From Candidatus Cloacimonadota bacterium (GTDB lineage: Bacteria; Cloacimonadota; Cloacimonadia; JGIOTU-2), in assembly GCA_049903315.1 (NCBI GenBank), contig JBNGBT010000001.1:128001-192000 (forward strand): 64,000 nucleotides of DNA, in the 5' to 3' direction. Shown piece by piece: positions 1 to 64,000 of the stretch. Below the pieces are notes generated by a model. It saw only the letters and a program-made list of their open reading frames with translations, had not been told where the DNA came from and did not search any database. The position numbers and the translations under genes were made by a program. The first letter of the stretch is position 1. Every line of letters begins with the position of its first letter.

Positions 1-1326
1 TTATTTGCGTTAAAATTGTTGCTGAAGAAGCATGTTGAGAAGATCGATACAGAACAAGATCCGAGCAATATCCCTGAGCTGCTGAAAAACGAATCCTATG
101 ATCTTGTTCTTCTTGATATGAATTTCACTGCGGATATGAGTGGCGGGCAGGAAGGATATTATTGGATGCAGCGAATAAAAGAGTTAGATCCGAGTATCCT
201 TGTAATTTTTATTACTGCGTATGGAGATGTGGAAAAAGCAGTGAAGGCGATCAAAGCGGGTGCGACTGATTTTGTACTTAAGCCATGGCAGAACGAAAAA
301 CTTCTTACTACGATTAATACTGCACTCAAACTCCGTCAATCACAAACAGAAGCAAGTAACCTACGGATTAAACAGAAAGAACTCAGCGCTGCTCTCGACC
401 AGCCCTTCAGTGATTTCATTGGAGTCTCTCAAGAAATGCAGAAAGTATTTGCAACCATACAAAAAGTTGCTGAAACGGACGCAAGCGTACTTATACTTGG
501 CGAAAATGGCACTGGCAAGGAGCTTGTAGCTCGTGCGCTTCATAGGAATTCCAAAAGAAAGGATGAGGTGTTTATTAGTGTTGATCTTGGTTCTATAAAT
601 GAGAATCTCTTTGAGAGTGAGCTTTTCGGACATGTAAAAGGTTCTTTTACTGACGCAAAGAGTGATAGGACTGGACGCTTTGAAGTCGCATCAGGCGGCA
701 CGCTTTTTCTTGATGAAGTCGGGAATCTTTCTTTGCCGATGCAGGCGAAACTGCTTACAACGCTTGAAAAAAGACAGATAACCCGGGTCGGGGCAAATAA
801 GATCATTCCGATAGATGTGAGAATGATTTGTGCGACGAACATGCCCATTCATGAAATGACACGAGAAAATACATTTCGGCAGGACCTGCTGTACAGAATG
901 AATACTGTTGAAATTTTCCTCCCACCTCTTCGAGATCGGATTGAAGATATACCATTACTCGCAGAACATTTTCTGAAAAATTATGCAAAAAAGTACAATA
1001 AAGAGATAAATTCAATCAACGAGAGGGCTATTAAAAAATTGGAGCTCTATCCGTGGCCCGGCAATATCAGAGAATTACAGCACGCATTGGAACGTGCAGT
1101 GATATTGAGCGAATCAAAGATATTATATCCTGAGGATTTTCTGCTTTCTGTAAAGGGTGGTGGAGACGAGCAGGCAAATTTCGAATCATATAATCTTGAA
1201 GATGTCGAAAAATCAGTTATTCAAAGAGTGATACGTAAACATCATGGAAATATAACGATTGCAGCGAAGGAACTCGGACTCACTAGGACCTCGCTCTATA
1301 GAAGAATGGAAAAATATGACCTATAA
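1..1326 (+). CDS. Sigma-54-dependent NtrC-family response regulator (receiver, AAA+, Fis HTH); 5' end lies upstream of the window
   Basis: Receiver motifs (LLDMNF, ITAYGD, KPW), Walker A GENGTGKE, ESELFGH, GSFTDA loop, FLDEV, FRQDLLYR, WPGNIREL and C-terminal HTH. The frame is open from base 1 (LFALKLLL). Confidence 0.93.
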   Translation, partial: LFALKLLLKKHVEKIDTEQDPSNIPELLKNESYDLVLLDMNFTADMSGGQEGYYWMQRIKELDPSILVIFITAYGDVEKAVKAIKAGATDFVLKPWQNEKLLTTINTALKLRQSQTEASNLRIKQKELSAALDQPFSDFIGVSQEMQKVFATIQKVAETDASVLILGENGTGKELVARALHRNSKRKDEVFISVDLGSINENLFESELFGHVKGSFTDAKSDRTGRFEVASGGTLFLDEVGNLSLPMQAKLLTTLEKRQITRVGANKIIPIDVRMICATNMPIHEMTRENTFRQDLLYRMNTVEIFLPPLRDRIEDIPLLAEHFLKNYAKKYNKEINSINERAIKKLELYPWPGNIRELQHALERAVILSESKILYPEDFLLSVKGGGDEQANFESYNLEDVEKSVIQRVIRKHHGNITIAAKELGLTRTSLYRRMEKYDL

Positions 1327-2677
1327 AAATTTTAAGATAAATGTCATCTTGCGCATTATCCTGTTGCTTATAACCCTCTTTCTGCTTGTTTTCGTATACT
1401 TCAAAACAAGTTTTCACATCACACTTATTTTTATTGGAGTACTTGTATTACTGGAAATTTATTCTCTGATCTATTATATAGACAGGACAAACCGTGATTT
1501 GACCAATCTACTCGATTCGATCCAGTATTCGGATTTCAGCCGGACTTTTACTATAGAAAAAGACAGCTCAAGCTACAAGGAATTCAAGAGCGCTTTTAAT
1601 AAGGTCATTGACAAATTCAAAACCGTTCGTGAAGAAAAAGAAGAACAATATCATTATCTGCAGAATGTTCTCCATCATGTAGGAATTGCTCTGATCGCAT
1701 TTCGAAAGAACGGAAAAGTAGAGATGATAAATAATACGGCAAAGAAGCTTTTCGGAATTAACAATCTCAGGAACATCTTGCTGCTCGAGGATTTTAATAA
1801 AGAAATGGTAGAAACCATTCTAAAACTTAAATCCGGGGAACGCTCCCTTGTGAAAGTCTATGATAATGACGAACTTCTCCAACTCGCAATTTTTGCTACA
1901 GAATTTACTCTGAATGAGAGAATCATAAAATTAGTTTCCATTCAGAACATCCAGCATGAGTTGGAAGAGCAGGAAATGGAAGCATGGCAAAAGCTGATCC
2001 GGGTGCTGACCCACGAGATCATGAATTCTATCACGCCAATTGCCTCGATTTCTTCCACTGTTAATTCCATCCTGCAGGAGATCACGGAAGATGCCAAAGA
2101 TAAAGACGGCAAAGATGTCGATCCCGATACTATCAAAGATATACGTGAAGCGCTCACAACCATTCATAAAAGAAGTACCGGGCTTCTCCATTTTGTGGAA
2201 ACCTACCGAAATCTTACCCGGATTCCCAAGCCGAATTTTCAGATATTTCTCATCAAAAATCTGTTCAACCATGTTGGAGTGCTTCTCGAAGAGGAATTTA
2301 AAGAAAAGAATATCTCTTTTGATTACTCAATATATCCTAAAAGCTTAGAGCTTGCTGCTGACGAAGATCTTGTGCAGCAGGTCGTGATAAATCTGCTGAG
2401 AAATGCTGTTCAAGGTGTGGAGTTGCAGGAAAAACCAATAATTGAGTTGAAGGCATTCGTGAATGAACGCGGACGAGTCATCATTCAGGTTGTGGATAAT
2501 GGTTCAGGTATTCCTCAGGATTCGATGGATAAGATTTTTATTCCCTTTTATACAACCAAAAAAGAGGGGTCGGGAATTGGTCTGAGTTTGTCCCGGCAGA
2601 TAATGGGATTGCATGGGGGAACGATCACTGTAAATTCTGAGCCGAATGTGAAAACAGAATTTACTTTGAGGTTTTAA
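1316..2677 (+). CDS. Membrane sensor histidine kinase (PAS-like, HisKA, HATPase; NtrY-like)
   Basis: Two N-terminal TM segments, H-box LTHEIMNS, N-box NLLRNA, DNGSGI, FIPFYTTK and GSGIGL. Start set at ATG 1316, which overlaps the regulator stop. Confidence 0.92.
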   Translation: MTYKNFKINVILRIILLLITLFLLVFVYFKTSFHITLIFIGVLVLLEIYSLIYYIDRTNRDLTNLLDSIQYSDFSRTFTIEKDSSSYKEFKSAFNKVIDKFKTVREEKEEQYHYLQNVLHHVGIALIAFRKNGKVEMINNTAKKLFGINNLRNILLLEDFNKEMVETILKLKSGERSLVKVYDNDELLQLAIFATEFTLNERIIKLVSIQNIQHELEEQEMEAWQKLIRVLTHEIMNSITPIASISSTVNSILQEITEDAKDKDGKDVDPDTIKDIREALTTIHKRSTGLLHFVETYRNLTRIPKPNFQIFLIKNLFNHVGVLLEEEFKEKNISFDYSIYPKSLELAADEDLVQQVVINLLRNAVQGVELQEKPIIELKAFVNERGRVIIQVVDNGSGIPQDSMDKIFIPFYTTKKEGSGIGLSLSRQIMGLHGGTITVNSEPNVKTEFTLRF

Positions 2678-2686
2678 AATTTCCAA

Positions 2687-2737
2687 TATCCAACATGGAA
2701 TATCCAATTACCAAGTAGTGGCTGAACATGTTCAGCC
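2687..2737. repeat. Copy of a ~51-bp dispersed repeat ending in the perfect 18-bp palindrome GGCTGAACATGTTCAGCC
   Basis: Related copies at 3040-3079 (direct) and 30690-30740 (inverted, 45/51 identical by eye). Confidence 0.8.
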
Positions 2738-2806
2738 CAAATTTGAAATCTCTAATCTAATCGGTATTTGTTACAATCTCATCCCGATTTGTTAAAAGCA
2801 AATCGA

Positions 2807-2828
2807 CCTTCTCCTGCCCAGGAGAAGG
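2807..2828. repeat. Short REP-like hairpin CCTTCTCCTG-CC-CAGGAGAAGG
   Basis: 10-bp perfect inverted repeat in the intergenic region between convergent genes. Confidence 0.55.
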
Positions 2829-3005
2829 AAAATGGAACGATAAATTATGAAGTAAGGGTTCAATGTAACTCAACATTCCGACATGTCTCGGTGTAATGAA
2901 ATGAAACCGGATGTTGAGTACGCAAGATCAGTCTCCTTCCAATGAAACGGAATCTGTCTTGATAAATTAGATTCTTGAGCTACTTTTAGCGTAAATTGAC
3001 TTTTC

Positions 3006-3031
3006 CTCGTTCCTAAGTTGTACTTGGGAAC
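3006..3031. repeat. REP-like palindrome, family CTCGTTCC(T/A/C)AAGTTGNACTT(G/T)GGAAC
   Basis: Same element at 29106-29132 and 58536-58562, with degenerate copies at 29264 and 30422. Confidence 0.8.
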
Positions 3032-3039
3032 ATGGATTC

Positions 3040-3079
3040 GGAATGTCCAATTACCAAGTAGCCGCTGAACATGTTCAGC
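3040..3079. repeat. Second copy of the GCTGAACATGTTCAGC-palindrome repeat
   Basis: Matches 2697-2736 with 3 mismatches. Confidence 0.8.
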
Positions 3080-3129
3080 TCGTATCGTCCTAATTAGATA
3101 TGCTGTAATAGTTTAATTATTCTCGTGAG

Positions 3130-3918
3130 TTACAACCTCATCCCCTTTTCGATATTGGATGACAATTGGCTGATGAATCGCGCCATGTTTGCCCCGTCCA
3201 TGACGTCATGATCGAGAAGGATGGTCATGTTGAGTATCTCACGAATCTCAATTTGGTTTTTTATTACAACAGGTTTTTTTACTATAGAACTTATGCCAAA
3301 GCAAATCGGGTGAACCGATATTGGAATAAACCAGCCGTTTACTTTTCCTATCATTCCTAAAGAAGTAAAGGCAACATTTCCCATTTTCTCAAACGCAAGT
3401 TTTGGGTGATTTAGTATATATTTCCATACATATCTCCTCATGAAACCGGGCAGCGAGTAGTAGTGTCTTTCCAGTTTTTGAGCTTTTTTCTGAAGGACGA
3501 TGTCTTTATTAGTAAGTTCCTTATTAATCGCGTCGGTGATTTGGCTTGTAATGGACTCGATGCTTATCTCATGCGATTTCTCGATAACGAGTGGAATGGG
3601 TACTCTTTGTCCATCCAGCTCTTTTTCAACCACGATTGAGACATTGATATCGTCGAAGATCATCAGTTTCCGTTTTCCTTTTAGGAATGAAGCTGACGTT
3701 TCGTACTTTTTGATAGTGGTACTGATCACTCCTATCAACCACGCAGTGAATGAGATGTTATTGCCGGTACTTTTATTGTATCCCCTGATCTTCCTGCGAC
3801 TTTCCGTTACATCGAGTTCAATCATTCCAGTTACATGGTGCTTCCTTTTTCCCATTTCGCACACATCGAATGTTGCGATTCGTGAAGCCGGGAATGTTTG
3901 GATTTTGTAATTTTTCAT
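3130..3918 (-). CDS. Stand-alone 2-oxoacid dehydrogenase E2-type acyltransferase catalytic domain protein
   Basis: C-terminal DHDVMDGA (HxxxDG motif), ISFTAWLI and FTSLG. No lipoyl or E3-binding domain. Confidence 0.85.
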   Translation of the reverse strand: MKNYKIQTFPASRIATFDVCEMGKRKHHVTGMIELDVTESRRKIRGYNKSTGNNISFTAWLIGVISTTIKKYETSASFLKGKRKLMIFDDINVSIVVEKELDGQRVPIPLVIEKSHEISIESITSQITDAINKELTNKDIVLQKKAQKLERHYYSLPGFMRRYVWKYILNHPKLAFEKMGNVAFTSLGMIGKVNGWFIPISVHPICFGISSIVKKPVVIKNQIEIREILNMTILLDHDVMDGANMARFISQLSSNIEKGMRL

Positions 3919-4061
3919 ATTATTAAAATTGTGTATCTGTTTTTTTTCTTTTTTGTTACTTCTTGAATAAATATTTTCATTGTAGTTTTCTCATTTCTAT
4001 TTTACAATAGATAACTTATAATGCTATTATGGTTTCACTGTCAATGAAAAACGAGAACAGT

Positions 4062-4155
4062 CTTCATCATTCATTATTGGATATTGGTTATTGGTTATTG
4101 ATTATTCTTCCGATCTCATCCCGATCTGCGCTATGCTTGTCCGCCCACTGGCGGA
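4062..4155. repeat. Heptamer-structured repeat (TTGGATA/TTGGTTA/TTGATTA) followed by a TCCGCC-CACT-GGCGGA mini-hairpin
   Basis: Tandem 7-mers at 4077-4104 resemble the 30716-30792 repeat body. Hairpin at 4140-4155. Confidence 0.55.
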
Positions 4156-4207
4156 TCTGTGCGTATCAGTGTTCTATTTAAAACCTTAACCGGTTTGAAC
4201 TCCGCTA

Positions 4208-4669
4208 TTAATTGTTTTTTGTCGTGAGAACATGAACAAATTCCTGCGTTGTTCTGACAACCCTTTTTGCAAGAGAATCATTCAATGATGCACAGACCTT
4301 CGCACAGATCGATACATCATCCTTTAAAAACTGAAGAAGTTCATAATAGGGAAAACGAGTGATCTCGACATCTTCAAGAGCTTTCACATATGCGGTTCTC
4401 TGAACAGGAATAATGAAGTTTATCTCCCCAAAGGTTTCGCCTGTGAAGAGAGAGGTTACTCTTTTCTCATTTTTTTCTTCATCAATAAAGCAAATGGAGA
4501 CGGAACCTTTTTTTATCACAAAAATATCGCGATTTTTATCCCCTTCTTCAAGAATAAAAGATCCGGATTTATACAATTCTGTTTTTGCGATCTTTTCGAC
4601 CTGCTTCACTTCCTTAGTATTGAGATACTTTAGGAGCTCATTGTCGTTTTCTCGCAGGAATATATTCAT
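4208..4669 (-). CDS. Stand-alone cyclic nucleotide-binding domain protein
   Basis: cNMP-binding motifs ILEEGD, IFVIKKGSV and GETFGEI...RTAYVKA. No HTH. Confidence 0.88.
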   Translation of the reverse strand: MNIFLRENDNELLKYLNTKEVKQVEKIAKTELYKSGSFILEEGDKNRDIFVIKKGSVSICFIDEEKNEKRVTSLFTGETFGEINFIIPVQRTAYVKALEDVEITRFPYYELLQFLKDDVSICAKVCASLNDSLAKRVVRTTQEFVHVLTTKNN

Positions 4670-4682
4670 TTAGGATATAGTT

Positions 4683-4716
4683 AAAGAAAAGGGGATTGAG
4701 GTTGATCGCAATCCCC
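4683..4716 (-). terminator. Probable intrinsic terminator after the lipoprotein gene
   Basis: GGGGATTG...CAATCCCC stem followed by TTTTCTTT on the minus strand. Confidence 0.65.
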
Positions 4717-4725
4717 ATAGAAGAT

Positions 4726-5526
4726 TTATTTAAAACTATTTACTATCTGTGCAGAAAGTTTATTTAATTCCTGAACTTGAAACTTTGAATAGGTTTGATC
4801 TTCGGAGGAATAGATAATATCTTTTATTTGACTCACGTCCATAATCGAATTTTGATAATATTGCTCGGATAGTAATTCCTGGTCAGAGATATTCGGAAGG
4901 TCGTGAAGAAGGGCATTCACCACAGATTTATTTGCGAGTATTGATGTGATCTGGGAATTGGTATAATTATTCATAATAAGATACGAAGCATTTTCGAGTC
5001 CTCTAGTCCATCCGCCAAATTGAATCAGAATGACCGAATCGAAATTCTCGAGATTATAAAGCTCATCTGTCACATCACTTTCATATTCTTCGATCTTTGT
5101 CTCTACTTTATTCCAGTCATTATCATCAAGAAGAATTTTAAGCGAGTCAGACAGCTTGAGAAATTCATCACTGACATTTAATATTTCAGCATAATTCACA
5201 AGCTCTTTGGTGATATCAAGCAAGGTATCTTTATTCTTAGCTTTTACTGCAATGAGCGCATCTGCGACATCTGCACCAAGATCAAAGGCAACTTGTGGGA
5301 GTGTTTTGGGGTCAGGTTTTACTCTGTTCTTCAAAACACTATTAAAGTTTATGCCTTCGAGTGTCGTCAGATCATCAAGGATCATGGAGAAGGGAACATG
5401 CTGGGTGTGGTAGATCTTCACGATCACTTCACCTTCAGACAGTTCCTGCTTCGGTGCCTTCTCTTTTTTTGTACAGCCGACTATTGCAATTAGTACAATA
5501 AGTACTAAACAAATTACTTTTTTCAT
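4726..5526 (-). CDS. Helical lipoprotein of unknown function
   Basis: Lipoprotein signal (IAIVG-C), GGAGG RBS, conserved-looking motifs AFDLGADVADA and FGGWTRGL. Confidence 0.8.
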   Translation of the reverse strand: MKKVICLVLIVLIAIVGCTKKEKAPKQELSEGEVIVKIYHTQHVPFSMILDDLTTLEGINFNSVLKNRVKPDPKTLPQVAFDLGADVADALIAVKAKNKDTLLDITKELVNYAEILNVSDEFLKLSDSLKILLDDNDWNKVETKIEEYESDVTDELYNLENFDSVILIQFGGWTRGLENASYLIMNNYTNSQITSILANKSVVNALLHDLPNISDQELLSEQYYQNSIMDVSQIKDIIYSSEDQTYSKFQVQELNKLSAQIVNSFK

Positions 5527-5624
5527 TCGTCCTCCGCATTCGTACGATAAAAAATTTTAGCTTCTGTTTTATAAATTGGAAAAATTATAAAATTGCTGTC
5601 AACAATTCTATAGAAATGTAGTAA

Positions 5625-8600
5625 TTATTTAAATTTGAACCTGATGATAATGTAGGTGAGAATATTTATCAAGAATCCATAAAGAAATGCTATTACTACA
5701 TTTACATTATACGTATTATAATTTTTTCCAAAGATTATTTTTTTACTACTCAGGAAATGATTTTTGGGATTATTAAGGAATCTGCCGTCGATCCTGGAAA
5801 CTGCAATATTGATATCTTCGTTAATATATCGGTCAGGATCGTTGTTGATGAGGAGTTTCGCTTTTTTGTTGCGTACTTCTTTTATTTCTATATTGAATTC
5901 AGAAATGGAAATTTCCTTTTTTGATTTTTGCTGAAAGAGCAAATCCTCACGGCTGTTGAGATTGGAGAGTTTTCTTTTGTAGAAATTCAATTTTGCCTGT
6001 GCAGTAAACAGCCCTTCGAATAACCATCTTGACGGCATGACATGACAGAATTCCGGTATGACTGATTCGGGATTCACTTTGACGACGCGGTTCATCTTTT
6101 CGAATTCTATCACTGCGCCTGCAAATATCATTTGAGGAATAAGCACAATTGGAAGGATATTGATCATTGCTTTTTTATCCTTGAGTACCGCAGATGCGAG
6201 AAGCCCAAGTGAAAAACCAATAAAAGCAGAGAGGACAAGGTAGCCAACATATACGAAAAACACTCCGCGGATTTCAAGTATAACACTGGAAACTGCAAAA
6301 TAGATTACTGCCTGGAAAAAGGCAAAGATTGCAAGCGAGAGGTTTTTTACCAGAAGGACAAGTCCGCATTTGATGCGTAACTTTTTCTCTCGTATCATAA
6401 TGCGTTTTTCAGAAAAGATATCATCAAGACTATTTGAAAGACCCAGAAAAATAAAGACGATGATCGAGATGAAAATGAAGATCTTCATATTGAGGTTGAA
6501 TGCAAAAGAGTAACTCTGTTCCGGGGGTGAGTAGCGTAAAATAATTGAAATGAGGATCGCAAGCACTGGCGCTGCAAGAAATGTCACAATAAGATTCGAT
6601 TTATTCTTTAACTTATTCAGTATATTTCGTGCAAAAAGATAATAAAATTGTGAGAAGTATTCCCTGAGAGAGGTTCTTTTATTTCTAATCGTCTTTTTAC
6701 TGACTGCTTCAGCCGCTTCATCAGAATCACTTTGTTTTTTTCTTTTCATCAGTTCAAACAGCTGGTATTTCTCAAATTTAGCTTTCCAATGACTTGGAGG
6801 GAATTTTCTGAGTTCCTGCTTTGCTCCCCCAATTGAGGTTGAACGCTTATAAACAAAATTTCCTTCTGAATCGAGAAGAGGACACTGCAAAATATCAAAA
6901 AGATACTCAGCCATTTTGAGCTCTTTTTTTCTTAAAAGATTTCCCAAACCATAGCTGATCTTTTCGAGCTCATCATTAAAATAGTTGAAAACCTCCTCGG
7001 TGTTTCCGAAGAATACTTCAGTGCCCTGTTGGTCGATAAGGAGCACTTTGTCGAATTTCTGGAAAATATCGGGGTTGGGTTGATGGATAGTGGCAATGAT
7101 TATCTTACCCTGCTCCTTGAGCTCGTTGAGGATGTCAGTAATTTTTTCGGAATCCTTTGATGAGAGTCCCGAAGTGGGCTCATCCAAAATAATAATAAGC
7201 GGTTCTGCAAGAAGTTCAAGAGCTATATTGAGTCGTTTGCGTTCACCACCGCTGAGCTTCTTGTCCATAATAGAACCGACAACAAGGTCTCTTTTTTCAG
7301 ATAATCCAATCTGTACGAGAATGTTATCAATCTTCTTGTTGAGTTCTCTTGAATCCCTGATATGCGGAAGACGCAGCTTGCCGCAGTAAAAGAGATTTTC
7401 ATAAACCGTCAGATTATTGAAAAGTAGGTCGTCCTGAGGTACATATCCGATAAATTTCTGGAAATAAGAATAATTCTTATAAAAATCAAAATCATTTATG
7501 AAGATGGAAGCAGTATCGGGAATTATTTCTCCGATCAGGCATTTCAGAAGTGTTGTTTTTCCACTTCCGCTTGCACCGAGAATTGCTATGAATTCCCCGC
7601 GCTTTGCATAAAAATTAATGTCATCCAATGCTACTTTATTGTCATCTTTGAAGGTGTAGTGAAGGCTGTTAACCTCCATTTTGACAACCTCCAACTCGAC
7701 CTTGTGAATATCAAAAAATTTATTAAAACGGATCGTGATTTTGCCAATAGTGACAACATCCTTTGCAAGCTCAAATTCCTTTTCTTTATCAAGCGGTTGA
7801 TGATTCAGATATATCTGGGGAGTTTTAGTGAGAGGTGAAATAAAATAGTCATTATCCTTCTGTGAAATTTTAATGATCGCATTAGTCGATTTATGCTCAT
7901 TCATTCGGAAAAAATCTTCATAATTTTCAAGGAAAAGCGTGTCAAACCTTCTCTCATCCCTTGTAAAAGTAAGTTTTTCGGTGAGGATATCAAGTGGCGA
8001 GAGTTCGATCACATCATTGATAATAAAGCGGTCTGTAATGATGACTTCGTAGATAGAACCTTTGGTGAGGAGAGTTTTATTCTGCACGATCTTTCCGTCA
8101 AAGACCTCGATCTTAAGCTTGTTTTTTTCCTGTGTGAAGTCGACATCAAAACTTTCTTTTGTATATTTGATGACCTTTGCTATTTCTTCCACTTTATTAT
8201 GATAGAGCATTAAAATATCGTTATAGGATACCTCAACAGCGTTTTCATCAGTGTGATTTTTCAGTATGATTGTTTCATCTTTTTGCAGCTTCATGAGTAC
8301 GTTTTTATTCAGTGCCTGCGAGCCGATCCTGTATAAGCCATCTACATAACTTCCTACAAGTACAAGATTTTCGATTATTAAAACGATGATCTTGTACGGA
8401 GTGTGATTATCATCTTTGAGAAGAATATCGCAATGGGGACTTTCTCCGAGCAGAAGAAAATTCATAAAAAGATTTTTGTCGATATTGAGCAAGAATTCCT
8501 GCAAGCTGATCTCGATCGAGTCATTTTCTTCTTCAATGAGGTCTATGATCTGGGAGTATGTCCGGATATCTATTTCCAGCAATTCCACGACTTCAAGAAT

Positions 8601-8921
8601 ATCCAGTCTGTCCATCACAGAGAAATCGTCATTGATATGTGCAATGAGCAGCAGATTCATGAGAAGTGTTATTTTATCGGGGAATCGCAGATCGTTCTTT
8701 ATGATATTGATCGCCTGTTTGAGCGGAAGGGGATTTTCAATAAGGCGCTGAATATGGTGAATGTGTATCTCTTCCTGCCGGAAAGTGGTTTTGATAATAT
8801 TATATATTTTTTCTATATCATTCTTGGAAAGCTCCTTTTTGTTAAAGCGGATAAGAGTAAGATATAATGCAACGACTGCATTGATAATATCGTCTATATT
8901 TTTCACGGGAGCTTTTTTCAT
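5625..8921 (-). CDS. Fused ABCG/ABC-2-type transporter with long N-terminal extension (TerB-like helical domain and FHA-like beta domains, then NBD, then TMD)
   Basis: Walker A GASGSGKT, Q-loop YVPQDD, signature LSGGERKR, LDEPTSGL, TIHQP and about 6 C-terminal TM helices. The N-terminal domain calls are inference. Confidence 0.85.
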   Translation of the reverse strand: MKKAPVKNIDDIINAVVALYLTLIRFNKKELSKNDIEKIYNIIKTTFRQEEIHIHHIQRLIENPLPLKQAINIIKNDLRFPDKITLLMNLLLIAHINDDFSVMDRLDILEVVELLEIDIRTYSQIIDLIEEENDSIEISLQEFLLNIDKNLFMNFLLLGESPHCDILLKDDNHTPYKIIVLIIENLVLVGSYVDGLYRIGSQALNKNVLMKLQKDETIILKNHTDENAVEVSYNDILMLYHNKVEEIAKVIKYTKESFDVDFTQEKNKLKIEVFDGKIVQNKTLLTKGSIYEVIITDRFIINDVIELSPLDILTEKLTFTRDERRFDTLFLENYEDFFRMNEHKSTNAIIKISQKDNDYFISPLTKTPQIYLNHQPLDKEKEFELAKDVVTIGKITIRFNKFFDIHKVELEVVKMEVNSLHYTFKDDNKVALDDINFYAKRGEFIAILGASGSGKTTLLKCLIGEIIPDTASIFINDFDFYKNYSYFQKFIGYVPQDDLLFNNLTVYENLFYCGKLRLPHIRDSRELNKKIDNILVQIGLSEKRDLVVGSIMDKKLSGGERKRLNIALELLAEPLIIILDEPTSGLSSKDSEKITDILNELKEQGKIIIATIHQPNPDIFQKFDKVLLIDQQGTEVFFGNTEEVFNYFNDELEKISYGLGNLLRKKELKMAEYLFDILQCPLLDSEGNFVYKRSTSIGGAKQELRKFPPSHWKAKFEKYQLFELMKRKKQSDSDEAAEAVSKKTIRNKRTSLREYFSQFYYLFARNILNKLKNKSNLIVTFLAAPVLAILISIILRYSPPEQSYSFAFNLNMKIFIFISIIVFIFLGLSNSLDDIFSEKRIMIREKKLRIKCGLVLLVKNLSLAIFAFFQAVIYFAVSSVILEIRGVFFVYVGYLVLSAFIGFSLGLLASAVLKDKKAMINILPIVLIPQMIFAGAVIEFEKMNRVVKVNPESVIPEFCHVMPSRWLFEGLFTAQAKLNFYKRKLSNLNSREDLLFQQKSKKEISISEFNIEIKEVRNKKAKLLINNDPDRYINEDINIAVSRIDGRFLNNPKNHFLSSKKIIFGKNYNTYNVNVVIAFLYGFLINILTYIIIRFKFK

Positions 8922-9142
8922 CAAAGGATTTCCTTATTAAGACTATGTGCATTTTCTTTCACAACTGCTTTGGTAGAGCAGCGGGTTTTTAATGTCAAAT
9001 TTTTCGGGAACACAGAGTAAAACAGACTTAGGTAAAGCATACAGAAAAAAATTACCACAGAGATCACAGAGCTATATAGAAAACAATTAACAAAAATTAT
9101 GGACAAAACGAAGCATGCCTCAAATTTTATCCACGAGGCTTT

Positions 9143-9763
9143 ATGAAAAAAATAATTTTGATGGTTTTCCTGATGCTTCTCATAAGCAATTTATATTGTG
9201 ATGCGAAGCAGGATACCGATGCACTATTACATCTAAACATTCTCAATTTTAATATACTTGCACAAAACGAACTCATTAATGATAAAATCCCCAATACTCA
9301 ACCTACTATTAAGGATACAGTGTCTCAACAACCACTTCTAAAAAGACCAAAGACATGTTTTACCTTCTCTCTCGATACTGTCGTAATGCCGGGCGTTAGA
9401 TTCGGATTTGGATTTATAGACCATGATTCAACTTCTACAAAAGAAGAATTCGTCATTATACATGCGAATACAATAATGTTATTATCTTCCATTGGAATAT
9501 TTGGCAAAGTGAATTCTTTTAAATTCCCACAGAGGATTGGATTCTATACAAGTTATAGCATTGGAGTTGATTATTGCGTGACTTCTGGGGGACTTGATCC
9601 TGGCGGAAGTCCAGGAGGTTCAGGAGAGCAATTTTTTTCTCCCTATTTTACTTTCGGAATTGGTTACAGTTTTAAAGTAGGGAATACTTCATTTTTCAGA
9701 ATTTCAGGAGACCTGGGCCTGAAGTGGTTAATTGCCAGTATAACATTATCGTATGTGTTTTAA
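9143..9763 (+). CDS. Secreted hypothetical protein, probable small outer-membrane beta-barrel
   Basis: Signal peptide, alternating amphipathic strands and C-terminal ...TLSYVF (Bam-type terminal Phe). Confidence 0.65.
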   Translation: MKKIILMVFLMLLISNLYCDAKQDTDALLHLNILNFNILAQNELINDKIPNTQPTIKDTVSQQPLLKRPKTCFTFSLDTVVMPGVRFGFGFIDHDSTSTKEEFVIIHANTIMLLSSIGIFGKVNSFKFPQRIGFYTSYSIGVDYCVTSGGLDPGGSPGGSGEQFFSPYFTFGIGYSFKVGNTSFFRISGDLGLKWLIASITLSYVF

Positions 9764-9952
9764 AATTGGTAAAAATTCCTTTTTCAGTATATCGGGTGAT
9801 TGGGGTATTAGATTTCTTGGTGATAACGTAACCTTATCATTGATATTTTGAACAAATTCATAAATTACTTGATTAAAAATTTATCCCTTACAAATGTTTA
9901 ACAAATATTTTAAAATTATAATAAATAAAATATATATATGACAGGAGGAAAG

Positions 9953-11578
9953 GTGAAAATAAAAAAAATCATCTTATCTGTATTTGTATTTTCCATCACT
10001 CTTCAGCTCCTTTTCTGTTCATCGGCAGCAGTTGCCGGCAAGAATGAACCCGAAGAAGGAGTCCGCGTTGCAGTGTGGGGCTTTCATTATAACGACCTCG
10101 ATAGCCGCACTATGTGCAAATATCTACCAAATGATTTTCAGGAGGTCGGAAAAGAAACTCCCGGAATCGTCATGATCCCGACAAAACAAGTTGGCAAAGC
10201 TCTCGGGAAAGTGAAGATCGAGGAGCTTGACCAAACTGTGGTCGCAGAACTTGCAAAAAAAGTTGATTCCCGCATCAACATCTGGGGAAATATTTCTCAG
10301 ATTGAATCGACCCTCTTCAACCTCATCGTGTTTGTCTTTGACGTAGAAACAAATGAGATCAAATACGAGCAGATGAAGGTTGAGAAGAAAAAAGATGAAC
10401 GCCTGAAATCTGCTCAAAAAATACTTGATATGGCTATTGAAATGTGCGGTTCTGCGGAGACAAAAGCAATGGAAATTGCTATGAATTTCTTCAACTCAGA
10501 GCAGTACCCTGATGCAAAAGCAGCATTTTTAAGTGTGCTGGAACTGAATCCGGAAGAGAAAGAAGCATATCTCTATCTTGCCTACATCAGTGCACTTGGG
10601 GCGAATTATACCACAGCAATCGACTATTATAACAAAGCACTCGAGATCGATCCGAGCTACATCATAGCTCTTGAGGGTCTTGCGTGGTCGTATAAAATGG
10701 TCGAAGACTATGACATGGCATCAGAAACCTATCGTACACTTGCTGAGCTTGAAGAAGGAAACATCGAATATATGGTCTGTATTGGTGAGATCTGCCAAAT
10801 GACAGATAATTTTGATGATGCAGTCGATGCATACAATCTCGCGTTGGATATCAATCCCGATTGTATAGAAGTTCATAAGCCGCTTGGAATTCTCTATTTT
10901 GAGGAAGATTTTTATGATGAAGCGATACCTCATCTTCGCGCTGTGATTGATGCAGGTGTGGAAGATAGTGATATAAGCAAAAAGTTAGCCATCGCATATC
11001 AGAAAACAGGACGCATTGACGAAGCTATCCAGCAGAATTTAGATATCGTTAAAAGAAATCCGAAATCCACAGCTCCTTATCTGAATCTTGCTGCGATCTA
11101 TGTTACTCAGCAGGATTTCACAAAAGCCCTTGATGCGCTGAATAAGTATATCGAGATCATGCCGGATTCTGAGATCGGCTATAACCGAATTGCTGATGTG
11201 TATCGCCAGATGAAGGAGTATAATAAAGCAGTTCAATATGCACAAAAATCTGCGGAGATCGCTCCCGGTCATCCGGAGCCTTATCTTATTCTTGGCGAAA
11301 TTGATAATGAGCGCGGGTATCTGCATTATCAACTCTATATTGATTATGATGAGAAAGCAAAAAATCCGGAATTCAGCGCTGATTATGACAAAAACCATAA
11401 ATTGCGCGTAGAGAATAAGAAGAAAGCAAACGCTTACTTTACCTCCGCAAAAACCTATTACGAAAAAGCAAAAACATTAACATCCGATTATTTCATGCAG
11501 GAGCGTTTAAAGGATAAGATTGAATTGGTAAATACACTTATCGAAGAAACAAAGCATGATCCTTTCTATGATGAATAA
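9953..11578 (+). CDS. Secreted TPR-repeat protein with N-terminal alpha/beta (TolB_N/CsgG-like) domain
   Basis: AGGAGG RBS before GTG 9953, signal peptide and many TPR units ([26 protein letters not shown]). Confidence 0.85.
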
Positions 11579-12434
11579 AGCGTTGACCTTTCAGCAGATC
11601 ATATTCAATCTTCAAAAATTCTGGGATTCTCAGGGCTGTATACTACGCCAGCCCTATGATGTAGAAATGGGTGCGGGTACTTTTCATCCAGCCACTTTTT
11701 TCGGGTCTCTCTCCAATAAGGACGAACGGGTCGCGTACACGCAACCGTCGAGACGTCCCAAGGATGGACGATATGGAGACAATCCCAACAGATTGCAGCA
11801 TTATTACCAATTCCAGGTCATTATCAAACCTTCGCCTAACGATATTCAGGAACTGTATTTGAAGAGTCTCGAAGCAATCGGTACTCCTATAAAGGAGCAT
11901 GATGTGCGTTTCGTGGAAGATGACTGGGAATCACCGACACTCGGTGCGGCAGGATTGGGCTGGGAAGTTTGGCTTGACGGAATGGAAATTTCGCAATTCA
12001 CCTATTTTCAGCAGATTGCGGGTTACGAACTAAAATCAGTGCCTGTCGAACTCACATACGGCTTGGAGCGTATCGCTATGTACATCCAGCAGGTCGATCA
12101 TTTCAAAGATATTATGTGGAATGATACAATGACCTACGAAGAAGTGTATATGGATAGTGAAAAGCAATTCTGCGAGTTCAATTTCAAAACTGCTAATGTT
12201 GAGATGCTTTTCGGTGAGTTTGACCGTTATGAAAAAGAGGTATACAGGCAGGTGGAATTCGAGCTCGTATATCCTGCCTATGATTATGTGCTCAAATGCT
12301 CACATATATTTAATCTGCTCGATGCACGCGGTGCGATCAGCGTTTCGGAAAGAGCAATGTATATCAAACGCATTCGCAACCTTGCTCGTGCGTGCGCTAC
12401 GGGATTCATGCAATCCCAGAATGACAAAAAATAA
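11568..12434 (+). CDS. glyQ: Glycine--tRNA ligase alpha subunit
   Basis: [56 protein letters not shown] and [12 protein letters not shown]. Confidence 0.98.
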
Positions 12435-12442
12435 GGATACGT

Positions 12443-13159
12443 ATGCCTAAAAATACTGAATCAATATATAAAGAGATACTTGATTGTTACACTGATACTT
12501 TCGGTGCTTCTCTTCATTCGTTATACATATACGGAAGCGCAACCACGGATGATTTCAATGAGAAATATTCTGACATCAATGTGGCAATGATCCTGGATGA
12601 TATTTCAATTCAAAATCTTATAAAAGCCAGGAGTTGCATTAAAACACTTCGCAAAAAACATATCGCTGCCCCGCTCTTTCTCACAAAGGATTACATAAAG
12701 GATTCCCTGGATTCCTTTCCTCTTGAATTCCTCGCGATAAAAAATTCTCATCTTACTCTTCATGGAGATGATGCCTTTGCAGATATTTCGATCGAACCAG
12801 AACATGTTCGCCTTCAGACAGAACGAGAGCTCAAAGGAAAATTGCTTGTGCTTCGTGCTTCATTTCTTGAGAACATCGACAAGAAAAACGTACTCAATGC
12901 ACTTATTGTGAACTCTTTTTCTGCACTCATTCCTGTTTTGAAAGGGATACTGTTTTTTAAAGAAGCGGAAATTCCCGTAAATGCATTAGATGTCATAAAA
13001 GCCACAGCAGAAGTATGTGAGATCGACCTGTCATCCTTTGAGTCTGCCTATAAGATCAAGAACCGATATTTGAAACTGAAGAGCGAAGAATTTGTCACCT
13101 TCTTTGAATCTTATATTTCCGCAGTAGATTCGCTTGCGAAACTCGTAGATAAACTTTAA
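12443..13159 (+). CDS. Pol-beta-superfamily nucleotidyltransferase-like protein with C-terminal helical domain
   Basis: LYIYGSA...SDINV motif (GS...DxD-like) and DSFPLEF. Confidence 0.7.
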   Translation: MPKNTESIYKEILDCYTDTFGASLHSLYIYGSATTDDFNEKYSDINVAMILDDISIQNLIKARSCIKTLRKKHIAAPLFLTKDYIKDSLDSFPLEFLAIKNSHLTLHGDDAFADISIEPEHVRLQTERELKGKLLVLRASFLENIDKKNVLNALIVNSFSALIPVLKGILFFKEAEIPVNALDVIKATAEVCEIDLSSFESAYKIKNRYLKLKSEEFVTFFESYISAVDSLAKLVDKL

Positions 13160-13216
13160 TCTTTTGTATTTGATAATGAATGTTGTAAGCACGTACTGTG
13201 CGGTGAAGCAGTTTTT

Positions 13217-14470
13217 ATGAAAAAAGTCGTCGTCATTGGGGGAGGTCCTGCCGGTATGATGGCAGCATGCAGAGCTGCCGAATGCGGAGCTGAAGTGACA
13301 CTTCTTGAGAAAATGAACAAACTCGGACTGAAACTTTCACTCACCGGTAAGGGACGATGTAATATCACAAACACTGAGCCCGAGGTAATGACATTTATTG
13401 AGAAATACGGGCAGAATGGTAAATTTCTTATTAATGCATTCAACACATTTTTCAATAAAGAATTGATGCAATTTCTTCAAAAAAGAGGACTTGTTTTGAA
13501 AGAACTTTCGGGCGGACGTATCTATCCTGAATCCGATAATTCATGGAGTGTTGTAGATGTATTTACACAGTATCTTAAAGAGCTTGGGGTTCGTGTAGTA
13601 GTCGAATCTTCTGTGATTGAACTTCTGCACTATAATAATGTAGTTGGTGGCGTCATACACGAAAACGGAACTCTCCTTGCCGATGCAGTCATTGTTGCAA
13701 CAGGCGGGAAATCATATTCTCAGACAGGTTCTTCAGGAGATGGATATCAGTTTGCACGTGTCACCGGGCACAAAGTTACAGATCTTTATCCCGGATTAGT
13801 TCCTTTTAATCTCCTCGATATAGATCCGGATCTTGATGGTGTGAAATTAAAAAATGTACGAGGAACTGTCACTGATGAGGATGAAGTTCTTGCTGAAGCA
13901 TTTGGTGAATTCTATTTCACGGAATGGGGCGCAGACGGATCTGTCATACTTCGTTTAAGCAGAGACGTGAAAGAAGAAATTCAAGAAGATTATCTGACTT
14001 TGCATGTCGATCTGAAACCTGCGCTTGATGATGAAAAAATCCATGAGAGAATACTGAGAGAGATAAATAGTAATGGAAAATTATCCTATAAAAGTATGCT
14101 GAAAGAACTTCTTCCGGAAAAGATGATCTCCTTTTTTATCACGAAAACCCATATCCCGGAAGATACCAAAATCGCAAATATCACAAAAGAACAGCGGGAA
14201 ACCATTGTGAGAAATTTGAAGGACCTTACCTTTACGATCACCGGCACAAGATCCTTTGATGAAGCTATTGTTACTTCCGGTGGAGTACAGCTTTCACATA
14301 TCGATCCTCGAACAATGGAATCCAAAAAAATTAAAAATCTGTACTTTGCAGGCGAGGTGTTGAACATTGATGGCGACACCGGGGGATACAATCTGCAAGC
14401 AGCTTTTTCAACCGGATATGTAGCAGGGGAAAACGCAGCAAAGGAACAACAAAATAATGAAGAAAATTGA
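13217..14470 (+). CDS. NAD(P)/FAD-dependent oxidoreductase, HI0933/YhiN (BaiN) family
   Basis: GGGPAG, GKGRCNITN, ATGGKSY..TGSSGDG, VTSGGV and GDTGGYNLQAAFSTG. Confidence 0.93.
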   Translation: MKKVVVIGGGPAGMMAACRAAECGAEVTLLEKMNKLGLKLSLTGKGRCNITNTEPEVMTFIEKYGQNGKFLINAFNTFFNKELMQFLQKRGLVLKELSGGRIYPESDNSWSVVDVFTQYLKELGVRVVVESSVIELLHYNNVVGGVIHENGTLLADAVIVATGGKSYSQTGSSGDGYQFARVTGHKVTDLYPGLVPFNLLDIDPDLDGVKLKNVRGTVTDEDEVLAEAFGEFYFTEWGADGSVILRLSRDVKEEIQEDYLTLHVDLKPALDDEKIHERILREINSNGKLSYKSMLKELLPEKMISFFITKTHIPEDTKIANITKEQRETIVRNLKDLTFTITGTRSFDEAIVTSGGVQLSHIDPRTMESKKIKNLYFAGEVLNIDGDTGGYNLQAAFSTGYVAGENAAKEQQNNEEN

Positions 14471-15287
14471 TTTACACATACATTCAAATTTTTCTGACGG
14501 CACAAGACATCCAAAAGATATAATCAAAGAAACTAAAGCAATGGGTTTTGATGTGATCTCCATCACAGATCATGATACGCTTGACGGCTACAATGCGGGG
14601 AAGAGGTGCGCAAAACATCTCGGTATTGAGCTCGTTCCCGGAGTAGAGATCAGCAGCTACTATCAGGCATTCGACGTGCATATTCTCGCCTATTTTGTGG
14701 ATATTCATAACCGGCAGCTCCTCAGTATGTTGAAGTATCTGCAAAAGGGACGTATCTTGCGAGCACAGAAGATACTCGATAAATTGAACGAATATGGCTT
14801 CAATCTGAATATGAAAGAAGTGTTTGAGCATGTTGACAATAAGAAGGTTGTCGGACGTCCTCATATTGCAACGGCAATGGCAGAAAAAGATTACACAACC
14901 TATGAAGAAGCATTCTGGCATTATATTGGTAATGATAGACCCGCATATGTGCGCAAACCCACATTCCCTCCGGAAGAAGTGATCAAGATCATTAAAGATG
15001 CAGGTGGTATTGCAATACTTGCACACCCGGGAGTCATTAAAAACGATTTCATTATTCCTGATCTTGTTGATTTTGGTCTGGACGGTCTTGAAGTATTTTA
15101 CCCACTGCATAGTCTATACCAGAGACAGAATTATCTTGAACTTGCAGAACGGTATAGATTGCTGGTCACAGGCGGTTCCGACTATCATGGATTTGCTAGA
15201 AAAAATGAGGATTTTGGACAAGCAATGCTCAAAGAAGTTTATTACGAACAGCTCCTGGCACATAAGGATCGAAAGTATGCCAATTAA
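14457..15287 (+). CDS. PHP-domain metal-dependent phosphoesterase (TrpH/YciV family)
   Basis: DLHIHSNFSDG, ITDHDT, GVEIS, HILAY, GRPH, LAHP and GGSDYHG. Confidence 0.93.
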   Translation: MKKIDLHIHSNFSDGTRHPKDIIKETKAMGFDVISITDHDTLDGYNAGKRCAKHLGIELVPGVEISSYYQAFDVHILAYFVDIHNRQLLSMLKYLQKGRILRAQKILDKLNEYGFNLNMKEVFEHVDNKKVVGRPHIATAMAEKDYTTYEEAFWHYIGNDRPAYVRKPTFPPEEVIKIIKDAGGIAILAHPGVIKNDFIIPDLVDFGLDGLEVFYPLHSLYQRQNYLELAERYRLLVTGGSDYHGFARKNEDFGQAMLKEVYYEQLLAHKDRKYAN

Positions 15288-15900
15288 AAGACTGATCTTG
15301 CTCGCTGAATTTGAAACAAACACCTATCTCATCTGGGATAAAGAATCGGGTCTTGGCGCAGTTATTGATCCCGCCAACAACGCTCACGAAATCGTTGATG
15401 AAGCGGAAAGAATAGGTTTTAAAATAAAATATATCATAAATACTCACGGGCATGCTGATCATATCGGAGCGAACACAGAACTGAAAAAACTCACTGGTGC
15501 AACACTCTGCATCCATGAAGATGACAGCGAGAAGTTAAGTAATCCAGATATGAACCTCAGCTCATTTGTGGGATTTCCAATCACTACAGTGAAAGCAGAC
15601 AGATTGCTTAAGGATGGTGATGTAATAAATATTGGGAGTATCTCATTAAAGGTGTTGCATACCCCCGGTCATTCAAAAGGGTGTATTTGCCTAGTCGGTG
15701 ATGGATTTGTATTTAGCGGTGATACACTGTTTTTCGAAAGCATCGGACGATATGATTTTCCTGATAGTAATGGAGACCTTCTCAGAAAAAGCATTGAAGA
15801 GAAATTATTTGTGCTCGCTGATGCGACAAAAGTTTATACAGGGCATGGCGGACCAACCACGATTGGTCATGAAAAAAAACATAATCCCTTTTTCTTTTAA
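15277..15900 (+). CDS. MBL-fold metallo-hydrolase (glyoxalase II/YcbL-like)
   Basis: THGHADHIG, HTPGHS, SGDTLF and TGHG. True start at ATG 15277, overlapping the PHP gene stop. Confidence 0.92.
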   Translation: MPIKRLILLAEFETNTYLIWDKESGLGAVIDPANNAHEIVDEAERIGFKIKYIINTHGHADHIGANTELKKLTGATLCIHEDDSEKLSNPDMNLSSFVGFPITTVKADRLLKDGDVINIGSISLKVLHTPGHSKGCICLVGDGFVFSGDTLFFESIGRYDFPDSNGDLLRKSIEEKLFVLADATKVYTGHGGPTTIGHEKKHNPFFF

Positions 15901-15903
15901 ATT

Positions 15904-17436
15904 ATGGTAATAATTTTAGACTTCGGCTCTCAATATACCTATCTGATCCTGAAATCTGTTCAGCAGCTGAATGTGTCTTGTAATGTAGTTCCTTACGACA
16001 TCAATATTTCGGAAATTACCGAACTAGAACCTGAAGCAATAATTTTATCCGGCAGTCCCTACAGTGTATTGGCGGACGAAGCTCCCCTCTGTGATAAAAA
16101 GTTATTCGAGCTGGGAATTCCAATACTCGGGATATGCTATGGAATGCAGCTCATTTGCCATTTGTTGGGCGGCAATGTCGGGCATTCGTTGAAAAAAGAG
16201 TTCGGTTATGTCGAGTTAGTTATTGATGAAAAGCACACACTTTTTGAGGGATTGGAAACTGGAGACGTAGTGTGGATGAGCCATTCAGATAAAATTGAAA
16301 AAGTGCCCGACGGTTATGATACATATTCCAGTACTATAAATACACCGTTTGTTGCCATGCAAAATAAAGCAAAAAAAATATATGCAGTTCAGTTTCATCC
16401 GGAGGTTTCTCATACAGAGAAAGGTTTATATATATTTAAAAATTTTATTTATAACATTTGCGAACTAAAACCGAACTGGACCCCGAGTTCATTCATTGAA
16501 AAAGCATCCAGAAAGATCAAAGAAATGGTCGGGGATGCTGGTGTAGTTCTCGGCCTAAGCGGGGGGGTTGACTCATCTGTCACTGCTGCATTACTTCATA
16601 AAGTTATCGGTGATAAACTTATTCCTATTCTTGTTGATACAGGATTGATGAGGAAAAATGAGATCGTTGAAATACAGCAGATGTTCGAGAACATTGGCAT
16701 CCATATTAAGGTTGTGAATGCACAAGATGTTTTCCTCGATGCATTAAAAGGCGTTGTCGATCCTGAAAAAAAGAGGAAGATCATTGGGAATCTATTTATC
16801 AAAATTTTTGAAAAAGAAGCACTCAAATTTGACAATGTGCAATTTCTTGCACAGGGTACTCTGTATCCAGATGTGATCGAGAGTTCTTCATCAGAGACAA
16901 AAAACGGACCTTCTGTCACGATCAAATCGCATCATAATGTAGGCGGCTTACCGGAAAATTTTGATCTCAAGCTTATTGAACCGCTTCGTGAATTGTTTAA
17001 ATATGAAGTTAGGGTGATCGGCAAAGAGCTTGGATTGTCCGATGAGATACTTTTCAGGCACCCCTTCCCCGGACCGGGACTGGCAGTTCGCATTATTGGA
17101 GATATCACAGAAGAGAAAGTGGCAGTGCTTCAGGAAATTGATTATATATTCATTGATGAATTGAGGAAGAGTTTTTATTATGACCGCATATGGCAGGCAT
17201 TTGCAGTATTATTGCCTGTGCAGACAGTCGGCGTGATGGGGGATGACCGAACCTATGAAAATGTCTGTGCACTCCGCGCAGTTAACAGCCTCGACGGCAT
17301 GACTGCGGACTGGACTAAAATTCCCTACAATATTTTACGACAGATCTCAAACAGGATAATAAACGAAGTTGACGGGGTAAACAGAGTCGTGTATGATATT
17401 AGCTCTAAGCCACCAAGCACAATTGAGTGGGAATAG
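15904..17436 (+). CDS. guaA: GMP synthase (glutamine-hydrolysing)
   Basis: LDFGSQY, GICYGMQ, QFHPEV, SGGVDS, IKSHHNVGG, HPFPGPGL and KPPSTIEWE. Confidence 0.98.
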   Translation: MVIILDFGSQYTYLILKSVQQLNVSCNVVPYDINISEITELEPEAIILSGSPYSVLADEAPLCDKKLFELGIPILGICYGMQLICHLLGGNVGHSLKKEFGYVELVIDEKHTLFEGLETGDVVWMSHSDKIEKVPDGYDTYSSTINTPFVAMQNKAKKIYAVQFHPEVSHTEKGLYIFKNFIYNICELKPNWTPSSFIEKASRKIKEMVGDAGVVLGLSGGVDSSVTAALLHKVIGDKLIPILVDTGLMRKNEIVEIQQMFENIGIHIKVVNAQDVFLDALKGVVDPEKKRKIIGNLFIKIFEKEALKFDNVQFLAQGTLYPDVIESSSSETKNGPSVTIKSHHNVGGLPENFDLKLIEPLRELFKYEVRVIGKELGLSDEILFRHPFPGPGLAVRIIGDITEEKVAVLQEIDYIFIDELRKSFYYDRIWQAFAVLLPVQTVGVMGDDRTYENVCALRAVNSLDGMTADWTKIPYNILRQISNRIINEVDGVNRVVYDISSKPPSTIEWE

Positions 17437-17442
17437 ATCAAA

Positions 17443-20286
17443 ATGAAAAAATATTATATTCTTCTTCTATTATTATTCATTCCAATATATGGATTTGCCC
17501 AGTCCAATATTGTTGCAGAAGTCGCAGGAGAACCCCTTACATGGCTTGAGTTGCAAAACCGCTATGAAAAGGTCTGGCAGGAATATTTGCATGATCCCTC
17601 TTCTTATCCTGAAGTTTCACAAAAATCAATTCATGAGGATCTGAAAAAAATAGCTCTTGATCAGATTATTATAGAACGCCTGTTTGAAATTTATGCTGAC
17701 GAGAACAATATCTTCATTAATGATGAAGAATTGGAAACAATTTTTAAGCAAATTTATTCTGACAATGCACTTTTCCTCACAGATGGTTATTTTGACGAGA
17801 CAAAATTCCAGCGCTTTAAAATGCAGTACTCGAAGCGGTATCATGAGATCATAGACCGAATTCGTGAAGATGTGCTCGATGATAAGATCAAAGAGATAAT
17901 TAAGGAGCAATTTTATCTAAATGATAGAGAATTATACGAAGCCTATATACGTGACAATTCGAGGATACAGCTAAAATATCTCATTGTTCCGGACAGCCTG
18001 ATGCCTACGAATTTTCCATCAAGTCCCGCTTATGTGAAGGAATTCCATAAAGCGCATAAGTACTCATATCAATCACCGGATATGGTGCGCCTTGGGATAA
18101 TATATATACAGGACGATGAATTTTATCCATCATCAAAACCATACTACAAGCATGTTCCGGCATATCGCAAAAATGCTCATGCCCAGTCACGAATTTATGC
18201 AGAGCAATTAGCTGATCTGCTCAATTCCGGATATGTTGAAAATAGTCCAATTTTCAGAGCCCATTATGTGTTCGAGACTGGATACCTGGAAAAAAGCGAT
18301 CATATTGGGAAGATGAGACATAGTGATGAGATAATTAAAAAAGCATTGCGTTTGCCCCCGGGAAGGTATTATTCGTCTCCAATCGAGCAGGAGAATGGCT
18401 GGATAATTTTTAAATCCTTAGGGAAAAAGGGAGGAGGGATTGCTGATTTTGAGGATGCAGCGCTACCTATCTGGAAGGATTATATTTCAGTTGGGCGAGA
18501 TTATTATTTTGATAGTGAAACAGAAAGCTATTTTAATAACAATATCGAACATGAGCTCCTCTTCGAAGTTGATGTGAGTTATATCAGTTTTGATGCTGAA
18601 GATCTTCAGATAGATATGCAATTTTCCGAGGACTCTTTATGGAATTATTACGAATATAATCTTGAGGAATTTGTTACTGTGCGGGATACAATGCCCTTTG
18701 AAAAAGTCCGTGAAGATATTGTAGAGGAACTTACCAAAAAAGCGAAAAGGAAGCTGGCAGACTCGACGATAACGTGCATTAAGCAAAGAGTTTGCGAGCA
18801 TGATTTCCTTATGAGTTATCCTGGTGCTGAGATCAAATTATTCCAAAAATATATCGAGAATATGCCTTATTACAGAGAGCCATATCCTCTCATTCAGGAT
18901 ACTATTTTTAAAACACCGGTCGATTCTATGTTCTTTACAAAAAAAGGAACACGGTATGTAATCGGATTGGTGAATGACAGACGGCTTGTCCTTTCGCGGG
19001 ATAAAAAATTACTCAAAGATGAAGTGCAGAGTCTTCTTGAAAATAAATGGGATACAGATTGGCAGAACGGATTTCAAGAATATTATTCTCAAAATAAAAA
19101 TGCTTATTTTGAACCGAATCTTTATAGATTCTCATATATTTTTATACCAATTGATACATCGCAGGTAATCATAGATTCATCAGATGCTATAAAATATTTT
19201 TCTGATAATATAGATAAGTTTATACAATCCAATCTTGTGAAGTTGCAAACAATTTTCATACCGGAAAATCCTATGATGTATCAAAAAATTCAAGACATTC
19301 TGGATGCAATGCATGCCGGAGTAGATTTTAAGATCATATCAGAGATGTATTATCAACCTCATTCATTAATTGAAAAGGATAATAAATTCATAAGTATAAA
19401 CGATCTCAACGAGTTGATCTATTCATGTGTGGATACTCTTGGAATAAATGAAATCTCATCTCCGATCTACACAGATGAGGGATGTTTCTTCATCAAATTA
19501 ATTGATAAAGAAAAAAATGATGAAAATATTTTTGAATTGAAAAAGTCCCAGGTATATTATGAAATGAAGCTTCCCATCGCAGACAGCATTGCTTACCGAA
19601 CTATAAATGCCATTTATGATAATATTTCCAGCAATCGAGATATGCTGTTCAATACCCATCATGAGAATACATTTTATACTGATTACATGGAATTGAACGA
19701 TGAATACACTGTAATAGATAGCTTGATCACTGTACCGAAACGCGAATATGATGAGTTGAATTCTACAAGAATTGGTAATAAATTCCCCAAGATCTTCACT
19801 GTCGAAGGAGGATATGTGATCCTTTTTCTTGAGGATAAGGTTACTGGTAAGAAGATAGAAGGATACGATGCCTATACGAAAGCGCGCAATCAATTTCTTT
19901 CTAAACTGCAATTTGATGAAGGGAAAATTTTCACAGAATATCTCACACTGGAGCTTATGAACAGGCAGAAAGGCTATTTGACCTATATTTTCGGAGGATT
20001 GCGAGAAACTCCACTTATAAGTTATGATGATATGATAAACAATCTGCCGGGCAGCAATGTGATTGTCCGCAGCGCTTTTACAAAGGAACCATATACATAC
20101 AGTCACCCCATACGATTTACTGATTATGGTTGGGGATTCTATTACATTGCAAAAAAGGAAGTTGAAACTCCACAGGATTTTGAATCTATCAAGCATGAGT
20201 ATCGTCAGGAATATGCTGAAAAGAAGTTCAGAAGCTGGATTGATAACTATATGGTGCAGAAACAAGTAAGGATATTTGTACAGTAA
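17443..20286 (+). CDS. Large SurA/PpiD-like periplasmic chaperone with several degenerate parvulin (rotamase) domains
   Basis: Signal peptide, SurA-N-like VAEVAGEPLT...ALDQIIIERL, and repeated parvulin-like ends (SSPIEQENGWIIFK, ISSPIYTDEGCFFIKL, SHPIRFTDYGWGF). Confidence 0.72.
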   Translation: MKKYYILLLLLFIPIYGFAQSNIVAEVAGEPLTWLELQNRYEKVWQEYLHDPSSYPEVSQKSIHEDLKKIALDQIIIERLFEIYADENNIFINDEELETIFKQIYSDNALFLTDGYFDETKFQRFKMQYSKRYHEIIDRIREDVLDDKIKEIIKEQFYLNDRELYEAYIRDNSRIQLKYLIVPDSLMPTNFPSSPAYVKEFHKAHKYSYQSPDMVRLGIIYIQDDEFYPSSKPYYKHVPAYRKNAHAQSRIYAEQLADLLNSGYVENSPIFRAHYVFETGYLEKSDHIGKMRHSDEIIKKALRLPPGRYYSSPIEQENGWIIFKSLGKKGGGIADFEDAALPIWKDYISVGRDYYFDSETESYFNNNIEHELLFEVDVSYISFDAEDLQIDMQFSEDSLWNYYEYNLEEFVTVRDTMPFEKVREDIVEELTKKAKRKLADSTITCIKQRVCEHDFLMSYPGAEIKLFQKYIENMPYYREPYPLIQDTIFKTPVDSMFFTKKGTRYVIGLVNDRRLVLSRDKKLLKDEVQSLLENKWDTDWQNGFQEYYSQNKNAYFEPNLYRFSYIFIPIDTSQVIIDSSDAIKYFSDNIDKFIQSNLVKLQTIFIPENPMMYQKIQDILDAMHAGVDFKIISEMYYQPHSLIEKDNKFISINDLNELIYSCVDTLGINEISSPIYTDEGCFFIKLIDKEKNDENIFELKKSQVYYEMKLPIADSIAYRTINAIYDNISSNRDMLFNTHHENTFYTDYMELNDEYTVIDSLITVPKREYDELNSTRIGNKFPKIFTVEGGYVILFLEDKVTGKKIEGYDAYTKARNQFLSKLQFDEGKIFTEYLTLELMNRQKGYLTYIFGGLRETPLISYDDMINNLPGSNVIVRSAFTKEPYTYSHPIRFTDYGWGFYYIAKKEVETPQDFESIKHEYRQEYAEKKFRSWIDNYMVQKQVRIFVQ

Positions 20287-20364
20287 GCATGCAAAAGCGT
20301 AAAACTTGACAGCATACAGATGGATAAAAAAACAGTGTCTATCGCCATTTTTTTTACAAAGGTT

Positions 20365-20440
20365 GCCGGGATAGCTCAGACGGTAGAGCAGGGGCCTGAA
20401 AAGCCCTGTGTCCGTGGTTCAATTCCGCGTCCCGGCACCA
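20365..20440 (+). tRNA. tRNA-Phe (GAA)
   Basis: 76-nt cloverleaf GCCGGGA...TCCCGGC-ACCA with anticodon arm GGGGC-CTGAAAA-GCCCT, T-loop TTCAATT and encoded CCA. TTGACA at 20306. Confidence 0.97.
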
Positions 20441-20459
20441 TTTTTTTTATCTACAAATC

Positions 20460-21404
20460 ATGGCAATAATCGCTATTACGATCGGAGATCCCGCAGGCAT
20501 AGGTCCTGAAATCGTTCTTAAGGTGCTGGAAAGAAATCCCTTTGATCATACGATCATCCTTTACGGTGCTTTCCCCAAGAATATGATCATCCCGAAATTC
20601 TCAGAGATACATGAAGTTAATGATATAAAGGATATCGGCAAGGGAATTTTTAGGATGCAATCCAAAGAGGATGCCAATTTTATCTCCGGTAAACCATCAA
20701 AAGAGAGCGGTATCGTGGCGTATAATGCCATAAAAAAAGCCGGCGAACATGCACTCGAGGGTTTCATAGATGCGGTTGTAACAGCGCCAATAAGCAAGCA
20801 TTATATTCAGCTTTCTCATTCGGATTTTATTGGACACACAGAATTCTTTGCTCATCAAGCTCAATGTCCTGAGGTTATGATGAGTTTTTTTAGTGAAAAA
20901 TTGAATGTTGCTTTGCTGACAACACATTGTGCACTATGCGAGGTCTCTTCCTATCTAAATATTGAAAATGTGATTGACAAAATTCATATTATTAATAATT
21001 CTTTGAAGAAATTTTTCCATATTACAAAACCAAAATTAGCACTACTCGGACTTAATCCCCATGCAAGCGAAGATGGTGCTTTCGGAAATGAAGAGTTAGA
21101 TACTTTAAAACCGACTATTGATATACTCAGAACTCAAGGTGTTGAAATCGATGGTCCGTATCCAGCTGATACTTTTTTTGCGGGGAATTATCACAAGTAC
21201 GATATGATAATTTCTGCCTATCATGATCAGGCTTTGATACCATTTAAAATGCTGTCCTTCGATACAGGGGTCAATGTCACTCTTGGTTTACCTTACATCC
21301 GGACTTCTGTAGATCATGGCACAGCTTTTGACATTGCCGGCAAAAATTTAGCATCAGAACAAAGCCTGTTAAGTGCGATCGAACTCGCTGAAAAAATGCT
21401 TTGA
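20460..21404 (+). CDS. pdxA: 4-hydroxythreonine-4-phosphate dehydrogenase PdxA
   Basis: GDPAGIGPEI, TAPISK, GHTEF, GLNPHA, YHDQ and RTSVDHGTAFDIAG. Confidence 0.96.
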   Translation: MAIIAITIGDPAGIGPEIVLKVLERNPFDHTIILYGAFPKNMIIPKFSEIHEVNDIKDIGKGIFRMQSKEDANFISGKPSKESGIVAYNAIKKAGEHALEGFIDAVVTAPISKHYIQLSHSDFIGHTEFFAHQAQCPEVMMSFFSEKLNVALLTTHCALCEVSSYLNIENVIDKIHIINNSLKKFFHITKPKLALLGLNPHASEDGAFGNEELDTLKPTIDILRTQGVEIDGPYPADTFFAGNYHKYDMIISAYHDQALIPFKMLSFDTGVNVTLGLPYIRTSVDHGTAFDIAGKNLASEQSLLSAIELAEKML

Positions 21405-22015
21405 TGATTTCTGAATATAAGCATTTTCCTGAATATAAAAAAATAATAGGCATCGACGAAGCAGGAAGGGGACCAATAGCCGGTCCGGTTGTTGTCGCTG
21501 CGGTAATACTACCAACAATTTCAGTAATTCATGATTTGGATGATTCAAAAAAACTCTCTGCAAGAAAACGGGAAGAACTATATCAGAAAATAGTTTCACA
21601 AGCGCTTCATTACCAATTCAAGGTTATCGACCACTCAATAATAGATGAGATAAATATTCTCCAGGCAACATTTATGGGTATGAATGAGTTATTATTGCCA
21701 CATTTAACCTCACCTTTCTTAGCTCTCATTGACGGACCTTACCTGCCTAAAAAGGGTCAAGAAAAGGATTTTAATCTGGCGATGAAATCTGTTGTAAAGG
21801 GTGACAGTACTTATAAATGTATTGCAGCTGCGTCTATAATTGCAAAAGTGGTTCGGGATTCCATCATGGATAATTACCATCAAAAATATCCTCAATATGA
21901 TTTTATTCATAACAAAGGGTATCCGACAAAAAAGCATAAGCTGGCACTTGTACAATATGGCATATGCCCGATCCACAGGCAAACTTTCGCACCAGTAAAG
22001 GAATTGGTAAAATAA
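21404..22015 (+). CDS. rnhB: Ribonuclease HII
   Basis: GIDEAGRGPIAGPVV, DDSKKL, IDG, KGD, AAASIIAKV and NKGYPT. Confidence 0.97.
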   Translation: MISEYKHFPEYKKIIGIDEAGRGPIAGPVVVAAVILPTISVIHDLDDSKKLSARKREELYQKIVSQALHYQFKVIDHSIIDEINILQATFMGMNELLLPHLTSPFLALIDGPYLPKKGQEKDFNLAMKSVVKGDSTYKCIAAASIIAKVVRDSIMDNYHQKYPQYDFIHNKGYPTKKHKLALVQYGICPIHRQTFAPVKELVK

Positions 22016-22133
22016 TCCCCTAATGGCTTTCCGGGAAGAACTCAGTTTTTTGAAAAACAGTATCTTTCAAAAAAATTGACATGGAGACTTTTTTTTATCT
22101 TTTTGCCTTAATAAATAAAATAGCGGAGGTGCT

Positions 22134-24743
22134 ATGAAAAATTATAAGATATTTATTATATTAATTTTATTAGTATTACTATCAAGTTTGTTACATGCTC
22201 AGGGTGCATGGCATCCTGAAAAAACGTATTGGCCGAGAACGCTTATAGACAGCAGTCAAGCGGCTATTGATTATGTGAGAACTCGAGTAACTGTAGAACC
22301 TTACCTCTCAATATATAACAATATAAAAATCAAATCTGATGTTGATTATGCGACCTGTACATCAGAGCTTCAAAAAGCAGTTGTTGCACGTTGTGCTGCA
22401 TTTCGATTCTTTATTGATGAAGTCACGGAGTACGGGGATAAAGCTGTTGATTATCTCCTCGTAATGCAGCGGGAATCATACACAAGTGTTGATGAACAAT
22501 ACAAAAATATTCTCTGGGATTCAGAGATGCTTTCTTTGGCAAGCATCGCATACGATTTTTTAAAGGGAAATGATTACAATTTTGCCGGTGATGAAGCAGC
22601 GGTGCGTGCAAAGATCCAGGATATTGCTGCAGAGATGTACTTTGATCTTGTATCGAGTTCTCAGTGGACAGGGCTACATCTTCTTTGGTACGTGGGTTTT
22701 GGAGAACAGATCAACTATGGGGTGAAATTCGCCTCTGCCCTCGGTATGTGTGCAATTGTGCTGAACACAGAAACATCAGGCGATACGGATAAACAACCGC
22801 AAACCTGGATCGATTATACCATGCAAAAAACAAATCTTCAGTTCACTGACTGGCTTGTAAATGAGCAGGGCATGTGGGCAGAAGGTCCGCACTATCTCAC
22901 TTTCACTGCTTCAAGTTTTTTACCCTTTGCAATTTCTCATAATAATTTTGTGAATGGTGAATCTGAAAACTATGGTGGTGAGATATTACCACCCCTCACT
23001 CAAAATGATAATTTTCATGAAATACCATATTGGGGAATAAAAATAAGACAGCCAAACGGCGCTCGTCCAAATTTTGATGATAGTTTTCTAAATCCGTATT
23101 TCTTCAACGGGATGCTTGCACCTATATATAATGATGATGTGCTTGAGTGGGATTACGTTCATAGTGCAGAGCCAGATTTTGTTGGTGCCACATCACAGAA
23201 TATTGATGTAGAAGTGATTTGTACGGATTATCAAACCGTATTTCCGGGAACAACACCTCCCGATTTTCCTCCTACTCAGATCATGCCCGATGCAGGACAG
23301 GCAGTATTTCGCAGCGACTGGGGAGAAGATGCCGTTTATATGTGTGCCCTTGCCGAGAACGGACAAGCCCGGGAAGGCGGTCACACACACGAACACCCCG
23401 ATAACGGCAGCTTTATTATCTATGCGCTGGGAGAACTTCTCGCAATGGATTCCGGCTATATCAGCTGGGAAAAAAGAGATAGTGTCCGTTACGCAAAAAA
23501 TCATAGTATGATATTGGTCGATGGAGAAGGTCCACCAGCTGCTACACTCACTACTGCAGAAGGAACAGATGCAACCATTGGTATCTACTATGACACTGAT
23601 GGCTTGGATTGTGCACAGATAGTAACCAATTATCAGGATACAGATTTTTTCCGAATATTCACATTCATTAACGATTCTTATTTCACAATAACAGATATGA
23701 TCGGATCATCATCAACTCATGATTATTCATTTCTCCTTCATGGAAACGGCGGCGGGTCAACTGGGAACGGTTTCTCCCTTGGCACAAACGGTTCTGTATA
23801 TTCTGTTAATGATGTCGACCTGAATTTCTTTATCAATTCCGCACATCCGATCAATCTTGATAATTACGATGACTATCATGATGATGGAACCTATGATGTG
23901 CCGGCAACTCATACCGTTACACGAGCCCAGATAAATGCTCAATTTGGACTTATTACCTCATTCCTTATTCCTACACCTGCAACAACAAAAGATGTTGTGT
24001 ATACTCCAATAAACACTGATAGCACTTGTGGCGGTTCTTTAGAAATCGGGAGCGAGAAAGTAATTCATATGGGAAATGGTTCCAACTCTTTGCAGACTGT
24101 AGATTTTTTTGGAACTTCTTTAGAGTATGATGCATTGGTCCTTCACGTTGCTCAGAACGGAGATATTCCAAGAAATATTCAGCTCACTTCTGGTCAAACC
24201 TTCAATTATGGCAGCACTCCACTCATTTGCTGTGATGTTGACAACATGATTGCTTTGAATATTGGCGCGGCATCTGCTGACGGATATGTGGAAGAAGCAT
24301 GTACTATTGAATTTTATACCGGAAATGAGCCCACATCAGTGGAGGGCGGTACTTTGCTCGGATTCTCACAAGGTGTTTCAACCATTTCATTCGACTATTC
24401 AAGCAATTTCACAATTGATGTAGTCTGGTCACTGGACTATGCAGTAAATCCTGATCCCTCACAAAATACCTATGATGTATCGGTTTATCCAAATCCCTTT
24501 AATCAAACAAATGAAATTTCTTTTACTCTGGTTGTTCCACAAAATGTTAAAATTGAAGTATTTAATCTTAAGGGTCAAAAAGTTACTGTTCTTACGAACG
24601 AAGATTATGGAATTGGTTCTCATTCAGTAATTTGGGATGGAAAAAACCAGTCCGGCAAGAAGGTGGCTAATGGAACATATTTATATAAAATACATTTTGA
24701 AAAAGGTGATACAATATTAAGAAAAGTAAATATCCTAAAATAG
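22134..24743 (+). CDS. Secreted heparinase II/III-family polysaccharide lyase-like protein with T9SS/FlgD-Ig C-terminal sorting domain
   Basis: GGAGG RBS, signal peptide, EGPHY, VFRSDW, HEHPDNGSF..DSGY, NHSMILVDG, and C-terminal YPNPFN...FNLKGQKV...WDG...GTYLY. Confidence 0.82.
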   Translation: MKNYKIFIILILLVLLSSLLHAQGAWHPEKTYWPRTLIDSSQAAIDYVRTRVTVEPYLSIYNNIKIKSDVDYATCTSELQKAVVARCAAFRFFIDEVTEYGDKAVDYLLVMQRESYTSVDEQYKNILWDSEMLSLASIAYDFLKGNDYNFAGDEAAVRAKIQDIAAEMYFDLVSSSQWTGLHLLWYVGFGEQINYGVKFASALGMCAIVLNTETSGDTDKQPQTWIDYTMQKTNLQFTDWLVNEQGMWAEGPHYLTFTASSFLPFAISHNNFVNGESENYGGEILPPLTQNDNFHEIPYWGIKIRQPNGARPNFDDSFLNPYFFNGMLAPIYNDDVLEWDYVHSAEPDFVGATSQNIDVEVICTDYQTVFPGTTPPDFPPTQIMPDAGQAVFRSDWGEDAVYMCALAENGQAREGGHTHEHPDNGSFIIYALGELLAMDSGYISWEKRDSVRYAKNHSMILVDGEGPPAATLTTAEGTDATIGIYYDTDGLDCAQIVTNYQDTDFFRIFTFINDSYFTITDMIGSSSTHDYSFLLHGNGGGSTGNGFSLGTNGSVYSVNDVDLNFFINSAHPINLDNYDDYHDDGTYDVPATHTVTRAQINAQFGLITSFLIPTPATTKDVVYTPINTDSTCGGSLEIGSEKVIHMGNGSNSLQTVDFFGTSLEYDALVLHVAQNGDIPRNIQLTSGQTFNYGSTPLICCDVDNMIALNIGAASADGYVEEACTIEFYTGNEPTSVEGGTLLGFSQGVSTISFDYSSNFTIDVVWSLDYAVNPDPSQNTYDVSVYPNPFNQTNEISFTLVVPQNVKIEVFNLKGQKVTVLTNEDYGIGSHSVIWDGKNQSGKKVANGTYLYKIHFEKGDTILRKVNILK

Positions 24744-24751
24744 GAGAATAT

Positions 24752-27721
24752 ATGAAAAAAAATTATTTCTTTCTGCTCCTTTCAGTCCTGCTACTGATTT
24801 TTAGTTCATGTACGATAAAGAAATGGGATCCACCGGAATGGGATGTCACTCTGGAAATTCCCTTGATCAATGAACGGGTCTACATGCATGAACTAGAAGA
24901 TACGACAGACACCTATATTATTCGATTGGATAATGACACACTCTTCTTTTCGATGTCTGAGGACATAGAGTCCAAAAATGTGGGTGATGAGCTCAGGGTT
25001 GACGGTAAAACAGAAACCATGGATAAAGAGATCGGAAACGAGCTTGAGATCGACGGTCGAGACGAAAACTTCAAGGTGAGCGTGGGTGATAAACTCAATA
25101 TAGATGAACAGGCACAGTATTTTGAGCGATCCCTGGACAAGATTGAAGTTGATGAAACCGGTAATTCTTATTCAGAAGTATTTGTTCTTGCTTTTGCACG
25201 ATCTCAAATCCCCGGCGCAGGCCCGATCTATAATACGGCAATTCCCCCAATTTATAATTTTCCCCCCATTGACACGAGTTTCTCTGTTTTTGAAAACGCC
25301 AATATTGAGTACGTGATCATTGATTCAGGTTTTGCATATATCAATTTTACCAATAATACTGAATTTCCACTTAGTTCTACAAACCCGAATTACTACATGA
25401 GTCTCGCGATCTACAGTGGGGGACTACCCAGCCTTGAGGAACCGATTATTACTTATGAGATCGATCATCCTATTGCACCTGGAGCAACAGAACATATTGA
25501 GTTGGATCTTGCTGGTGCCCAAGTTTATCATGATAATTATCTTCGTGTACTCCTTTCTACAGATGGCACAGGCGGTCAACCGGTGGATGTGCTCGAGGAT
25601 CATAATTTCTATGTCACATTCAGTGTCTCCGAAATGCTTGTGAGTGAAGCAAGTGCAAAACTCCCAGAAGAGAGGATCAATCATATCGAAGCCATCTCTA
25701 TCGAGGATGCTGCACAGGAAATCTCGCTAGTCTCAGCCGTGATAGATAGTTGTGATGGGAATATTCATGTTGATAATAATTTGCCGATCAGTGCTCGTCT
25801 CACTGTCGAATTCATGGAACTTTTCGATGATATTGGAAATCCATTTAAGATCATATTCAATATCGACGCTAGCTCTCTTGATAATAATTATCCGTTTGAT
25901 CTGAGCGGGTATGAAATATATTCAAATCGAGAGGATGTCCTTGATTCACTTCATTTCTCTTATAAAATCAGAACAGATTCCACAGAAAATTATGTGACAA
26001 TAGCAGAAAATATGACTGTTTCAACAGAAGTTACTCTTGGTGAAATGAAGTTCAGTGAAGTGACAGGCTACCTTGTTCAAACATTCACTCAAAATGATTC
26101 CCTTTCTCTTGCAGATGCAACGGATAAAATACTTCTTCAGGAAGCAAACATACGAAGTGGAATGATGAACATTGATATCTCAGGCCTGCCATTTGATCCA
26201 CAAATTTCGATCGTATTCGATGAACTGAGAGACCAGTTTAACGATCCTGTACATATTACAAACGCCGATTTTCCCGGGTATAATTTTGCTGATCATAAAA
26301 TCCTTCTCTGGGAAGATCAAATGGTGCATTATCATGTTGAAGTTGATATGCCAAATTCCGAACTGATAACTGTTTCCAAAGACGATTCTATTCACGCAAA
26401 CATTCATTTAAGCGAGTTGATATTTGAGAGTATTATTGGCAAATTTAATCAAATGGTCATTGAAGATCAGAAATCAGTTGCTGTGGATTCGACTGGTGAA
26501 TATTCTCTCGCATTTGCAGAAATTGATAGCTGTGATGTTCATGTCAGTATACCTGCAGCGCATTATACGTTGCCTTTTGGTGCGCAGATTAGAGTGAAAT
26601 TCCATGAGATATTTGATGCGTTCGGTGATACGCTCATTCTCAATCTGTCCTGTCCTGGTGACACCATGCTTAGCTTTGCCGATCATACGATAGGTGATGA
26701 TCCCTTCTCTACATCACTCATTGATTCACTTCATTATTCCTATGTCGTCACAACAGAACCTACTGCAGGATATGTGACGGTATATTATGAAGATGAAGTA
26801 AGAGCTGAGATCGAGTTGGCTGAAATGGTGTTCAATAGTATAAAAGGTATTATCAATCATAAACATTTCGATATGGATGATATTGAAGAAGAACTTGATA
26901 TCGAAGATCTGCCGGATAGTATTGCAAATGTGCTGACATTCCAGAATGCTGAGCTTCATCTCGATGTGTATAACGGCACCGGCTTTAACTGCTGGCTGAA
27001 TATCGATATGATCGGAAGTAATCCCGACGGTGATACTGCAATTGTTCATATTGATGAAACAAGCGGGGTAATCCTTCCAAATCAGATGAACCATATTGTC
27101 ATAACTGAAGGGGTATCTGAAATGTTGAGCATTGTACCGACACATGTATCAGCGACAAATCCTTATGCGATAATCGGCAACGGATTTACAATCGGGGAAA
27201 TCACGAAGAATGATTCCATCAGCGGATCTTATACGATCGAGACTCCTTTCAAATTTATTATTAATAACCATACGGTAAAACTAAGCAAACTCACGCATCA
27301 GGAAATCGCTGAAGACACCAGAAACCTCATCCGAGATAATTTAAATGGTGTGCTCCTTAATCTTACAGCAGAAAATCTCCTGCCTTTTGGTTCTAACCTC
27401 GAACTCTGGTTTTCAGCAGATTCAACGCAAGTGTGGACCAATCCGGAACTCGTAATCGATTCATTCTATGTTGCCCCTGCCACGATCGACCCGATTCATC
27501 ATACAAGTGGTGAAATGGTAACAAGTACGATTGAAGTGCTTCTCGATCAAGAGCATGGAGATTTCTCGGTCTTTGAAAACCCTGATGTCTATATCGGCAC
27601 AAGAATGCATATCATCGGAACAGGGGGTGAAGTCGTGATCATCAGAGGATCAGACAATCTCAGGATTTTTGGGTATGCGTCTGTGGATGTTCATATTCAG
27701 GAAGCAGGGGGTGAGAAATGA
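24752..27721 (+). CDS. Large lipoprotein built from repeated beta-rich domains, function unknown
   Basis: Lipobox IFSS-C20, four 17-aa-spaced short repeats and four longer (~120-140 aa) internal repeats. Translationally coupled to the next gene. Confidence 0.8.
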   Translation: MKKNYFFLLLSVLLLIFSSCTIKKWDPPEWDVTLEIPLINERVYMHELEDTTDTYIIRLDNDTLFFSMSEDIESKNVGDELRVDGKTETMDKEIGNELEIDGRDENFKVSVGDKLNIDEQAQYFERSLDKIEVDETGNSYSEVFVLAFARSQIPGAGPIYNTAIPPIYNFPPIDTSFSVFENANIEYVIIDSGFAYINFTNNTEFPLSSTNPNYYMSLAIYSGGLPSLEEPIITYEIDHPIAPGATEHIELDLAGAQVYHDNYLRVLLSTDGTGGQPVDVLEDHNFYVTFSVSEMLVSEASAKLPEERINHIEAISIEDAAQEISLVSAVIDSCDGNIHVDNNLPISARLTVEFMELFDDIGNPFKIIFNIDASSLDNNYPFDLSGYEIYSNREDVLDSLHFSYKIRTDSTENYVTIAENMTVSTEVTLGEMKFSEVTGYLVQTFTQNDSLSLADATDKILLQEANIRSGMMNIDISGLPFDPQISIVFDELRDQFNDPVHITNADFPGYNFADHKILLWEDQMVHYHVEVDMPNSELITVSKDDSIHANIHLSELIFESIIGKFNQMVIEDQKSVAVDSTGEYSLAFAEIDSCDVHVSIPAAHYTLPFGAQIRVKFHEIFDAFGDTLILNLSCPGDTMLSFADHTIGDDPFSTSLIDSLHYSYVVTTEPTAGYVTVYYEDEVRAEIELAEMVFNSIKGIINHKHFDMDDIEEELDIEDLPDSIANVLTFQNAELHLDVYNGTGFNCWLNIDMIGSNPDGDTAIVHIDETSGVILPNQMNHIVITEGVSEMLSIVPTHVSATNPYAIIGNGFTIGEITKNDSISGSYTIETPFKFIINNHTVKLSKLTHQEIAEDTRNLIRDNLNGVLLNLTAENLLPFGSNLELWFSADSTQVWTNPELVIDSFYVAPATIDPIHHTSGEMVTSTIEVLLDQEHGDFSVFENPDVYIGTRMHIIGTGGEVVIIRGSDNLRIFGYASVDVHIQEAGGEK

Positions 27722-29016
27722 AAAAGTATATACTCATTCTCGTTTTAATTCTTATGACAACCTCTCTTCATGGAATTACCTTATCAAATCCAGTCAGTGT
27801 TGCATTAGGCGGCGCTTATATTGCAAAGGCAAGAGGATTTGAGTCATTGCACTGGAATCCCGCAAATCTTGGAATGGTTGAGCATTTTATGACACTCAAC
27901 TTATTTCAGATTTCTTCTGATATTAGGAATAGCACCCTGACTTTGGGTTATTACAATGATATAATGGGTAAATATCTCAATGCTCAAGATAAAGAAGATT
28001 TTCTTAATAAAGTACCCGAAAGTGGTTTGTCATTAAATGCAAATGTAGGAGTTCATCTTCCGGTATCCCTATCTATAGGAAAAGTGGCAGTAACATTCAA
28101 TACAATGGTGCGTTCCTCGATAGGACTTTCAAAAGAGTATTTTGATCTGGCCTTACATGGAAACGAGCTTGGCGTGACGTATGATATGCAAGGCAACCGC
28201 GGTCGTGCAGTAGCTTTTTTAGAAGCTAAAGTTGGGTACGGAGACAGAATTCCAATGGAAAAAATCTCATCCTCTTTTGAGGATCTTCCACCAATATATG
28301 GCGGCATAAGTTTAGGGCTCATTCATGGAATGGGATATGCACAAATCCTCGAATTTGAATCTCAGTTCGCAACAAATGATACTGCAATGAATGTTTATAA
28401 TAATTTGCTGGTAAGGACTGCAGGTTATGATACTGAAAAATCTGAATTTTATGCTGCTTCTGTATTTCCCGGAGCTGGATTCGGCTACAGAATGAATGTG
28501 GGCTTTACCTCTACGATCACTGAAAATGTGACTGCATCACTTGCAATAAAGAATCTCTTTGGAAAAATTGACTGGACTGAATCCTGTGAAGAACATGAAA
28601 TACAGGTGAATGCGTTCGATTTAACCATCGATTCATGGGATGATTCACTTACTGTCGATACTACCTATGCCGTTGATGGTTTCTCGCAGACTATTCCTAT
28701 TGAGTTACATTTCGGCGGAGCGTATAAATGGAATAATATTGAATTCTTTGCGGACTATGTTCAAGGTTTCAAAAGAAGTCTCTTCACATCTGCGAGAGGG
28801 AAATTCTCTGTGGGAGTGGAATACTATCCTATTACCTGGCTTCCATTACGAACTGGGTTTGGATTTGGTGGTGGAGAACGTGCTCATTTTTCACTTGGAA
28901 CAGGTTTGGACTTCTCGGGCTTTAACTTCGATTGGGCTCTGAGTTATTATACCTCACCAGTCTATACAACGGCTACAGGAATAAAATTGTCATTCGGAGC
29001 TGAACTCGAATTCTAA
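27718..29016 (+). CDS. Outer-membrane beta-barrel protein (FadL/PorV-like N-terminus, DUF5723-like)
   Basis: Signal peptide, SVALGGA...SLHWNPANL hatch motif, SVGVEY...LPLRTG and terminal Phe. Confidence 0.75.
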   Translation: MKKYILILVLILMTTSLHGITLSNPVSVALGGAYIAKARGFESLHWNPANLGMVEHFMTLNLFQISSDIRNSTLTLGYYNDIMGKYLNAQDKEDFLNKVPESGLSLNANVGVHLPVSLSIGKVAVTFNTMVRSSIGLSKEYFDLALHGNELGVTYDMQGNRGRAVAFLEAKVGYGDRIPMEKISSSFEDLPPIYGGISLGLIHGMGYAQILEFESQFATNDTAMNVYNNLLVRTAGYDTEKSEFYAASVFPGAGFGYRMNVGFTSTITENVTASLAIKNLFGKIDWTESCEEHEIQVNAFDLTIDSWDDSLTVDTTYAVDGFSQTIPIELHFGGAYKWNNIEFFADYVQGFKRSLFTSARGKFSVGVEYYPITWLPLRTGFGFGGGERAHFSLGTGLDFSGFNFDWALSYYTSPVYTTATGIKLSFGAELEF

Positions 29017-29036
29017 CATTAAAAAATTAAACATAT

Positions 29037-29065
29037 AAAGGGAGCTTCGTGCTCCCTTTTTTTTT
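29037..29065 (+). terminator. Intrinsic terminator
   Basis: AAAGGGAGC-TTCGT-GCTCCCTTT stem followed by a T-run. Confidence 0.88.
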
Positions 29066-29105
29066 GCAATGTTTTTTGTGTCTTGTTTCCAAATCCCTAT
29101 TATTA

Positions 29106-29132
29106 CTCGTTCCAAAGTTGGACTTTGGAACG
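29106..29132. repeat. REP-like palindrome (CTCGTTCCAAAGT-TGG-ACTTTGGAACG)
   Basis: 11-bp perfect stem; same family as 3006 and 58536. Confidence 0.8.
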
Positions 29133-29411
29133 CATGTTCCTGAGTTGTCATGGACCACTCCATGACGGAAGTAAATAACGATTGAAGAACATCGATTTTT
29201 GATTAATGAAGTAGAACCGTTACGAAGGTTTCCTGCGTCAACCGTTCGCAAGGTTTTTGTATTCTCGTTCCCAAATCCCTGGTTTCAAGGCACAATGCAA
29301 AATGGAGACTGATTTGCAAGCGCCGTCCATCAAACCATTACCCATGACCGGATAAATGCATTTGATAAAATTTGACATTCCATCATAATTTATTTAAAAA
29401 CGATTCACACC

Positions 29412-30413
29412 ATGGCGGTGCGCATGAGAAAAATAATTATATTGTTACTTATTTCGCTATTATTGATTGGGACTATACAATTAACTGCAGATACAATTAT
29501 CGACAGCGTTTATGCTACACTGGAGTTAGATGGGGATATACTCTTTAGACAGAGTATACAAGATTTTCTTGTATTCAGTAATTTTTATGCTATGTGTGCT
29601 GGAGATTTGGGTGAATCGTTGATTGCTTCTGATCCTAACTCGATATTTCGTTCGTATATAAGTTTCTATCTTCCCGAAATTCCTGACGGATATGAATTAG
29701 ATAGTGCTTACGTTAGATTGTATCAATATTCCAGTGTTGGTGATGGAGATGTGTACGGGAATCAGGAACCATTTCCGTTGTTTTATGGACAGGAACTTCC
29801 CTGTATCGTGGATCATATAAATTATGGAGACATGCTTGATGTTTCTGATTGGACAAAGGGGGATACCGGTGATCAGGGAACCCTGCAATCTGATATAGGT
29901 TGTATCAGTGACAATGGAGATGTTGGTTACCGCTATTTAGACTTAACACAATCTGTTTTGGATGATTATAATAATGACAGATATCAAACCCAATATAGGA
30001 TTCGATTTGAAGTAGATACCGACTGGGATAGTTTAACTGATGATTTGGGATTTAAGACTACAACATCAACACAAATTAATCAACATCCAATAATATATTT
30101 ATATTTTAAATCAATTATATCTATAGATGATGAAGTAAATCCTGAAGGAAAAATTATGGTCTATCCCAATCCATTTATCAATTCTATGACCATTTCTTTT
30201 CATGCACGGCAGGGACAGGTACAGGAAGTTGAAGTTTATAATGTAAAAGGGCAGATCGTAAGAGAATTAGGATTAAGGGTTTCGGATATAGGATTTAGTG
30301 CAGTGTGGGATGGGAAAGATGAATTGGGACATGATCTGAGTAATGGGATTTATCTAATAATGGTAAAGAGCGAGAATGTGAATATTGTAAAGAGGGTGAT
30401 GAAGTTACGGTAA
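29412..30413 (+). CDS. Secreted protein with DNRLRE/CBM96-like domain and T9SS/FlgD-Ig C-terminal domain
   Basis: Signal peptide (start may be ATG 29424), RSYISF.LPEIP....DSAYVRLY, and C-terminal YPNPF...YNVKGQIV...WDG...GIY. Confidence 0.72.
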   Translation: MAVRMRKIIILLLISLLLIGTIQLTADTIIDSVYATLELDGDILFRQSIQDFLVFSNFYAMCAGDLGESLIASDPNSIFRSYISFYLPEIPDGYELDSAYVRLYQYSSVGDGDVYGNQEPFPLFYGQELPCIVDHINYGDMLDVSDWTKGDTGDQGTLQSDIGCISDNGDVGYRYLDLTQSVLDDYNNDRYQTQYRIRFEVDTDWDSLTDDLGFKTTTSTQINQHPIIYLYFKSIISIDDEVNPEGKIMVYPNPFINSMTISFHARQGQVQEVEVYNVKGQIVRELGLRVSDIGFSAVWDGKDELGHDLSNGIYLIMVKSENVNIVKRVMKLR

Positions 30414-30421
30414 ATTATTTT

Positions 30422-30792
30422 CTCGTTCGTAAGTTGTGCCTGCGAGGTTTGCTTTCGATCAAACGATCATGAAAAACAATGAAGAAATCCCCTCTTGAGA
30501 GGGGTAGATTGCGATGTAATCGTAAGACGGGGTGTGTTATCTGGACTCCTTCTTCATGTATTACCATTGGTAAATGAACCTAAACAATATAAATAGATTG
30601 TCACCCTGAGCCCGTCGAAGGGTCTCGCAGAAATATACAATCGATCAGGAAGATTCTTCAACTCCTCAAGAATGACAATTTTTTTTATAGGCTGAACATG
30701 TTCAGCCGCTACTTCATCATTGGTTATTCCTTGTTGGATACCTGTCGCGTCGTAATCCAGATGAAATCGGGAAGGAGACGAATTGGATATTC
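30422..30792. repeat. Intergenic mosaic of several short palindromic repeat families
   Basis: Degenerate CTCGTT element at 30422, CCCCTCTTGAGAGGGG...GGGGTGTG at 30489-30538, GTCACCCTGAG..GTCGAAGGG...GAATGAC at 30598-30678, and the GGCTGAACATGTTCAGCC repeat at 30690-30792. Confidence 0.7.
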
Positions 30793-30959
30793 ATCCTGCC
30801 CTACTTTCCAGACTATATGCTCCACGCCCCCCACTCAACGCTCTAGGAAAATTGGGGTATTTGACATTTTCCTCCGAAAAAATATCTTTCTCATTATATG
30901 AATCATCTAAAAAACTTGAACAAATTTATACGGCACACGCATGTTCGTTCGGAGGTTTC

Positions 30960-32192
30960 ATGGATTTGAAAAAGTTATTTCTGTTGATTATCATACTTCT
31001 GAGTATTAATATTTTAGTACTCAAGATGAATGATATAACTAAAAAAGATTCATCTCAAAATGAGATGATAAAGGTTTCTCAACCTCAAATAAAAACCTAC
31101 ACGCTGCGTGACACAATTGATTTCGAGGAAAGACAGCAGAAGAATGAGGAAGTAACACTCTCGCGACAAAACGGAATTACCAATGCGATAGAAAAAGTAA
31201 AGCCTGCAGTTGTGAGTGTAAATGTCATTCGTACTGAAGTGGTTCAGACAAGCCCGTTCAATTCATTCTTCTTTGATTTTTACAGAGGATTTTTACCCCG
31301 TACCTATAAGAGAGAAGTGCAGAACCTCGGTTCCGGTGTGATCATCAGCGGGGACGGGTATGCGATTACGAACAGCCATGTGGTGCAGAATGCTTCGGAA
31401 ATAAAAGTGTTCCTCTCGGATGGCAGAAGCTTTGAAGCAGAGCTTATCGGCAGTGACGATGTGAACGATATTGCAGTCATTAAACTCAAAGATACTGAAA
31501 AAGACCTGCCACAGGCATATCTTGGTGATTCGGACGGTATCATCATAGGGGAATGGACAATCGCTCTTGGGAATCCCTTCGGATATCTGATCAAAGATTC
31601 CGAACCGACCGTGACTGTGGGAGTGGTCTCTGCGATGAACAGGAATTTTCACAGCAATGAAGACCGAATCTACAAAAAGATGATCCAGACTGATGCAGCG
31701 ATCAATCCGGGTAACAGTGGTGGGCCGCTAGTGAATATTAACGGGGAAATTATCGGCATCAATACATTTATTTTTTCAAAAAGTGGAGGAAGTCTGGGTA
31801 TAGGATTTGCCATCCCGTCCAATCGTGTAAAAAATATTGTTCAAGAGATCATAAAGTATGGCTGCATCCGACCGATCTGGTTCGGCTTCAAAGTTCAGGA
31901 TATCACACCAGCACTTGCAAACAGTCTCGGTTTGAAATCGACAGACGGTGTTATCATCACCTATATTGATGAGAACGGACCGGCAGAAGAGACAGGTCTT
32001 AAGCGTGGTGATATCATAAGAAGTATCGATTCGCAGAATATAAAAGATGTAAACGATGCGGAGATTGCTGTATCCGATCTCAGGATTGGCGAGGATATTG
32101 AGATCGAGATCATCCGTGACGGTAAAGAAATGATAAAAGAACTCACCCCCCAGGAATATCAGGACAAGACAAGCCCTTCTTCCAAATTGTAG
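30960..32192 (+). CDS. HtrA/DegS-like trypsin serine protease with one PDZ domain
   Basis: GSGVII, TNSHVV, DIAV, QTDAAINPGNSGGPL, GIGFAIP and PDZ. Start ATG 30960 follows GGAGG. Confidence 0.94.
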   Translation: MDLKKLFLLIIILLSINILVLKMNDITKKDSSQNEMIKVSQPQIKTYTLRDTIDFEERQQKNEEVTLSRQNGITNAIEKVKPAVVSVNVIRTEVVQTSPFNSFFFDFYRGFLPRTYKREVQNLGSGVIISGDGYAITNSHVVQNASEIKVFLSDGRSFEAELIGSDDVNDIAVIKLKDTEKDLPQAYLGDSDGIIIGEWTIALGNPFGYLIKDSEPTVTVGVVSAMNRNFHSNEDRIYKKMIQTDAAINPGNSGGPLVNINGEIIGINTFIFSKSGGSLGIGFAIPSNRVKNIVQEIIKYGCIRPIWFGFKVQDITPALANSLGLKSTDGVIITYIDENGPAEETGLKRGDIIRSIDSQNIKDVNDAEIAVSDLRIGEDIEIEIIRDGKEMIKELTPQEYQDKTSPSSKL

Positions 32193-32197
32193 AAAAC

Positions 32198-33769
32198 ATG
32201 ACAAAAAGCAAAGAGAACCTCACACAGGATGTTGGAAAAATTTCCAGCGGCACTTTTCTCAGCAGAGTTTCCGGATTAATCCGGGATATTTTCCTTACAC
32301 ATTTTCTTGGTGCGACGGCAATTGCGGACAGTTTTGGCGTGGCGTTTGTTATTCCAAATATGCTTCGGGGGTTATTTGGAGAAGGTTCTCTCGCTGCAGC
32401 GTTCATACCTACATATACTGAAATAAAAGAAAATCGTTCGAAAGAGGAAGCAATCGCTTTTGCACTGAACCTTTTATCGATATTAGTGCTCATTCTTATT
32501 GGACTGGTTTTACTTGGCTTGTTGCTTGCACCATACATAATACGCATTATGGCTCCGGGTTTCAGTGTGAAAGTGCAAGAATTGACCATCCATCTTACGC
32601 GGATTCTTTTCCCATACCTTTTCCTCATCGGCTTGACATCAAGTATTATTGCTATCCTGAACGCGCATAAAATATTTTTCTTCCCATCACTTTCTCCGCT
32701 CATGCTGAATCTCGGTATAATTTTGCCGATACTTTTTGTGTCATTTTTTACTAAAACTGATATCGTATATCGTGCTTATCTTTTTTCAGCTGGTGTGATC
32801 CTCGGAGGAATATTTCAGCTTTTTGTAAATATCCGACTTCTTAAAACCATCGGGTATACGCTTAAGTTCAAGATCAATTTTAAGCAGAAGGAACTTAAGG
32901 GAGTGTGGAACAGGATGATACCGGGAATACTTAGTCTGGGAATAAGAGAAGTGAATGTTGTAGTGGACACCTTGCTTGCTTCTCTGCTTATTACCGGAAG
33001 TGTGGCAGCACTGCAATATGGTAACCGACTGATGCAGCTTCCTCTCGGGGTATTTGGTGTCGCGATCGGGGCTGCGGTTCTGCCTATGTTCTCACGTCAA
33101 ACTGCCCACAAAAAGCCGGACGAACTTATTCATTCCATACAGGAAGCATTCCAGATGATCATGATCATCATGATGCCGATCATTGCACTTATTTTGGTAG
33201 TCGGTAAAGATGCGATCGCACTTGTCTTTTTGCATGGTGCTTTTGACCAAACAGCACTCATAATGACCTATTCTGCTCTTGCTTTTTATTCAATCGGCTT
33301 GATCTCTCACAGTTCAGTGAAAATATTTGCTTCTGCATTCTTCGCGCTCAAGAACACCAAAACACCGATGATCATTGCAGGAATCGCAGTGATCTGTAAT
33401 ATAATCCTCAATCTTATTTTGATGCGGTTGCTTCAGTTAAGAGGACTTGCACTTGCAACATCCATTGCTGCAACTCTTCAGGCAACGATTCTCTTTTTCA
33501 CACTTCAGGTGAAGATAGGGCGTATCTCATTTAGAAAAATTGGAATTACTTTTATAAAAGTTGTAGTATTATCAGTGGTTGTTGGACTGGCTGCATATTA
33601 TTTGAATATCCTATCACATCACTATTTGCCGGCGGAGAGAATTATTATTTTCGTTAAATTACTCTTAATATTTATTGTGAGTGCAATACTCTATTTGTTT
33701 GGATTGAAACTGCTTAACGTGACTGATCTGATAAAAATCAAACAATCCATTTTCAGAAAAAATAAATGA
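32198..33769 (+). CDS. murJ: Lipid II flippase MurJ
   Basis: SRVSGLIRD, PNMLRGLFGEGSL..AFIP, RLMQLPLGVFG, and many TM helices. Confidence 0.96.
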   Translation: MTKSKENLTQDVGKISSGTFLSRVSGLIRDIFLTHFLGATAIADSFGVAFVIPNMLRGLFGEGSLAAAFIPTYTEIKENRSKEEAIAFALNLLSILVLILIGLVLLGLLLAPYIIRIMAPGFSVKVQELTIHLTRILFPYLFLIGLTSSIIAILNAHKIFFFPSLSPLMLNLGIILPILFVSFFTKTDIVYRAYLFSAGVILGGIFQLFVNIRLLKTIGYTLKFKINFKQKELKGVWNRMIPGILSLGIREVNVVVDTLLASLLITGSVAALQYGNRLMQLPLGVFGVAIGAAVLPMFSRQTAHKKPDELIHSIQEAFQMIMIIMMPIIALILVVGKDAIALVFLHGAFDQTALIMTYSALAFYSIGLISHSSVKIFASAFFALKNTKTPMIIAGIAVICNIILNLILMRLLQLRGLALATSIAATLQATILFFTLQVKIGRISFRKIGITFIKVVVLSVVVGLAAYYLNILSHHYLPAERIIIFVKLLLIFIVSAILYLFGLKLLNVTDLIKIKQSIFRKNK

Positions 33770-35583
33770 AACCTGCTGTTCAGGAAAAGCTCAAACTGAT
33801 CCCTTATAATCCGGGTGTGTACCTGATGAAAAACAGTAAAGGCACGATCATTTATGTAGGAAAAGCAAAAAACTTGAAAAAGCGCGTTTCATCCTATTTT
33901 AACAGAAACAATTTTGATCATCCCCGCACTGAAGTGCTTGTGAGTAGAATCGCAAACATTGATTATATCGTAACCCGCAGTGAGCTCGACGCACTTATTT
34001 TGGAAGATACACTCATCAAGAAACATCGTCCAAAGTTTAATGTATCCTTAAAGGACGACAAACGCTATCCTTACCTGAAAATCACGATGAAAGATGCATT
34101 TCCGCGAGTGGTTGTGACACGAAGCATAGAAAGGGATGGCGCAAAGTATTTCGGTCCCTACACAGAAGCCCATTCAATTCGGAACACGCTGAATCTTCTT
34201 GAGAAAATATTCAAGTTAAGAACATGCAATAAATATATTCCCAAAAAAGCATACAAGAAAATTTCTGATGATCGGGCTTGCCTGAACTTCCAGATAAACA
34301 AATGTGATGCCCCCTGTATCGGCAATATTTCATATGATGAGTATCGTGAAAGGATCAACCAGGTAGTTCTGTTCCTGAAGGGAAAAACTGATGATATTAT
34401 TTCTCAACTTAGATCACAAATGGAAAAAGCTGCGATAAACCAGCAGTATGAAAAGGCATCTCAGTACCGTGACCAGATACTGGAGATTTCACATGTAACC
34501 AAAAAGCAAATCATGAGTAACCAATCTTTGTCTGATGCTGATGTAATCGGTATTGCCCGATATGAATCGGAGTGCTGCAGTGTGATACTGAAAATCCGAG
34601 ACGGCAAATTGATAAAAAAGGAACACTATTTCCTAGAAAATACAGAGCAGGAAAAACTGGCTCTCATTCTCTCGCGGTTTATTACTCACTATTATAACTA
34701 CCGGGAAGATATACCTCCAATAATGATGATCCAGCAGGAACCTGAGGATAATCAGTTGCTCGAGGAGTTATTAAAAACGAAGATTCATATTCCGCAACGA
34801 GGAGATAAGAAGAAGCTTCTGGACATGGCAATACATAATGCATTTTTACTTGTCGAAGAAAAGAAACTCGCACATATCAAATCATCTCAGCGTACAGTTT
34901 TTGCAGTTAAGGAGTTAAAAGAAAGACTCCATCTTGGACGACTCCCAAGAAAGATCGCTGCGTTCGATGTGTCCAACCTTTTTGGTAAAGAAGCAGTAGC
35001 TTCTATGGTATTTTTTGATAATGGCAAACCAAAAAAAAGCCAATATCGCAGATTTAAGATCAAGCTGGTGCCCGGCATTGATGATTACAAAATGATGAAT
35101 GAAGCAGTGTCGCGCTATCTTACTCATCTCGATGACGAGAATGTTGATAAACCGGATATTATTCTCATCGATGGGGGGAAGGGACAGCTTTCCGCGGCAG
35201 AGAAAGCACTGGAAAATACAACACATTCGATCTCACTTTTTTCTCTTGCAAAGCGCTTAGAAGAAATTTTTAAACCAGGAAAAAAAGAACCAATAATAAT
35301 TCCCAAAATCTCTTATGCGCTCAAACTCCTTCAGCAAATACGGGATGAAGCTCATCGATTTGCTATTACATATCATAAAAATTTGCGAGATAAAAAAACA
35401 CATTATTCTGAATTAGACGGGATTAACGGTATCGGTGAAAAGAGAAAAATGCTTCTTCTCTCGTATTTTGGCTCTGTTCAAAAAATACGCGATGCAACGA
35501 TAGGGGATTTATCTTCAGTGCCTGGGATAAGCGATAAGATTGCCCAAAAAATTCTAACTTCTCTTCATGCAAGCTCATCTTAA
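33766..35583 (+). CDS. uvrC: Excinuclease ABC subunit C
   Basis: GIY-YIG-type PGVYLM...IIYVGKAKNL, LKDDKRYP, FDVSN, DGGKGQ, RDEAHRFA and HhH. Confidence 0.98.
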   Translation: MKPAVQEKLKLIPYNPGVYLMKNSKGTIIYVGKAKNLKKRVSSYFNRNNFDHPRTEVLVSRIANIDYIVTRSELDALILEDTLIKKHRPKFNVSLKDDKRYPYLKITMKDAFPRVVVTRSIERDGAKYFGPYTEAHSIRNTLNLLEKIFKLRTCNKYIPKKAYKKISDDRACLNFQINKCDAPCIGNISYDEYRERINQVVLFLKGKTDDIISQLRSQMEKAAINQQYEKASQYRDQILEISHVTKKQIMSNQSLSDADVIGIARYESECCSVILKIRDGKLIKKEHYFLENTEQEKLALILSRFITHYYNYREDIPPIMMIQQEPEDNQLLEELLKTKIHIPQRGDKKKLLDMAIHNAFLLVEEKKLAHIKSSQRTVFAVKELKERLHLGRLPRKIAAFDVSNLFGKEAVASMVFFDNGKPKKSQYRRFKIKLVPGIDDYKMMNEAVSRYLTHLDDENVDKPDIILIDGGKGQLSAAEKALENTTHSISLFSLAKRLEEIFKPGKKEPIIIPKISYALKLLQQIRDEAHRFAITYHKNLRDKKTHYSELDGINGIGEKRKMLLLSYFGSVQKIRDATIGDLSSVPGISDKIAQKILTSLHASSS

Positions 35584-35595
35584 AATCTTTTGCAC

Positions 35596-35625
35596 AAAAA
35601 AAGAGGTGATTTGAAAATCACCTCT
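35596..35625 (-). terminator. Intrinsic terminator between convergent genes
   Basis: AGAGGTGATTT-GA-AAATCACCTCT stem with an A-run on the left (a U-run on the minus strand). Confidence 0.75.
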
Positions 35626-35650
35626 AAGAAATATGTGAGATATAGAATCT

Positions 35651-35986
35651 CTAATGTTCAAGAGATCGGCTTTTTATATCATTAAAATTTCTGTCTTCAA
35701 ATTTTACATTAACCCCATCGAATTGCCGCTTGATATCCTCAATTTCTACAGCCGGATTTGTGCTATAAATCAGTTTTATATGATTATACCGGTTACAGAT
35801 CGTGATGATGTTTTGAGAGGGATTCTTTTCCATGATGATATAAATGTGGTGAAGATCGTTACGTTCTTCAAGATAATGTTCGAGTTTGATAATATCATCA
35901 CCCTGAATGTCTTGTGCATAGATAAATGAAATTACTTTTTTGTGGCTTTTTGGGGAAACTTTGCTGCGTGTAAATTTACCTTTCAT
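35651..35986 (-). CDS. Hypothetical protein
   Basis: 111-aa ORF with GGAGG RBS, downstream of a receiver gene. Confidence 0.7.
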   Translation of the reverse strand: MKGKFTRSKVSPKSHKKVISFIYAQDIQGDDIIKLEHYLEERNDLHHIYIIMEKNPSQNIITICNRYNHIKLIYSTNPAVEIEDIKRQFDGVNVKFEDRNFNDIKSRSLEH

Positions 35987-36042
35987 GACACCTCCGAATT
36001 TTGGTAAAAAATAGTATTCTCAACAGAATTTTCAAATAGCTC

Positions 36043-36414
36043 CTATGTTTTTTTTGCTATTGCCTTTTTGATCATATGAATAAGGTCATCTACCTCAAAC
36101 GGCTTAAATATTATATCGTGCAAGCCATCCTTCTTGGCTTTGACCAGTACATGATTCGGATCATATCCAAATCCCGTCATCATAACTATTGGTATCGTAT
36201 CGTCAAAATTGCGTATCTGTGAATAGAGCTCATACCCATCCATATCCGGCATTGCAATATCGCTGAGTACAAGATCGACATGCTGTTCACGGATGGTTTG
36301 CAGTGCATCAAAGCCATTATTTACAGTGATCACATTGTAGTTTCTTTTCGGGAGCACATAAGAAAGAAAATCTAAAGTATCCTGCTCGTCATCAACGATG
36401 AGTATGGTTTTCAT
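36043..36414 (-). CDS. Single-domain response regulator (receiver)
   Basis: [21 protein letters not shown] and KPF. Confidence 0.93.
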
Positions 36415-37301
36415 AAAGATGTTTTTCCTGTGATCCTTGTGTATGCCTGCATGTATTTTTCGCGTGTTTTTTCTATGATGTTTTCTGGAAGATGAAGAAT
36501 TTTGTCATCTGCTGCAATCTGTTTTTTATGTTGAATTCCCTTTGATAGAAGATAATCACGCACAAATTGCTTATCGAAACTTTTCTGAGATTTGCCCGGT
36601 TCATACTCATCTTTATCCCAGAAACGTGATGAGTCCGGTGTGAAAATTTCATCAATAAGAATGATCTTATTGTTATAGAGTCCGAACTCAAACTTTGTAT
36701 CAGCGAGGATGATATTTTTTTTCATGAGAATATCATGTGCAAATGAGTATAATTGAAGGCATGTTTCCCTGATCTTTTCGGCAAGGACTGGATCAACCAG
36801 ATGTGTCATTTCCTCAAAGCTTATATTTTCGTCATGTCCCTTTTCTGCTTTCGTGGAAGGAGTGAAAAGTGGTTTGGGGAGTTTTTCTGATTCAATAATA
36901 CCTTCCGGCAATTTTATGCCGCAGACCTTTCCCGTCTTTTGATATTCCTTCCAGCCACTGCCAGCAAGGTAACCCCGAACAATGCATTCAATAGAAAATT
37001 TCTCTGCTTTTTTGACCAGCATTGAGCGCTTTTCTACTTCATCCGAAACGTCCCGGATACCTTTGGGAAAGTCTTTTACATCAGTAGAAATAATATGATT
37101 CGGGATGATAGAAGCAGTCTGTTCAAACCAGTATGAAGAGAGTTGCGTAAGAATTATGCCTTTATCAGGAATTTTATCGGGAAGAATATAATCAAAAGCA
37201 GAAATCCTATCTGTTGCAATAATGAGAAGCTCGTTACCCAGATCGAAAATATCCCGTACCTTTCCCCGCTTGAGAGGAAACCTGTCTCTAAGTCGTACCA
37301 T
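36411..37301 (-). CDS. purC: Phosphoribosylaminoimidazole-succinocarboxamide synthase
   Basis: [52 protein letters not shown] and DKQFVRD. Confidence 0.98.
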
Positions 37302-37310
37302 TATTAGCGA

Positions 37311-37736
37311 TCATTCCCCTTGTTTTTCTTTTTCTATATGATATGAATGAGTGATTTCTGAAGATTTCTCAAGCATTGCAGTTACTCCGCAATAGCGCTC
37401 CTGCGAAAGCTTGATGGCTTTTTCAACTTTGGCTTCGTCGATGTCATCTCCAATAATTGTGTACACTATATGGATTTTTGAGAAAATTTTTGGATGCTCT
37501 GTTGTGGTTTCTGCTTCAGCAGAAACGGTGAAATTTTTAAAGGGCACTCTCATTTTCCTAAGAAGAGATACCACATCCATGCCTGTGCAGCTAATCAAGC
37601 CCATGAGAACCAGTTCTTTTGGTCTGGAACCCTGATCGTAGCTCATGTCTTTGCCAGCATCGAGTATTATTGCATGATTGGAATCTGCGACTGCGCTGAA
37701 TTGTAGCTTATCGATTAATGTCACTTTTGCTTTCAT
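37311..37736 (-). CDS. OsmC/YhfA-family protein
   Basis: RPKELVL.GL.SCTGMDV and SQERYCGV (two Cys). Start at ATG 37736. Confidence 0.9.
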   Translation of the reverse strand: MKAKVTLIDKLQFSAVADSNHAIILDAGKDMSYDQGSRPKELVLMGLISCTGMDVVSLLRKMRVPFKNFTVSAEAETTTEHPKIFSKIHIVYTIIGDDIDEAKVEKAIKLSQERYCGVTAMLEKSSEITHSYHIEKEKQGE

Positions 37737-37846
37737 ATTACACAAGAAGCATAAAATGAATGGAAAATTTGTCAAATTTATTTTGTTTATTTTTAAAAAA
37801 ATAGATAAATTGACAGAAAGGGTTGCTATACCTACAAAATCTTATC

Positions 37847-38989
37847 ATGAAAAAAATTATAATCATATTGCTCATATTCACCATTCCTGTGATATGCGAG
37901 GCAGTTATGAACTTTGAAGAATTTCTTGATGTACTGAATTCATCTCCAATTCCTATGAAATATAAATTCATTGATGATTTTATAAGTTCGGTTCATTCAT
38001 TTCCAATCATAGAACAAGATACTCTTGTACATTTCATAACCCGGCTGAAAGCGCGTTCCGTTTTTCTTGCAGGTGATTTTAATAATTGGAAACCGGATAT
38101 TGAGTGTAAAAATGTACCTTATACTGATCTGTGGTATTACACAACCCCGTTTGAACCTGATGCACGGTTGGATTACAAATTTGTGATCAATGGAGATACC
38201 TGGATACTTGATCTGCTCAATCCACAAAAAATTCCTGGTGGGTTTGGAGATAATTCCGAGCTCCTGATGCCGGATTATAAGGTCGTTCATGAGATTAAAT
38301 ATTATGATGATATTGCTCATGGCACATTGAAGGATACGGCTCTTTATTGCGAATATCTCAAGCAAGACCGAGAAGTAGTTTTGTATTTGCCATATAACTA
38401 TTCCGAGTATGAAAAGCTGCCCTTCATATTATTTCAGGATGGGGGAGATTATCTGAATTTTGCCATGACAAAAAATATACTGGATTACTTGATATATCAT
38501 GAAATGATCGAGCCAGTAGTCGGAGTGTTCATATCTCCCGTAGAAAGGAATGAAGAGTATGCAGGTGATTTAAAGATCGAGTATGGAAACTTCATCGCTC
38601 ATATTGTATTTCCCTTCCTCTATAGTAGTTATCACATTTCTAGTGACCCCGAAGATCATGCAGTAATAGGTGCATCAAATGGAGGGAATATTTCATTGTG
38701 GCTTGGATTTCATTATCCTGAGCGTTTCCGAAAGATCGGAGCTCAGTCATCGTATGTGGAAGAGAGATTACAGAGAGAATTCCAAAATGCCGAGAAATTA
38801 CCCCTCACTATCTCTATTGATATGGGCAAATACGACATTCCGATACTGGAGGAGCTTATTGCTCAGTTTATCCCCATACTTTCAGAAAAAGGATATTCCT
38901 ACACGTACAAAGAATTCCCGGAAGGGCATAGTTGGGGAAACTGGCGCGGTCACGTGGGTGATATTTTGATAGAGTTTTTTGGCAGATAG
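37847..38989 (+). CDS. Secreted Fes/enterochelin-esterase-like alpha/beta hydrolase with N-terminal CBM48-like domain
   Basis: Signal peptide, VFLAGDFNNW...YKFVING...LDLLNP, YLPYNY, QDG, nucleophile GASNGG and GHSWGNW. Confidence 0.88.
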   Translation: MKKIIIILLIFTIPVICEAVMNFEEFLDVLNSSPIPMKYKFIDDFISSVHSFPIIEQDTLVHFITRLKARSVFLAGDFNNWKPDIECKNVPYTDLWYYTTPFEPDARLDYKFVINGDTWILDLLNPQKIPGGFGDNSELLMPDYKVVHEIKYYDDIAHGTLKDTALYCEYLKQDREVVLYLPYNYSEYEKLPFILFQDGGDYLNFAMTKNILDYLIYHEMIEPVVGVFISPVERNEEYAGDLKIEYGNFIAHIVFPFLYSSYHISSDPEDHAVIGASNGGNISLWLGFHYPERFRKIGAQSSYVEERLQREFQNAEKLPLTISIDMGKYDIPILEELIAQFIPILSEKGYSYTYKEFPEGHSWGNWRGHVGDILIEFFGR

Positions 38990-38993
38990 CTTT

Positions 38994-39464
38994 CTAAAAA
39001 AACTGAGGGAAGAATATCAGGAGTAGCTGAATTATTATATTTGAGTATAAACCTGCTGCAATGTCATCAGCAAGAACACCCCATCCGTGCGGGAGGTTTT
39101 GAAGTTGGTTGATGGGGGTCGGTTTTACAATATCAAACACGCGGAAAAGAACAAGTGCATAGATGAATACCATCAAGGTGTGAGGGAGGAACATCACTGC
39201 GAAGAAAAAACCGATAACTTCATCAATCGTGATCTTTCTGCTGTCATGCCCCATATCCTTCTCGGCACTTTTTATTATGGGTATGAAAATCAGACTCACT
39301 ATAAGAACTATTCCGATCAGCAATAAACCGCCAAATGCACTGAGTGGGGGAATAAGATAGAAATACAAGAAAGCAGTAATAATCGAAGTAATAGTGCCAG
39401 ATAAAACAGGGAAATATCCGACAAAACCAAATGAAACCAGGAGATTTCTAAAGAATTTCAGCAT
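38994..39464 (-). CDS. pgpA: Phosphatidylglycerophosphatase A
   Basis: SGTITS, DSRKITIDEVIG, FRVFDIVKP and GWGVLADDIAAG. Confidence 0.94.
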   Translation of the reverse strand: MLKFFRNLLVSFGFVGYFPVLSGTITSIITAFLYFYLIPPLSAFGGLLLIGIVLIVSLIFIPIIKSAEKDMGHDSRKITIDEVIGFFFAVMFLPHTLMVFIYALVLFRVFDIVKPTPINQLQNLPHGWGVLADDIAAGLYSNIIIQLLLIFFPQFF

Positions 39465-39472
39465 ACTCAAAC

Positions 39473-40738
39473 TCAATAGAGTGAGTCCGTCTCGATCCTT
39501 TCAATATCAGCACCGAGCAAGGCAAGTTTGTTTTCAAGATGCTCATACCCGCGGTCAAGATGATACACTCGCGATATTCTTGTTTCTCCTTCTGATGCAA
39601 GCGCAGCAGTCACAAGTGCAGCAGCAGCACGAATATCAGGAGCCATGACCGGTGCGCCGGAGAGCTTGTTCCCCCCATTTATGCTGATCCTGCTTCCGGA
39701 TAATTTTATATCTGCTCCCAAACGTTGGAGTTCGCTGATGTACATAAATCTATCTGAGAAAATATTCTCATTTATAATACTTTTTCCTTCGATGGTTGAT
39801 AATAGTGCAGCAAAAAGCGGCTGAAGATCCGTAGGAAATGCCGGGTATGGATTGGTCGAGATCTCAATTGGTTTTCTCTTGTCTTTATTATATATCGTTA
39901 TTGCACGCCCGTCTATTTCTATAGTATATCCGATATCACGGAGTTTGTTCAGCACAATGCCCGAATGTTCCGGCATGCAGTTCGTTACAGTAATTTTTCC
40001 ATTCGTGATTGCACCAGCAACCAGGAGTGTCCCCACCTCAATCCTGTCCGGAATAAGGGAATAGTCAACTGGATTAAGCTCCTTCACTCCATTCACGGTA
40101 ATACTTTCTGTGCCGTGCCCTTCTACATGAGCTCCCATTTTATTTAAGAAGTCTCCAAGACTGCTGATCTCAGGCTCGCATGCAGCATTTTGTATGACAG
40201 TCGTGCCTTCCGCAAGAACTGCAGCCATCAGAACATTTGCAGTTGCGCCGACTGTTTTGTTTTCAAAATATATTTGTGCACCCTGCAAGCCCTTGGTTCT
40301 GGCATAGATATAACCGTGTTTTATCTGTATGGTCACATTGAGTTTATGAAGTGCTTCCAGGTGATAATCAATAGGACGTGCTCCGAGAGCGCATCCACCG
40401 GGGAAGGATACCTTTGCCTCTCCACAGCGAGCAAGGAGGGGACCAAGTGCATAGATCGAGGCGCGCATTGTTTTCACAAGCTCATAAGGGGCTTCGTGAT
40501 TTTTTTCTTTTTTTGTGATGATCCTCAGCTCGTGGTCAGTAAATTCTGCTTCGGTACTGATCGTTCTGAGCAGCTTGATCATCGTTCGAATGTCTGAGAG
40601 ATTTGGAATATTTTTTATATGATACTCGCCATCAGCGAGGAGGGTTGCAGCCAGAATGGGCAGTCCGGCATTTTTGGAACCGTTCGCAGCAATTGTTCCT
40701 GAAAGTTTGCGTCCGCCGCGTACTAAAATTTCATCCAT
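39473..40738 (-). CDS. murA: UDP-N-acetylglucosamine 1-carboxyvinyltransferase
   Basis: GSKNA, MRAS, PGGCALGARP, PDRIE, FPTDLQ, DIRA and LDRGY. Confidence 0.98.
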   Translation of the reverse strand: MDEILVRGGRKLSGTIAANGSKNAGLPILAATLLADGEYHIKNIPNLSDIRTMIKLLRTISTEAEFTDHELRIITKKEKNHEAPYELVKTMRASIYALGPLLARCGEAKVSFPGGCALGARPIDYHLEALHKLNVTIQIKHGYIYARTKGLQGAQIYFENKTVGATANVLMAAVLAEGTTVIQNAACEPEISSLGDFLNKMGAHVEGHGTESITVNGVKELNPVDYSLIPDRIEVGTLLVAGAITNGKITVTNCMPEHSGIVLNKLRDIGYTIEIDGRAITIYNKDKRKPIEISTNPYPAFPTDLQPLFAALLSTIEGKSIINENIFSDRFMYISELQRLGADIKLSGSRISINGGNKLSGAPVMAPDIRAAAALVTAALASEGETRISRVYHLDRGYEHLENKLALLGADIERIETDSLY

Positions 40739-40758
40739 GTATAACCAACTTCTAAAAA

Positions 40759-41637
40759 TTATTTTTTAAGTATGACAACTCGGTCGAAATCATTGTAGTC
40801 TTTTTTCGTGTCAATGATTTTGTAATTACATTCCTCTGCAAGCAAAGACAAACCATCTTTTTGATATGCTCCAATTTCAAAGAAGATCCGACCATCCTCT
40901 TTGAGAAAATTTTCTGCATTCAGTAAGATTTTATGATAGAATTCCATTCCGTCTTCTTTTGCAAAGAGTGCACCTTTTGGCTCATGATCTCGGACTTCTT
41001 CTGGTAAATCTTTGAACTCCTCTTCGCTGATATATGGTGGATTGGAGATTATGCAGTCGTAAGTACCCGTTACTTTATCAAAGATATCAGATCGCACTAA
41101 TGAGATATTCTGTATTTTTAGATGATCTATATTTTTTTTTGCGAGTTGTAATGCTCTTTCAGAAATATCCGTTGCAACGATGTGAATGTCTTTTTCCGAC
41201 TCTTTGAATGAATTGCTGATTGAGATTGGAATATTACCTGTACCTGTACCAATATCAAGAAGTGACCATGATTTTTGATTGGATTGTTTTATATGTGAAA
41301 TAACTGCATCGACCAGGATTTCGGTTTCAGGACGTGGAATGAGCACTCCTTCTTCGACGAAGAAAGGAATTCCATAAAATTCTGTAGAACCAAGAAGATA
41401 TTGAACCGGATAATGTGAAGCTCTTTTTTTGATAAGTTTTTTTATGTGTGATAGATCTTTTTCTGAAAGTGGTCTATCATATTTCATATATAAGTCAAGG
41501 CGTGAACATTCAAGAACATGAGCAATGAGCAGTTCTGCATTCAAGTGTGGAGAAGGTATTTCCTTTTCTGAAAAATAGTCCGATGTCCAGAAGAGTACGT
41601 CCTTCACTGTCCATATTTTACTGTCTTGCGATGCCAT
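40759..41637 (-). CDS. prmC: Release factor glutamine methyltransferase PrmC/HemK
   Basis: VLIPRPETE, DIGTGTG, SNPPY and EIG. Confidence 0.97.
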   Translation of the reverse strand: MASQDSKIWTVKDVLFWTSDYFSEKEIPSPHLNAELLIAHVLECSRLDLYMKYDRPLSEKDLSHIKKLIKKRASHYPVQYLLGSTEFYGIPFFVEEGVLIPRPETEILVDAVISHIKQSNQKSWSLLDIGTGTGNIPISISNSFKESEKDIHIVATDISERALQLAKKNIDHLKIQNISLVRSDIFDKVTGTYDCIISNPPYISEEEFKDLPEEVRDHEPKGALFAKEDGMEFYHKILLNAENFLKEDGRIFFEIGAYQKDGLSLLAEECNYKIIDTKKDYNDFDRVVILKK

Positions 41638-41753
41638 AGTATGAGTAACGAAACACAGGGTGAATTGTTGTCAAATTTATATGAGATTGATTAAGTTTTG
41701 ATGAATTATTTTACCGTTCAAATTGAACTTTGTGTCGAGAGAATGATGTGAAT

Positions 41754-43031
41754 TTATTTCATCAGCACACATTTTTTCAATGCTTCGGTTTTACCATTCA
41801 CATTCAGTTTATAGAAATACAAACCGGATTTTACCGAATTTCCTGATTCATCTTCTCCATTCCATGATACTGAATGTTCACCTGTCGGTATCGCTTGATC
41901 AACTAGAGTTTTCACTTTCTGTCCTTTTAAGTTATAGATTATAATTTCTGTGTTCTTTGAGCTCTGTTGCGTGAAAAATACTATTTCAGTAGTTGTATTG
42001 AAAGGGTTAGGACTATTTTGTGAAAGCAAAGATTCCGCAGCCTGATTCGAAGGTTCATCTATTCCGACGGTTGTCCATGTACCTGATGAGAGGTCGTAGA
42101 TGCAAAGGTCAGCACATGCTGCACCAAATTCATCAAGGCCGCCATAAAGAATAAGTACAGAATCAGGCTGATAAAAAGCCATTCCAGCATGATATCGCGC
42201 GACAGGGCAATCAGGGAGTTGTGTCCATGTCTCAGTTGTCATATCAAATTCATAAAAATCTGGCAGAACACCCTTATCAGCATTCAGGCCGCCGTTAACC
42301 CACATTTTCCCACCTTGGTATGTCCCTGCTTGATATGCCCTTGCACCCGGGTTGGCGCCGGAAGTATACACATAGTGAAATTCGTTGTCATTGGGGAGAG
42401 TGTATTTACGCACATCGCTGCGGAAGTCATTCTGGTTCCATCTGACCCCTCCATATAGATAGAGATCATTATTATTCATTCCACCGCTTTGTCCTGCTGA
42501 AGGAGCATGTATTTCCTTTTCTGTCCAGGTGTTTGTTGACATATCGTAACTCCAGAAATCCATCTTATTAGAGCCACTCGCATCTGTGCCGCCATAGAGA
42601 TAAAGATCGTTGCCATCTCCGACGAGAGAATGGTCTTTACGCGCCACAGGCAAGGTTGTTCCACCCTGAGGCCATTCTGACCATGTGTTCGTATACGGGT
42701 TATAAGACCACAAACTATTACTTAATCCATATGTGCTCTGTCCACCATAAACATACATGACTGCATCCAGATATGCGGCCTGGTCCTTGCTTGCAGGAGG
42801 TGGATCAGTGATAGGGACTACATTATTCCATCCATTTGCATCATAAGCAAAAAGGTCATCTTTTAGGTCTCCCTGAGCGCCTTCTCCACCGAAAAGCATT
42901 ACTCGTCCATCAGGCAGAGTTACCATACCGTGTCCATGACGTGCTCCGGGGTGATCATCTTTTTGGCTGAGTAAAAACGAGTTGGGGAAAATGATCATGA
43001 GCATACAAATTATTATTGTTTTACATTTCAT
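41754..43031 (-). CDS. Secreted Kelch-repeat beta-propeller protein with T9SS/FlgD-Ig C-terminal domain
   Basis: Six Kelch units (LFGG, YVYGG, YLYGG, YLYGG, VNGG, LYGG with downstream W) and C-terminal QNSPNPFN...YNLKGQKV...WNG...GLYFY. Confidence 0.88.
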   Translation of the reverse strand: MKCKTIIICMLMIIFPNSFLLSQKDDHPGARHGHGMVTLPDGRVMLFGGEGAQGDLKDDLFAYDANGWNNVVPITDPPPASKDQAAYLDAVMYVYGGQSTYGLSNSLWSYNPYTNTWSEWPQGGTTLPVARKDHSLVGDGNDLYLYGGTDASGSNKMDFWSYDMSTNTWTEKEIHAPSAGQSGGMNNNDLYLYGGVRWNQNDFRSDVRKYTLPNDNEFHYVYTSGANPGARAYQAGTYQGGKMWVNGGLNADKGVLPDFYEFDMTTETWTQLPDCPVARYHAGMAFYQPDSVLILYGGLDEFGAACADLCIYDLSSGTWTTVGIDEPSNQAAESLLSQNSPNPFNTTTEIVFFTQQSSKNTEIIIYNLKGQKVKTLVDQAIPTGEHSVSWNGEDESGNSVKSGLYFYKLNVNGKTEALKKCVLMK

Positions 43032-43123
43032 TTTTGACTCCTCTGTTATTGATTTACTTCATTTAACTATATTTTCTGAATAATCATCAGATTTTAGTCA
43101 AGTATTAAAATTCATGTGAGTAT

Positions 43124-43154
43124 AAAAAAAACGCACACCGAGTTCGATGTGCGT
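43124..43154 (-). terminator. Probable intrinsic terminator after the third C25 gene
   Basis: ACGCACA...TGTGCGT stem with a U-run on the minus strand. Confidence 0.65.
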
Positions 43155-43181
43155 CTAACATATATCGTAATAGTGCGGAGA

Positions 43182-46100
43182 TTATTTCATTAAGACCATT
43201 TTCTTTGTGATTTGCTTTTCGCTGGTTTCAAGCTTGTAGAAATACACGCCGTTGGCAACGGTTTTATCATGGTTATCTTTGCCATCCCATACAAAGTCCA
43301 TAACAGTTCCTTTCGGGCTTGTTTCCGGGACGAATGTTTTCACGAGTTGCCCTTTGATGTTATATATCTTCAACTCAGCCTTATGCGAATTTGCAGGAAG
43401 TGAGAAGGAAATAGTTGTTGAAGCAGTAACAGGATTTGGGAAATTCTGGTCGAGTTTGAATTGACTGATCATATAAGGATCGTCATTCGAGGTCATGGGA
43501 ATTTCATAACTGGAAGTGGGATCACCAATGAGAATATCATCAACATGGATACCGTCTTCTTGAACATAACCGTCTGAATCCATATAGAATCGGACATAAA
43601 CCTGTGGCTCACCTGCGAAATCAGAAAGGTCGGATGTTTCTGCCACCCAATCTACTTGTGTGCCGTCATAGAGCGGTTCCCCAGTTGGTTGGTAACTTCC
43701 TGTGCCGGGCTCCGTGTATTCACCTTCAAGTGCTGTCCATGTAGTTCCATTTGTCGATGCCTGTACTTGGGCATAGTCATAGTTGGGTTCTATATCCCAT
43801 TTTACATTGAAGTACAAGCTTGCACTGCCTTCCAGGCTGCTCAGATTGATGGGATTTGTGAGCTGCAAAATAGCCGTTGTCCAGGAAGGATAACTACCAC
43901 CGGGGCTGTCTGTAAAGGAATGGGTTGGTGAAACATAGTCTTCTTCAGTTGCTCCCCAATCAGCAGAAGTCCATTGAGCAGTGCCATCTTCTGCATCATC
44001 AAAGAGTTGTGCAAACCCAAGATGATAATCATATTGTGCATCACCGCTTACTGTCAATGTTCCAACATAAGGGACATGACCTTCGGCAGTGACATAGAGA
44101 TTATATGTAAAGTTTGGAAGGCTGACTTCATAGCTTCCTGCAGATGACTGTACAGAAGCAAATTCCTCGCCGTTATCTATTCGCAAATATGAAAGTGTCG
44201 CATTGTTTATCATCATGAAATCATTAAAGACATTCCCCGAAATGAATCCGCTCTCTACTGGATCTAGTACGATATCATGTGCATTCGAACCGTATCCTAA
44301 GAAATAATTGAATTCCTGGTAGGGATCATAGCCCCATTTGTTTATATAAATATCATAGTATTCTACCGCATAGTCTTCGGAAGATGAGTAAATTCCGGAT
44401 GCATCTGTCGTTGAAATAAATACAGGATCATCTTGATTAGGATTAGCTCCGTGTTCATAGAAGCTGACTTCAGCATTGGATACAAGAGAGCCGTTTTGAC
44501 TTTCTGTGACTATGCCGGACACATTTCCATATGCAACGATTACAGGGAAGATCTCTTGATATATATTATATCCTGATTTCGCAATGATTGCATCCACTGG
44601 AGTCAGTGTCGAAGGTGTGACATTATACGTGATGTCGTCAGCAGCACTGAATCCTCCGCCATCGACATTCACCCATAAAGTATAATTATCTTCATCAGCA
44701 GAAGCTTCAATTGTGCCTTCGAGGTTCAATGCAAATGTGTCTGCAAGACCAAAGTCTGTGGTCACGTTCAAACTCGGATTGGTCAGATCAAGCGCAGTGA
44801 CATCCACCTCTTCATGGAAAAGATAATAATCATCGCCCGGATTCTTTCCATATATCTGAAGTGTGGGACCATAATTGTAGTTCACATTAAGAACTGCTGT
44901 ACCTGTAACATCAGTAACTTCTGTTGCAGAGGTATAATTCAGCCCTTCTGCCCATACATCTACTCCAACCTGAGGTGAAATGCTGTCCGGTGCCATAACT
45001 TCGACAGTAACCAGCGACTGGGTATTGACATTGATCGTACCGGGATTAATGGTTACGACACTTGCAGTAACTATAATGTCACCTACATATTTATGATAAT
45101 TGTGGGCAACGACTGCAATATGAAGAATTCCTGCTTCACTTGGAACTGTATCAAATATAAGTGTGCCTGTTCCGAGGATATTGATCTGAGCATATCCGTA
45201 AATTGTATCATCGTCATATACAACGACTCTGGATCCGGCAGGAGCTGAAATATCTATTTGCGGGACACCAGCCATTATGGTTTGAGGATAAACCGGTACG
45301 AGTAATGACGGTTCGGCAGTCCATAATTCGAGTGCAGGATCGCCAAGCTCGTTAAGTTGGTAATAGCACCATCTTATGAGTTCGTCGGTGTTAATAAAGG
45401 GGAGGGTTTGCTCTTTGGAAAGCTGATTTGCTCCGCTGACAGAGTAAACACCTGTATCAAAATAGACATCGATATACTGTCTATGGAAATGCTGAGATGC
45501 ACCATCTGTTCCACCTTGCTGTCCCCATCCATACCTGCTGTTTCCGACGAATGAAGATGCAGCTGTAGACATATTAGTAATAATTTCGTAGAAGCAGTCT
45601 GAGCCATAATAGCCCGATGAAGTTCTGTTATCTATTGAGCCGGAATAACATGCTTGAGAATATCCATTATAGAAGTTGTGAGTAATACCATCGTTGGTAA
45701 GATTATAGGTTGTAAGATCGCCATTATCGATATTCAGGCAGTGTGTTGTGGAGCCGTGTCCGAGGTGATTAAGGAAATTCGGTCCAAGATTCAATTCATT
45801 ATAGAGATCGCTTGAAGACCAGTTATAGTTTATCTGGTAGAGTGTTGTTACCGCCCAGCTGCCAGGGATTCCTACAGTTGTGTAGCCATTTGAAGAACTT
45901 CCTATGAGGAGTTCATTCATATACGTACCGCCGTAGGTGCCTGGCCAAAGATTTTCACCAACCATCAGAGAAGATTCGAGATCACCCAAAATAGGTGATT
46001 CCAGGTATCTCTGGATCTTATTTATTTGATTTGCAATCTCAGTGCTGTTATTTGCGGCTATTCTGCCGATATACACTTCTGCAAGCATGTCGGCTTCATT

Positions 46101-47117
46101 CTCTTCACCCCACAAAGAATTGTTGTTATTATTCCAATCAGGACCTATTCCTGCTGCTGCAGTACGGTCAAGACAGCCATAATACATATCTGCGGGAATG
46201 TCGTCGTCCTCATAGCCGTAGCCCGGATCAACATACATACCCCTATCAGGTATGATGTCAGTATCTGCACCCATGAGCACATATTTGACAGGATAGTCAG
46301 TATATTCTGCAATCACATAGTTTCTGATCTGATCTCCGACATCCACACCCGGATAATTGAGCATAATATCACTCACAAGAGTGATCGTTGATTTCAGTCC
46401 TCTCATTGCGTGGAAATCTGCAAGTGGCTGAAAATCGTCCTCGAAGCTGCTACTGGTAATGATGATATAATCATATCCGTCAGCTTTTGTTTGGGGAACG
46501 GTATAAGTGCCAAGCATGTCAATATTATCCACAAGTGCAGCAAGTCTGGTTTCTATTTCAGGATTATTGTGTAAAAATTTTTGAGCATTTTCTGCTGCTG
46601 CATCATAGGATGTTTCAAGTGTGACAACTGCCTTTTTGTAATAACTCAGCTCCTTTGTTGAAGGCATATAGGAAAGGGGAGTAACTGCAAAAGAACCGAT
46701 AGAATATCCTGCGAGATAATGAGTAGTATAATCATTATACTGCTTGGTTGGGAAAGGTGAATCACTTGAATAAATAGTCTGGTCCGGAGGAGTGAATTCT
46801 GCCTGATCTAATAATGAAAGGGGCATGGGTTGTTGCTTGGGATAAATGGTGTAGTTTCCAAGAGGAGTTTTTTCAAAGAATTCAATTGTGATATCAGAAA
46901 CAGCCTGCATTTGAGGAAGAAGGAGATTGATGCCAATATAGGGCAATGAGGGTTCGCCGGGATTTCCAAGATGGTAACTATCTTCCAATTGAAGAATGGC
47001 ATATTCACCATCGATTTCTACTTCTGGAGCATCAAAGTAATAGGTCTTTGTTATCATATCTGCAAAACTGATGGATGTAATAAAAAGAATGATGATTAGA
47101 ATACTAATTTTTTTCAT
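43182..47117 (-). CDS. C25 (gingipain-family) cysteine peptidase, neither Rgp- nor Kgp-type, with propeptide, Ig stalk, immune-inhibitor-A-like jelly-roll domain and C-terminal sorting domain
   Basis: Signal peptide, GNPGEPSLP propeptide, EVYIGRI, catalytic HLGHG and SQACYSG, LGDP, and C-terminal QNFPNP...GVYFYKL. Confidence 0.88.
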   Translation of the reverse strand: MKKISILIIILFITSISFADMITKTYYFDAPEVEIDGEYAILQLEDSYHLGNPGEPSLPYIGINLLLPQMQAVSDITIEFFEKTPLGNYTIYPKQQPMPLSLLDQAEFTPPDQTIYSSDSPFPTKQYNDYTTHYLAGYSIGSFAVTPLSYMPSTKELSYYKKAVVTLETSYDAAAENAQKFLHNNPEIETRLAALVDNIDMLGTYTVPQTKADGYDYIIITSSSFEDDFQPLADFHAMRGLKSTITLVSDIMLNYPGVDVGDQIRNYVIAEYTDYPVKYVLMGADTDIIPDRGMYVDPGYGYEDDDIPADMYYGCLDRTAAAGIGPDWNNNNNSLWGEENEADMLAEVYIGRIAANNSTEIANQINKIQRYLESPILGDLESSLMVGENLWPGTYGGTYMNELLIGSSSNGYTTVGIPGSWAVTTLYQINYNWSSSDLYNELNLGPNFLNHLGHGSTTHCLNIDNGDLTTYNLTNDGITHNFYNGYSQACYSGSIDNRTSSGYYGSDCFYEIITNMSTAASSFVGNSRYGWGQQGGTDGASQHFHRQYIDVYFDTGVYSVSGANQLSKEQTLPFINTDELIRWCYYQLNELGDPALELWTAEPSLLVPVYPQTIMAGVPQIDISAPAGSRVVVYDDDTIYGYAQINILGTGTLIFDTVPSEAGILHIAVVAHNYHKYVGDIIVTASVVTINPGTINVNTQSLVTVEVMAPDSISPQVGVDVWAEGLNYTSATEVTDVTGTAVLNVNYNYGPTLQIYGKNPGDDYYLFHEEVDVTALDLTNPSLNVTTDFGLADTFALNLEGTIEASADEDNYTLWVNVDGGGFSAADDITYNVTPSTLTPVDAIIAKSGYNIYQEIFPVIVAYGNVSGIVTESQNGSLVSNAEVSFYEHGANPNQDDPVFISTTDASGIYSSSEDYAVEYYDIYINKWGYDPYQEFNYFLGYGSNAHDIVLDPVESGFISGNVFNDFMMINNATLSYLRIDNGEEFASVQSSAGSYEVSLPNFTYNLYVTAEGHVPYVGTLTVSGDAQYDYHLGFAQLFDDAEDGTAQWTSADWGATEEDYVSPTHSFTDSPGGSYPSWTTAILQLTNPINLSSLEGSASLYFNVKWDIEPNYDYAQVQASTNGTTWTALEGEYTEPGTGSYQPTGEPLYDGTQVDWVAETSDLSDFAGEPQVYVRFYMDSDGYVQEDGIHVDDILIGDPTSSYEIPMTSNDDPYMISQFKLDQNFPNPVTASTTISFSLPANSHKAELKIYNIKGQLVKTFVPETSPKGTVMDFVWDGKDNHDKTVANGVYFYKLETSEKQITKKMVLMK

Positions 47118-47141
47118 ACTGATGTCCTTACTTTTATTTTT

Positions 47142-48578
47142 TTATTTTTCTAATTTTCCATTTTTAAAAATAATTTTATTATCAACTTTAATGGTTTTAT
47201 CAAGCATATAGAATTGTGCGATCATATTAGAGTCAATATTGCTGGCTTCGAGTTCGTCCCAGCCAACCTGCAAAGTGAGCGCACCAAATATTTTTGTATT
47301 AATGTATGGATGGTAAATATTTTTATGAAGTGCAGGATTCATCCCTATTGTGAACGAGCCAACAAGTTTTTTGTCTCCGGTGGCATTTTTGAAAAGGGTT
47401 TGAAGTTTCTCATCATCTTCTTTTGCCTTCATCTTTGTAATCTTATTTTCATGAATTGTGATGTCAACATCTTCAAAGAGTGTATCATAGAGATAAGCAA
47501 AATCTGTGTGGAATTTCCCATTGATCATGCCTTTTTCAAGCAAGCCGACAACCAGTCCACCAGGAAGTTCGGAGTCAGTGGCAAGAGAATTTGCAATTCC
47601 ATCTTTTATCTGAAGAACTCGTTCCTCGGGAAGTTTCATGTCGAGCAGACTCCCGTTCCCATCTTCAATGGAAATTGTGTTGGATGTTGCAAGAAGATCC
47701 TTGACCCGAAGACAGTTCTTCGTGAGTTCTTTAGGTTCTTCATTGAGTGCCCGCCAGTACATCTCACTTCTCAGTTCAGCATCAGCTTTCTGAAAATTAT
47801 TATATATCGTATCTATTGTAAGGAAGCGGACATCGGTTTCGTAGGTTTTGCGCACATTTTCCCGTTTTGCTTCTTCGATAAGATTGCTTTTTTCGATAAG
47901 CTCTTCACTGAGCGTTTCATCTTCAATCTCATCGAGGAATTCTCCGGAAAAGATAATATGGGCATCAGCTTCATTAATAAGAAAATCACTTATGACATCC
48001 TTGGTTGCACAGGTAAGGGGTACATGACGGATGAAGTTATACTCCATCCGCTTCGTCCAGAAAACAGGTATTGCATAAGCTCCCTGACGAGCAATTTCCA
48101 CCATAAGATCTTCGACCAGCTTCCTGTGCATGGGCTGGTAACTTATTACCACTTTTTCATTTTCTTTTATAGCAAGGTTGTGAGTAATAATCTTATGTGC
48201 AATATCCCTGAAACTGATTTTGATGACTTGTTCTCTTCGCCATTCATCAATTTCCTGGCTGAGCACAGCATGAATGACATTGGATTTTTTTAAATTAACT
48301 TCACCAAGTGAAACGTCAACGAAATAATTCCTTGCAACAGCACGATAATATTTTTTAATCGTGCCACGGACATGTTCAGATTCGACCAATTCTATAAGTC
48401 CAGCACTTTCAAGCTGTTGCATGTCATACCAAAGTGCATTGGGTTTGATGTTGAATTTCAATGCAAGTTCTTGTGCCGTATATTCTCTGTCAACCATGTG
48501 GCGAAGAATTTTCAAACGTCTATCAGAGGACAGGGTCTTGATTCCTTCGAGCGTTGAGATATAAAAAATTTCCTGCAT
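47142..48578 (-). CDS. ArsR-type winged-HTH regulator fused to an M29 (thermophilic metallo-aminopeptidase)-like domain lacking metal ligands
   Basis: N-terminal RLKIL...TAQELA...LESAGLIEL...KYY. M29-like segments IAHKIITHNLAIKENEKVVI, ELPGGLV, INGKF, VGSFTIGMNP, NTKIFGALTLQVG and IKVDNKIIFKNG. Confidence 0.8.
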   Translation of the reverse strand: MQEIFYISTLEGIKTLSSDRRLKILRHMVDREYTAQELALKFNIKPNALWYDMQQLESAGLIELVESEHVRGTIKKYYRAVARNYFVDVSLGEVNLKKSNVIHAVLSQEIDEWRREQVIKISFRDIAHKIITHNLAIKENEKVVISYQPMHRKLVEDLMVEIARQGAYAIPVFWTKRMEYNFIRHVPLTCATKDVISDFLINEADAHIIFSGEFLDEIEDETLSEELIEKSNLIEEAKRENVRKTYETDVRFLTIDTIYNNFQKADAELRSEMYWRALNEEPKELTKNCLRVKDLLATSNTISIEDGNGSLLDMKLPEERVLQIKDGIANSLATDSELPGGLVVGLLEKGMINGKFHTDFAYLYDTLFEDVDITIHENKITKMKAKEDDEKLQTLFKNATGDKKLVGSFTIGMNPALHKNIYHPYINTKIFGALTLQVGWDELEASNIDSNMIAQFYMLDKTIKVDNKIIFKNGKLEK

Positions 48579-48609
48579 AAATTACACTTTCTTCATACTT
48601 CAGAAGTGA

Positions 48610-48637
48610 ACTTGCGGGAGTATTTCATCCCGCAAGT
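48610..48637 (-). terminator. Stem-loop between the Rgp-like gene and the regulator (weak terminator or mRNA stabiliser)
   Basis: ACTTGCGGGA...TCCCGCAAGT 10-bp stem with no strong U-tract. Confidence 0.45.
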
Positions 48638-48648
48638 CATTTTATTAT

Positions 48649-51600
48649 TTACTGCAATAAGAGTAATTTCTTCGTAATTTCTTTCTTGTCAGTAGTGAGT
48701 CTATAGAAATAAACTCCGTTTGCTACTGGTTTGTTTACATTATCCTTACAATCCCATTCGAAAGTGAAGAGAGGTCCTTCATCGATATTGGGAGTGAAGG
48801 TTTTCACAAGTTGCCCTTTCACATTATAAATGGAAAGTTCTGCTGTCTGAATATTCTGCGGAAGTGCAAAGGAGAAGGTCGTGGAATTGTGTACAGGATT
48901 TGGGAAGTTCTGATGCAGCGATACTATTTCAGTAGGGCGAGGATCGTCGTTACTGACTATTGGAATTTCATAACTTGTGCTTGGATCGCCGATGAGTACA
49001 TCGTCTATATACCAGCCATAATATGTATGCACCGAATAGTCAGATGCAAATGTCCAGCGCAATGTTGCCGTGTTACCGGCATGAGCTGAAAGGTCAAATT
49101 CAACCTGCTCCCAATCGGCAATCTGACCACCGAAGCCCGGAGCACTCAGAGCGCTGATATTGCCGCTGTAACCGCCCTCAGGTGTGATGAGATTATAACC
49201 TACTCCGCCATTTGTGGAGATCGTAACATTTCCGCCATCATACAGAGTTGAGGTCCCTTCGAAATTATAATAATGCCAGAAATAAAGTGTGGCGTCTGCA
49301 GGAACAGTGAATTCTGGAGAGTACAGGAACCAGTCCACATTATCCTGATAGGTTCCTCCAAGAACTGTTCCCCAGAGATTTATTCCGGAGTGAGCAGTGA
49401 TACCACCGGCAGTTGGTTGTCCCCACTGCCATCCACTCGGATCACTGCTTACAAAATTCCCATCATTTGGCTCAAAATCAGAAAAGAGAGTTGCATAGCC
49501 AAGATGATAATCAATGATCATATCACCATTCACAAGCAAACTGCCTGAATATGGAACGTATCCCTGTGCAGAGACATAGATATTGTAGTTGAAATGCGGA
49601 AGAGAGACACTATACGCTCCATAAGAGATATCTGAAACTGCATACTCGTCTCCATTATCCGATCTATAATAATGTATGGTACCATTTGCAATATTTGCAA
49701 AGTCACCGTAAACGGTGCCGGACACATTTCCACTTTCAACCGGATCAAGCTGCATATCATGAGAATTTGCCCCATACCCGAGGAAGTAGCTAAGTTCCTG
49801 ATAGGGATTAAATCCCCAATGGTCTATATAAATATCGTAATTATCAACAGCTTGCTCGGAAGGTACATTGTAAAATCCAGAAGAGTTTGTCGTTGCAATG
49901 AAAAGAGGATCATCTTCAGGAACTGCACCTTCTTCATAGAAGCGCACCTCTGCATTAGAGATCGCAGTGCCGTTATCACTATCAGTGAGTGTTCCGGAAA
50001 CAGTGCCAAATGCCACAATTACTGTGAAATCTTCTTCATAAATATTGTACCCGGATTTCGAGATTATTGAATGAACGTTTCCCAATTCATCAGGGGTCAT
50101 TAACAACGAGCTGCCGGCTGTGTTTGCGTAGCCATTTTCATTCAGCTTTGCCCAGAGTGTTGTCCCGTCGTCAGTGCAGTACTGGTTGATAGACGCTTCC
50201 ATGTTCATAGCAAGGGTGTCATACAATCCAAAGGTCGTTGTCACATCAATATCAGGATCTGTTAAGCTGAGAGCATTTACCGTGAGTGATTCATCGAAGA
50301 GGAGGTAATCTTCATCAGGTCGTTGACCGCAGATTTGAAGCGCAGGTCCAAATTGATAATTGATAGAAAGTACTGCCTCTCCATTTGAATCAGTGGCTAT
50401 CACTGAAGATGTATAATCGAGTCCTTCTGCCCATACATTTACGCCTACTTCAGGATTGATGCCATCGCTGTCCATAACGGTCACAGTAACATTTGTTGCC
50501 TGATTGACATTAATAATATGAGGAGTGATATCTACCTGAACTGGGACGATCGCATCAAGAAGTGCGGTATAAGGTATTGTATTGTAAGCAGTGACGGTTA
50601 GGGTCATTTGTCCGGGAGTCACCAGCGGCTCATCGAGAGTAATAGTTGCATGACCAGTGAAATCTGTATTACCGTAACCATACAGAGTGCCATCCATATA
50701 CAACCCGATAAGTGCGCCTTCAATGCCGACCACTTCGACGTCATAAGTAGTTGAGCCGAGGGGGATAATAGGATTATGATTCACTGTCATTAATGCTGGA
50801 GTATCTGTTCGAAGTTTTACTGAGGGATCTCCGAAAACTGTCCAGTACTGAAATTCGTTTGTTCCGCCAGATGGATTTTCATCCATCATTTGCATTGCAC
50901 CACTGAAAAAATAGTTACCGACAGTCGTGACTTTTTCATTTGCAAGGAACATATTTGCGTGATACTCAGCGATCATAGGTGGGAGCCAGCTCTGACTGAT
51001 AACTGATGCATACACGCCAATCGAGCCGGTTGGAATTCCGCTCGAATTATTTGTGGCACGTGCCCATGCTTCAGCAAAACAGGTGGAGCCGGTGAAATTA
51101 CCATTCAAACAGGCAACACACAGGACTGTGGGATACATATAATTATTAGTAAGTGAATTAATATTTGTGGTTGAGAATCCGGTTGTGCCCCAAGATGTTG
51201 TTGAGCCATGACCGCAGTAATTAACAACACTGCGCCCATTATTTATTGCGTTGGCCACATCAGAAGCTGTTCCTGACGGATCATAGATCTGGTCTACCGA
51301 GGTGTAGTTCCATGCAAGTAATGAATCGCGGATGTGATCCATCATAACATAGTCAGCCCAGCCATTATATCCAATACCTGAACCTTGAGAAGAAGCTACA
51401 CCGACACCTTTATGCATCCAGTCACCGGAAATAAATGGATCAGATTCATAGTAGAGCACGCGGTTGACCTGGGTTTCTACATGTGTGCCGGTCTCAGCCG
51501 AGAATCTCCCGACAAATGCATCAGGATAAGAATCTCCGCCCTCAAGGCAGGCATACAAAGGATCTTTATTGTTTTCGCAGGGAACAACTTGCGGAGCATC

Positions 51601-52527
51601 ACCTACAATAAGAATGAAGGCAAGATTCCATGTGTTATAGAGATTTTGAATGTAATTTTTGATGGCGGTATAGTTATTTCCAATAGTGCCTACATTCACC
51701 ATCTGGGTTGGAATACCCTTTTTATTTTTCCATTCATACAAGGGCTGCATTTCGTCTGCAAAATCATCATAAGTAATAATGACCATTGATCCGACTGCAG
51801 GTGTGGGAACGTGTCTGTGATACTGTGACGCACGTTCATAATTTATGAATTGGGTTTTATACACCTCAAGAAATGAAGCAGCTACACTCTCGCATTCAAA
51901 TAAACCCTTATCCTTCACATTGACATCACTATAACCATTCTCAGTCACTTTGATGTTTATAGTAGTGTACACACGAAGTTTGTGCTGTACAGGATTATAT
52001 TGAAAGGGTTGCACTTGAATGACCATTCCGCGTGCATCCCGCAAAATGTAAGGATCTCCAGCAAAAGCGATCTCCTGCGGATACCACACATCTTCATTAT
52101 ATATAGGATCAAATGTGTACGGTACATCTTCAGGATTGATTTCACGAGAGAAGTTTCCTTTTGAAGGGATCACGTAGATATTTTCAAATTCTTCATATTG
52201 AGAGTTTACGACAGCAACTTCCATATTTGAGCGTGGAGGAATAAGGACACTTCTATTAATATGCGGAAGTTCCGGATATCCCCGATTAAGAAGAATGCCT
52301 TCATGAGGTATGATGATTTGCGAGTATTCTTTTCCATCAATCAGCACTTCTTCTTTATTAAAACCATTGATTGAATATGTGAGATCAATGAGGTTATCAT
52401 TTGATGTGAGCACCTCGACCTCAACGGCATTTTCTTTGTCGCCATTGAGCGGTATCCATGTGTGCTGTCCTGCAAATAGAGAAGATGCAAGAAGCAGTAG
52501 ACTAATAAGAATGACAAATTTTTTCAT
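48649..52527 (-). CDS. Arg-gingipain (Rgp)-like C25 cysteine peptidase with propeptide, stalk and C-terminal sorting domain
   Basis: GDPYILRD propeptide, FVGRFSAE, NYCGHGSTTSWGTT, VACLNGNF, CFAEAW, QSWLPPM and WTVFGDPS, recognisably like RgpB motifs. Confidence 0.9.
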   Translation of the reverse strand: MKKFVILISLLLLASSLFAGQHTWIPLNGDKENAVEVEVLTSNDNLIDLTYSINGFNKEEVLIDGKEYSQIIIPHEGILLNRGYPELPHINRSVLIPPRSNMEVAVVNSQYEEFENIYVIPSKGNFSREINPEDVPYTFDPIYNEDVWYPQEIAFAGDPYILRDARGMVIQVQPFQYNPVQHKLRVYTTINIKVTENGYSDVNVKDKGLFECESVAASFLEVYKTQFINYERASQYHRHVPTPAVGSMVIITYDDFADEMQPLYEWKNKKGIPTQMVNVGTIGNNYTAIKNYIQNLYNTWNLAFILIVGDAPQVVPCENNKDPLYACLEGGDSYPDAFVGRFSAETGTHVETQVNRVLYYESDPFISGDWMHKGVGVASSQGSGIGYNGWADYVMMDHIRDSLLAWNYTSVDQIYDPSGTASDVANAINNGRSVVNYCGHGSTTSWGTTGFSTTNINSLTNNYMYPTVLCVACLNGNFTGSTCFAEAWARATNNSSGIPTGSIGVYASVISQSWLPPMIAEYHANMFLANEKVTTVGNYFFSGAMQMMDENPSGGTNEFQYWTVFGDPSVKLRTDTPALMTVNHNPIIPLGSTTYDVEVVGIEGALIGLYMDGTLYGYGNTDFTGHATITLDEPLVTPGQMTLTVTAYNTIPYTALLDAIVPVQVDITPHIINVNQATNVTVTVMDSDGINPEVGVNVWAEGLDYTSSVIATDSNGEAVLSINYQFGPALQICGQRPDEDYLLFDESLTVNALSLTDPDIDVTTTFGLYDTLAMNMEASINQYCTDDGTTLWAKLNENGYANTAGSSLLMTPDELGNVHSIISKSGYNIYEEDFTVIVAFGTVSGTLTDSDNGTAISNAEVRFYEEGAVPEDDPLFIATTNSSGFYNVPSEQAVDNYDIYIDHWGFNPYQELSYFLGYGANSHDMQLDPVESGNVSGTVYGDFANIANGTIHYYRSDNGDEYAVSDISYGAYSVSLPHFNYNIYVSAQGYVPYSGSLLVNGDMIIDYHLGYATLFSDFEPNDGNFVSSDPSGWQWGQPTAGGITAHSGINLWGTVLGGTYQDNVDWFLYSPEFTVPADATLYFWHYYNFEGTSTLYDGGNVTISTNGGVGYNLITPEGGYSGNISALSAPGFGGQIADWEQVEFDLSAHAGNTATLRWTFASDYSVHTYYGWYIDDVLIGDPSTSYEIPIVSNDDPRPTEIVSLHQNFPNPVHNSTTFSFALPQNIQTAELSIYNVKGQLVKTFTPNIDEGPLFTFEWDCKDNVNKPVANGVYFYRLTTDKKEITKKLLLLQ

Positions 52528-52539
52528 TGAGGGTCCTCC

Positions 52540-55500
52540 CTAACGTAACAATATCATTTTTTTAGTTATTTCTTTATTATCGGTTGTTAATCTATAGAAA
52601 TAGATTCCATTGGCAACCGGCTTTTCAGTCATATCCTTGCCATCCCACTGAAGCTCATGAAGAGGGCCGGTGGATAGATCAGGAATGAAGGATTGTACGA
52701 GTTGTCCTTTGATGTTATAGATCTTCAGTTCGGCTTTTGCGGCATTAACAGGCAGCATGAATGATATCGTGGTTGAGTTGAGAACAGGATTTGGGAAGTT
52801 CTGCTGGAGTTTTGTCGTCACAATTTGAGGAATTGGATCATTATCAAAATAGATTTCCTGCCAGCTTGAATTAGGATCTCCATAGAGCACATCATCGATG
52901 TACCAGCCATAATAATCATGAACTGAATAGTCTGTGCCAAAATGCCAACGGAGGATAGCATTATCACCCGTATAACCGCTGATATCAAATTCAACCTGCT
53001 CCCATTCATCGATCTGACTGCCAAAACCTTGTTCGCCATCAAGTCCGCTGATAGATCCAGTATATCCTCCTACTGGTGTTATGACGTCAAAGCTAACTCC
53101 TCCATTTGTCGAGATGGACACATTTCCACCATCATAGTATGTGGAGGTTCCTTCAAAATCATAGAAATGCCAGAAAGTTAACATACCTGAACCGTTTATC
53201 GAAAATGTTGGAGAATCAAGAGTCCAGTCTACATTATCGACACCATAGTACCCATCGATCACTGTAGCCCAGCAATGTGTGCCGGAATGTGCGTATATCT
53301 CACCACCTGAAGGTATGCCCCATTGCCAGCCGTTTGGATTATTACTCACAAAATTTCCATCATTTTGCTCGAAGTCAGCAAAAATCGCTGCATACCCAAG
53401 ATGATAATTTATTCCCATATCACCTTCAACCGTTAGGGTTCCCGAATATGGGACATGCTGAGGTGAAGAAACATAAACATTGTAAGTAAAGTTTGGAAGT
53501 ATTACTTCGTAGGTTCCATCGCTCAAATCAACTGTTGCATATTCTTCACCATTGTCGCTGCGGTAATAGCTAAGAGTGCCAGTACTGAGAATAATGAAGT
53601 CACTGACAAGTTGACCAGAAATCATACTGCTTTCAACAGGGTCCATAACAATATTATGTGTGTTTGCACTATAGTTGAGGAAAAAGCCAAGTTCCTGATA
53701 TGGGTCAAAGCCCCATTTATCAATATATATATCATAGTGATCAACTGGATATTCAGAAGTTATTTCATAATAGCCTGATCCATCAGTAATATCGCTGAAA
53801 AGAGGTGGCTCAGTAGGATCTCCACCCTGCTCATAGAATCGGACTTCAGCATTCGCAATGGCAACAGCATTATCAGAATCTGTTACAATACCCGAAACAG
53901 TACCGAATACTTCGATAGTTGTATAGGTTTCCTGATACATATTGTATCCCGATTTCATAATACCGGCTTTGATGTCTGTAATGCATGTAGGCGTATATGT
54001 TATTTGATCTGAGGAAGAATAGATGGATGTATCAATTTCAACAACGTAAAGTCCATATGTGCAATCTGTCTCATCCTGTGAGAAGAGTACAGTGCCGGGA
54101 AGATTCAATCCGAAAGTGTCTTCAAGACCAAAAGTTGTTGTAACCCATATTGAAGGGTTGGTAAAGTCCATTCCGCCAGTAACCCCCAAAGGTTCTTCAA
54201 GAAGGTTATATCCATCTCCGGTTCTCCACCCTATCACATTAAGGATCATGTCACCACCGTATTCACCACCAAAATTTAATGTACAGCTTCCAGAGGTATT
54301 GGTCATGCCCGAAGTTGTTCCATACACACCAGGTCCGGTAATGAGAATGTTCACATTAGGAATAGGTGTCGTGCCATCATCTTCAAACACATCAATTGTA
54401 ACATCTGTCAATGTATTGATCGGAACAGAAGTTGGGGTAATATTCACTACTGCAGGTGTAGCGACAACAACAGTTGTGCGCACGGGTTGATATTGAGGTT
54501 TAGTGACGACAATATTAGCTGTACCTGCTGTAGTAAAAGGATCGATAGTTACTTCTGCAGTCCCGAAATCATTTGCCAGTGCTGCGCCGTGAAGCACACC
54601 GTTCATAGAGATTGCAACATAAGAGCCAGGATCTGCTTGCACGGTAAAGCTTGTCGAGCCAATAGGTAAGAGTCCGGGGAATGAAACACTGTTTGTGCTT
54701 CCCTGAGTAAGATATGTTACGACAGAGGGATCTCCGAGAATGTTATATGCCTGCCAATAATAGGTAGGATTAGAATGTTGCGGATATCCTTGTATGTCGA
54801 CTTCTGTAACTGCAAGATTGCCACAAAAGAGTATTGCATCATTACATACATAATCAGAAACGAATGGTGCATCATAAGCGCCCCATGAGGTTTCTGCATA
54901 GGTGGGCACATAACCGCCGCCAGGATTGCCGAAAGCTCCTACTGCCCAATAAAAATCCTCATACCAATAAGAGGAAGGGGCAGAAGCAATATAACCGATC
55001 GAGCCCGTTGGTTCACCGGTAGCAGTATCTGTAGCACGGGCAAAAGTTTCGCCGAAACATTCAGAGTACCCGAAATCACCCGACAGACAGCAGTTTCCGA
55101 TTGTAAGAGGAAGCTTGCCTACATTAGTAAGCGCATTCACCATTGATTGACTAAAATTGGGATTACTCCAGCTTGTCTGGCTGCCATGAGCAGTGTAGTT
55201 GATGAAAGAAATTCCATCATTTACGGTATCATAGCATCCTGTATAGGAAGTAAGATAAGCATGAACATCATTGAATCCATGCAAAGCATTGAAATAATTT
55301 TCAGTTCCGTAATGAACTGTTGGCTGACCGACACTTGGGTTCCAAGAACCATCAGCACCTGCGATCAATGTTACGTCATCAAGGAAAGCGGGAACAGGAA
55401 ATTGATATTGTTCATATTCAATGGTTCTGTCAACCTGAGTTTCAAGCTGAGCAACAGTAGTAGCGGAAAATCTTCCGTAATACATTTCCGGGAACATGTC

Positions 55501-56520
55501 GCCGTCAACGCTACAATAATAGAGGTCAGTAACTTTATTTGTGGATGTTCCGATCTCTGAAGGAATCTGTCCGGTATCACCAACAAAGAGCACGAAACTC
55601 GGAGCTGGATCGGAGGGGGTTCCTGCATTGTATTGATTATGAATCCAGGTTTTGATTTGAGCTACCGAGCCGCCGATAATGTCTGTATATCCAACAATAA
55701 CATTAAATCCTTTTTGGGCTTTCCAATCAATGAAATCCTCAAGAGTTGTTTCAAACATTCTATCAGCAACAATAAGATACTTTACAGGGTAGGTTACAAG
55801 ATCCGGATGAGCTGGATAGCCGTGATCTCTACCATTAAATAGTCTGTCATTGATAACATTGAAATAAGGTGAAGCAGTTGCTGCTTTTGTGTATTCTGTT
55901 TGTGCGATATCAGGATTATGAAAGTGTACATTTACCTGAATGTCGTTATAGACCTTAATCTTTTCCTGAACAGGATTGTATTTAACAGGAGCAATGACAA
56001 TACGAGCTATGCGATATCCACGAAGTGTTCCGACAACTTCTACGGTTGCAAGTTCGACATCTTTAAAGGAATCTGTAGAATAAATATCTTCATTAAATTC
56101 AAAAGGAACGGTAGAGGGATCAGTATTCTTGGAATAGGAGGGTTGAACTGGAGCAATAGAATGAATAATTCCATATTCACTCAGATCGTATTCCTGCATT
56201 GTGTAATCAAGCACTTCTATGGAAACTTCTGCTCCAAAAGGAATATCAATCAATTTTTTGATTGCGGGAAGTTTGGGTGATCCAATTTCTCCTATGAAAT
56301 AACCATCTCGGATTGCAAGTTCTGTGAACTCTCCACCTTTACTGGTGATATCCATAGTAGATATTTCTGAAAATTCAAAGGTAACATCTAGGTCATTATA
56401 AGAATTTTCAGTGATTTCAAATTTAGTTTCTGCTTTGTCCAATGCAATGGGTGAATTGCTTGCGAAAGCGAGCGAAGCCACAAAGGTGAACAGCAGAACA
56501 AATAACAGTGTTTTCTTCAT
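52540..56520 (-). CDS. Lys-gingipain (Kgp)-like C25 cysteine peptidase with propeptide, stalk and C-terminal sorting domain
   Basis: WKAQKGF, KVTDLYY.SVDGD.FPEMY, LIAGAD.SWN..VGQPT, YTGCY, NYTAHGS, IGNCC and SYWYEDFYWAVGA, recognisably like Kgp motifs. Confidence 0.92.
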   Translation of the reverse strand: MKKTLLFVLLFTFVASLAFASNSPIALDKAETKFEITENSYNDLDVTFEFSEISTMDITSKGGEFTELAIRDGYFIGEIGSPKLPAIKKLIDIPFGAEVSIEVLDYTMQEYDLSEYGIIHSIAPVQPSYSKNTDPSTVPFEFNEDIYSTDSFKDVELATVEVVGTLRGYRIARIVIAPVKYNPVQEKIKVYNDIQVNVHFHNPDIAQTEYTKAATASPYFNVINDRLFNGRDHGYPAHPDLVTYPVKYLIVADRMFETTLEDFIDWKAQKGFNVIVGYTDIIGGSVAQIKTWIHNQYNAGTPSDPAPSFVLFVGDTGQIPSEIGTSTNKVTDLYYCSVDGDMFPEMYYGRFSATTVAQLETQVDRTIEYEQYQFPVPAFLDDVTLIAGADGSWNPSVGQPTVHYGTENYFNALHGFNDVHAYLTSYTGCYDTVNDGISFINYTAHGSQTSWSNPNFSQSMVNALTNVGKLPLTIGNCCLSGDFGYSECFGETFARATDTATGEPTGSIGYIASAPSSYWYEDFYWAVGAFGNPGGGYVPTYAETSWGAYDAPFVSDYVCNDAILFCGNLAVTEVDIQGYPQHSNPTYYWQAYNILGDPSVVTYLTQGSTNSVSFPGLLPIGSTSFTVQADPGSYVAISMNGVLHGAALANDFGTAEVTIDPFTTAGTANIVVTKPQYQPVRTTVVVATPAVVNITPTSVPINTLTDVTIDVFEDDGTTPIPNVNILITGPGVYGTTSGMTNTSGSCTLNFGGEYGGDMILNVIGWRTGDGYNLLEEPLGVTGGMDFTNPSIWVTTTFGLEDTFGLNLPGTVLFSQDETDCTYGLYVVEIDTSIYSSSDQITYTPTCITDIKAGIMKSGYNMYQETYTTIEVFGTVSGIVTDSDNAVAIANAEVRFYEQGGDPTEPPLFSDITDGSGYYEITSEYPVDHYDIYIDKWGFDPYQELGFFLNYSANTHNIVMDPVESSMISGQLVSDFIILSTGTLSYYRSDNGEEYATVDLSDGTYEVILPNFTYNVYVSSPQHVPYSGTLTVEGDMGINYHLGYAAIFADFEQNDGNFVSNNPNGWQWGIPSGGEIYAHSGTHCWATVIDGYYGVDNVDWTLDSPTFSINGSGMLTFWHFYDFEGTSTYYDGGNVSISTNGGVSFDVITPVGGYTGSISGLDGEQGFGSQIDEWEQVEFDISGYTGDNAILRWHFGTDYSVHDYYGWYIDDVLYGDPNSSWQEIYFDNDPIPQIVTTKLQQNFPNPVLNSTTISFMLPVNAAKAELKIYNIKGQLVQSFIPDLSTGPLHELQWDGKDMTEKPVANGIYFYRLTTDNKEITKKMILLR

Positions 56521-56725
56521 CGAAAACCTCCATATTTTTATCTTTAATATTTTAAAATAAGTTTATTCAAAAAAATTTGATTAAAATCTCGCTCTTCGAA
56601 GAAGATTGTCAAGTGAAATTAGTTTTTTAATGAATTTTTTTATAAATATTAATATTAAATAAGTAAAACAAAAATTATTGACATTATTATAGATAATAAA
56701 ATTAAATTGTGTGGAGGTAAGCAAA

Positions 56726-57064
56726 ATGGAAACAAAAGATATGATAAAAAAAGTCAAAGGTGAAGTCAGCAGTGTGCTTTCAACTGTGGCAAACAAAGCT
56801 GAGTTTATAGCCAAAATGTCTAAATTGAAGATTGAAATTACCCACAAAAATGCAAAGGTTAACAGCAATTTGAAGGATATTGGCGAGTATATTTATAGTA
56901 AGAAATCTGAATTTACAAATGATAAATATATTGCTGAAATTTTAAAAGAAGTAGAAGAAATTAAGCAATCAATTGAAGAGATAAAATCGAGAATTGAAGA
57001 TATCAAGATATTAGAAAAAGAGAAGCATAGTCAAAGCGAAAAGCGAAAGAATTCCCAAGAGTGA
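56726..57064 (+). CDS. Hypothetical coiled-coil protein
   Basis: GGAGG RBS, ATG 56726, K/E-rich heptads, co-oriented with ruvX-mltG. Confidence 0.72.
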   Translation: METKDMIKKVKGEVSSVLSTVANKAEFIAKMSKLKIEITHKNAKVNSNLKDIGEYIYSKKSEFTNDKYIAEILKEVEEIKQSIEEIKSRIEDIKILEKEKHSQSEKRKNSQE

Positions 57065-57090
57065 TAAAATAAAGGAAGAGCAGCAGAGAA

Positions 57091-57507
57091 TTGAAACGAT
57101 TAATGGCATTAGATTATGGAGAACGGCGTATCGGGATCGCTCTTTCTGATCCCGACCAACTTATTACTTTTCCTTATCAGACAATTGATACAAAAAAAAC
57201 TCCGGACGTAGTGAAAGAGATAGTCGGAATAATCAAGGAACAGGATGTCGGGGCACTTATTATCGGCAATCCATTGAACAGTCTTGGGGCTGATTCTAAA
57301 AAATCAAAAGATGTGAAAACATTTATTACAATGCTTTCACACCATATTTCAATCCCGATCACATTGTGGGATGAATCCTATACAACGAGAGCAGCGATTA
57401 CTCTTATGAACCGGGCGAACAAGAAACTAAAAAAAAACCGGGATAAAGTTGATCAACTTGCTGCTTCCTTGCTTCTGCAAGATTATCTTGAGCATCATAG
57501 CGAATAG
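57091..57507 (+). CDS. ruvX: Holliday junction resolvase-like RuvX/YqgF (pre-16S rRNA nuclease)
   Basis: ALDYGERRIGIALSD, IGNP, WDESYTT and DQLAASLLLQDYL. Confidence 0.95.
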   Translation: MKRLMALDYGERRIGIALSDPDQLITFPYQTIDTKKTPDVVKEIVGIIKEQDVGALIIGNPLNSLGADSKKSKDVKTFITMLSHHISIPITLWDESYTTRAAITLMNRANKKLKKNRDKVDQLAASLLLQDYLEHHSE

Positions 57508-57516
57508 CATAACTTT

Positions 57517-58488
57517 ATGAAAAAAGCTTTTTTGGTAGTATTAATATTTGTTTTTCTTTATTTTGTGTATTTTACCATTATGAGCTTGTATGTAAAATAT
57601 CCGATACTTAATAAAACAATAGATATCCAAAAGGGTTCATCAGTATTTCAAGTCGCAAAGAAACTTGAAGAAAAAGAAATAATTTCATCTGCAACACTCT
57701 TTCTCGTAGCAAACAAATTATTGCCGGGCGACAAGCAGATTCGGTATGGCAAATTCAATTTTACCGGGAAATATTCTTTTGTTGAAGTGCTTCATAAACT
57801 CACAAGCGGCGAGGTTGTGACCAATCGTATTACTATACCAGAAGGATACACCGTCCGTCGTGTTGCAAGTTTGCTCGCACGTCAGGAATTGGCAGATTAT
57901 AGTATTTTTATGTCACTTTGCTCGGATTCCTCGTACATTAACAGTCTGGGATTGCCGATACAGAATCTTGAGGGATTTCTCTTTCCTGAAACATATTACA
58001 TTCCATATTTTGCTGATGAAGAATATATCATTAAAATGATGGTCGATGATTTCTTTTTGCAATTTGAAAATGTTCATCCGAACCCACTTTCTTTTGACTC
58101 GTTATATGATGTGGTAATCATGGCCTCGATTGTTGAGAGGGAAGCAATTTATGATGACGAAAGACCGCTTATTGCTGGAGTGTATAATAAAAGGTTGAAA
58201 GAGCGGATGCTCTTACAGGCAGATCCTACAGTTGCCTATGCTTTGGAATTGAATCGGATTTCCCGCAAGAAAATATATTATGACGATCTTAAGATAGAAT
58301 CAGATTATAATACATATTTGTATAGAGGACTTCCACCGACACCGATCTGCAATCCCGGTATTCAGTCAATTCTTGCTGCTCTTCACCCACAAGATACAGA
58401 ATATTTATTCTTTTTTGCAGGGAAAAATAAAAGGCATATATTTTCCAAAACATATAGGGAACATTTGCAGAAGTTGAATAGGATTTAA
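57517..58488 (+). CDS. mltG: Endolytic transglycosylase MltG
   Basis: ITIPEG, LEGFLFPETY, MASIVERE, LQADPT, YNTY..GLPPTPICNPG. Confidence 0.96.
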   Translation: MKKAFLVVLIFVFLYFVYFTIMSLYVKYPILNKTIDIQKGSSVFQVAKKLEEKEIISSATLFLVANKLLPGDKQIRYGKFNFTGKYSFVEVLHKLTSGEVVTNRITIPEGYTVRRVASLLARQELADYSIFMSLCSDSSYINSLGLPIQNLEGFLFPETYYIPYFADEEYIIKMMVDDFFLQFENVHPNPLSFDSLYDVVIMASIVEREAIYDDERPLIAGVYNKRLKERMLLQADPTVAYALELNRISRKKIYYDDLKIESDYNTYLYRGLPPTPICNPGIQSILAALHPQDTEYLFFFAGKNKRHIFSKTYREHLQKLNRI

Positions 58489-58535
58489 TCTTCTGAATGT
58501 TGGATTTTTAATATGAGGTGATTTTTTCTCGTTAT

Positions 58536-58562
58536 CTCGTTCCTAAGTTGCACTTGGGAACG
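58536..58562. repeat. REP-like palindrome (CTCGTTCCTAAGTTGCACTTGGGAACG)
   Basis: Differs from 3006-3031 by one base; lies between convergent genes. Confidence 0.8.
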
Positions 58563-58663
58563 GCACTTATTATTTAAGAATTACCAATTCCAGCTTGGCA
58601 TTCAGAGGATTTGAGTTCAATCAAAAATCTTAAATCGGTGTTCGATATTCTTAGATCAAATAA

Positions 58664-60406
58664 TTACCGGACCTTCATCATTTTTTGAGTAAAGGTTTTG
58701 CCATTAAGATTTATCCTATAGAAATATACACCAGCGGGAACACTTTTTCCGGAATGGTCTGAACCATCCCATTGTATTGAGACAATCTCATTTGCTGATT
58801 GTGCGGATAGTATTTTCACAAGCTGTCCTCTCACATTATAAATTCCAATTTTGATGTCGTCGGATGTGTGATTTTTGAGTGTAAAAGCAATAGTCGTGTT
58901 TCCGCTAAATGGATTGGGATAATTTGTGGCTTCTGTGATCATATTGTGCTGTGGTTCATCTATAGAAACAGAGTTCATCACATAGAAGGAATATGCCATT
59001 GGCGCACCGATGTAAGGATTGTTCTCACTTCTACCGGAGTTGTCTGCTGCGTGAATATAGTAATTTATAATTGTTCCGTTTGACTGTGCAGGAATGCTTG
59101 CCGAGAAGAAGTTTCCAAAAATTTGATGTAAAGGAAGAGTATTGAACTGAATATCGGTTGAGCGTTTCCAATACACAAGGAGAGAGTCTGAAATCAATGA
59201 TTCTCCGCTATACGCAAAAATGCTGGTCGTGATGGTAATATCATCAGACGTACTGATAGTATCTGCAAGAGGGGTATGGTAGATATAGAGCATTCCCTGA
59301 TCTGTAACGCCCATTGTGCGGCAGTGAAGTGCATCAGTCGATTGCCATGAGCCCGTAAAACCAAGTACTTCATAACCGGGCATAGCTGATTCGTAAGATG
59401 CGAGTGCGGGTGCATCATAAGCACTACCTGTGATCGGCACGAGTACTTTATTATTTAAAATGAGCGAGTTTGTGTATGGCTGATTATTTGGCGTATTCAC
59501 ACGCGGAACTTCGTAGTTTGTGCCATAACAACTCGGCTGAGATTCAAAATAATCAACCGCTGCTTCGATCTCATCATATTGGGAATGATATGTGGGAACT
59601 TCACGAATGAGTATTTGCGTTGGGCTGAGATATTTTCCCCAGCAATCAACATGTTTTATATATTCTCCATTTACATCAGGAACAACATGATACGTTTCTA
59701 TGCCGAGATAATCATTAACAAGCGTGTTGATTTCTGCGTGGGTCAAACCGGAATTTTCTTCCCATATCAGATCTGTAGAAACTGATATGCCGTGCCCATC
59801 TGTCATATAATTGCCACCTGTTGCAGTCAACCCCATATTATATACATTAATTCCGAAATATGTCGCGCAGAAAGTGGGTATAGCATTATCGTTTGGACGG
59901 GGTCGGTTATAGGTGAAATTTGTGATTCCGGCCTCATTGTTACCATTAAAAATAAACCAGGGACCATAATCGCGAATCCAGTATGAATCCGAACTTGTAA
60001 TAAGAAATTCGACATTGCTCATATTCACACCGGCATTATTGAACGTGTTATATGCAGTGGTTTGAGAGCTGGATGAAACTATGCAATAGACCATCACGTC
60101 TTCAGCCATTTCTGCAACAATTGCCGTCGAGATGCCAAGGGGATAGCGTATCAGAACTCCCTGCATAGGATCAAATTCTGAAGGTTGACGTACTGGTCCA
60201 GGGGGCTCGAGTGTAGGAAGGAAATCCTTCCCGATCTCGTCGAGGTGGAGTTTTTCATCTTCCGTCAGCCAGATTGGAAGTTCACCAGGATGCTCATCTT
60301 GCCATTGCTCAGCATGGGGGATTTCTGCATAGAGAATAATGGATTTTGCGAAAAGTGTCACATTAAGACAAAGTAAAGAAGTTATGATAAAGAATATCTT
60401 CTTCAT
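58664..60406 (-). CDS. Secreted PPAD-like peptidylarginine/agmatine deiminase with Ig domain and T9SS/FlgD-Ig C-terminal domain
   Basis: Signal peptide, SYWIRDYG, YNRPRPND, TGGNYMTDG, GEYIKHVDCWGKYL, QPYTNSLILN, TDALHCRT, and C-terminal NYPNPF...GVYFY. Confidence 0.9.
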   Translation of the reverse strand: MKKIFFIITSLLCLNVTLFAKSIILYAEIPHAEQWQDEHPGELPIWLTEDEKLHLDEIGKDFLPTLEPPGPVRQPSEFDPMQGVLIRYPLGISTAIVAEMAEDVMVYCIVSSSSQTTAYNTFNNAGVNMSNVEFLITSSDSYWIRDYGPWFIFNGNNEAGITNFTYNRPRPNDNAIPTFCATYFGINVYNMGLTATGGNYMTDGHGISVSTDLIWEENSGLTHAEINTLVNDYLGIETYHVVPDVNGEYIKHVDCWGKYLSPTQILIREVPTYHSQYDEIEAAVDYFESQPSCYGTNYEVPRVNTPNNQPYTNSLILNNKVLVPITGSAYDAPALASYESAMPGYEVLGFTGSWQSTDALHCRTMGVTDQGMLYIYHTPLADTISTSDDITITTSIFAYSGESLISDSLLVYWKRSTDIQFNTLPLHQIFGNFFSASIPAQSNGTIINYYIHAADNSGRSENNPYIGAPMAYSFYVMNSVSIDEPQHNMITEATNYPNPFSGNTTIAFTLKNHTSDDIKIGIYNVRGQLVKILSAQSANEIVSIQWDGSDHSGKSVPAGVYFYRINLNGKTFTQKMMKVR

Positions 60407-60593
60407 TAAAAAACCTCGAATAAATTTTTAATTTTGTTGGAAATTCCTGCAGGTGATTTTTTTGTCAATTCTCTTATTGAATAAAAAAACTTGCGTTGAA
60501 ATATTTACTTTTCAATATCTTGCATACTGAAAATATCCTTCAGCATGAGTTTGTTTGCATAACTGTGAGAAAAATAAATATTTGCAACCGAGT

Positions 60594-61028
60594 ATGTTTA
60601 AACGTTTTATAAAATTTACAATTAGAGGTTTGGTCGGAACAGTGGTTGACACCGCTGTTCTATGGCTGCTGACGACCTATGCTTTTCACACATACTTCTC
60701 AAAATACATACTCGCTCCTTCCATATCTTTCGAGATTGGCATACTTGTGGGATATGTGATCATCTATTTTTGGATATGGAATCATCGAGTACTCAACAAT
60801 TTTAAAGATTTTGTTCGACGAATTCCGAAGTATAATTTGGCAGTTTTATTCTCATTTGGCGTGAAACTCATTCTTCTAAATATCATTAAACAGATTTTTC
60901 ATTTCGATGTGGTGATATGTAACCTCATTGCACTTTTTTTCTCTGGATTTATAAATTTCTTTACCAACGAAAAGATCGTTTTCAAAGAGAAGAAAACAGT
61001 CGTCGAAGATCTATACGAAAATTTATAA
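60594..61028 (+). CDS. GtrA-family membrane protein
   Basis: FIKFTIRGLVGTVVD, four TM segments and NFFTNEKIVF. Start at ATG 60594. Confidence 0.88.
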   Translation: MFKRFIKFTIRGLVGTVVDTAVLWLLTTYAFHTYFSKYILAPSISFEIGILVGYVIIYFWIWNHRVLNNFKDFVRRIPKYNLAVLFSFGVKLILLNIIKQIFHFDVVICNLIALFFSGFINFFTNEKIVFKEKKTVVEDLYENL

Positions 61029-61110
61029 ACGAAACTTTTTTACAATCTTAGGATCATACATAATTTCTATAATTAACCTCTATATTGTGGTTTAGGATAC
61101 TGTTATAAAA

Positions 61111-61137
61111 TTAGCACTCGTGCCATAAGAGTGCTAA
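61111..61137 (+). promoter_or_regulatory. CIRCE element (HrcA operator)
   Basis: Perfect TTAGCACTC-N9-GAGTGCTAA upstream of hsp20. Confidence 0.96.
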
Positions 61138-61144
61138 ATATTAT

Positions 61145-61174
61145 TTGACATTCAATTTCATCGTATTATATTAT
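61145..61174 (+). promoter_or_regulatory. Sigma70-type promoter of hsp20
   Basis: TTGACA at 61145 with TATATT/TATTAT at 16-18 bp spacing. Confidence 0.7.
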
Positions 61175-61232
61175 TTTGTAAATCGTGAAAGATAATAGAC
61201 GTGAAACCAAAAATAATGAAAGGAGGTTTAAG

Positions 61233-61646
61233 ATGGCTATTATCAGATATCAACCCTTCAGGAACATGCTGGACAGTTTACTCAAGGATAACGAATTCAT
61301 GCCCGGCTTCCAGGATACCAATTTCAGAATGCCTGTTGATATTTATGAAAAAGATGGCAATGTCAGTATTGATTTTGAACTTCCCGGTCTTGATAAAAAG
61401 GATATAAATATCGAACTTGAGGGAAACAATCTTACTGTTTCTGGTAAAATGCAAAAGGATAATGAAGTGAAAGAAGAAAACTACTATCGCTGTGAGCGTT
61501 CATACGGTGAGTTTTCCCGATCTTTTACCATTCCTGACGGGATCAAGGAAAAAGATCTCAAAGCATCATATAAAGATGGTGTATTAAAGGTCACATTCCC
61601 CAAAACCAAAGAGATTGAAAAAAAGAAAAAGATTGAGGTCTCATAA
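61233..61646 (+). CDS. Hsp20/alpha-crystallin small heat-shock protein
   Basis: AGGAGG RBS before ATG 61233, PVDIYE, ELPGL, ERSYGEFSRSF, ASYKDGVL and IEV tail. Confidence 0.96.
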   Translation: MAIIRYQPFRNMLDSLLKDNEFMPGFQDTNFRMPVDIYEKDGNVSIDFELPGLDKKDINIELEGNNLTVSGKMQKDNEVKEENYYRCERSYGEFSRSFTIPDGIKEKDLKASYKDGVLKVTFPKTKEIEKKKKIEVS

Positions 61647-61660
61647 AGTCCTGGTACTCC

Positions 61661-61697
61661 AAAGCCTGTTCGTCATGTGCGGATGGGCTTTTTTTTT
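61661..61697 (+). terminator. Intrinsic terminator after hsp20
   Basis: AAAGCCTGTTCG...CGGATGGGCTTT stem (with G-U pairs) followed by a T-run. Confidence 0.75.
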
Positions 61698-61855
61698 ATC
61701 AGTAGAAAATTTGACATCACATCATAAAAAGAATAAGATTTAAAAAATTAAATAGGATAATAATATTGTGAACTACAAAAACGCGAAATACAAAACCCAA
61801 AATAGAATAATGTTAAACAATTGCATTTCGTGGCTTTTAAAATATAGGAGATGAA

Positions 61856-62113
61856 ATGAATACTCAAACAGCAAGTGTGGTCGTGTTTTCCACTCCCATG
61901 TGTTCCTGGTGTAGAAAGACCAAGGATTATCTCAGAAAGCACAATATACGTTTTAAGGATATCGACGTTGCTAGGGATCAGGCTGCTGCGCGCGATATGG
62001 TTCGAAGAACCGGACAGCAGGGAGTACCGGTCATCATGATAAACAATCGTGCCATTGTCGGATTTGATAAGAATAAAATAGACAACTTATTGGGAATTAA
62101 AGATAGAAGCTAA
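61856..62113 (+). CDS. Glutaredoxin/NrdH-like redoxin
   Basis: CSWC motif, TGQQGVPV and IVGFD. Confidence 0.93.
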   Translation: MNTQTASVVVFSTPMCSWCRKTKDYLRKHNIRFKDIDVARDQAAARDMVRRTGQQGVPVIMINNRAIVGFDKNKIDNLLGIKDRS

Positions 62114-62114
62114 A

Positions 62115-63059
62115 ATGAAAGGCGAAAATATGTATGATCTTATTATTATTGGAGGTGGTCCTGCTGGACTTACTGCGGGTCTCTATGCCGCACGATACAA
62201 ATTAAAAACGATTCTCATAGAAAAAGCTCCCTTTGCAGGCGGACAGCTTTTAAAAACATCTTATATCGAAAATTATCCGGGTTTTGATGAAGCTGTTCTC
62301 GGGTACGATCTTGCAACAAAAATGGAAAATCAGGCAATTCGTTTCGGGCTGGAAGTAATCAAGGAAACCGTTACTAAAATAGAATTAACTGATGAGAAGA
62401 AAAGTGTTTATACAGAAGAGAATGAATACCATACAAAGACAGCGATTATTTCAACCGGGTCAGAACCAAGGATGCTGGGTATCCCGGGGGAGATGGAATT
62501 TTATGGAAGGGGAGTATCCTATTGCGGAACCTGCGATGCACCTTTTTTTAAGGATAAAGTTGTTGCAGTGATCGGAGGAGGGAATACCGCGATCGAGGAA
62601 TCTCTTCACATTGCAAAATATGCATCAAAGGTATATATTATCCACAGAAGGGATGAACTCCGCGCAGATAAAATATGCCAGGAAAAAGCTTTTGCCGAAG
62701 AGAGGATTGAAGTCGTATGGAACTCGATAATTAAATCAATAGATTTTCAAACTGCTGGAGATAGACAAATTACTATTTTTAATAAGAAAACTGAAAAAGA
62801 AAGTAAATTAAAAGTTGACGGAGTTTTTGTTTTTATTGGTTTGAATCCAAATACAGATCTCTTCAAAGGACAGATCGATCTAACAAAAGATGGATTCATC
62901 GCTCAGAAAGCAGGCGAAGATATGAAAACAAATATTGCCGGAGTCTTTGCTGCTGGTGATGTGCGTGATAAGGTGTTGAGACAAATTGTCAATGCTGCCG
63001 GTGATGGAGCTGTAGCAGCTTTTGAAGCGAATAAATATTTAACTGAACATAGTATCTAA
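62115..63059 (+). CDS. trxB: Thioredoxin-disulfide reductase
   Basis: GGGPAG, IENYPG, GVSYCGTCD, GGGNTA, HRRD and FAAGDV (start may be ATG 62130). Confidence 0.97.
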   Translation: MKGENMYDLIIIGGGPAGLTAGLYAARYKLKTILIEKAPFAGGQLLKTSYIENYPGFDEAVLGYDLATKMENQAIRFGLEVIKETVTKIELTDEKKSVYTEENEYHTKTAIISTGSEPRMLGIPGEMEFYGRGVSYCGTCDAPFFKDKVVAVIGGGNTAIEESLHIAKYASKVYIIHRRDELRADKICQEKAFAEERIEVVWNSIIKSIDFQTAGDRQITIFNKKTEKESKLKVDGVFVFIGLNPNTDLFKGQIDLTKDGFIAQKAGEDMKTNIAGVFAAGDVRDKVLRQIVNAAGDGAVAAFEANKYLTEHSI

Positions 63060-63077
63060 AATAATAAGGAGTAAGTA

Positions 63078-63395
63078 ATGGCGTTAGCATTAACTGAAGG
63101 AAATTTCGAAAAAATCGTGAATTCGGGAAAAGTTGTCGTAGTAGATTTCTGGGCGGAATGGTGTATGCCCTGCAAAATGATAGGTCCAATCATTGATGAA
63201 CTCTCAAATGAAATGGACACCGATAAGGTTACAATGGCAAAATGTGACGTTGACAGCGAAAGAAATATTGCGATCAAATTCAGCATCACGAGTATTCCCA
63301 GTATTCTCTTTTTCAAGGATGGAAAGGTTATGGATCAGGTTGTTGGAGCAGTCCCCAAACGCATGATTGTCGATAAAATCAATGAACTGATATAA
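63078..63395 (+). CDS. trxA: Thioredoxin
   Basis: DFWAEWCMPCKM, SIP and VGA. Confidence 0.96.
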   Translation: MALALTEGNFEKIVNSGKVVVVDFWAEWCMPCKMIGPIIDELSNEMDTDKVTMAKCDVDSERNIAIKFSITSIPSILFFKDGKVMDQVVGAVPKRMIVDKINELI

Positions 63396-63468
63396 TGTAT
63401 TAACTACTTAAATTCTTACAATCAACTCGGGAGTACGTCTTCTGAGTTGATTTATTTTTTTAAACAAC

Positions 63469-63939
63469 ATGAAAGAAATTACTTTTACACTCAATGACAA
63501 GAAAGTTGCGCTCACAATCGATCCTATCAAGCGACTCATTGATGTCCTGAGAGAAGATTTTCGTCTGACAGGAACAAAAGAGGGATGCGGCATCGGAGAG
63601 TGTGGTGCCTGCACAGTGATCGTTGATAAAAAAGCAGTATGCTCTTGCATGATGCTTGCAGGTCAGGTTCAGGGAAAAGAAGTTATCACTATAGAAGGCA
63701 TTGAAAAAGAAGGTGAACTCTCTCCTTTGCAGAAAAATTTTATAAAGTATGGCGCTATTCAATGCGGATTTTGTACACCCGGCATGATCATGAGTGCCAC
63801 TGCTTTGCTGATGGAAAATCCCCATCCTACTAAAGAAGAAATCCGAATCGCTCTCTCTGGAAATCTTTGCAGATGTACTGGATATATGCAAATCATAGAA
63901 GCAATACAAGCAACAGTAAAAGAGCAGGAAGCTCAATAA
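63469..63939 (+). CDS. (2Fe-2S)-binding small subunit of a xanthine dehydrogenase/CoxS-family molybdoenzyme
   Basis: GTKEGCGIGECGACTV, QCGFCTPG and GNLCRCTGY. Confidence 0.95.
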   Translation: MKEITFTLNDKKVALTIDPIKRLIDVLREDFRLTGTKEGCGIGECGACTVIVDKKAVCSCMMLAGQVQGKEVITIEGIEKEGELSPLQKNFIKYGAIQCGFCTPGMIMSATALLMENPHPTKEEIRIALSGNLCRCTGYMQIIEAIQATVKEQEAQ

Positions 63940-63951
63940 TAAGAGAACACT

Positions 63952-64000
63952 ATGTCAGATAAAATGATTTCATTACCCTTTGAGAAATTACTCACCTGGA
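63952..64000 (+). CDS. Start of next CDS, truncated by the window edge; N-terminus resembles YgfK-type oxidoreductase
   Basis: MSDKMISLPFEKLLTW resembles YgfK N-termini, but only 16 codons are visible. Confidence 0.5.
   Translation, partial: MSDKMISLPFEKLLTW

Follow-up and report, generated by a model that had tools for sequence, protein, structure and literature searches.

Genes resembling those for the Lys- and Arg-gingipains (Kgp and Rgp) and the peptidylarginine deiminase (PPAD) of Porphyromonas lie close together in a 64,000-nucleotide stretch of a "Candidatus Cloacimonadota" genome (here called the window). Do they form one regulated module, as a sequence-only reading had proposed for these three genes together with a third C25 protease, a Kelch protein, and an embedded regulator? 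All six minus-strand open reading frames (ORFs) of that reading were re-found in their places, and re-reading of the DNA reproduced the 12-bp spacing between kgp and rgp, with its GGAGG motif. The proposed Cloacimonadota-like host was also recovered, both from the names borne by near homologues and from an Atlas cluster.

The first gene, kgp (52540..56520, minus strand), encodes a 1326-aa C25 protease of the Lys-gingipain type, with a signal peptide, propeptide, catalytic domain, Ig domains, and type A C-terminal domain (CTD). Its best PDB matches were to Kgp (406 bits, versus 134 for RgpB), and it clustered with P. gulae Kgp at a support of 100/100 in the C25 tree. The catalytic D390/H445/C478 and the S1 residues T443, N476, W519, and D522 are present, such that the entire reference set (triad C477/H444/D388; S1 D516, N475, T442, and W513; PMC6426963) is kept; reference Y517, whose contact runs via the backbone N, is Phe in the window protein. 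Cleavage after Lys is predicted. The Arg-gingipain-type rgp (48649..52527, minus strand; 1292 aa) follows 12 bp downstream; its best PDB matches were to RgpB (237 bits, versus 59 for Kgp), and it clustered with P. gulae RgpA/RgpB, again at 100/100. It keeps D392, H440, C473, and W514, the first of these being the counterpart of RgpB D163, a residue with an S1 role, and has Gln where RgpB has E152. The listed RgpB active-site residues are H211/C244 and D163 (PMC7222327). Cleavage after Arg is likewise predicted. Residues and tree alike uphold the Kgp-like and Rgp-like identities first proposed. The third C25 gene (43182..47117, minus strand; 1311 aa) represents a separate subfamily: a C25 protease it is, with His454/Cys490 kept, but neither S1 aspartate is present and its tree position is outside the Kgp and Rgp clades; cleavage at a third residue type, as had been suggested, stays conjectural. 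The three proteases have a paralogous tail in common (45-52% identity). The Porphyromonas reference in the trees was P. gulae in place of P. gingivalis, and its Kgp and RgpA sequences are truncated where their contigs stop; near-identical congeners were left out of the trees, the narrow tree skipping rows from 17 loci and the 100/100 tree using 36 of those 68 rows, while the wider Kgp tree (FastTree) took in 60 of 150 hits.

The host genome encodes 15 C25 proteases, with one of Kgp type and one of Rgp type, both inside the window. Gene order was kept in relatives as anticipated, since the kgp-rgp tandem occurred in 35 of the 41 possessing both genes; for the linkage argument this conservation weighs more than the chance estimate, a post hoc figure by which 1.7% of the genome is no farther than 2.2 kb from one of the 15 C25 genes. 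From the sequence, kgp, rgp, the regulator gene, and the third C25 gene likely constitute an operon, whose predicted end is an intrinsic terminator (43129..43156, minus strand; 12-pair stem and T run) after the third C25 gene. A hairpin rich in G+C and without a U run (48610..48637, minus strand) occupies the rgp/regulator interval, a candidate processing, stabilizing, or attenuating element that could uncouple the operon; it was kept in 8 congeners, and in genus g6 there are 3 genomes with a different hairpin ahead of the regulator gene. The Kelch beta-propeller protein with its CTD (41754..43031, minus strand; 425 aa) lies beyond the terminator and was found in 1 of 6 congeners with a visible flank, a variable passenger rather than the module member it had been taken for. 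At the other end, ppad does lie about 2 kb from kgp (2.1 kb), but the interval holds three divergent plus-strand housekeeping genes (a hypothetical gene, ruvX, and mltG; 56711..58488) outside the module, of which ruvX-mltG is also upstream of kgp in relatives G035 and G054. The terminator, the intervening opposite-strand genes, and an operator that is not common to all speak against a single operon including ppad and Kelch. Three metatranscriptomes had 5-8% of words in common with the window, and what could be placed at 85% were relatives' contigs; one of them (X1, 52265-52700) spans kgp and rgp, which does not equate to a single transcript, and ppad and Kelch had lower cover, a quantity not readable as expression.

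How might this operon be controlled? A palindrome (56562..56585; core TCAAA-N4-TTTGA at 56567-56580), a candidate operator, lies 47 bp ahead of kgp and 26 nt past a conserved TTGACA. No clear -10 element was found at the kgp promoter, and a sigma-70 scan returned 73 sites versus 58.2 +/- 6.9 in shuffles, none of them useful at kgp. The palindrome was upstream of kgp at 12 of 12 loci in families f1 and f2; among 10 kgp loci from other families, 0 had it. The host genome has five high-scoring sites, all near gene starts: ahead of kgp, a second C25 gene, an operon with two C25 genes and an M14 gene, an M14 carboxypeptidase gene, and pgsB. Four of the five thus precede secreted peptidases; pgsB, and dsbD in two relatives, are the palindrome-linked nonpeptidases. 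The pattern recurred in 21/21 f1 and f2 relatives and 2/39 others, with a reversed control at 0/61.

The embedded regulator (47142..48578, minus strand; 478 aa) joins a winged HTH resembling ArsR/PH1932 regulators (HTH_20) to a weakly matching M29 aminopeptidase fold of the PepS, AmpT, and AmpS kind (versus PepS: Z 25.2, rmsd 3.5, 347 aligned). Active M29 aminopeptidases have Glu/His/Asp metal-ligand motifs. These are kept in the genome's own M29 protein and missing from the regulator, with 0 conserved His across 13 homologues; unlike either known family, then, it has the two folds fused and the metal ligands lost. On these sequence features it is probably a peptide-sensing repressor with a catalytically dead aminopeptidase domain. 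The same architecture is seen in 388 proteins that form one Atlas cluster under the name "aminopeptidase," and our literature search found no use of the M29 fold in a one-component regulator. Close orthologues occurred in 20/21 f1 and f2 relatives and 0/39 others, and this co-occurrence of operator and regulator within one clade counts as a single event. The operator and its regulon support the claim of a regulated module for kgp, rgp, the regulator, and the third C25, and not for Kelch or ppad.

The ppad gene (58664..60406, minus strand) forms a separate unit converging on mltG and encodes a 580-aa PPAD-type peptidylarginine exo-deiminase (PAD_porph, Ig, and CTD). PDB matches were 380 bits to PPAD versus at most 40 to agmatine deiminases, and W143, D146, R168, R170, Y249, H252, D254, C255, N313, and C362 are all present. 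In reference numbering (residue roles from PMC4487231), the full catalytic set (C351/H236/N297 and D130/D238) and the R152/R154/Y233 clamp for C-terminal Arg are kept as in Porphyromonas PPAD; the genome's second PAD_porph protein is without the clamp. The protein is predicted to deiminate peptides ending in Arg. Its assignment to the regulated unit did not hold: the operator is absent upstream of ppad in the window and in 7 relatives, and ppad was near kgp in 8 of 20 family relatives, all in f1. In G021 it was not found within the 7 kb leading up to kgp, and G035 and G054 do not have it next to mltG. PPAD-like clusters numbered 5245 at E<=1e-40, and named homologues came from Thermoplasmatota, Eisenbacteria, Bacteroidales, Marinimicrobia, and Zixibacteria. 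A motif scan of genome contigs gave 33 loci, three of them close PPAD-type (P. gulae, a Cloacimonadota, and a Fermentibacteria with a non-Rgp C25 6.6 kb off); the other 30 were divergent as a group, and the flanks examined contained no C25 gene. The N-terminal extensions of two unfused PPADs matched no protease family.

The proposed coupling of Rgp and PPAD was borne out in other genomes, by fusions and operons. Rgp and PPAD form a single ORF in 17 of 60 relatives, and in G054 the two genes are adjacent with a 12-bp gap. All 17 fusions keep D163/H211/C244 and, in the PPAD part, H236/D238/N297/C351/R152 (R154 in 16, Y233 in 14). A PPAD-only query recovered a whole C25 on 12 of the 120 long proteins listed, all 12 Rgp-type, as was each complete C25-PPAD fusion checked, and a quick PPAD tree spread the fusions over four separate groups. 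On archaeal contigs, rgp was followed by ppad within 300 bp at 31 of 79 loci and fused to it at 2, a count biased by the use of a fusion as query and including 39 loci, many short, with no linked Rgp. Linkers of ~90 to 1300 aa in the fusions imply tethering, not a fixed interface. Judged from these sequences, the Rgp-PPAD pairing appears to be selected, which does not prove the 2-kb link in the window, and it hints that these enzymes were a long-standing means of scavenging protein and did not arise as an invention for disease.

The five secreted proteins, with signal peptides judged by eye, passed the TIGR04183 cutoff for a type A CTD, and the regulator has none. The shared sorting domain first noted is thus real, but it is no sign of linkage because at least 150 proteins of the genome share it. 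SprA, PorV, and a PorU-like C25 (a tree-based call with a long-branch warning) are present; a search for the GldM/PorM motor gave 0 matches in the genome and 0 in control genomes too. The proteases may well leave the cell by a T9SS-like route.

Taken with the enzyme identities, the gene order, the palindrome regulon, and the Rgp-PPAD fusions and operons, this makes it likely, in our judgment, that the locus serves an anaerobic Cloacimonadota for scavenging protein at its surface, with a gingipain operon, a peptide-released regulator, and a separate PPAD. The operon would export Lys- and Arg-specific gingipains and the third cysteine protease by the T9SS-like route; a regulator dimer would sit on the palindrome ahead of kgp and at four further promoters, repressing them, and would leave when peptide, as ligand, enters its dead active site; Rgp would expose C-terminal Arg for deimination by the separately transcribed PPAD. 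As to the purpose of deimination, we put forward, as somewhat less likely than not, that citrulline is released by a carboxypeptidase and passed on to ornithine carbamoyltransferase and carbamate kinase, a route that would stand in for arginine deiminase; alternatively, deimination might relieve the product inhibition of Rgp or release ammonia. Like the ArcA-ArcB-ArcC pathway, the host genome has both downstream enzymes, and argG was not found in it; unlike that pathway, ArcA (arginine deiminase) was not found, and citrulline would be formed outside the cell on peptide ends. Arginine deiminase occurred in 6 of 61 genomes, none of these with an Rgp-PPAD fusion. The carbamate kinase gene sits in a ygfK purine-catabolism cluster and is accounted for without PPAD.

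Other readings explain parts of this evidence. The place of ppad could be inherited synteny where secreted genes turn over, with real enzymes but kgp-rgp as the sole selected pair. Between ppad and kgp stand three housekeeping genes and a hairpin, other CTD genes take the slot beside mltG in G017 and G019, 13% of the genome is coding sequence for CTD proteins, and linkage is limited to one family; the independent fusions and operons seen in archaea and in other families indicate a selected pairing, yet do not themselves prove the 2-kb link, and we hold this reading to be a serious contender, if not the favored one. Rather unlikely, to our minds, is that another regulator binds the palindrome, the HTH-M29 protein controlling some other target or being a degenerate passenger. 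Its distant homologues lie ahead of an adhesin-like CTD protein gene, not gingipains, at 7 of 9 loci, co-distribution amounts to one clade, and pgsB and dsbD belong to the regulon. Against this, the HTH-M29 gene is inside the palindrome-headed operon in 11 relatives, and a related TCAA..TTGA repeat, one half of which is the -35 hexamer, precedes the distant homologues' own gene in 6 of 9, and G026 and G050 each have a single genomic occurrence of the half-sites (by a pattern derived from those sites).

The system might alternatively process its own cell surface, maturing or citrullinating CTD proteins and shielding Rgp from self-cleavage, rather than feed. In P. gingivalis, PPAD citrullinates the bacterium's own cargo and has a protective effect on Rgp (PMC13539308); here the regulon includes pgsB, and CTD cargo is poor in Lys+Arg (median 3.9% in 161 proteins versus 11.5% in 690 other ORFs); however, that poverty fits protection against the cell's own proteases equally, the regulon is largely endo- and carboxypeptidases, and protein degradation is described for the phylum, which leaves the idea improbable. 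Least credible by far is a virulence cassette recently taken from, or passed to, Porphyromonas. P. gulae Kgp was sister to Kgp of the host's order in the narrow tree, and P. gulae PPAD grouped with two Cloacimonadota PPADs, but 60 more Kgp relatives moved P. gulae to another clade with a Bacteroidales protein (FastTree), so that the signal for a direct transfer of kgp from Cloacimonadota to Porphyromonas was gone under wider sampling. Identities to the Porphyromonas enzymes are only 34-44%, the genes are class-wide, the G+C of the locus is ordinary, and the PPAD-like clusters reach Thermoplasmatota.

The feeding system that we favor shares with Porphyromonas Kgp and RgpA/RgpB (MEROPS C25) the propeptide-catalytic-Ig-CTD layout, the catalytic and S1 residues, and the clade. 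It differs in having kgp and rgp adjacent under one promoter, whereas in P. gulae kgp, rgpA, rgpB, and porU are spread over four contigs and the 10 kb around ppad contain no C25 gene, and cleaved-adhesin domains were not detected in the window proteases. PPAD draws research attention through its association with rheumatoid arthritis. It has been reviewed as unique to Porphyromonas (PMC13539308), yet here it is in Cloacimonadota, with homologues that in many cases are joined to Rgp or encoded next to it. Gingipain-like C25 peptidases have been reported from Cloacimonadota and Thermoprofundales genomes (PMC8542988, PMC6461988, PMC8359207), similarly secreted, protein-scavenging, and from anoxic habitats; unlike for the window locus, the portions of those reports consulted give no Kgp/Rgp assignment, deiminase, or regulator, and the main texts of the first two contain 0 instances of the word "deiminase." We found no earlier description of such a locus in the literature; new here are the Rgp-PPAD single polypeptides in relatives, the adjacent or fused Rgp-PPAD in archaea, and the palindrome regulon co-occurring with an HTH-M29 regulator.

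That environmental bacteria and archaea have intact PPADs next to Arg-gingipains, or joined with them in one chain, points to a host-free origin for the pairing, and the natural single-chain proteins offer material for probing why both steps couple. The operator, the five-site regulon, and the candidate peptide-sensing repressor make control of extracellular proteolysis in an uncultured phylum testable in vitro. Quite possibly, though short of what we would call probable, Rgp and PPAD together are an old, repeatedly fused or paired extracellular substitute for arginine deiminase among protein-degrading anaerobes of both Bacteria and Archaea, with the proteases in the host's order under an undescribed one-component repressor that senses peptides through a dead M29 domain; if so, the citrullination cascade of Porphyromonas would be a feeding pathway reused in a host.

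The six open reading frames of the locus, all on the minus strand, the 12-bp gap with its GGAGG between kgp (52540-56520) and rgp (48649-52527), and the five type A C-terminal sorting domains (CTDs) are as the sequence-only reading had stated. Its Cloacimonadota-like host was likewise borne out, by the source names of deiminase homologues at 64-87% identity (Cloacimonetes/Cloacimonadota) and by the Atlas cluster of the regulator, which is mostly Cloacimonadota. The CTD, proposed as a common feature, is indeed present on all five secreted proteins but is uninformative on linkage, because this genome (G000, with the window at C11:128001-192000; 2.96 Mb, 96% complete) encodes at least 150, about 170, CTD proteins, or 13% of the genome.

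Compared with P. gulae proteins as reference, the first protease keeps D388, H444 and C477 and, at S1, T442, N475, W513 and D516. The second keeps the equivalents of D163 (which we take to be the S1 residue of RgpB), H211, C244 and W284, with E152 replaced by Gln. The deiminase (ppad, 58664-60406) keeps W127, D130, R152, R154, G182, Y233, H236, D238, C239, N297 and C351 of the peptidylarginine deiminase PPAD. Residue roles are those given in the available parts of PMC6426963 (Kgp), PMC7222327 (Rgp active site) and PMC4487231 (PPAD). In a 36-row C25 tree, Kgp-type and Rgp-type proteins each formed one group at 100/100, and the two window proteases were the only such members among the 15 C25 domains above cut-off in the genome; their Kgp-like and Rgp-like identities thus stand. 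The third C25 protease (43182-47117) does not share them: His454 and Cys490 are present, both S1 aspartates are absent, and it belongs to a separate clade. That the tails common to the three proteases are 45-52% identical, whereas the catalytic domains compared are only 27-37% alike, suggests tail shuffling within the cluster. The second of the two PAD_porph proteins in the genome is without both arginines and the tyrosine of the clamp. Elsewhere, PPAD orthologues of two relatives, G001 and G009 (L021:5317-7506, L029:17270-19447), carry an in-frame insert of ~150 amino acids inside the catalytic propeller, which matched no Pfam family at 1e-5, and a divergent PAD_porph group (L061-L093), with members in Planctomycetota, Armatimonadota, Wallbacteria and Lysobacterales, retains the YNRPRP double-Arg motif and differs around the catalytic Cys.

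Conservation of gene order was upheld for the protease tandem: 41 of 60 relatives have both a Kgp-type (>200 bits) and an Rgp-type protein, and kgp is directly followed by rgp in 35 of these. In five of the six genomes that depart from this order the assembly is in 110-440 contigs; G047, in 4 contigs, is a genuine exception. The regulator (47142-48578) directly follows rgp in 8 congeners, with one or two CTD genes intervening in 3 sister-genus genomes. The Kelch gene (41754-43031) lies beyond a terminator (43129-43156); of 6 congeners whose flank could be seen, 1 has it after the third C25 gene. In 8 of 20 family relatives ppad and kgp are no more than 11 kb apart (other contigs of f1 being short or outside the fetched sequence); ppad was not found near kgp in G021, G035 and G054. 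The predicted transcription unit therefore consists of kgp, rgp, the regulator and the third C25 gene, and ppad, though linked to it, stands apart; the clustered locus first proposed holds for these four genes, but not for Kelch or for ppad in the same unit. One relative, G019 (a MAG 8% contaminated), has the ppad-mltG-kgp region in two copies (L034-L036). No Kgp, Rgp or PPAD match came from the six genomes of family f4 (G023, G025, G027, G029, G031 and G033; 1.5-1.6 Mb, each a single contig), and we regard this family as a non-proteolytic branch of the class.

Rgp and PPAD are coupled more directly in other relatives. In 17 of the 60 (15/20 in family f6, 2/2 in f7), a propeptide, an Rgp-type C25 domain, an Ig domain and PPAD are joined in a single reading frame of 1128-2506 amino acids, and G054 has rgp and ppad as adjoining separate genes. 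Catalytic residues are kept in all 17, R154 in 16 and Y233 in 14; source names of such proteins are Ca. Cloacimonas and Cloacimonadaceae. Among 120 longer proteins listed of 1343 from a PPAD-only query, 12 had a whole C25 domain, every one Rgp-type, and none of 150 Kgp relatives examined carried PPAD. In a quick tree, which does not separate gains from losses, fused PPADs were spread over four distinct groups and the state changed 7 times. A metagenome scan, biased toward linked loci by its fusion query, gave 79 loci, of which 2 are fused. In 31 more, ppad comes no further than 300 bp after rgp, in 7 the distance is up to 3 kb, and the remaining 39 are of other kinds. Neighbors in two of them (L153, L131) include archaeal FEN-1, Nep1, PurP and TrmY, and among the PPAD homologues with source names are Thermoplasmata MAGs that the available part of PMC6461988 lists as Thermoprofundales. 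At the C-terminus the fusions examined (L001-L018) and both linked G054 genes have, in place of a type A CTD, an fn3-like domain bearing the motif ..F[FY].V, which is possibly a second sorting signal.

The regulator is modeled (pLDDT 68.5) as a winged HTH joined to an M29 fold that matches PepS (Z 25.2, rmsd 3.5, 347 aligned residues). The metal-ligand motifs of M29 enzymes are absent. A palindrome (candidate operator, 56562..56585; core TCAAA-N4-TTTGA) stands 47 bp upstream of kgp and follows a conserved TTGACA, both in the window and in 12/12 f1/f2 loci examined; it is present at 0/10 kgp loci of other families. A single core match within the window is unremarkable (0.4 expected). A matrix built from the 12 f1/f2 sites found 5 sites in the genome, each of them 20-60 bp from a start, and 1 when the genome was reversed. 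The five are at kgp; a 1286-aa C25 gene; an LVIVD gene, the first of an operon that also has two C25 genes and an M14; an M14 carboxypeptidase gene divergent from an epimerase; and the poly-gamma-glutamate synthase gene pgsB (G000:C22:332138, L100:2172; also in G003 and G009). Orthologous sites occur in G003, G009, G017 and G021, two of which have an additional dsbD site; ppad has no operator site. The pattern occurs in 21/21 f1 and f2 relatives versus 2/39 others, and close regulator orthologues in 20/21 versus 0/39, a co-distribution that falls in one clade. Genes for distant regulator homologues (22-28% identity) stand before that of a cleaved-adhesin CTD protein in 7/9 loci (4 scanned); in L051 and L054-L059 the gap is at most 20 bp and the protein 1025-1088 amino acids. 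Upstream of 6/9 lies GTCAA-N7-TTGAC, with the operator half-sites spaced one base wider and overlapping the -35. The regulator probably binds the palindrome; that it senses peptides is a more tentative proposal.

For export, SprA and six PorV-family proteins exceeded cut-offs and a PorU-like C25 is present. A GldM profile found no match in this genome, and none in control genomes either. T9SS may be present in Cloacimonadota (PMC11285876), here possibly without the Bacteroidota motor.

As to the fate of citrulline, a search of this genome alone found ornithine carbamoyltransferase (OTC); carbamate kinase is also present, and neither arginine deiminase (ADI) nor argG was found in the genome. 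Across 61 related, not independent, genomes, arcC occurs in 54 and ADI in 6, never with an Rgp-PPAD fusion; argG is confined to family f4 (5/6), which is without Kgp, Rgp and PPAD. This pattern fits a route in which PPAD and a carboxypeptidase would supply citrulline to OTC, and the placement of arcC inside a ygfK cluster counts against it. The 2Fe-2S gene at the window end (63078-63939) runs into that cluster of ygfK, two carbamoyltransferase genes and carbamate kinase (G000:C11:191001-206000).

Gingipain-like C25 proteases are already published for Cloacimonadota and MBG-D archaea (PMC8542988, PMC8359207 and PMC6461988, in their available parts), and the combination of C25 and PPAD domains is visible in precomputed Pfam architectures. 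In the mainly open-access literature covered, searched through listings and the openings of abstracts, neither environmental PPAD nor Rgp-PPAD fusions, a kgp-rgp-regulator-C25 operon or an HTH-M29 regulator was seen to be reported; the genes may figure in the supplementary peptidase tables of PMC8542988 or PMC6461988. The observation is real and conserved: its enzyme families are known ones, newly arranged, and its regulator is a candidate for a new type.
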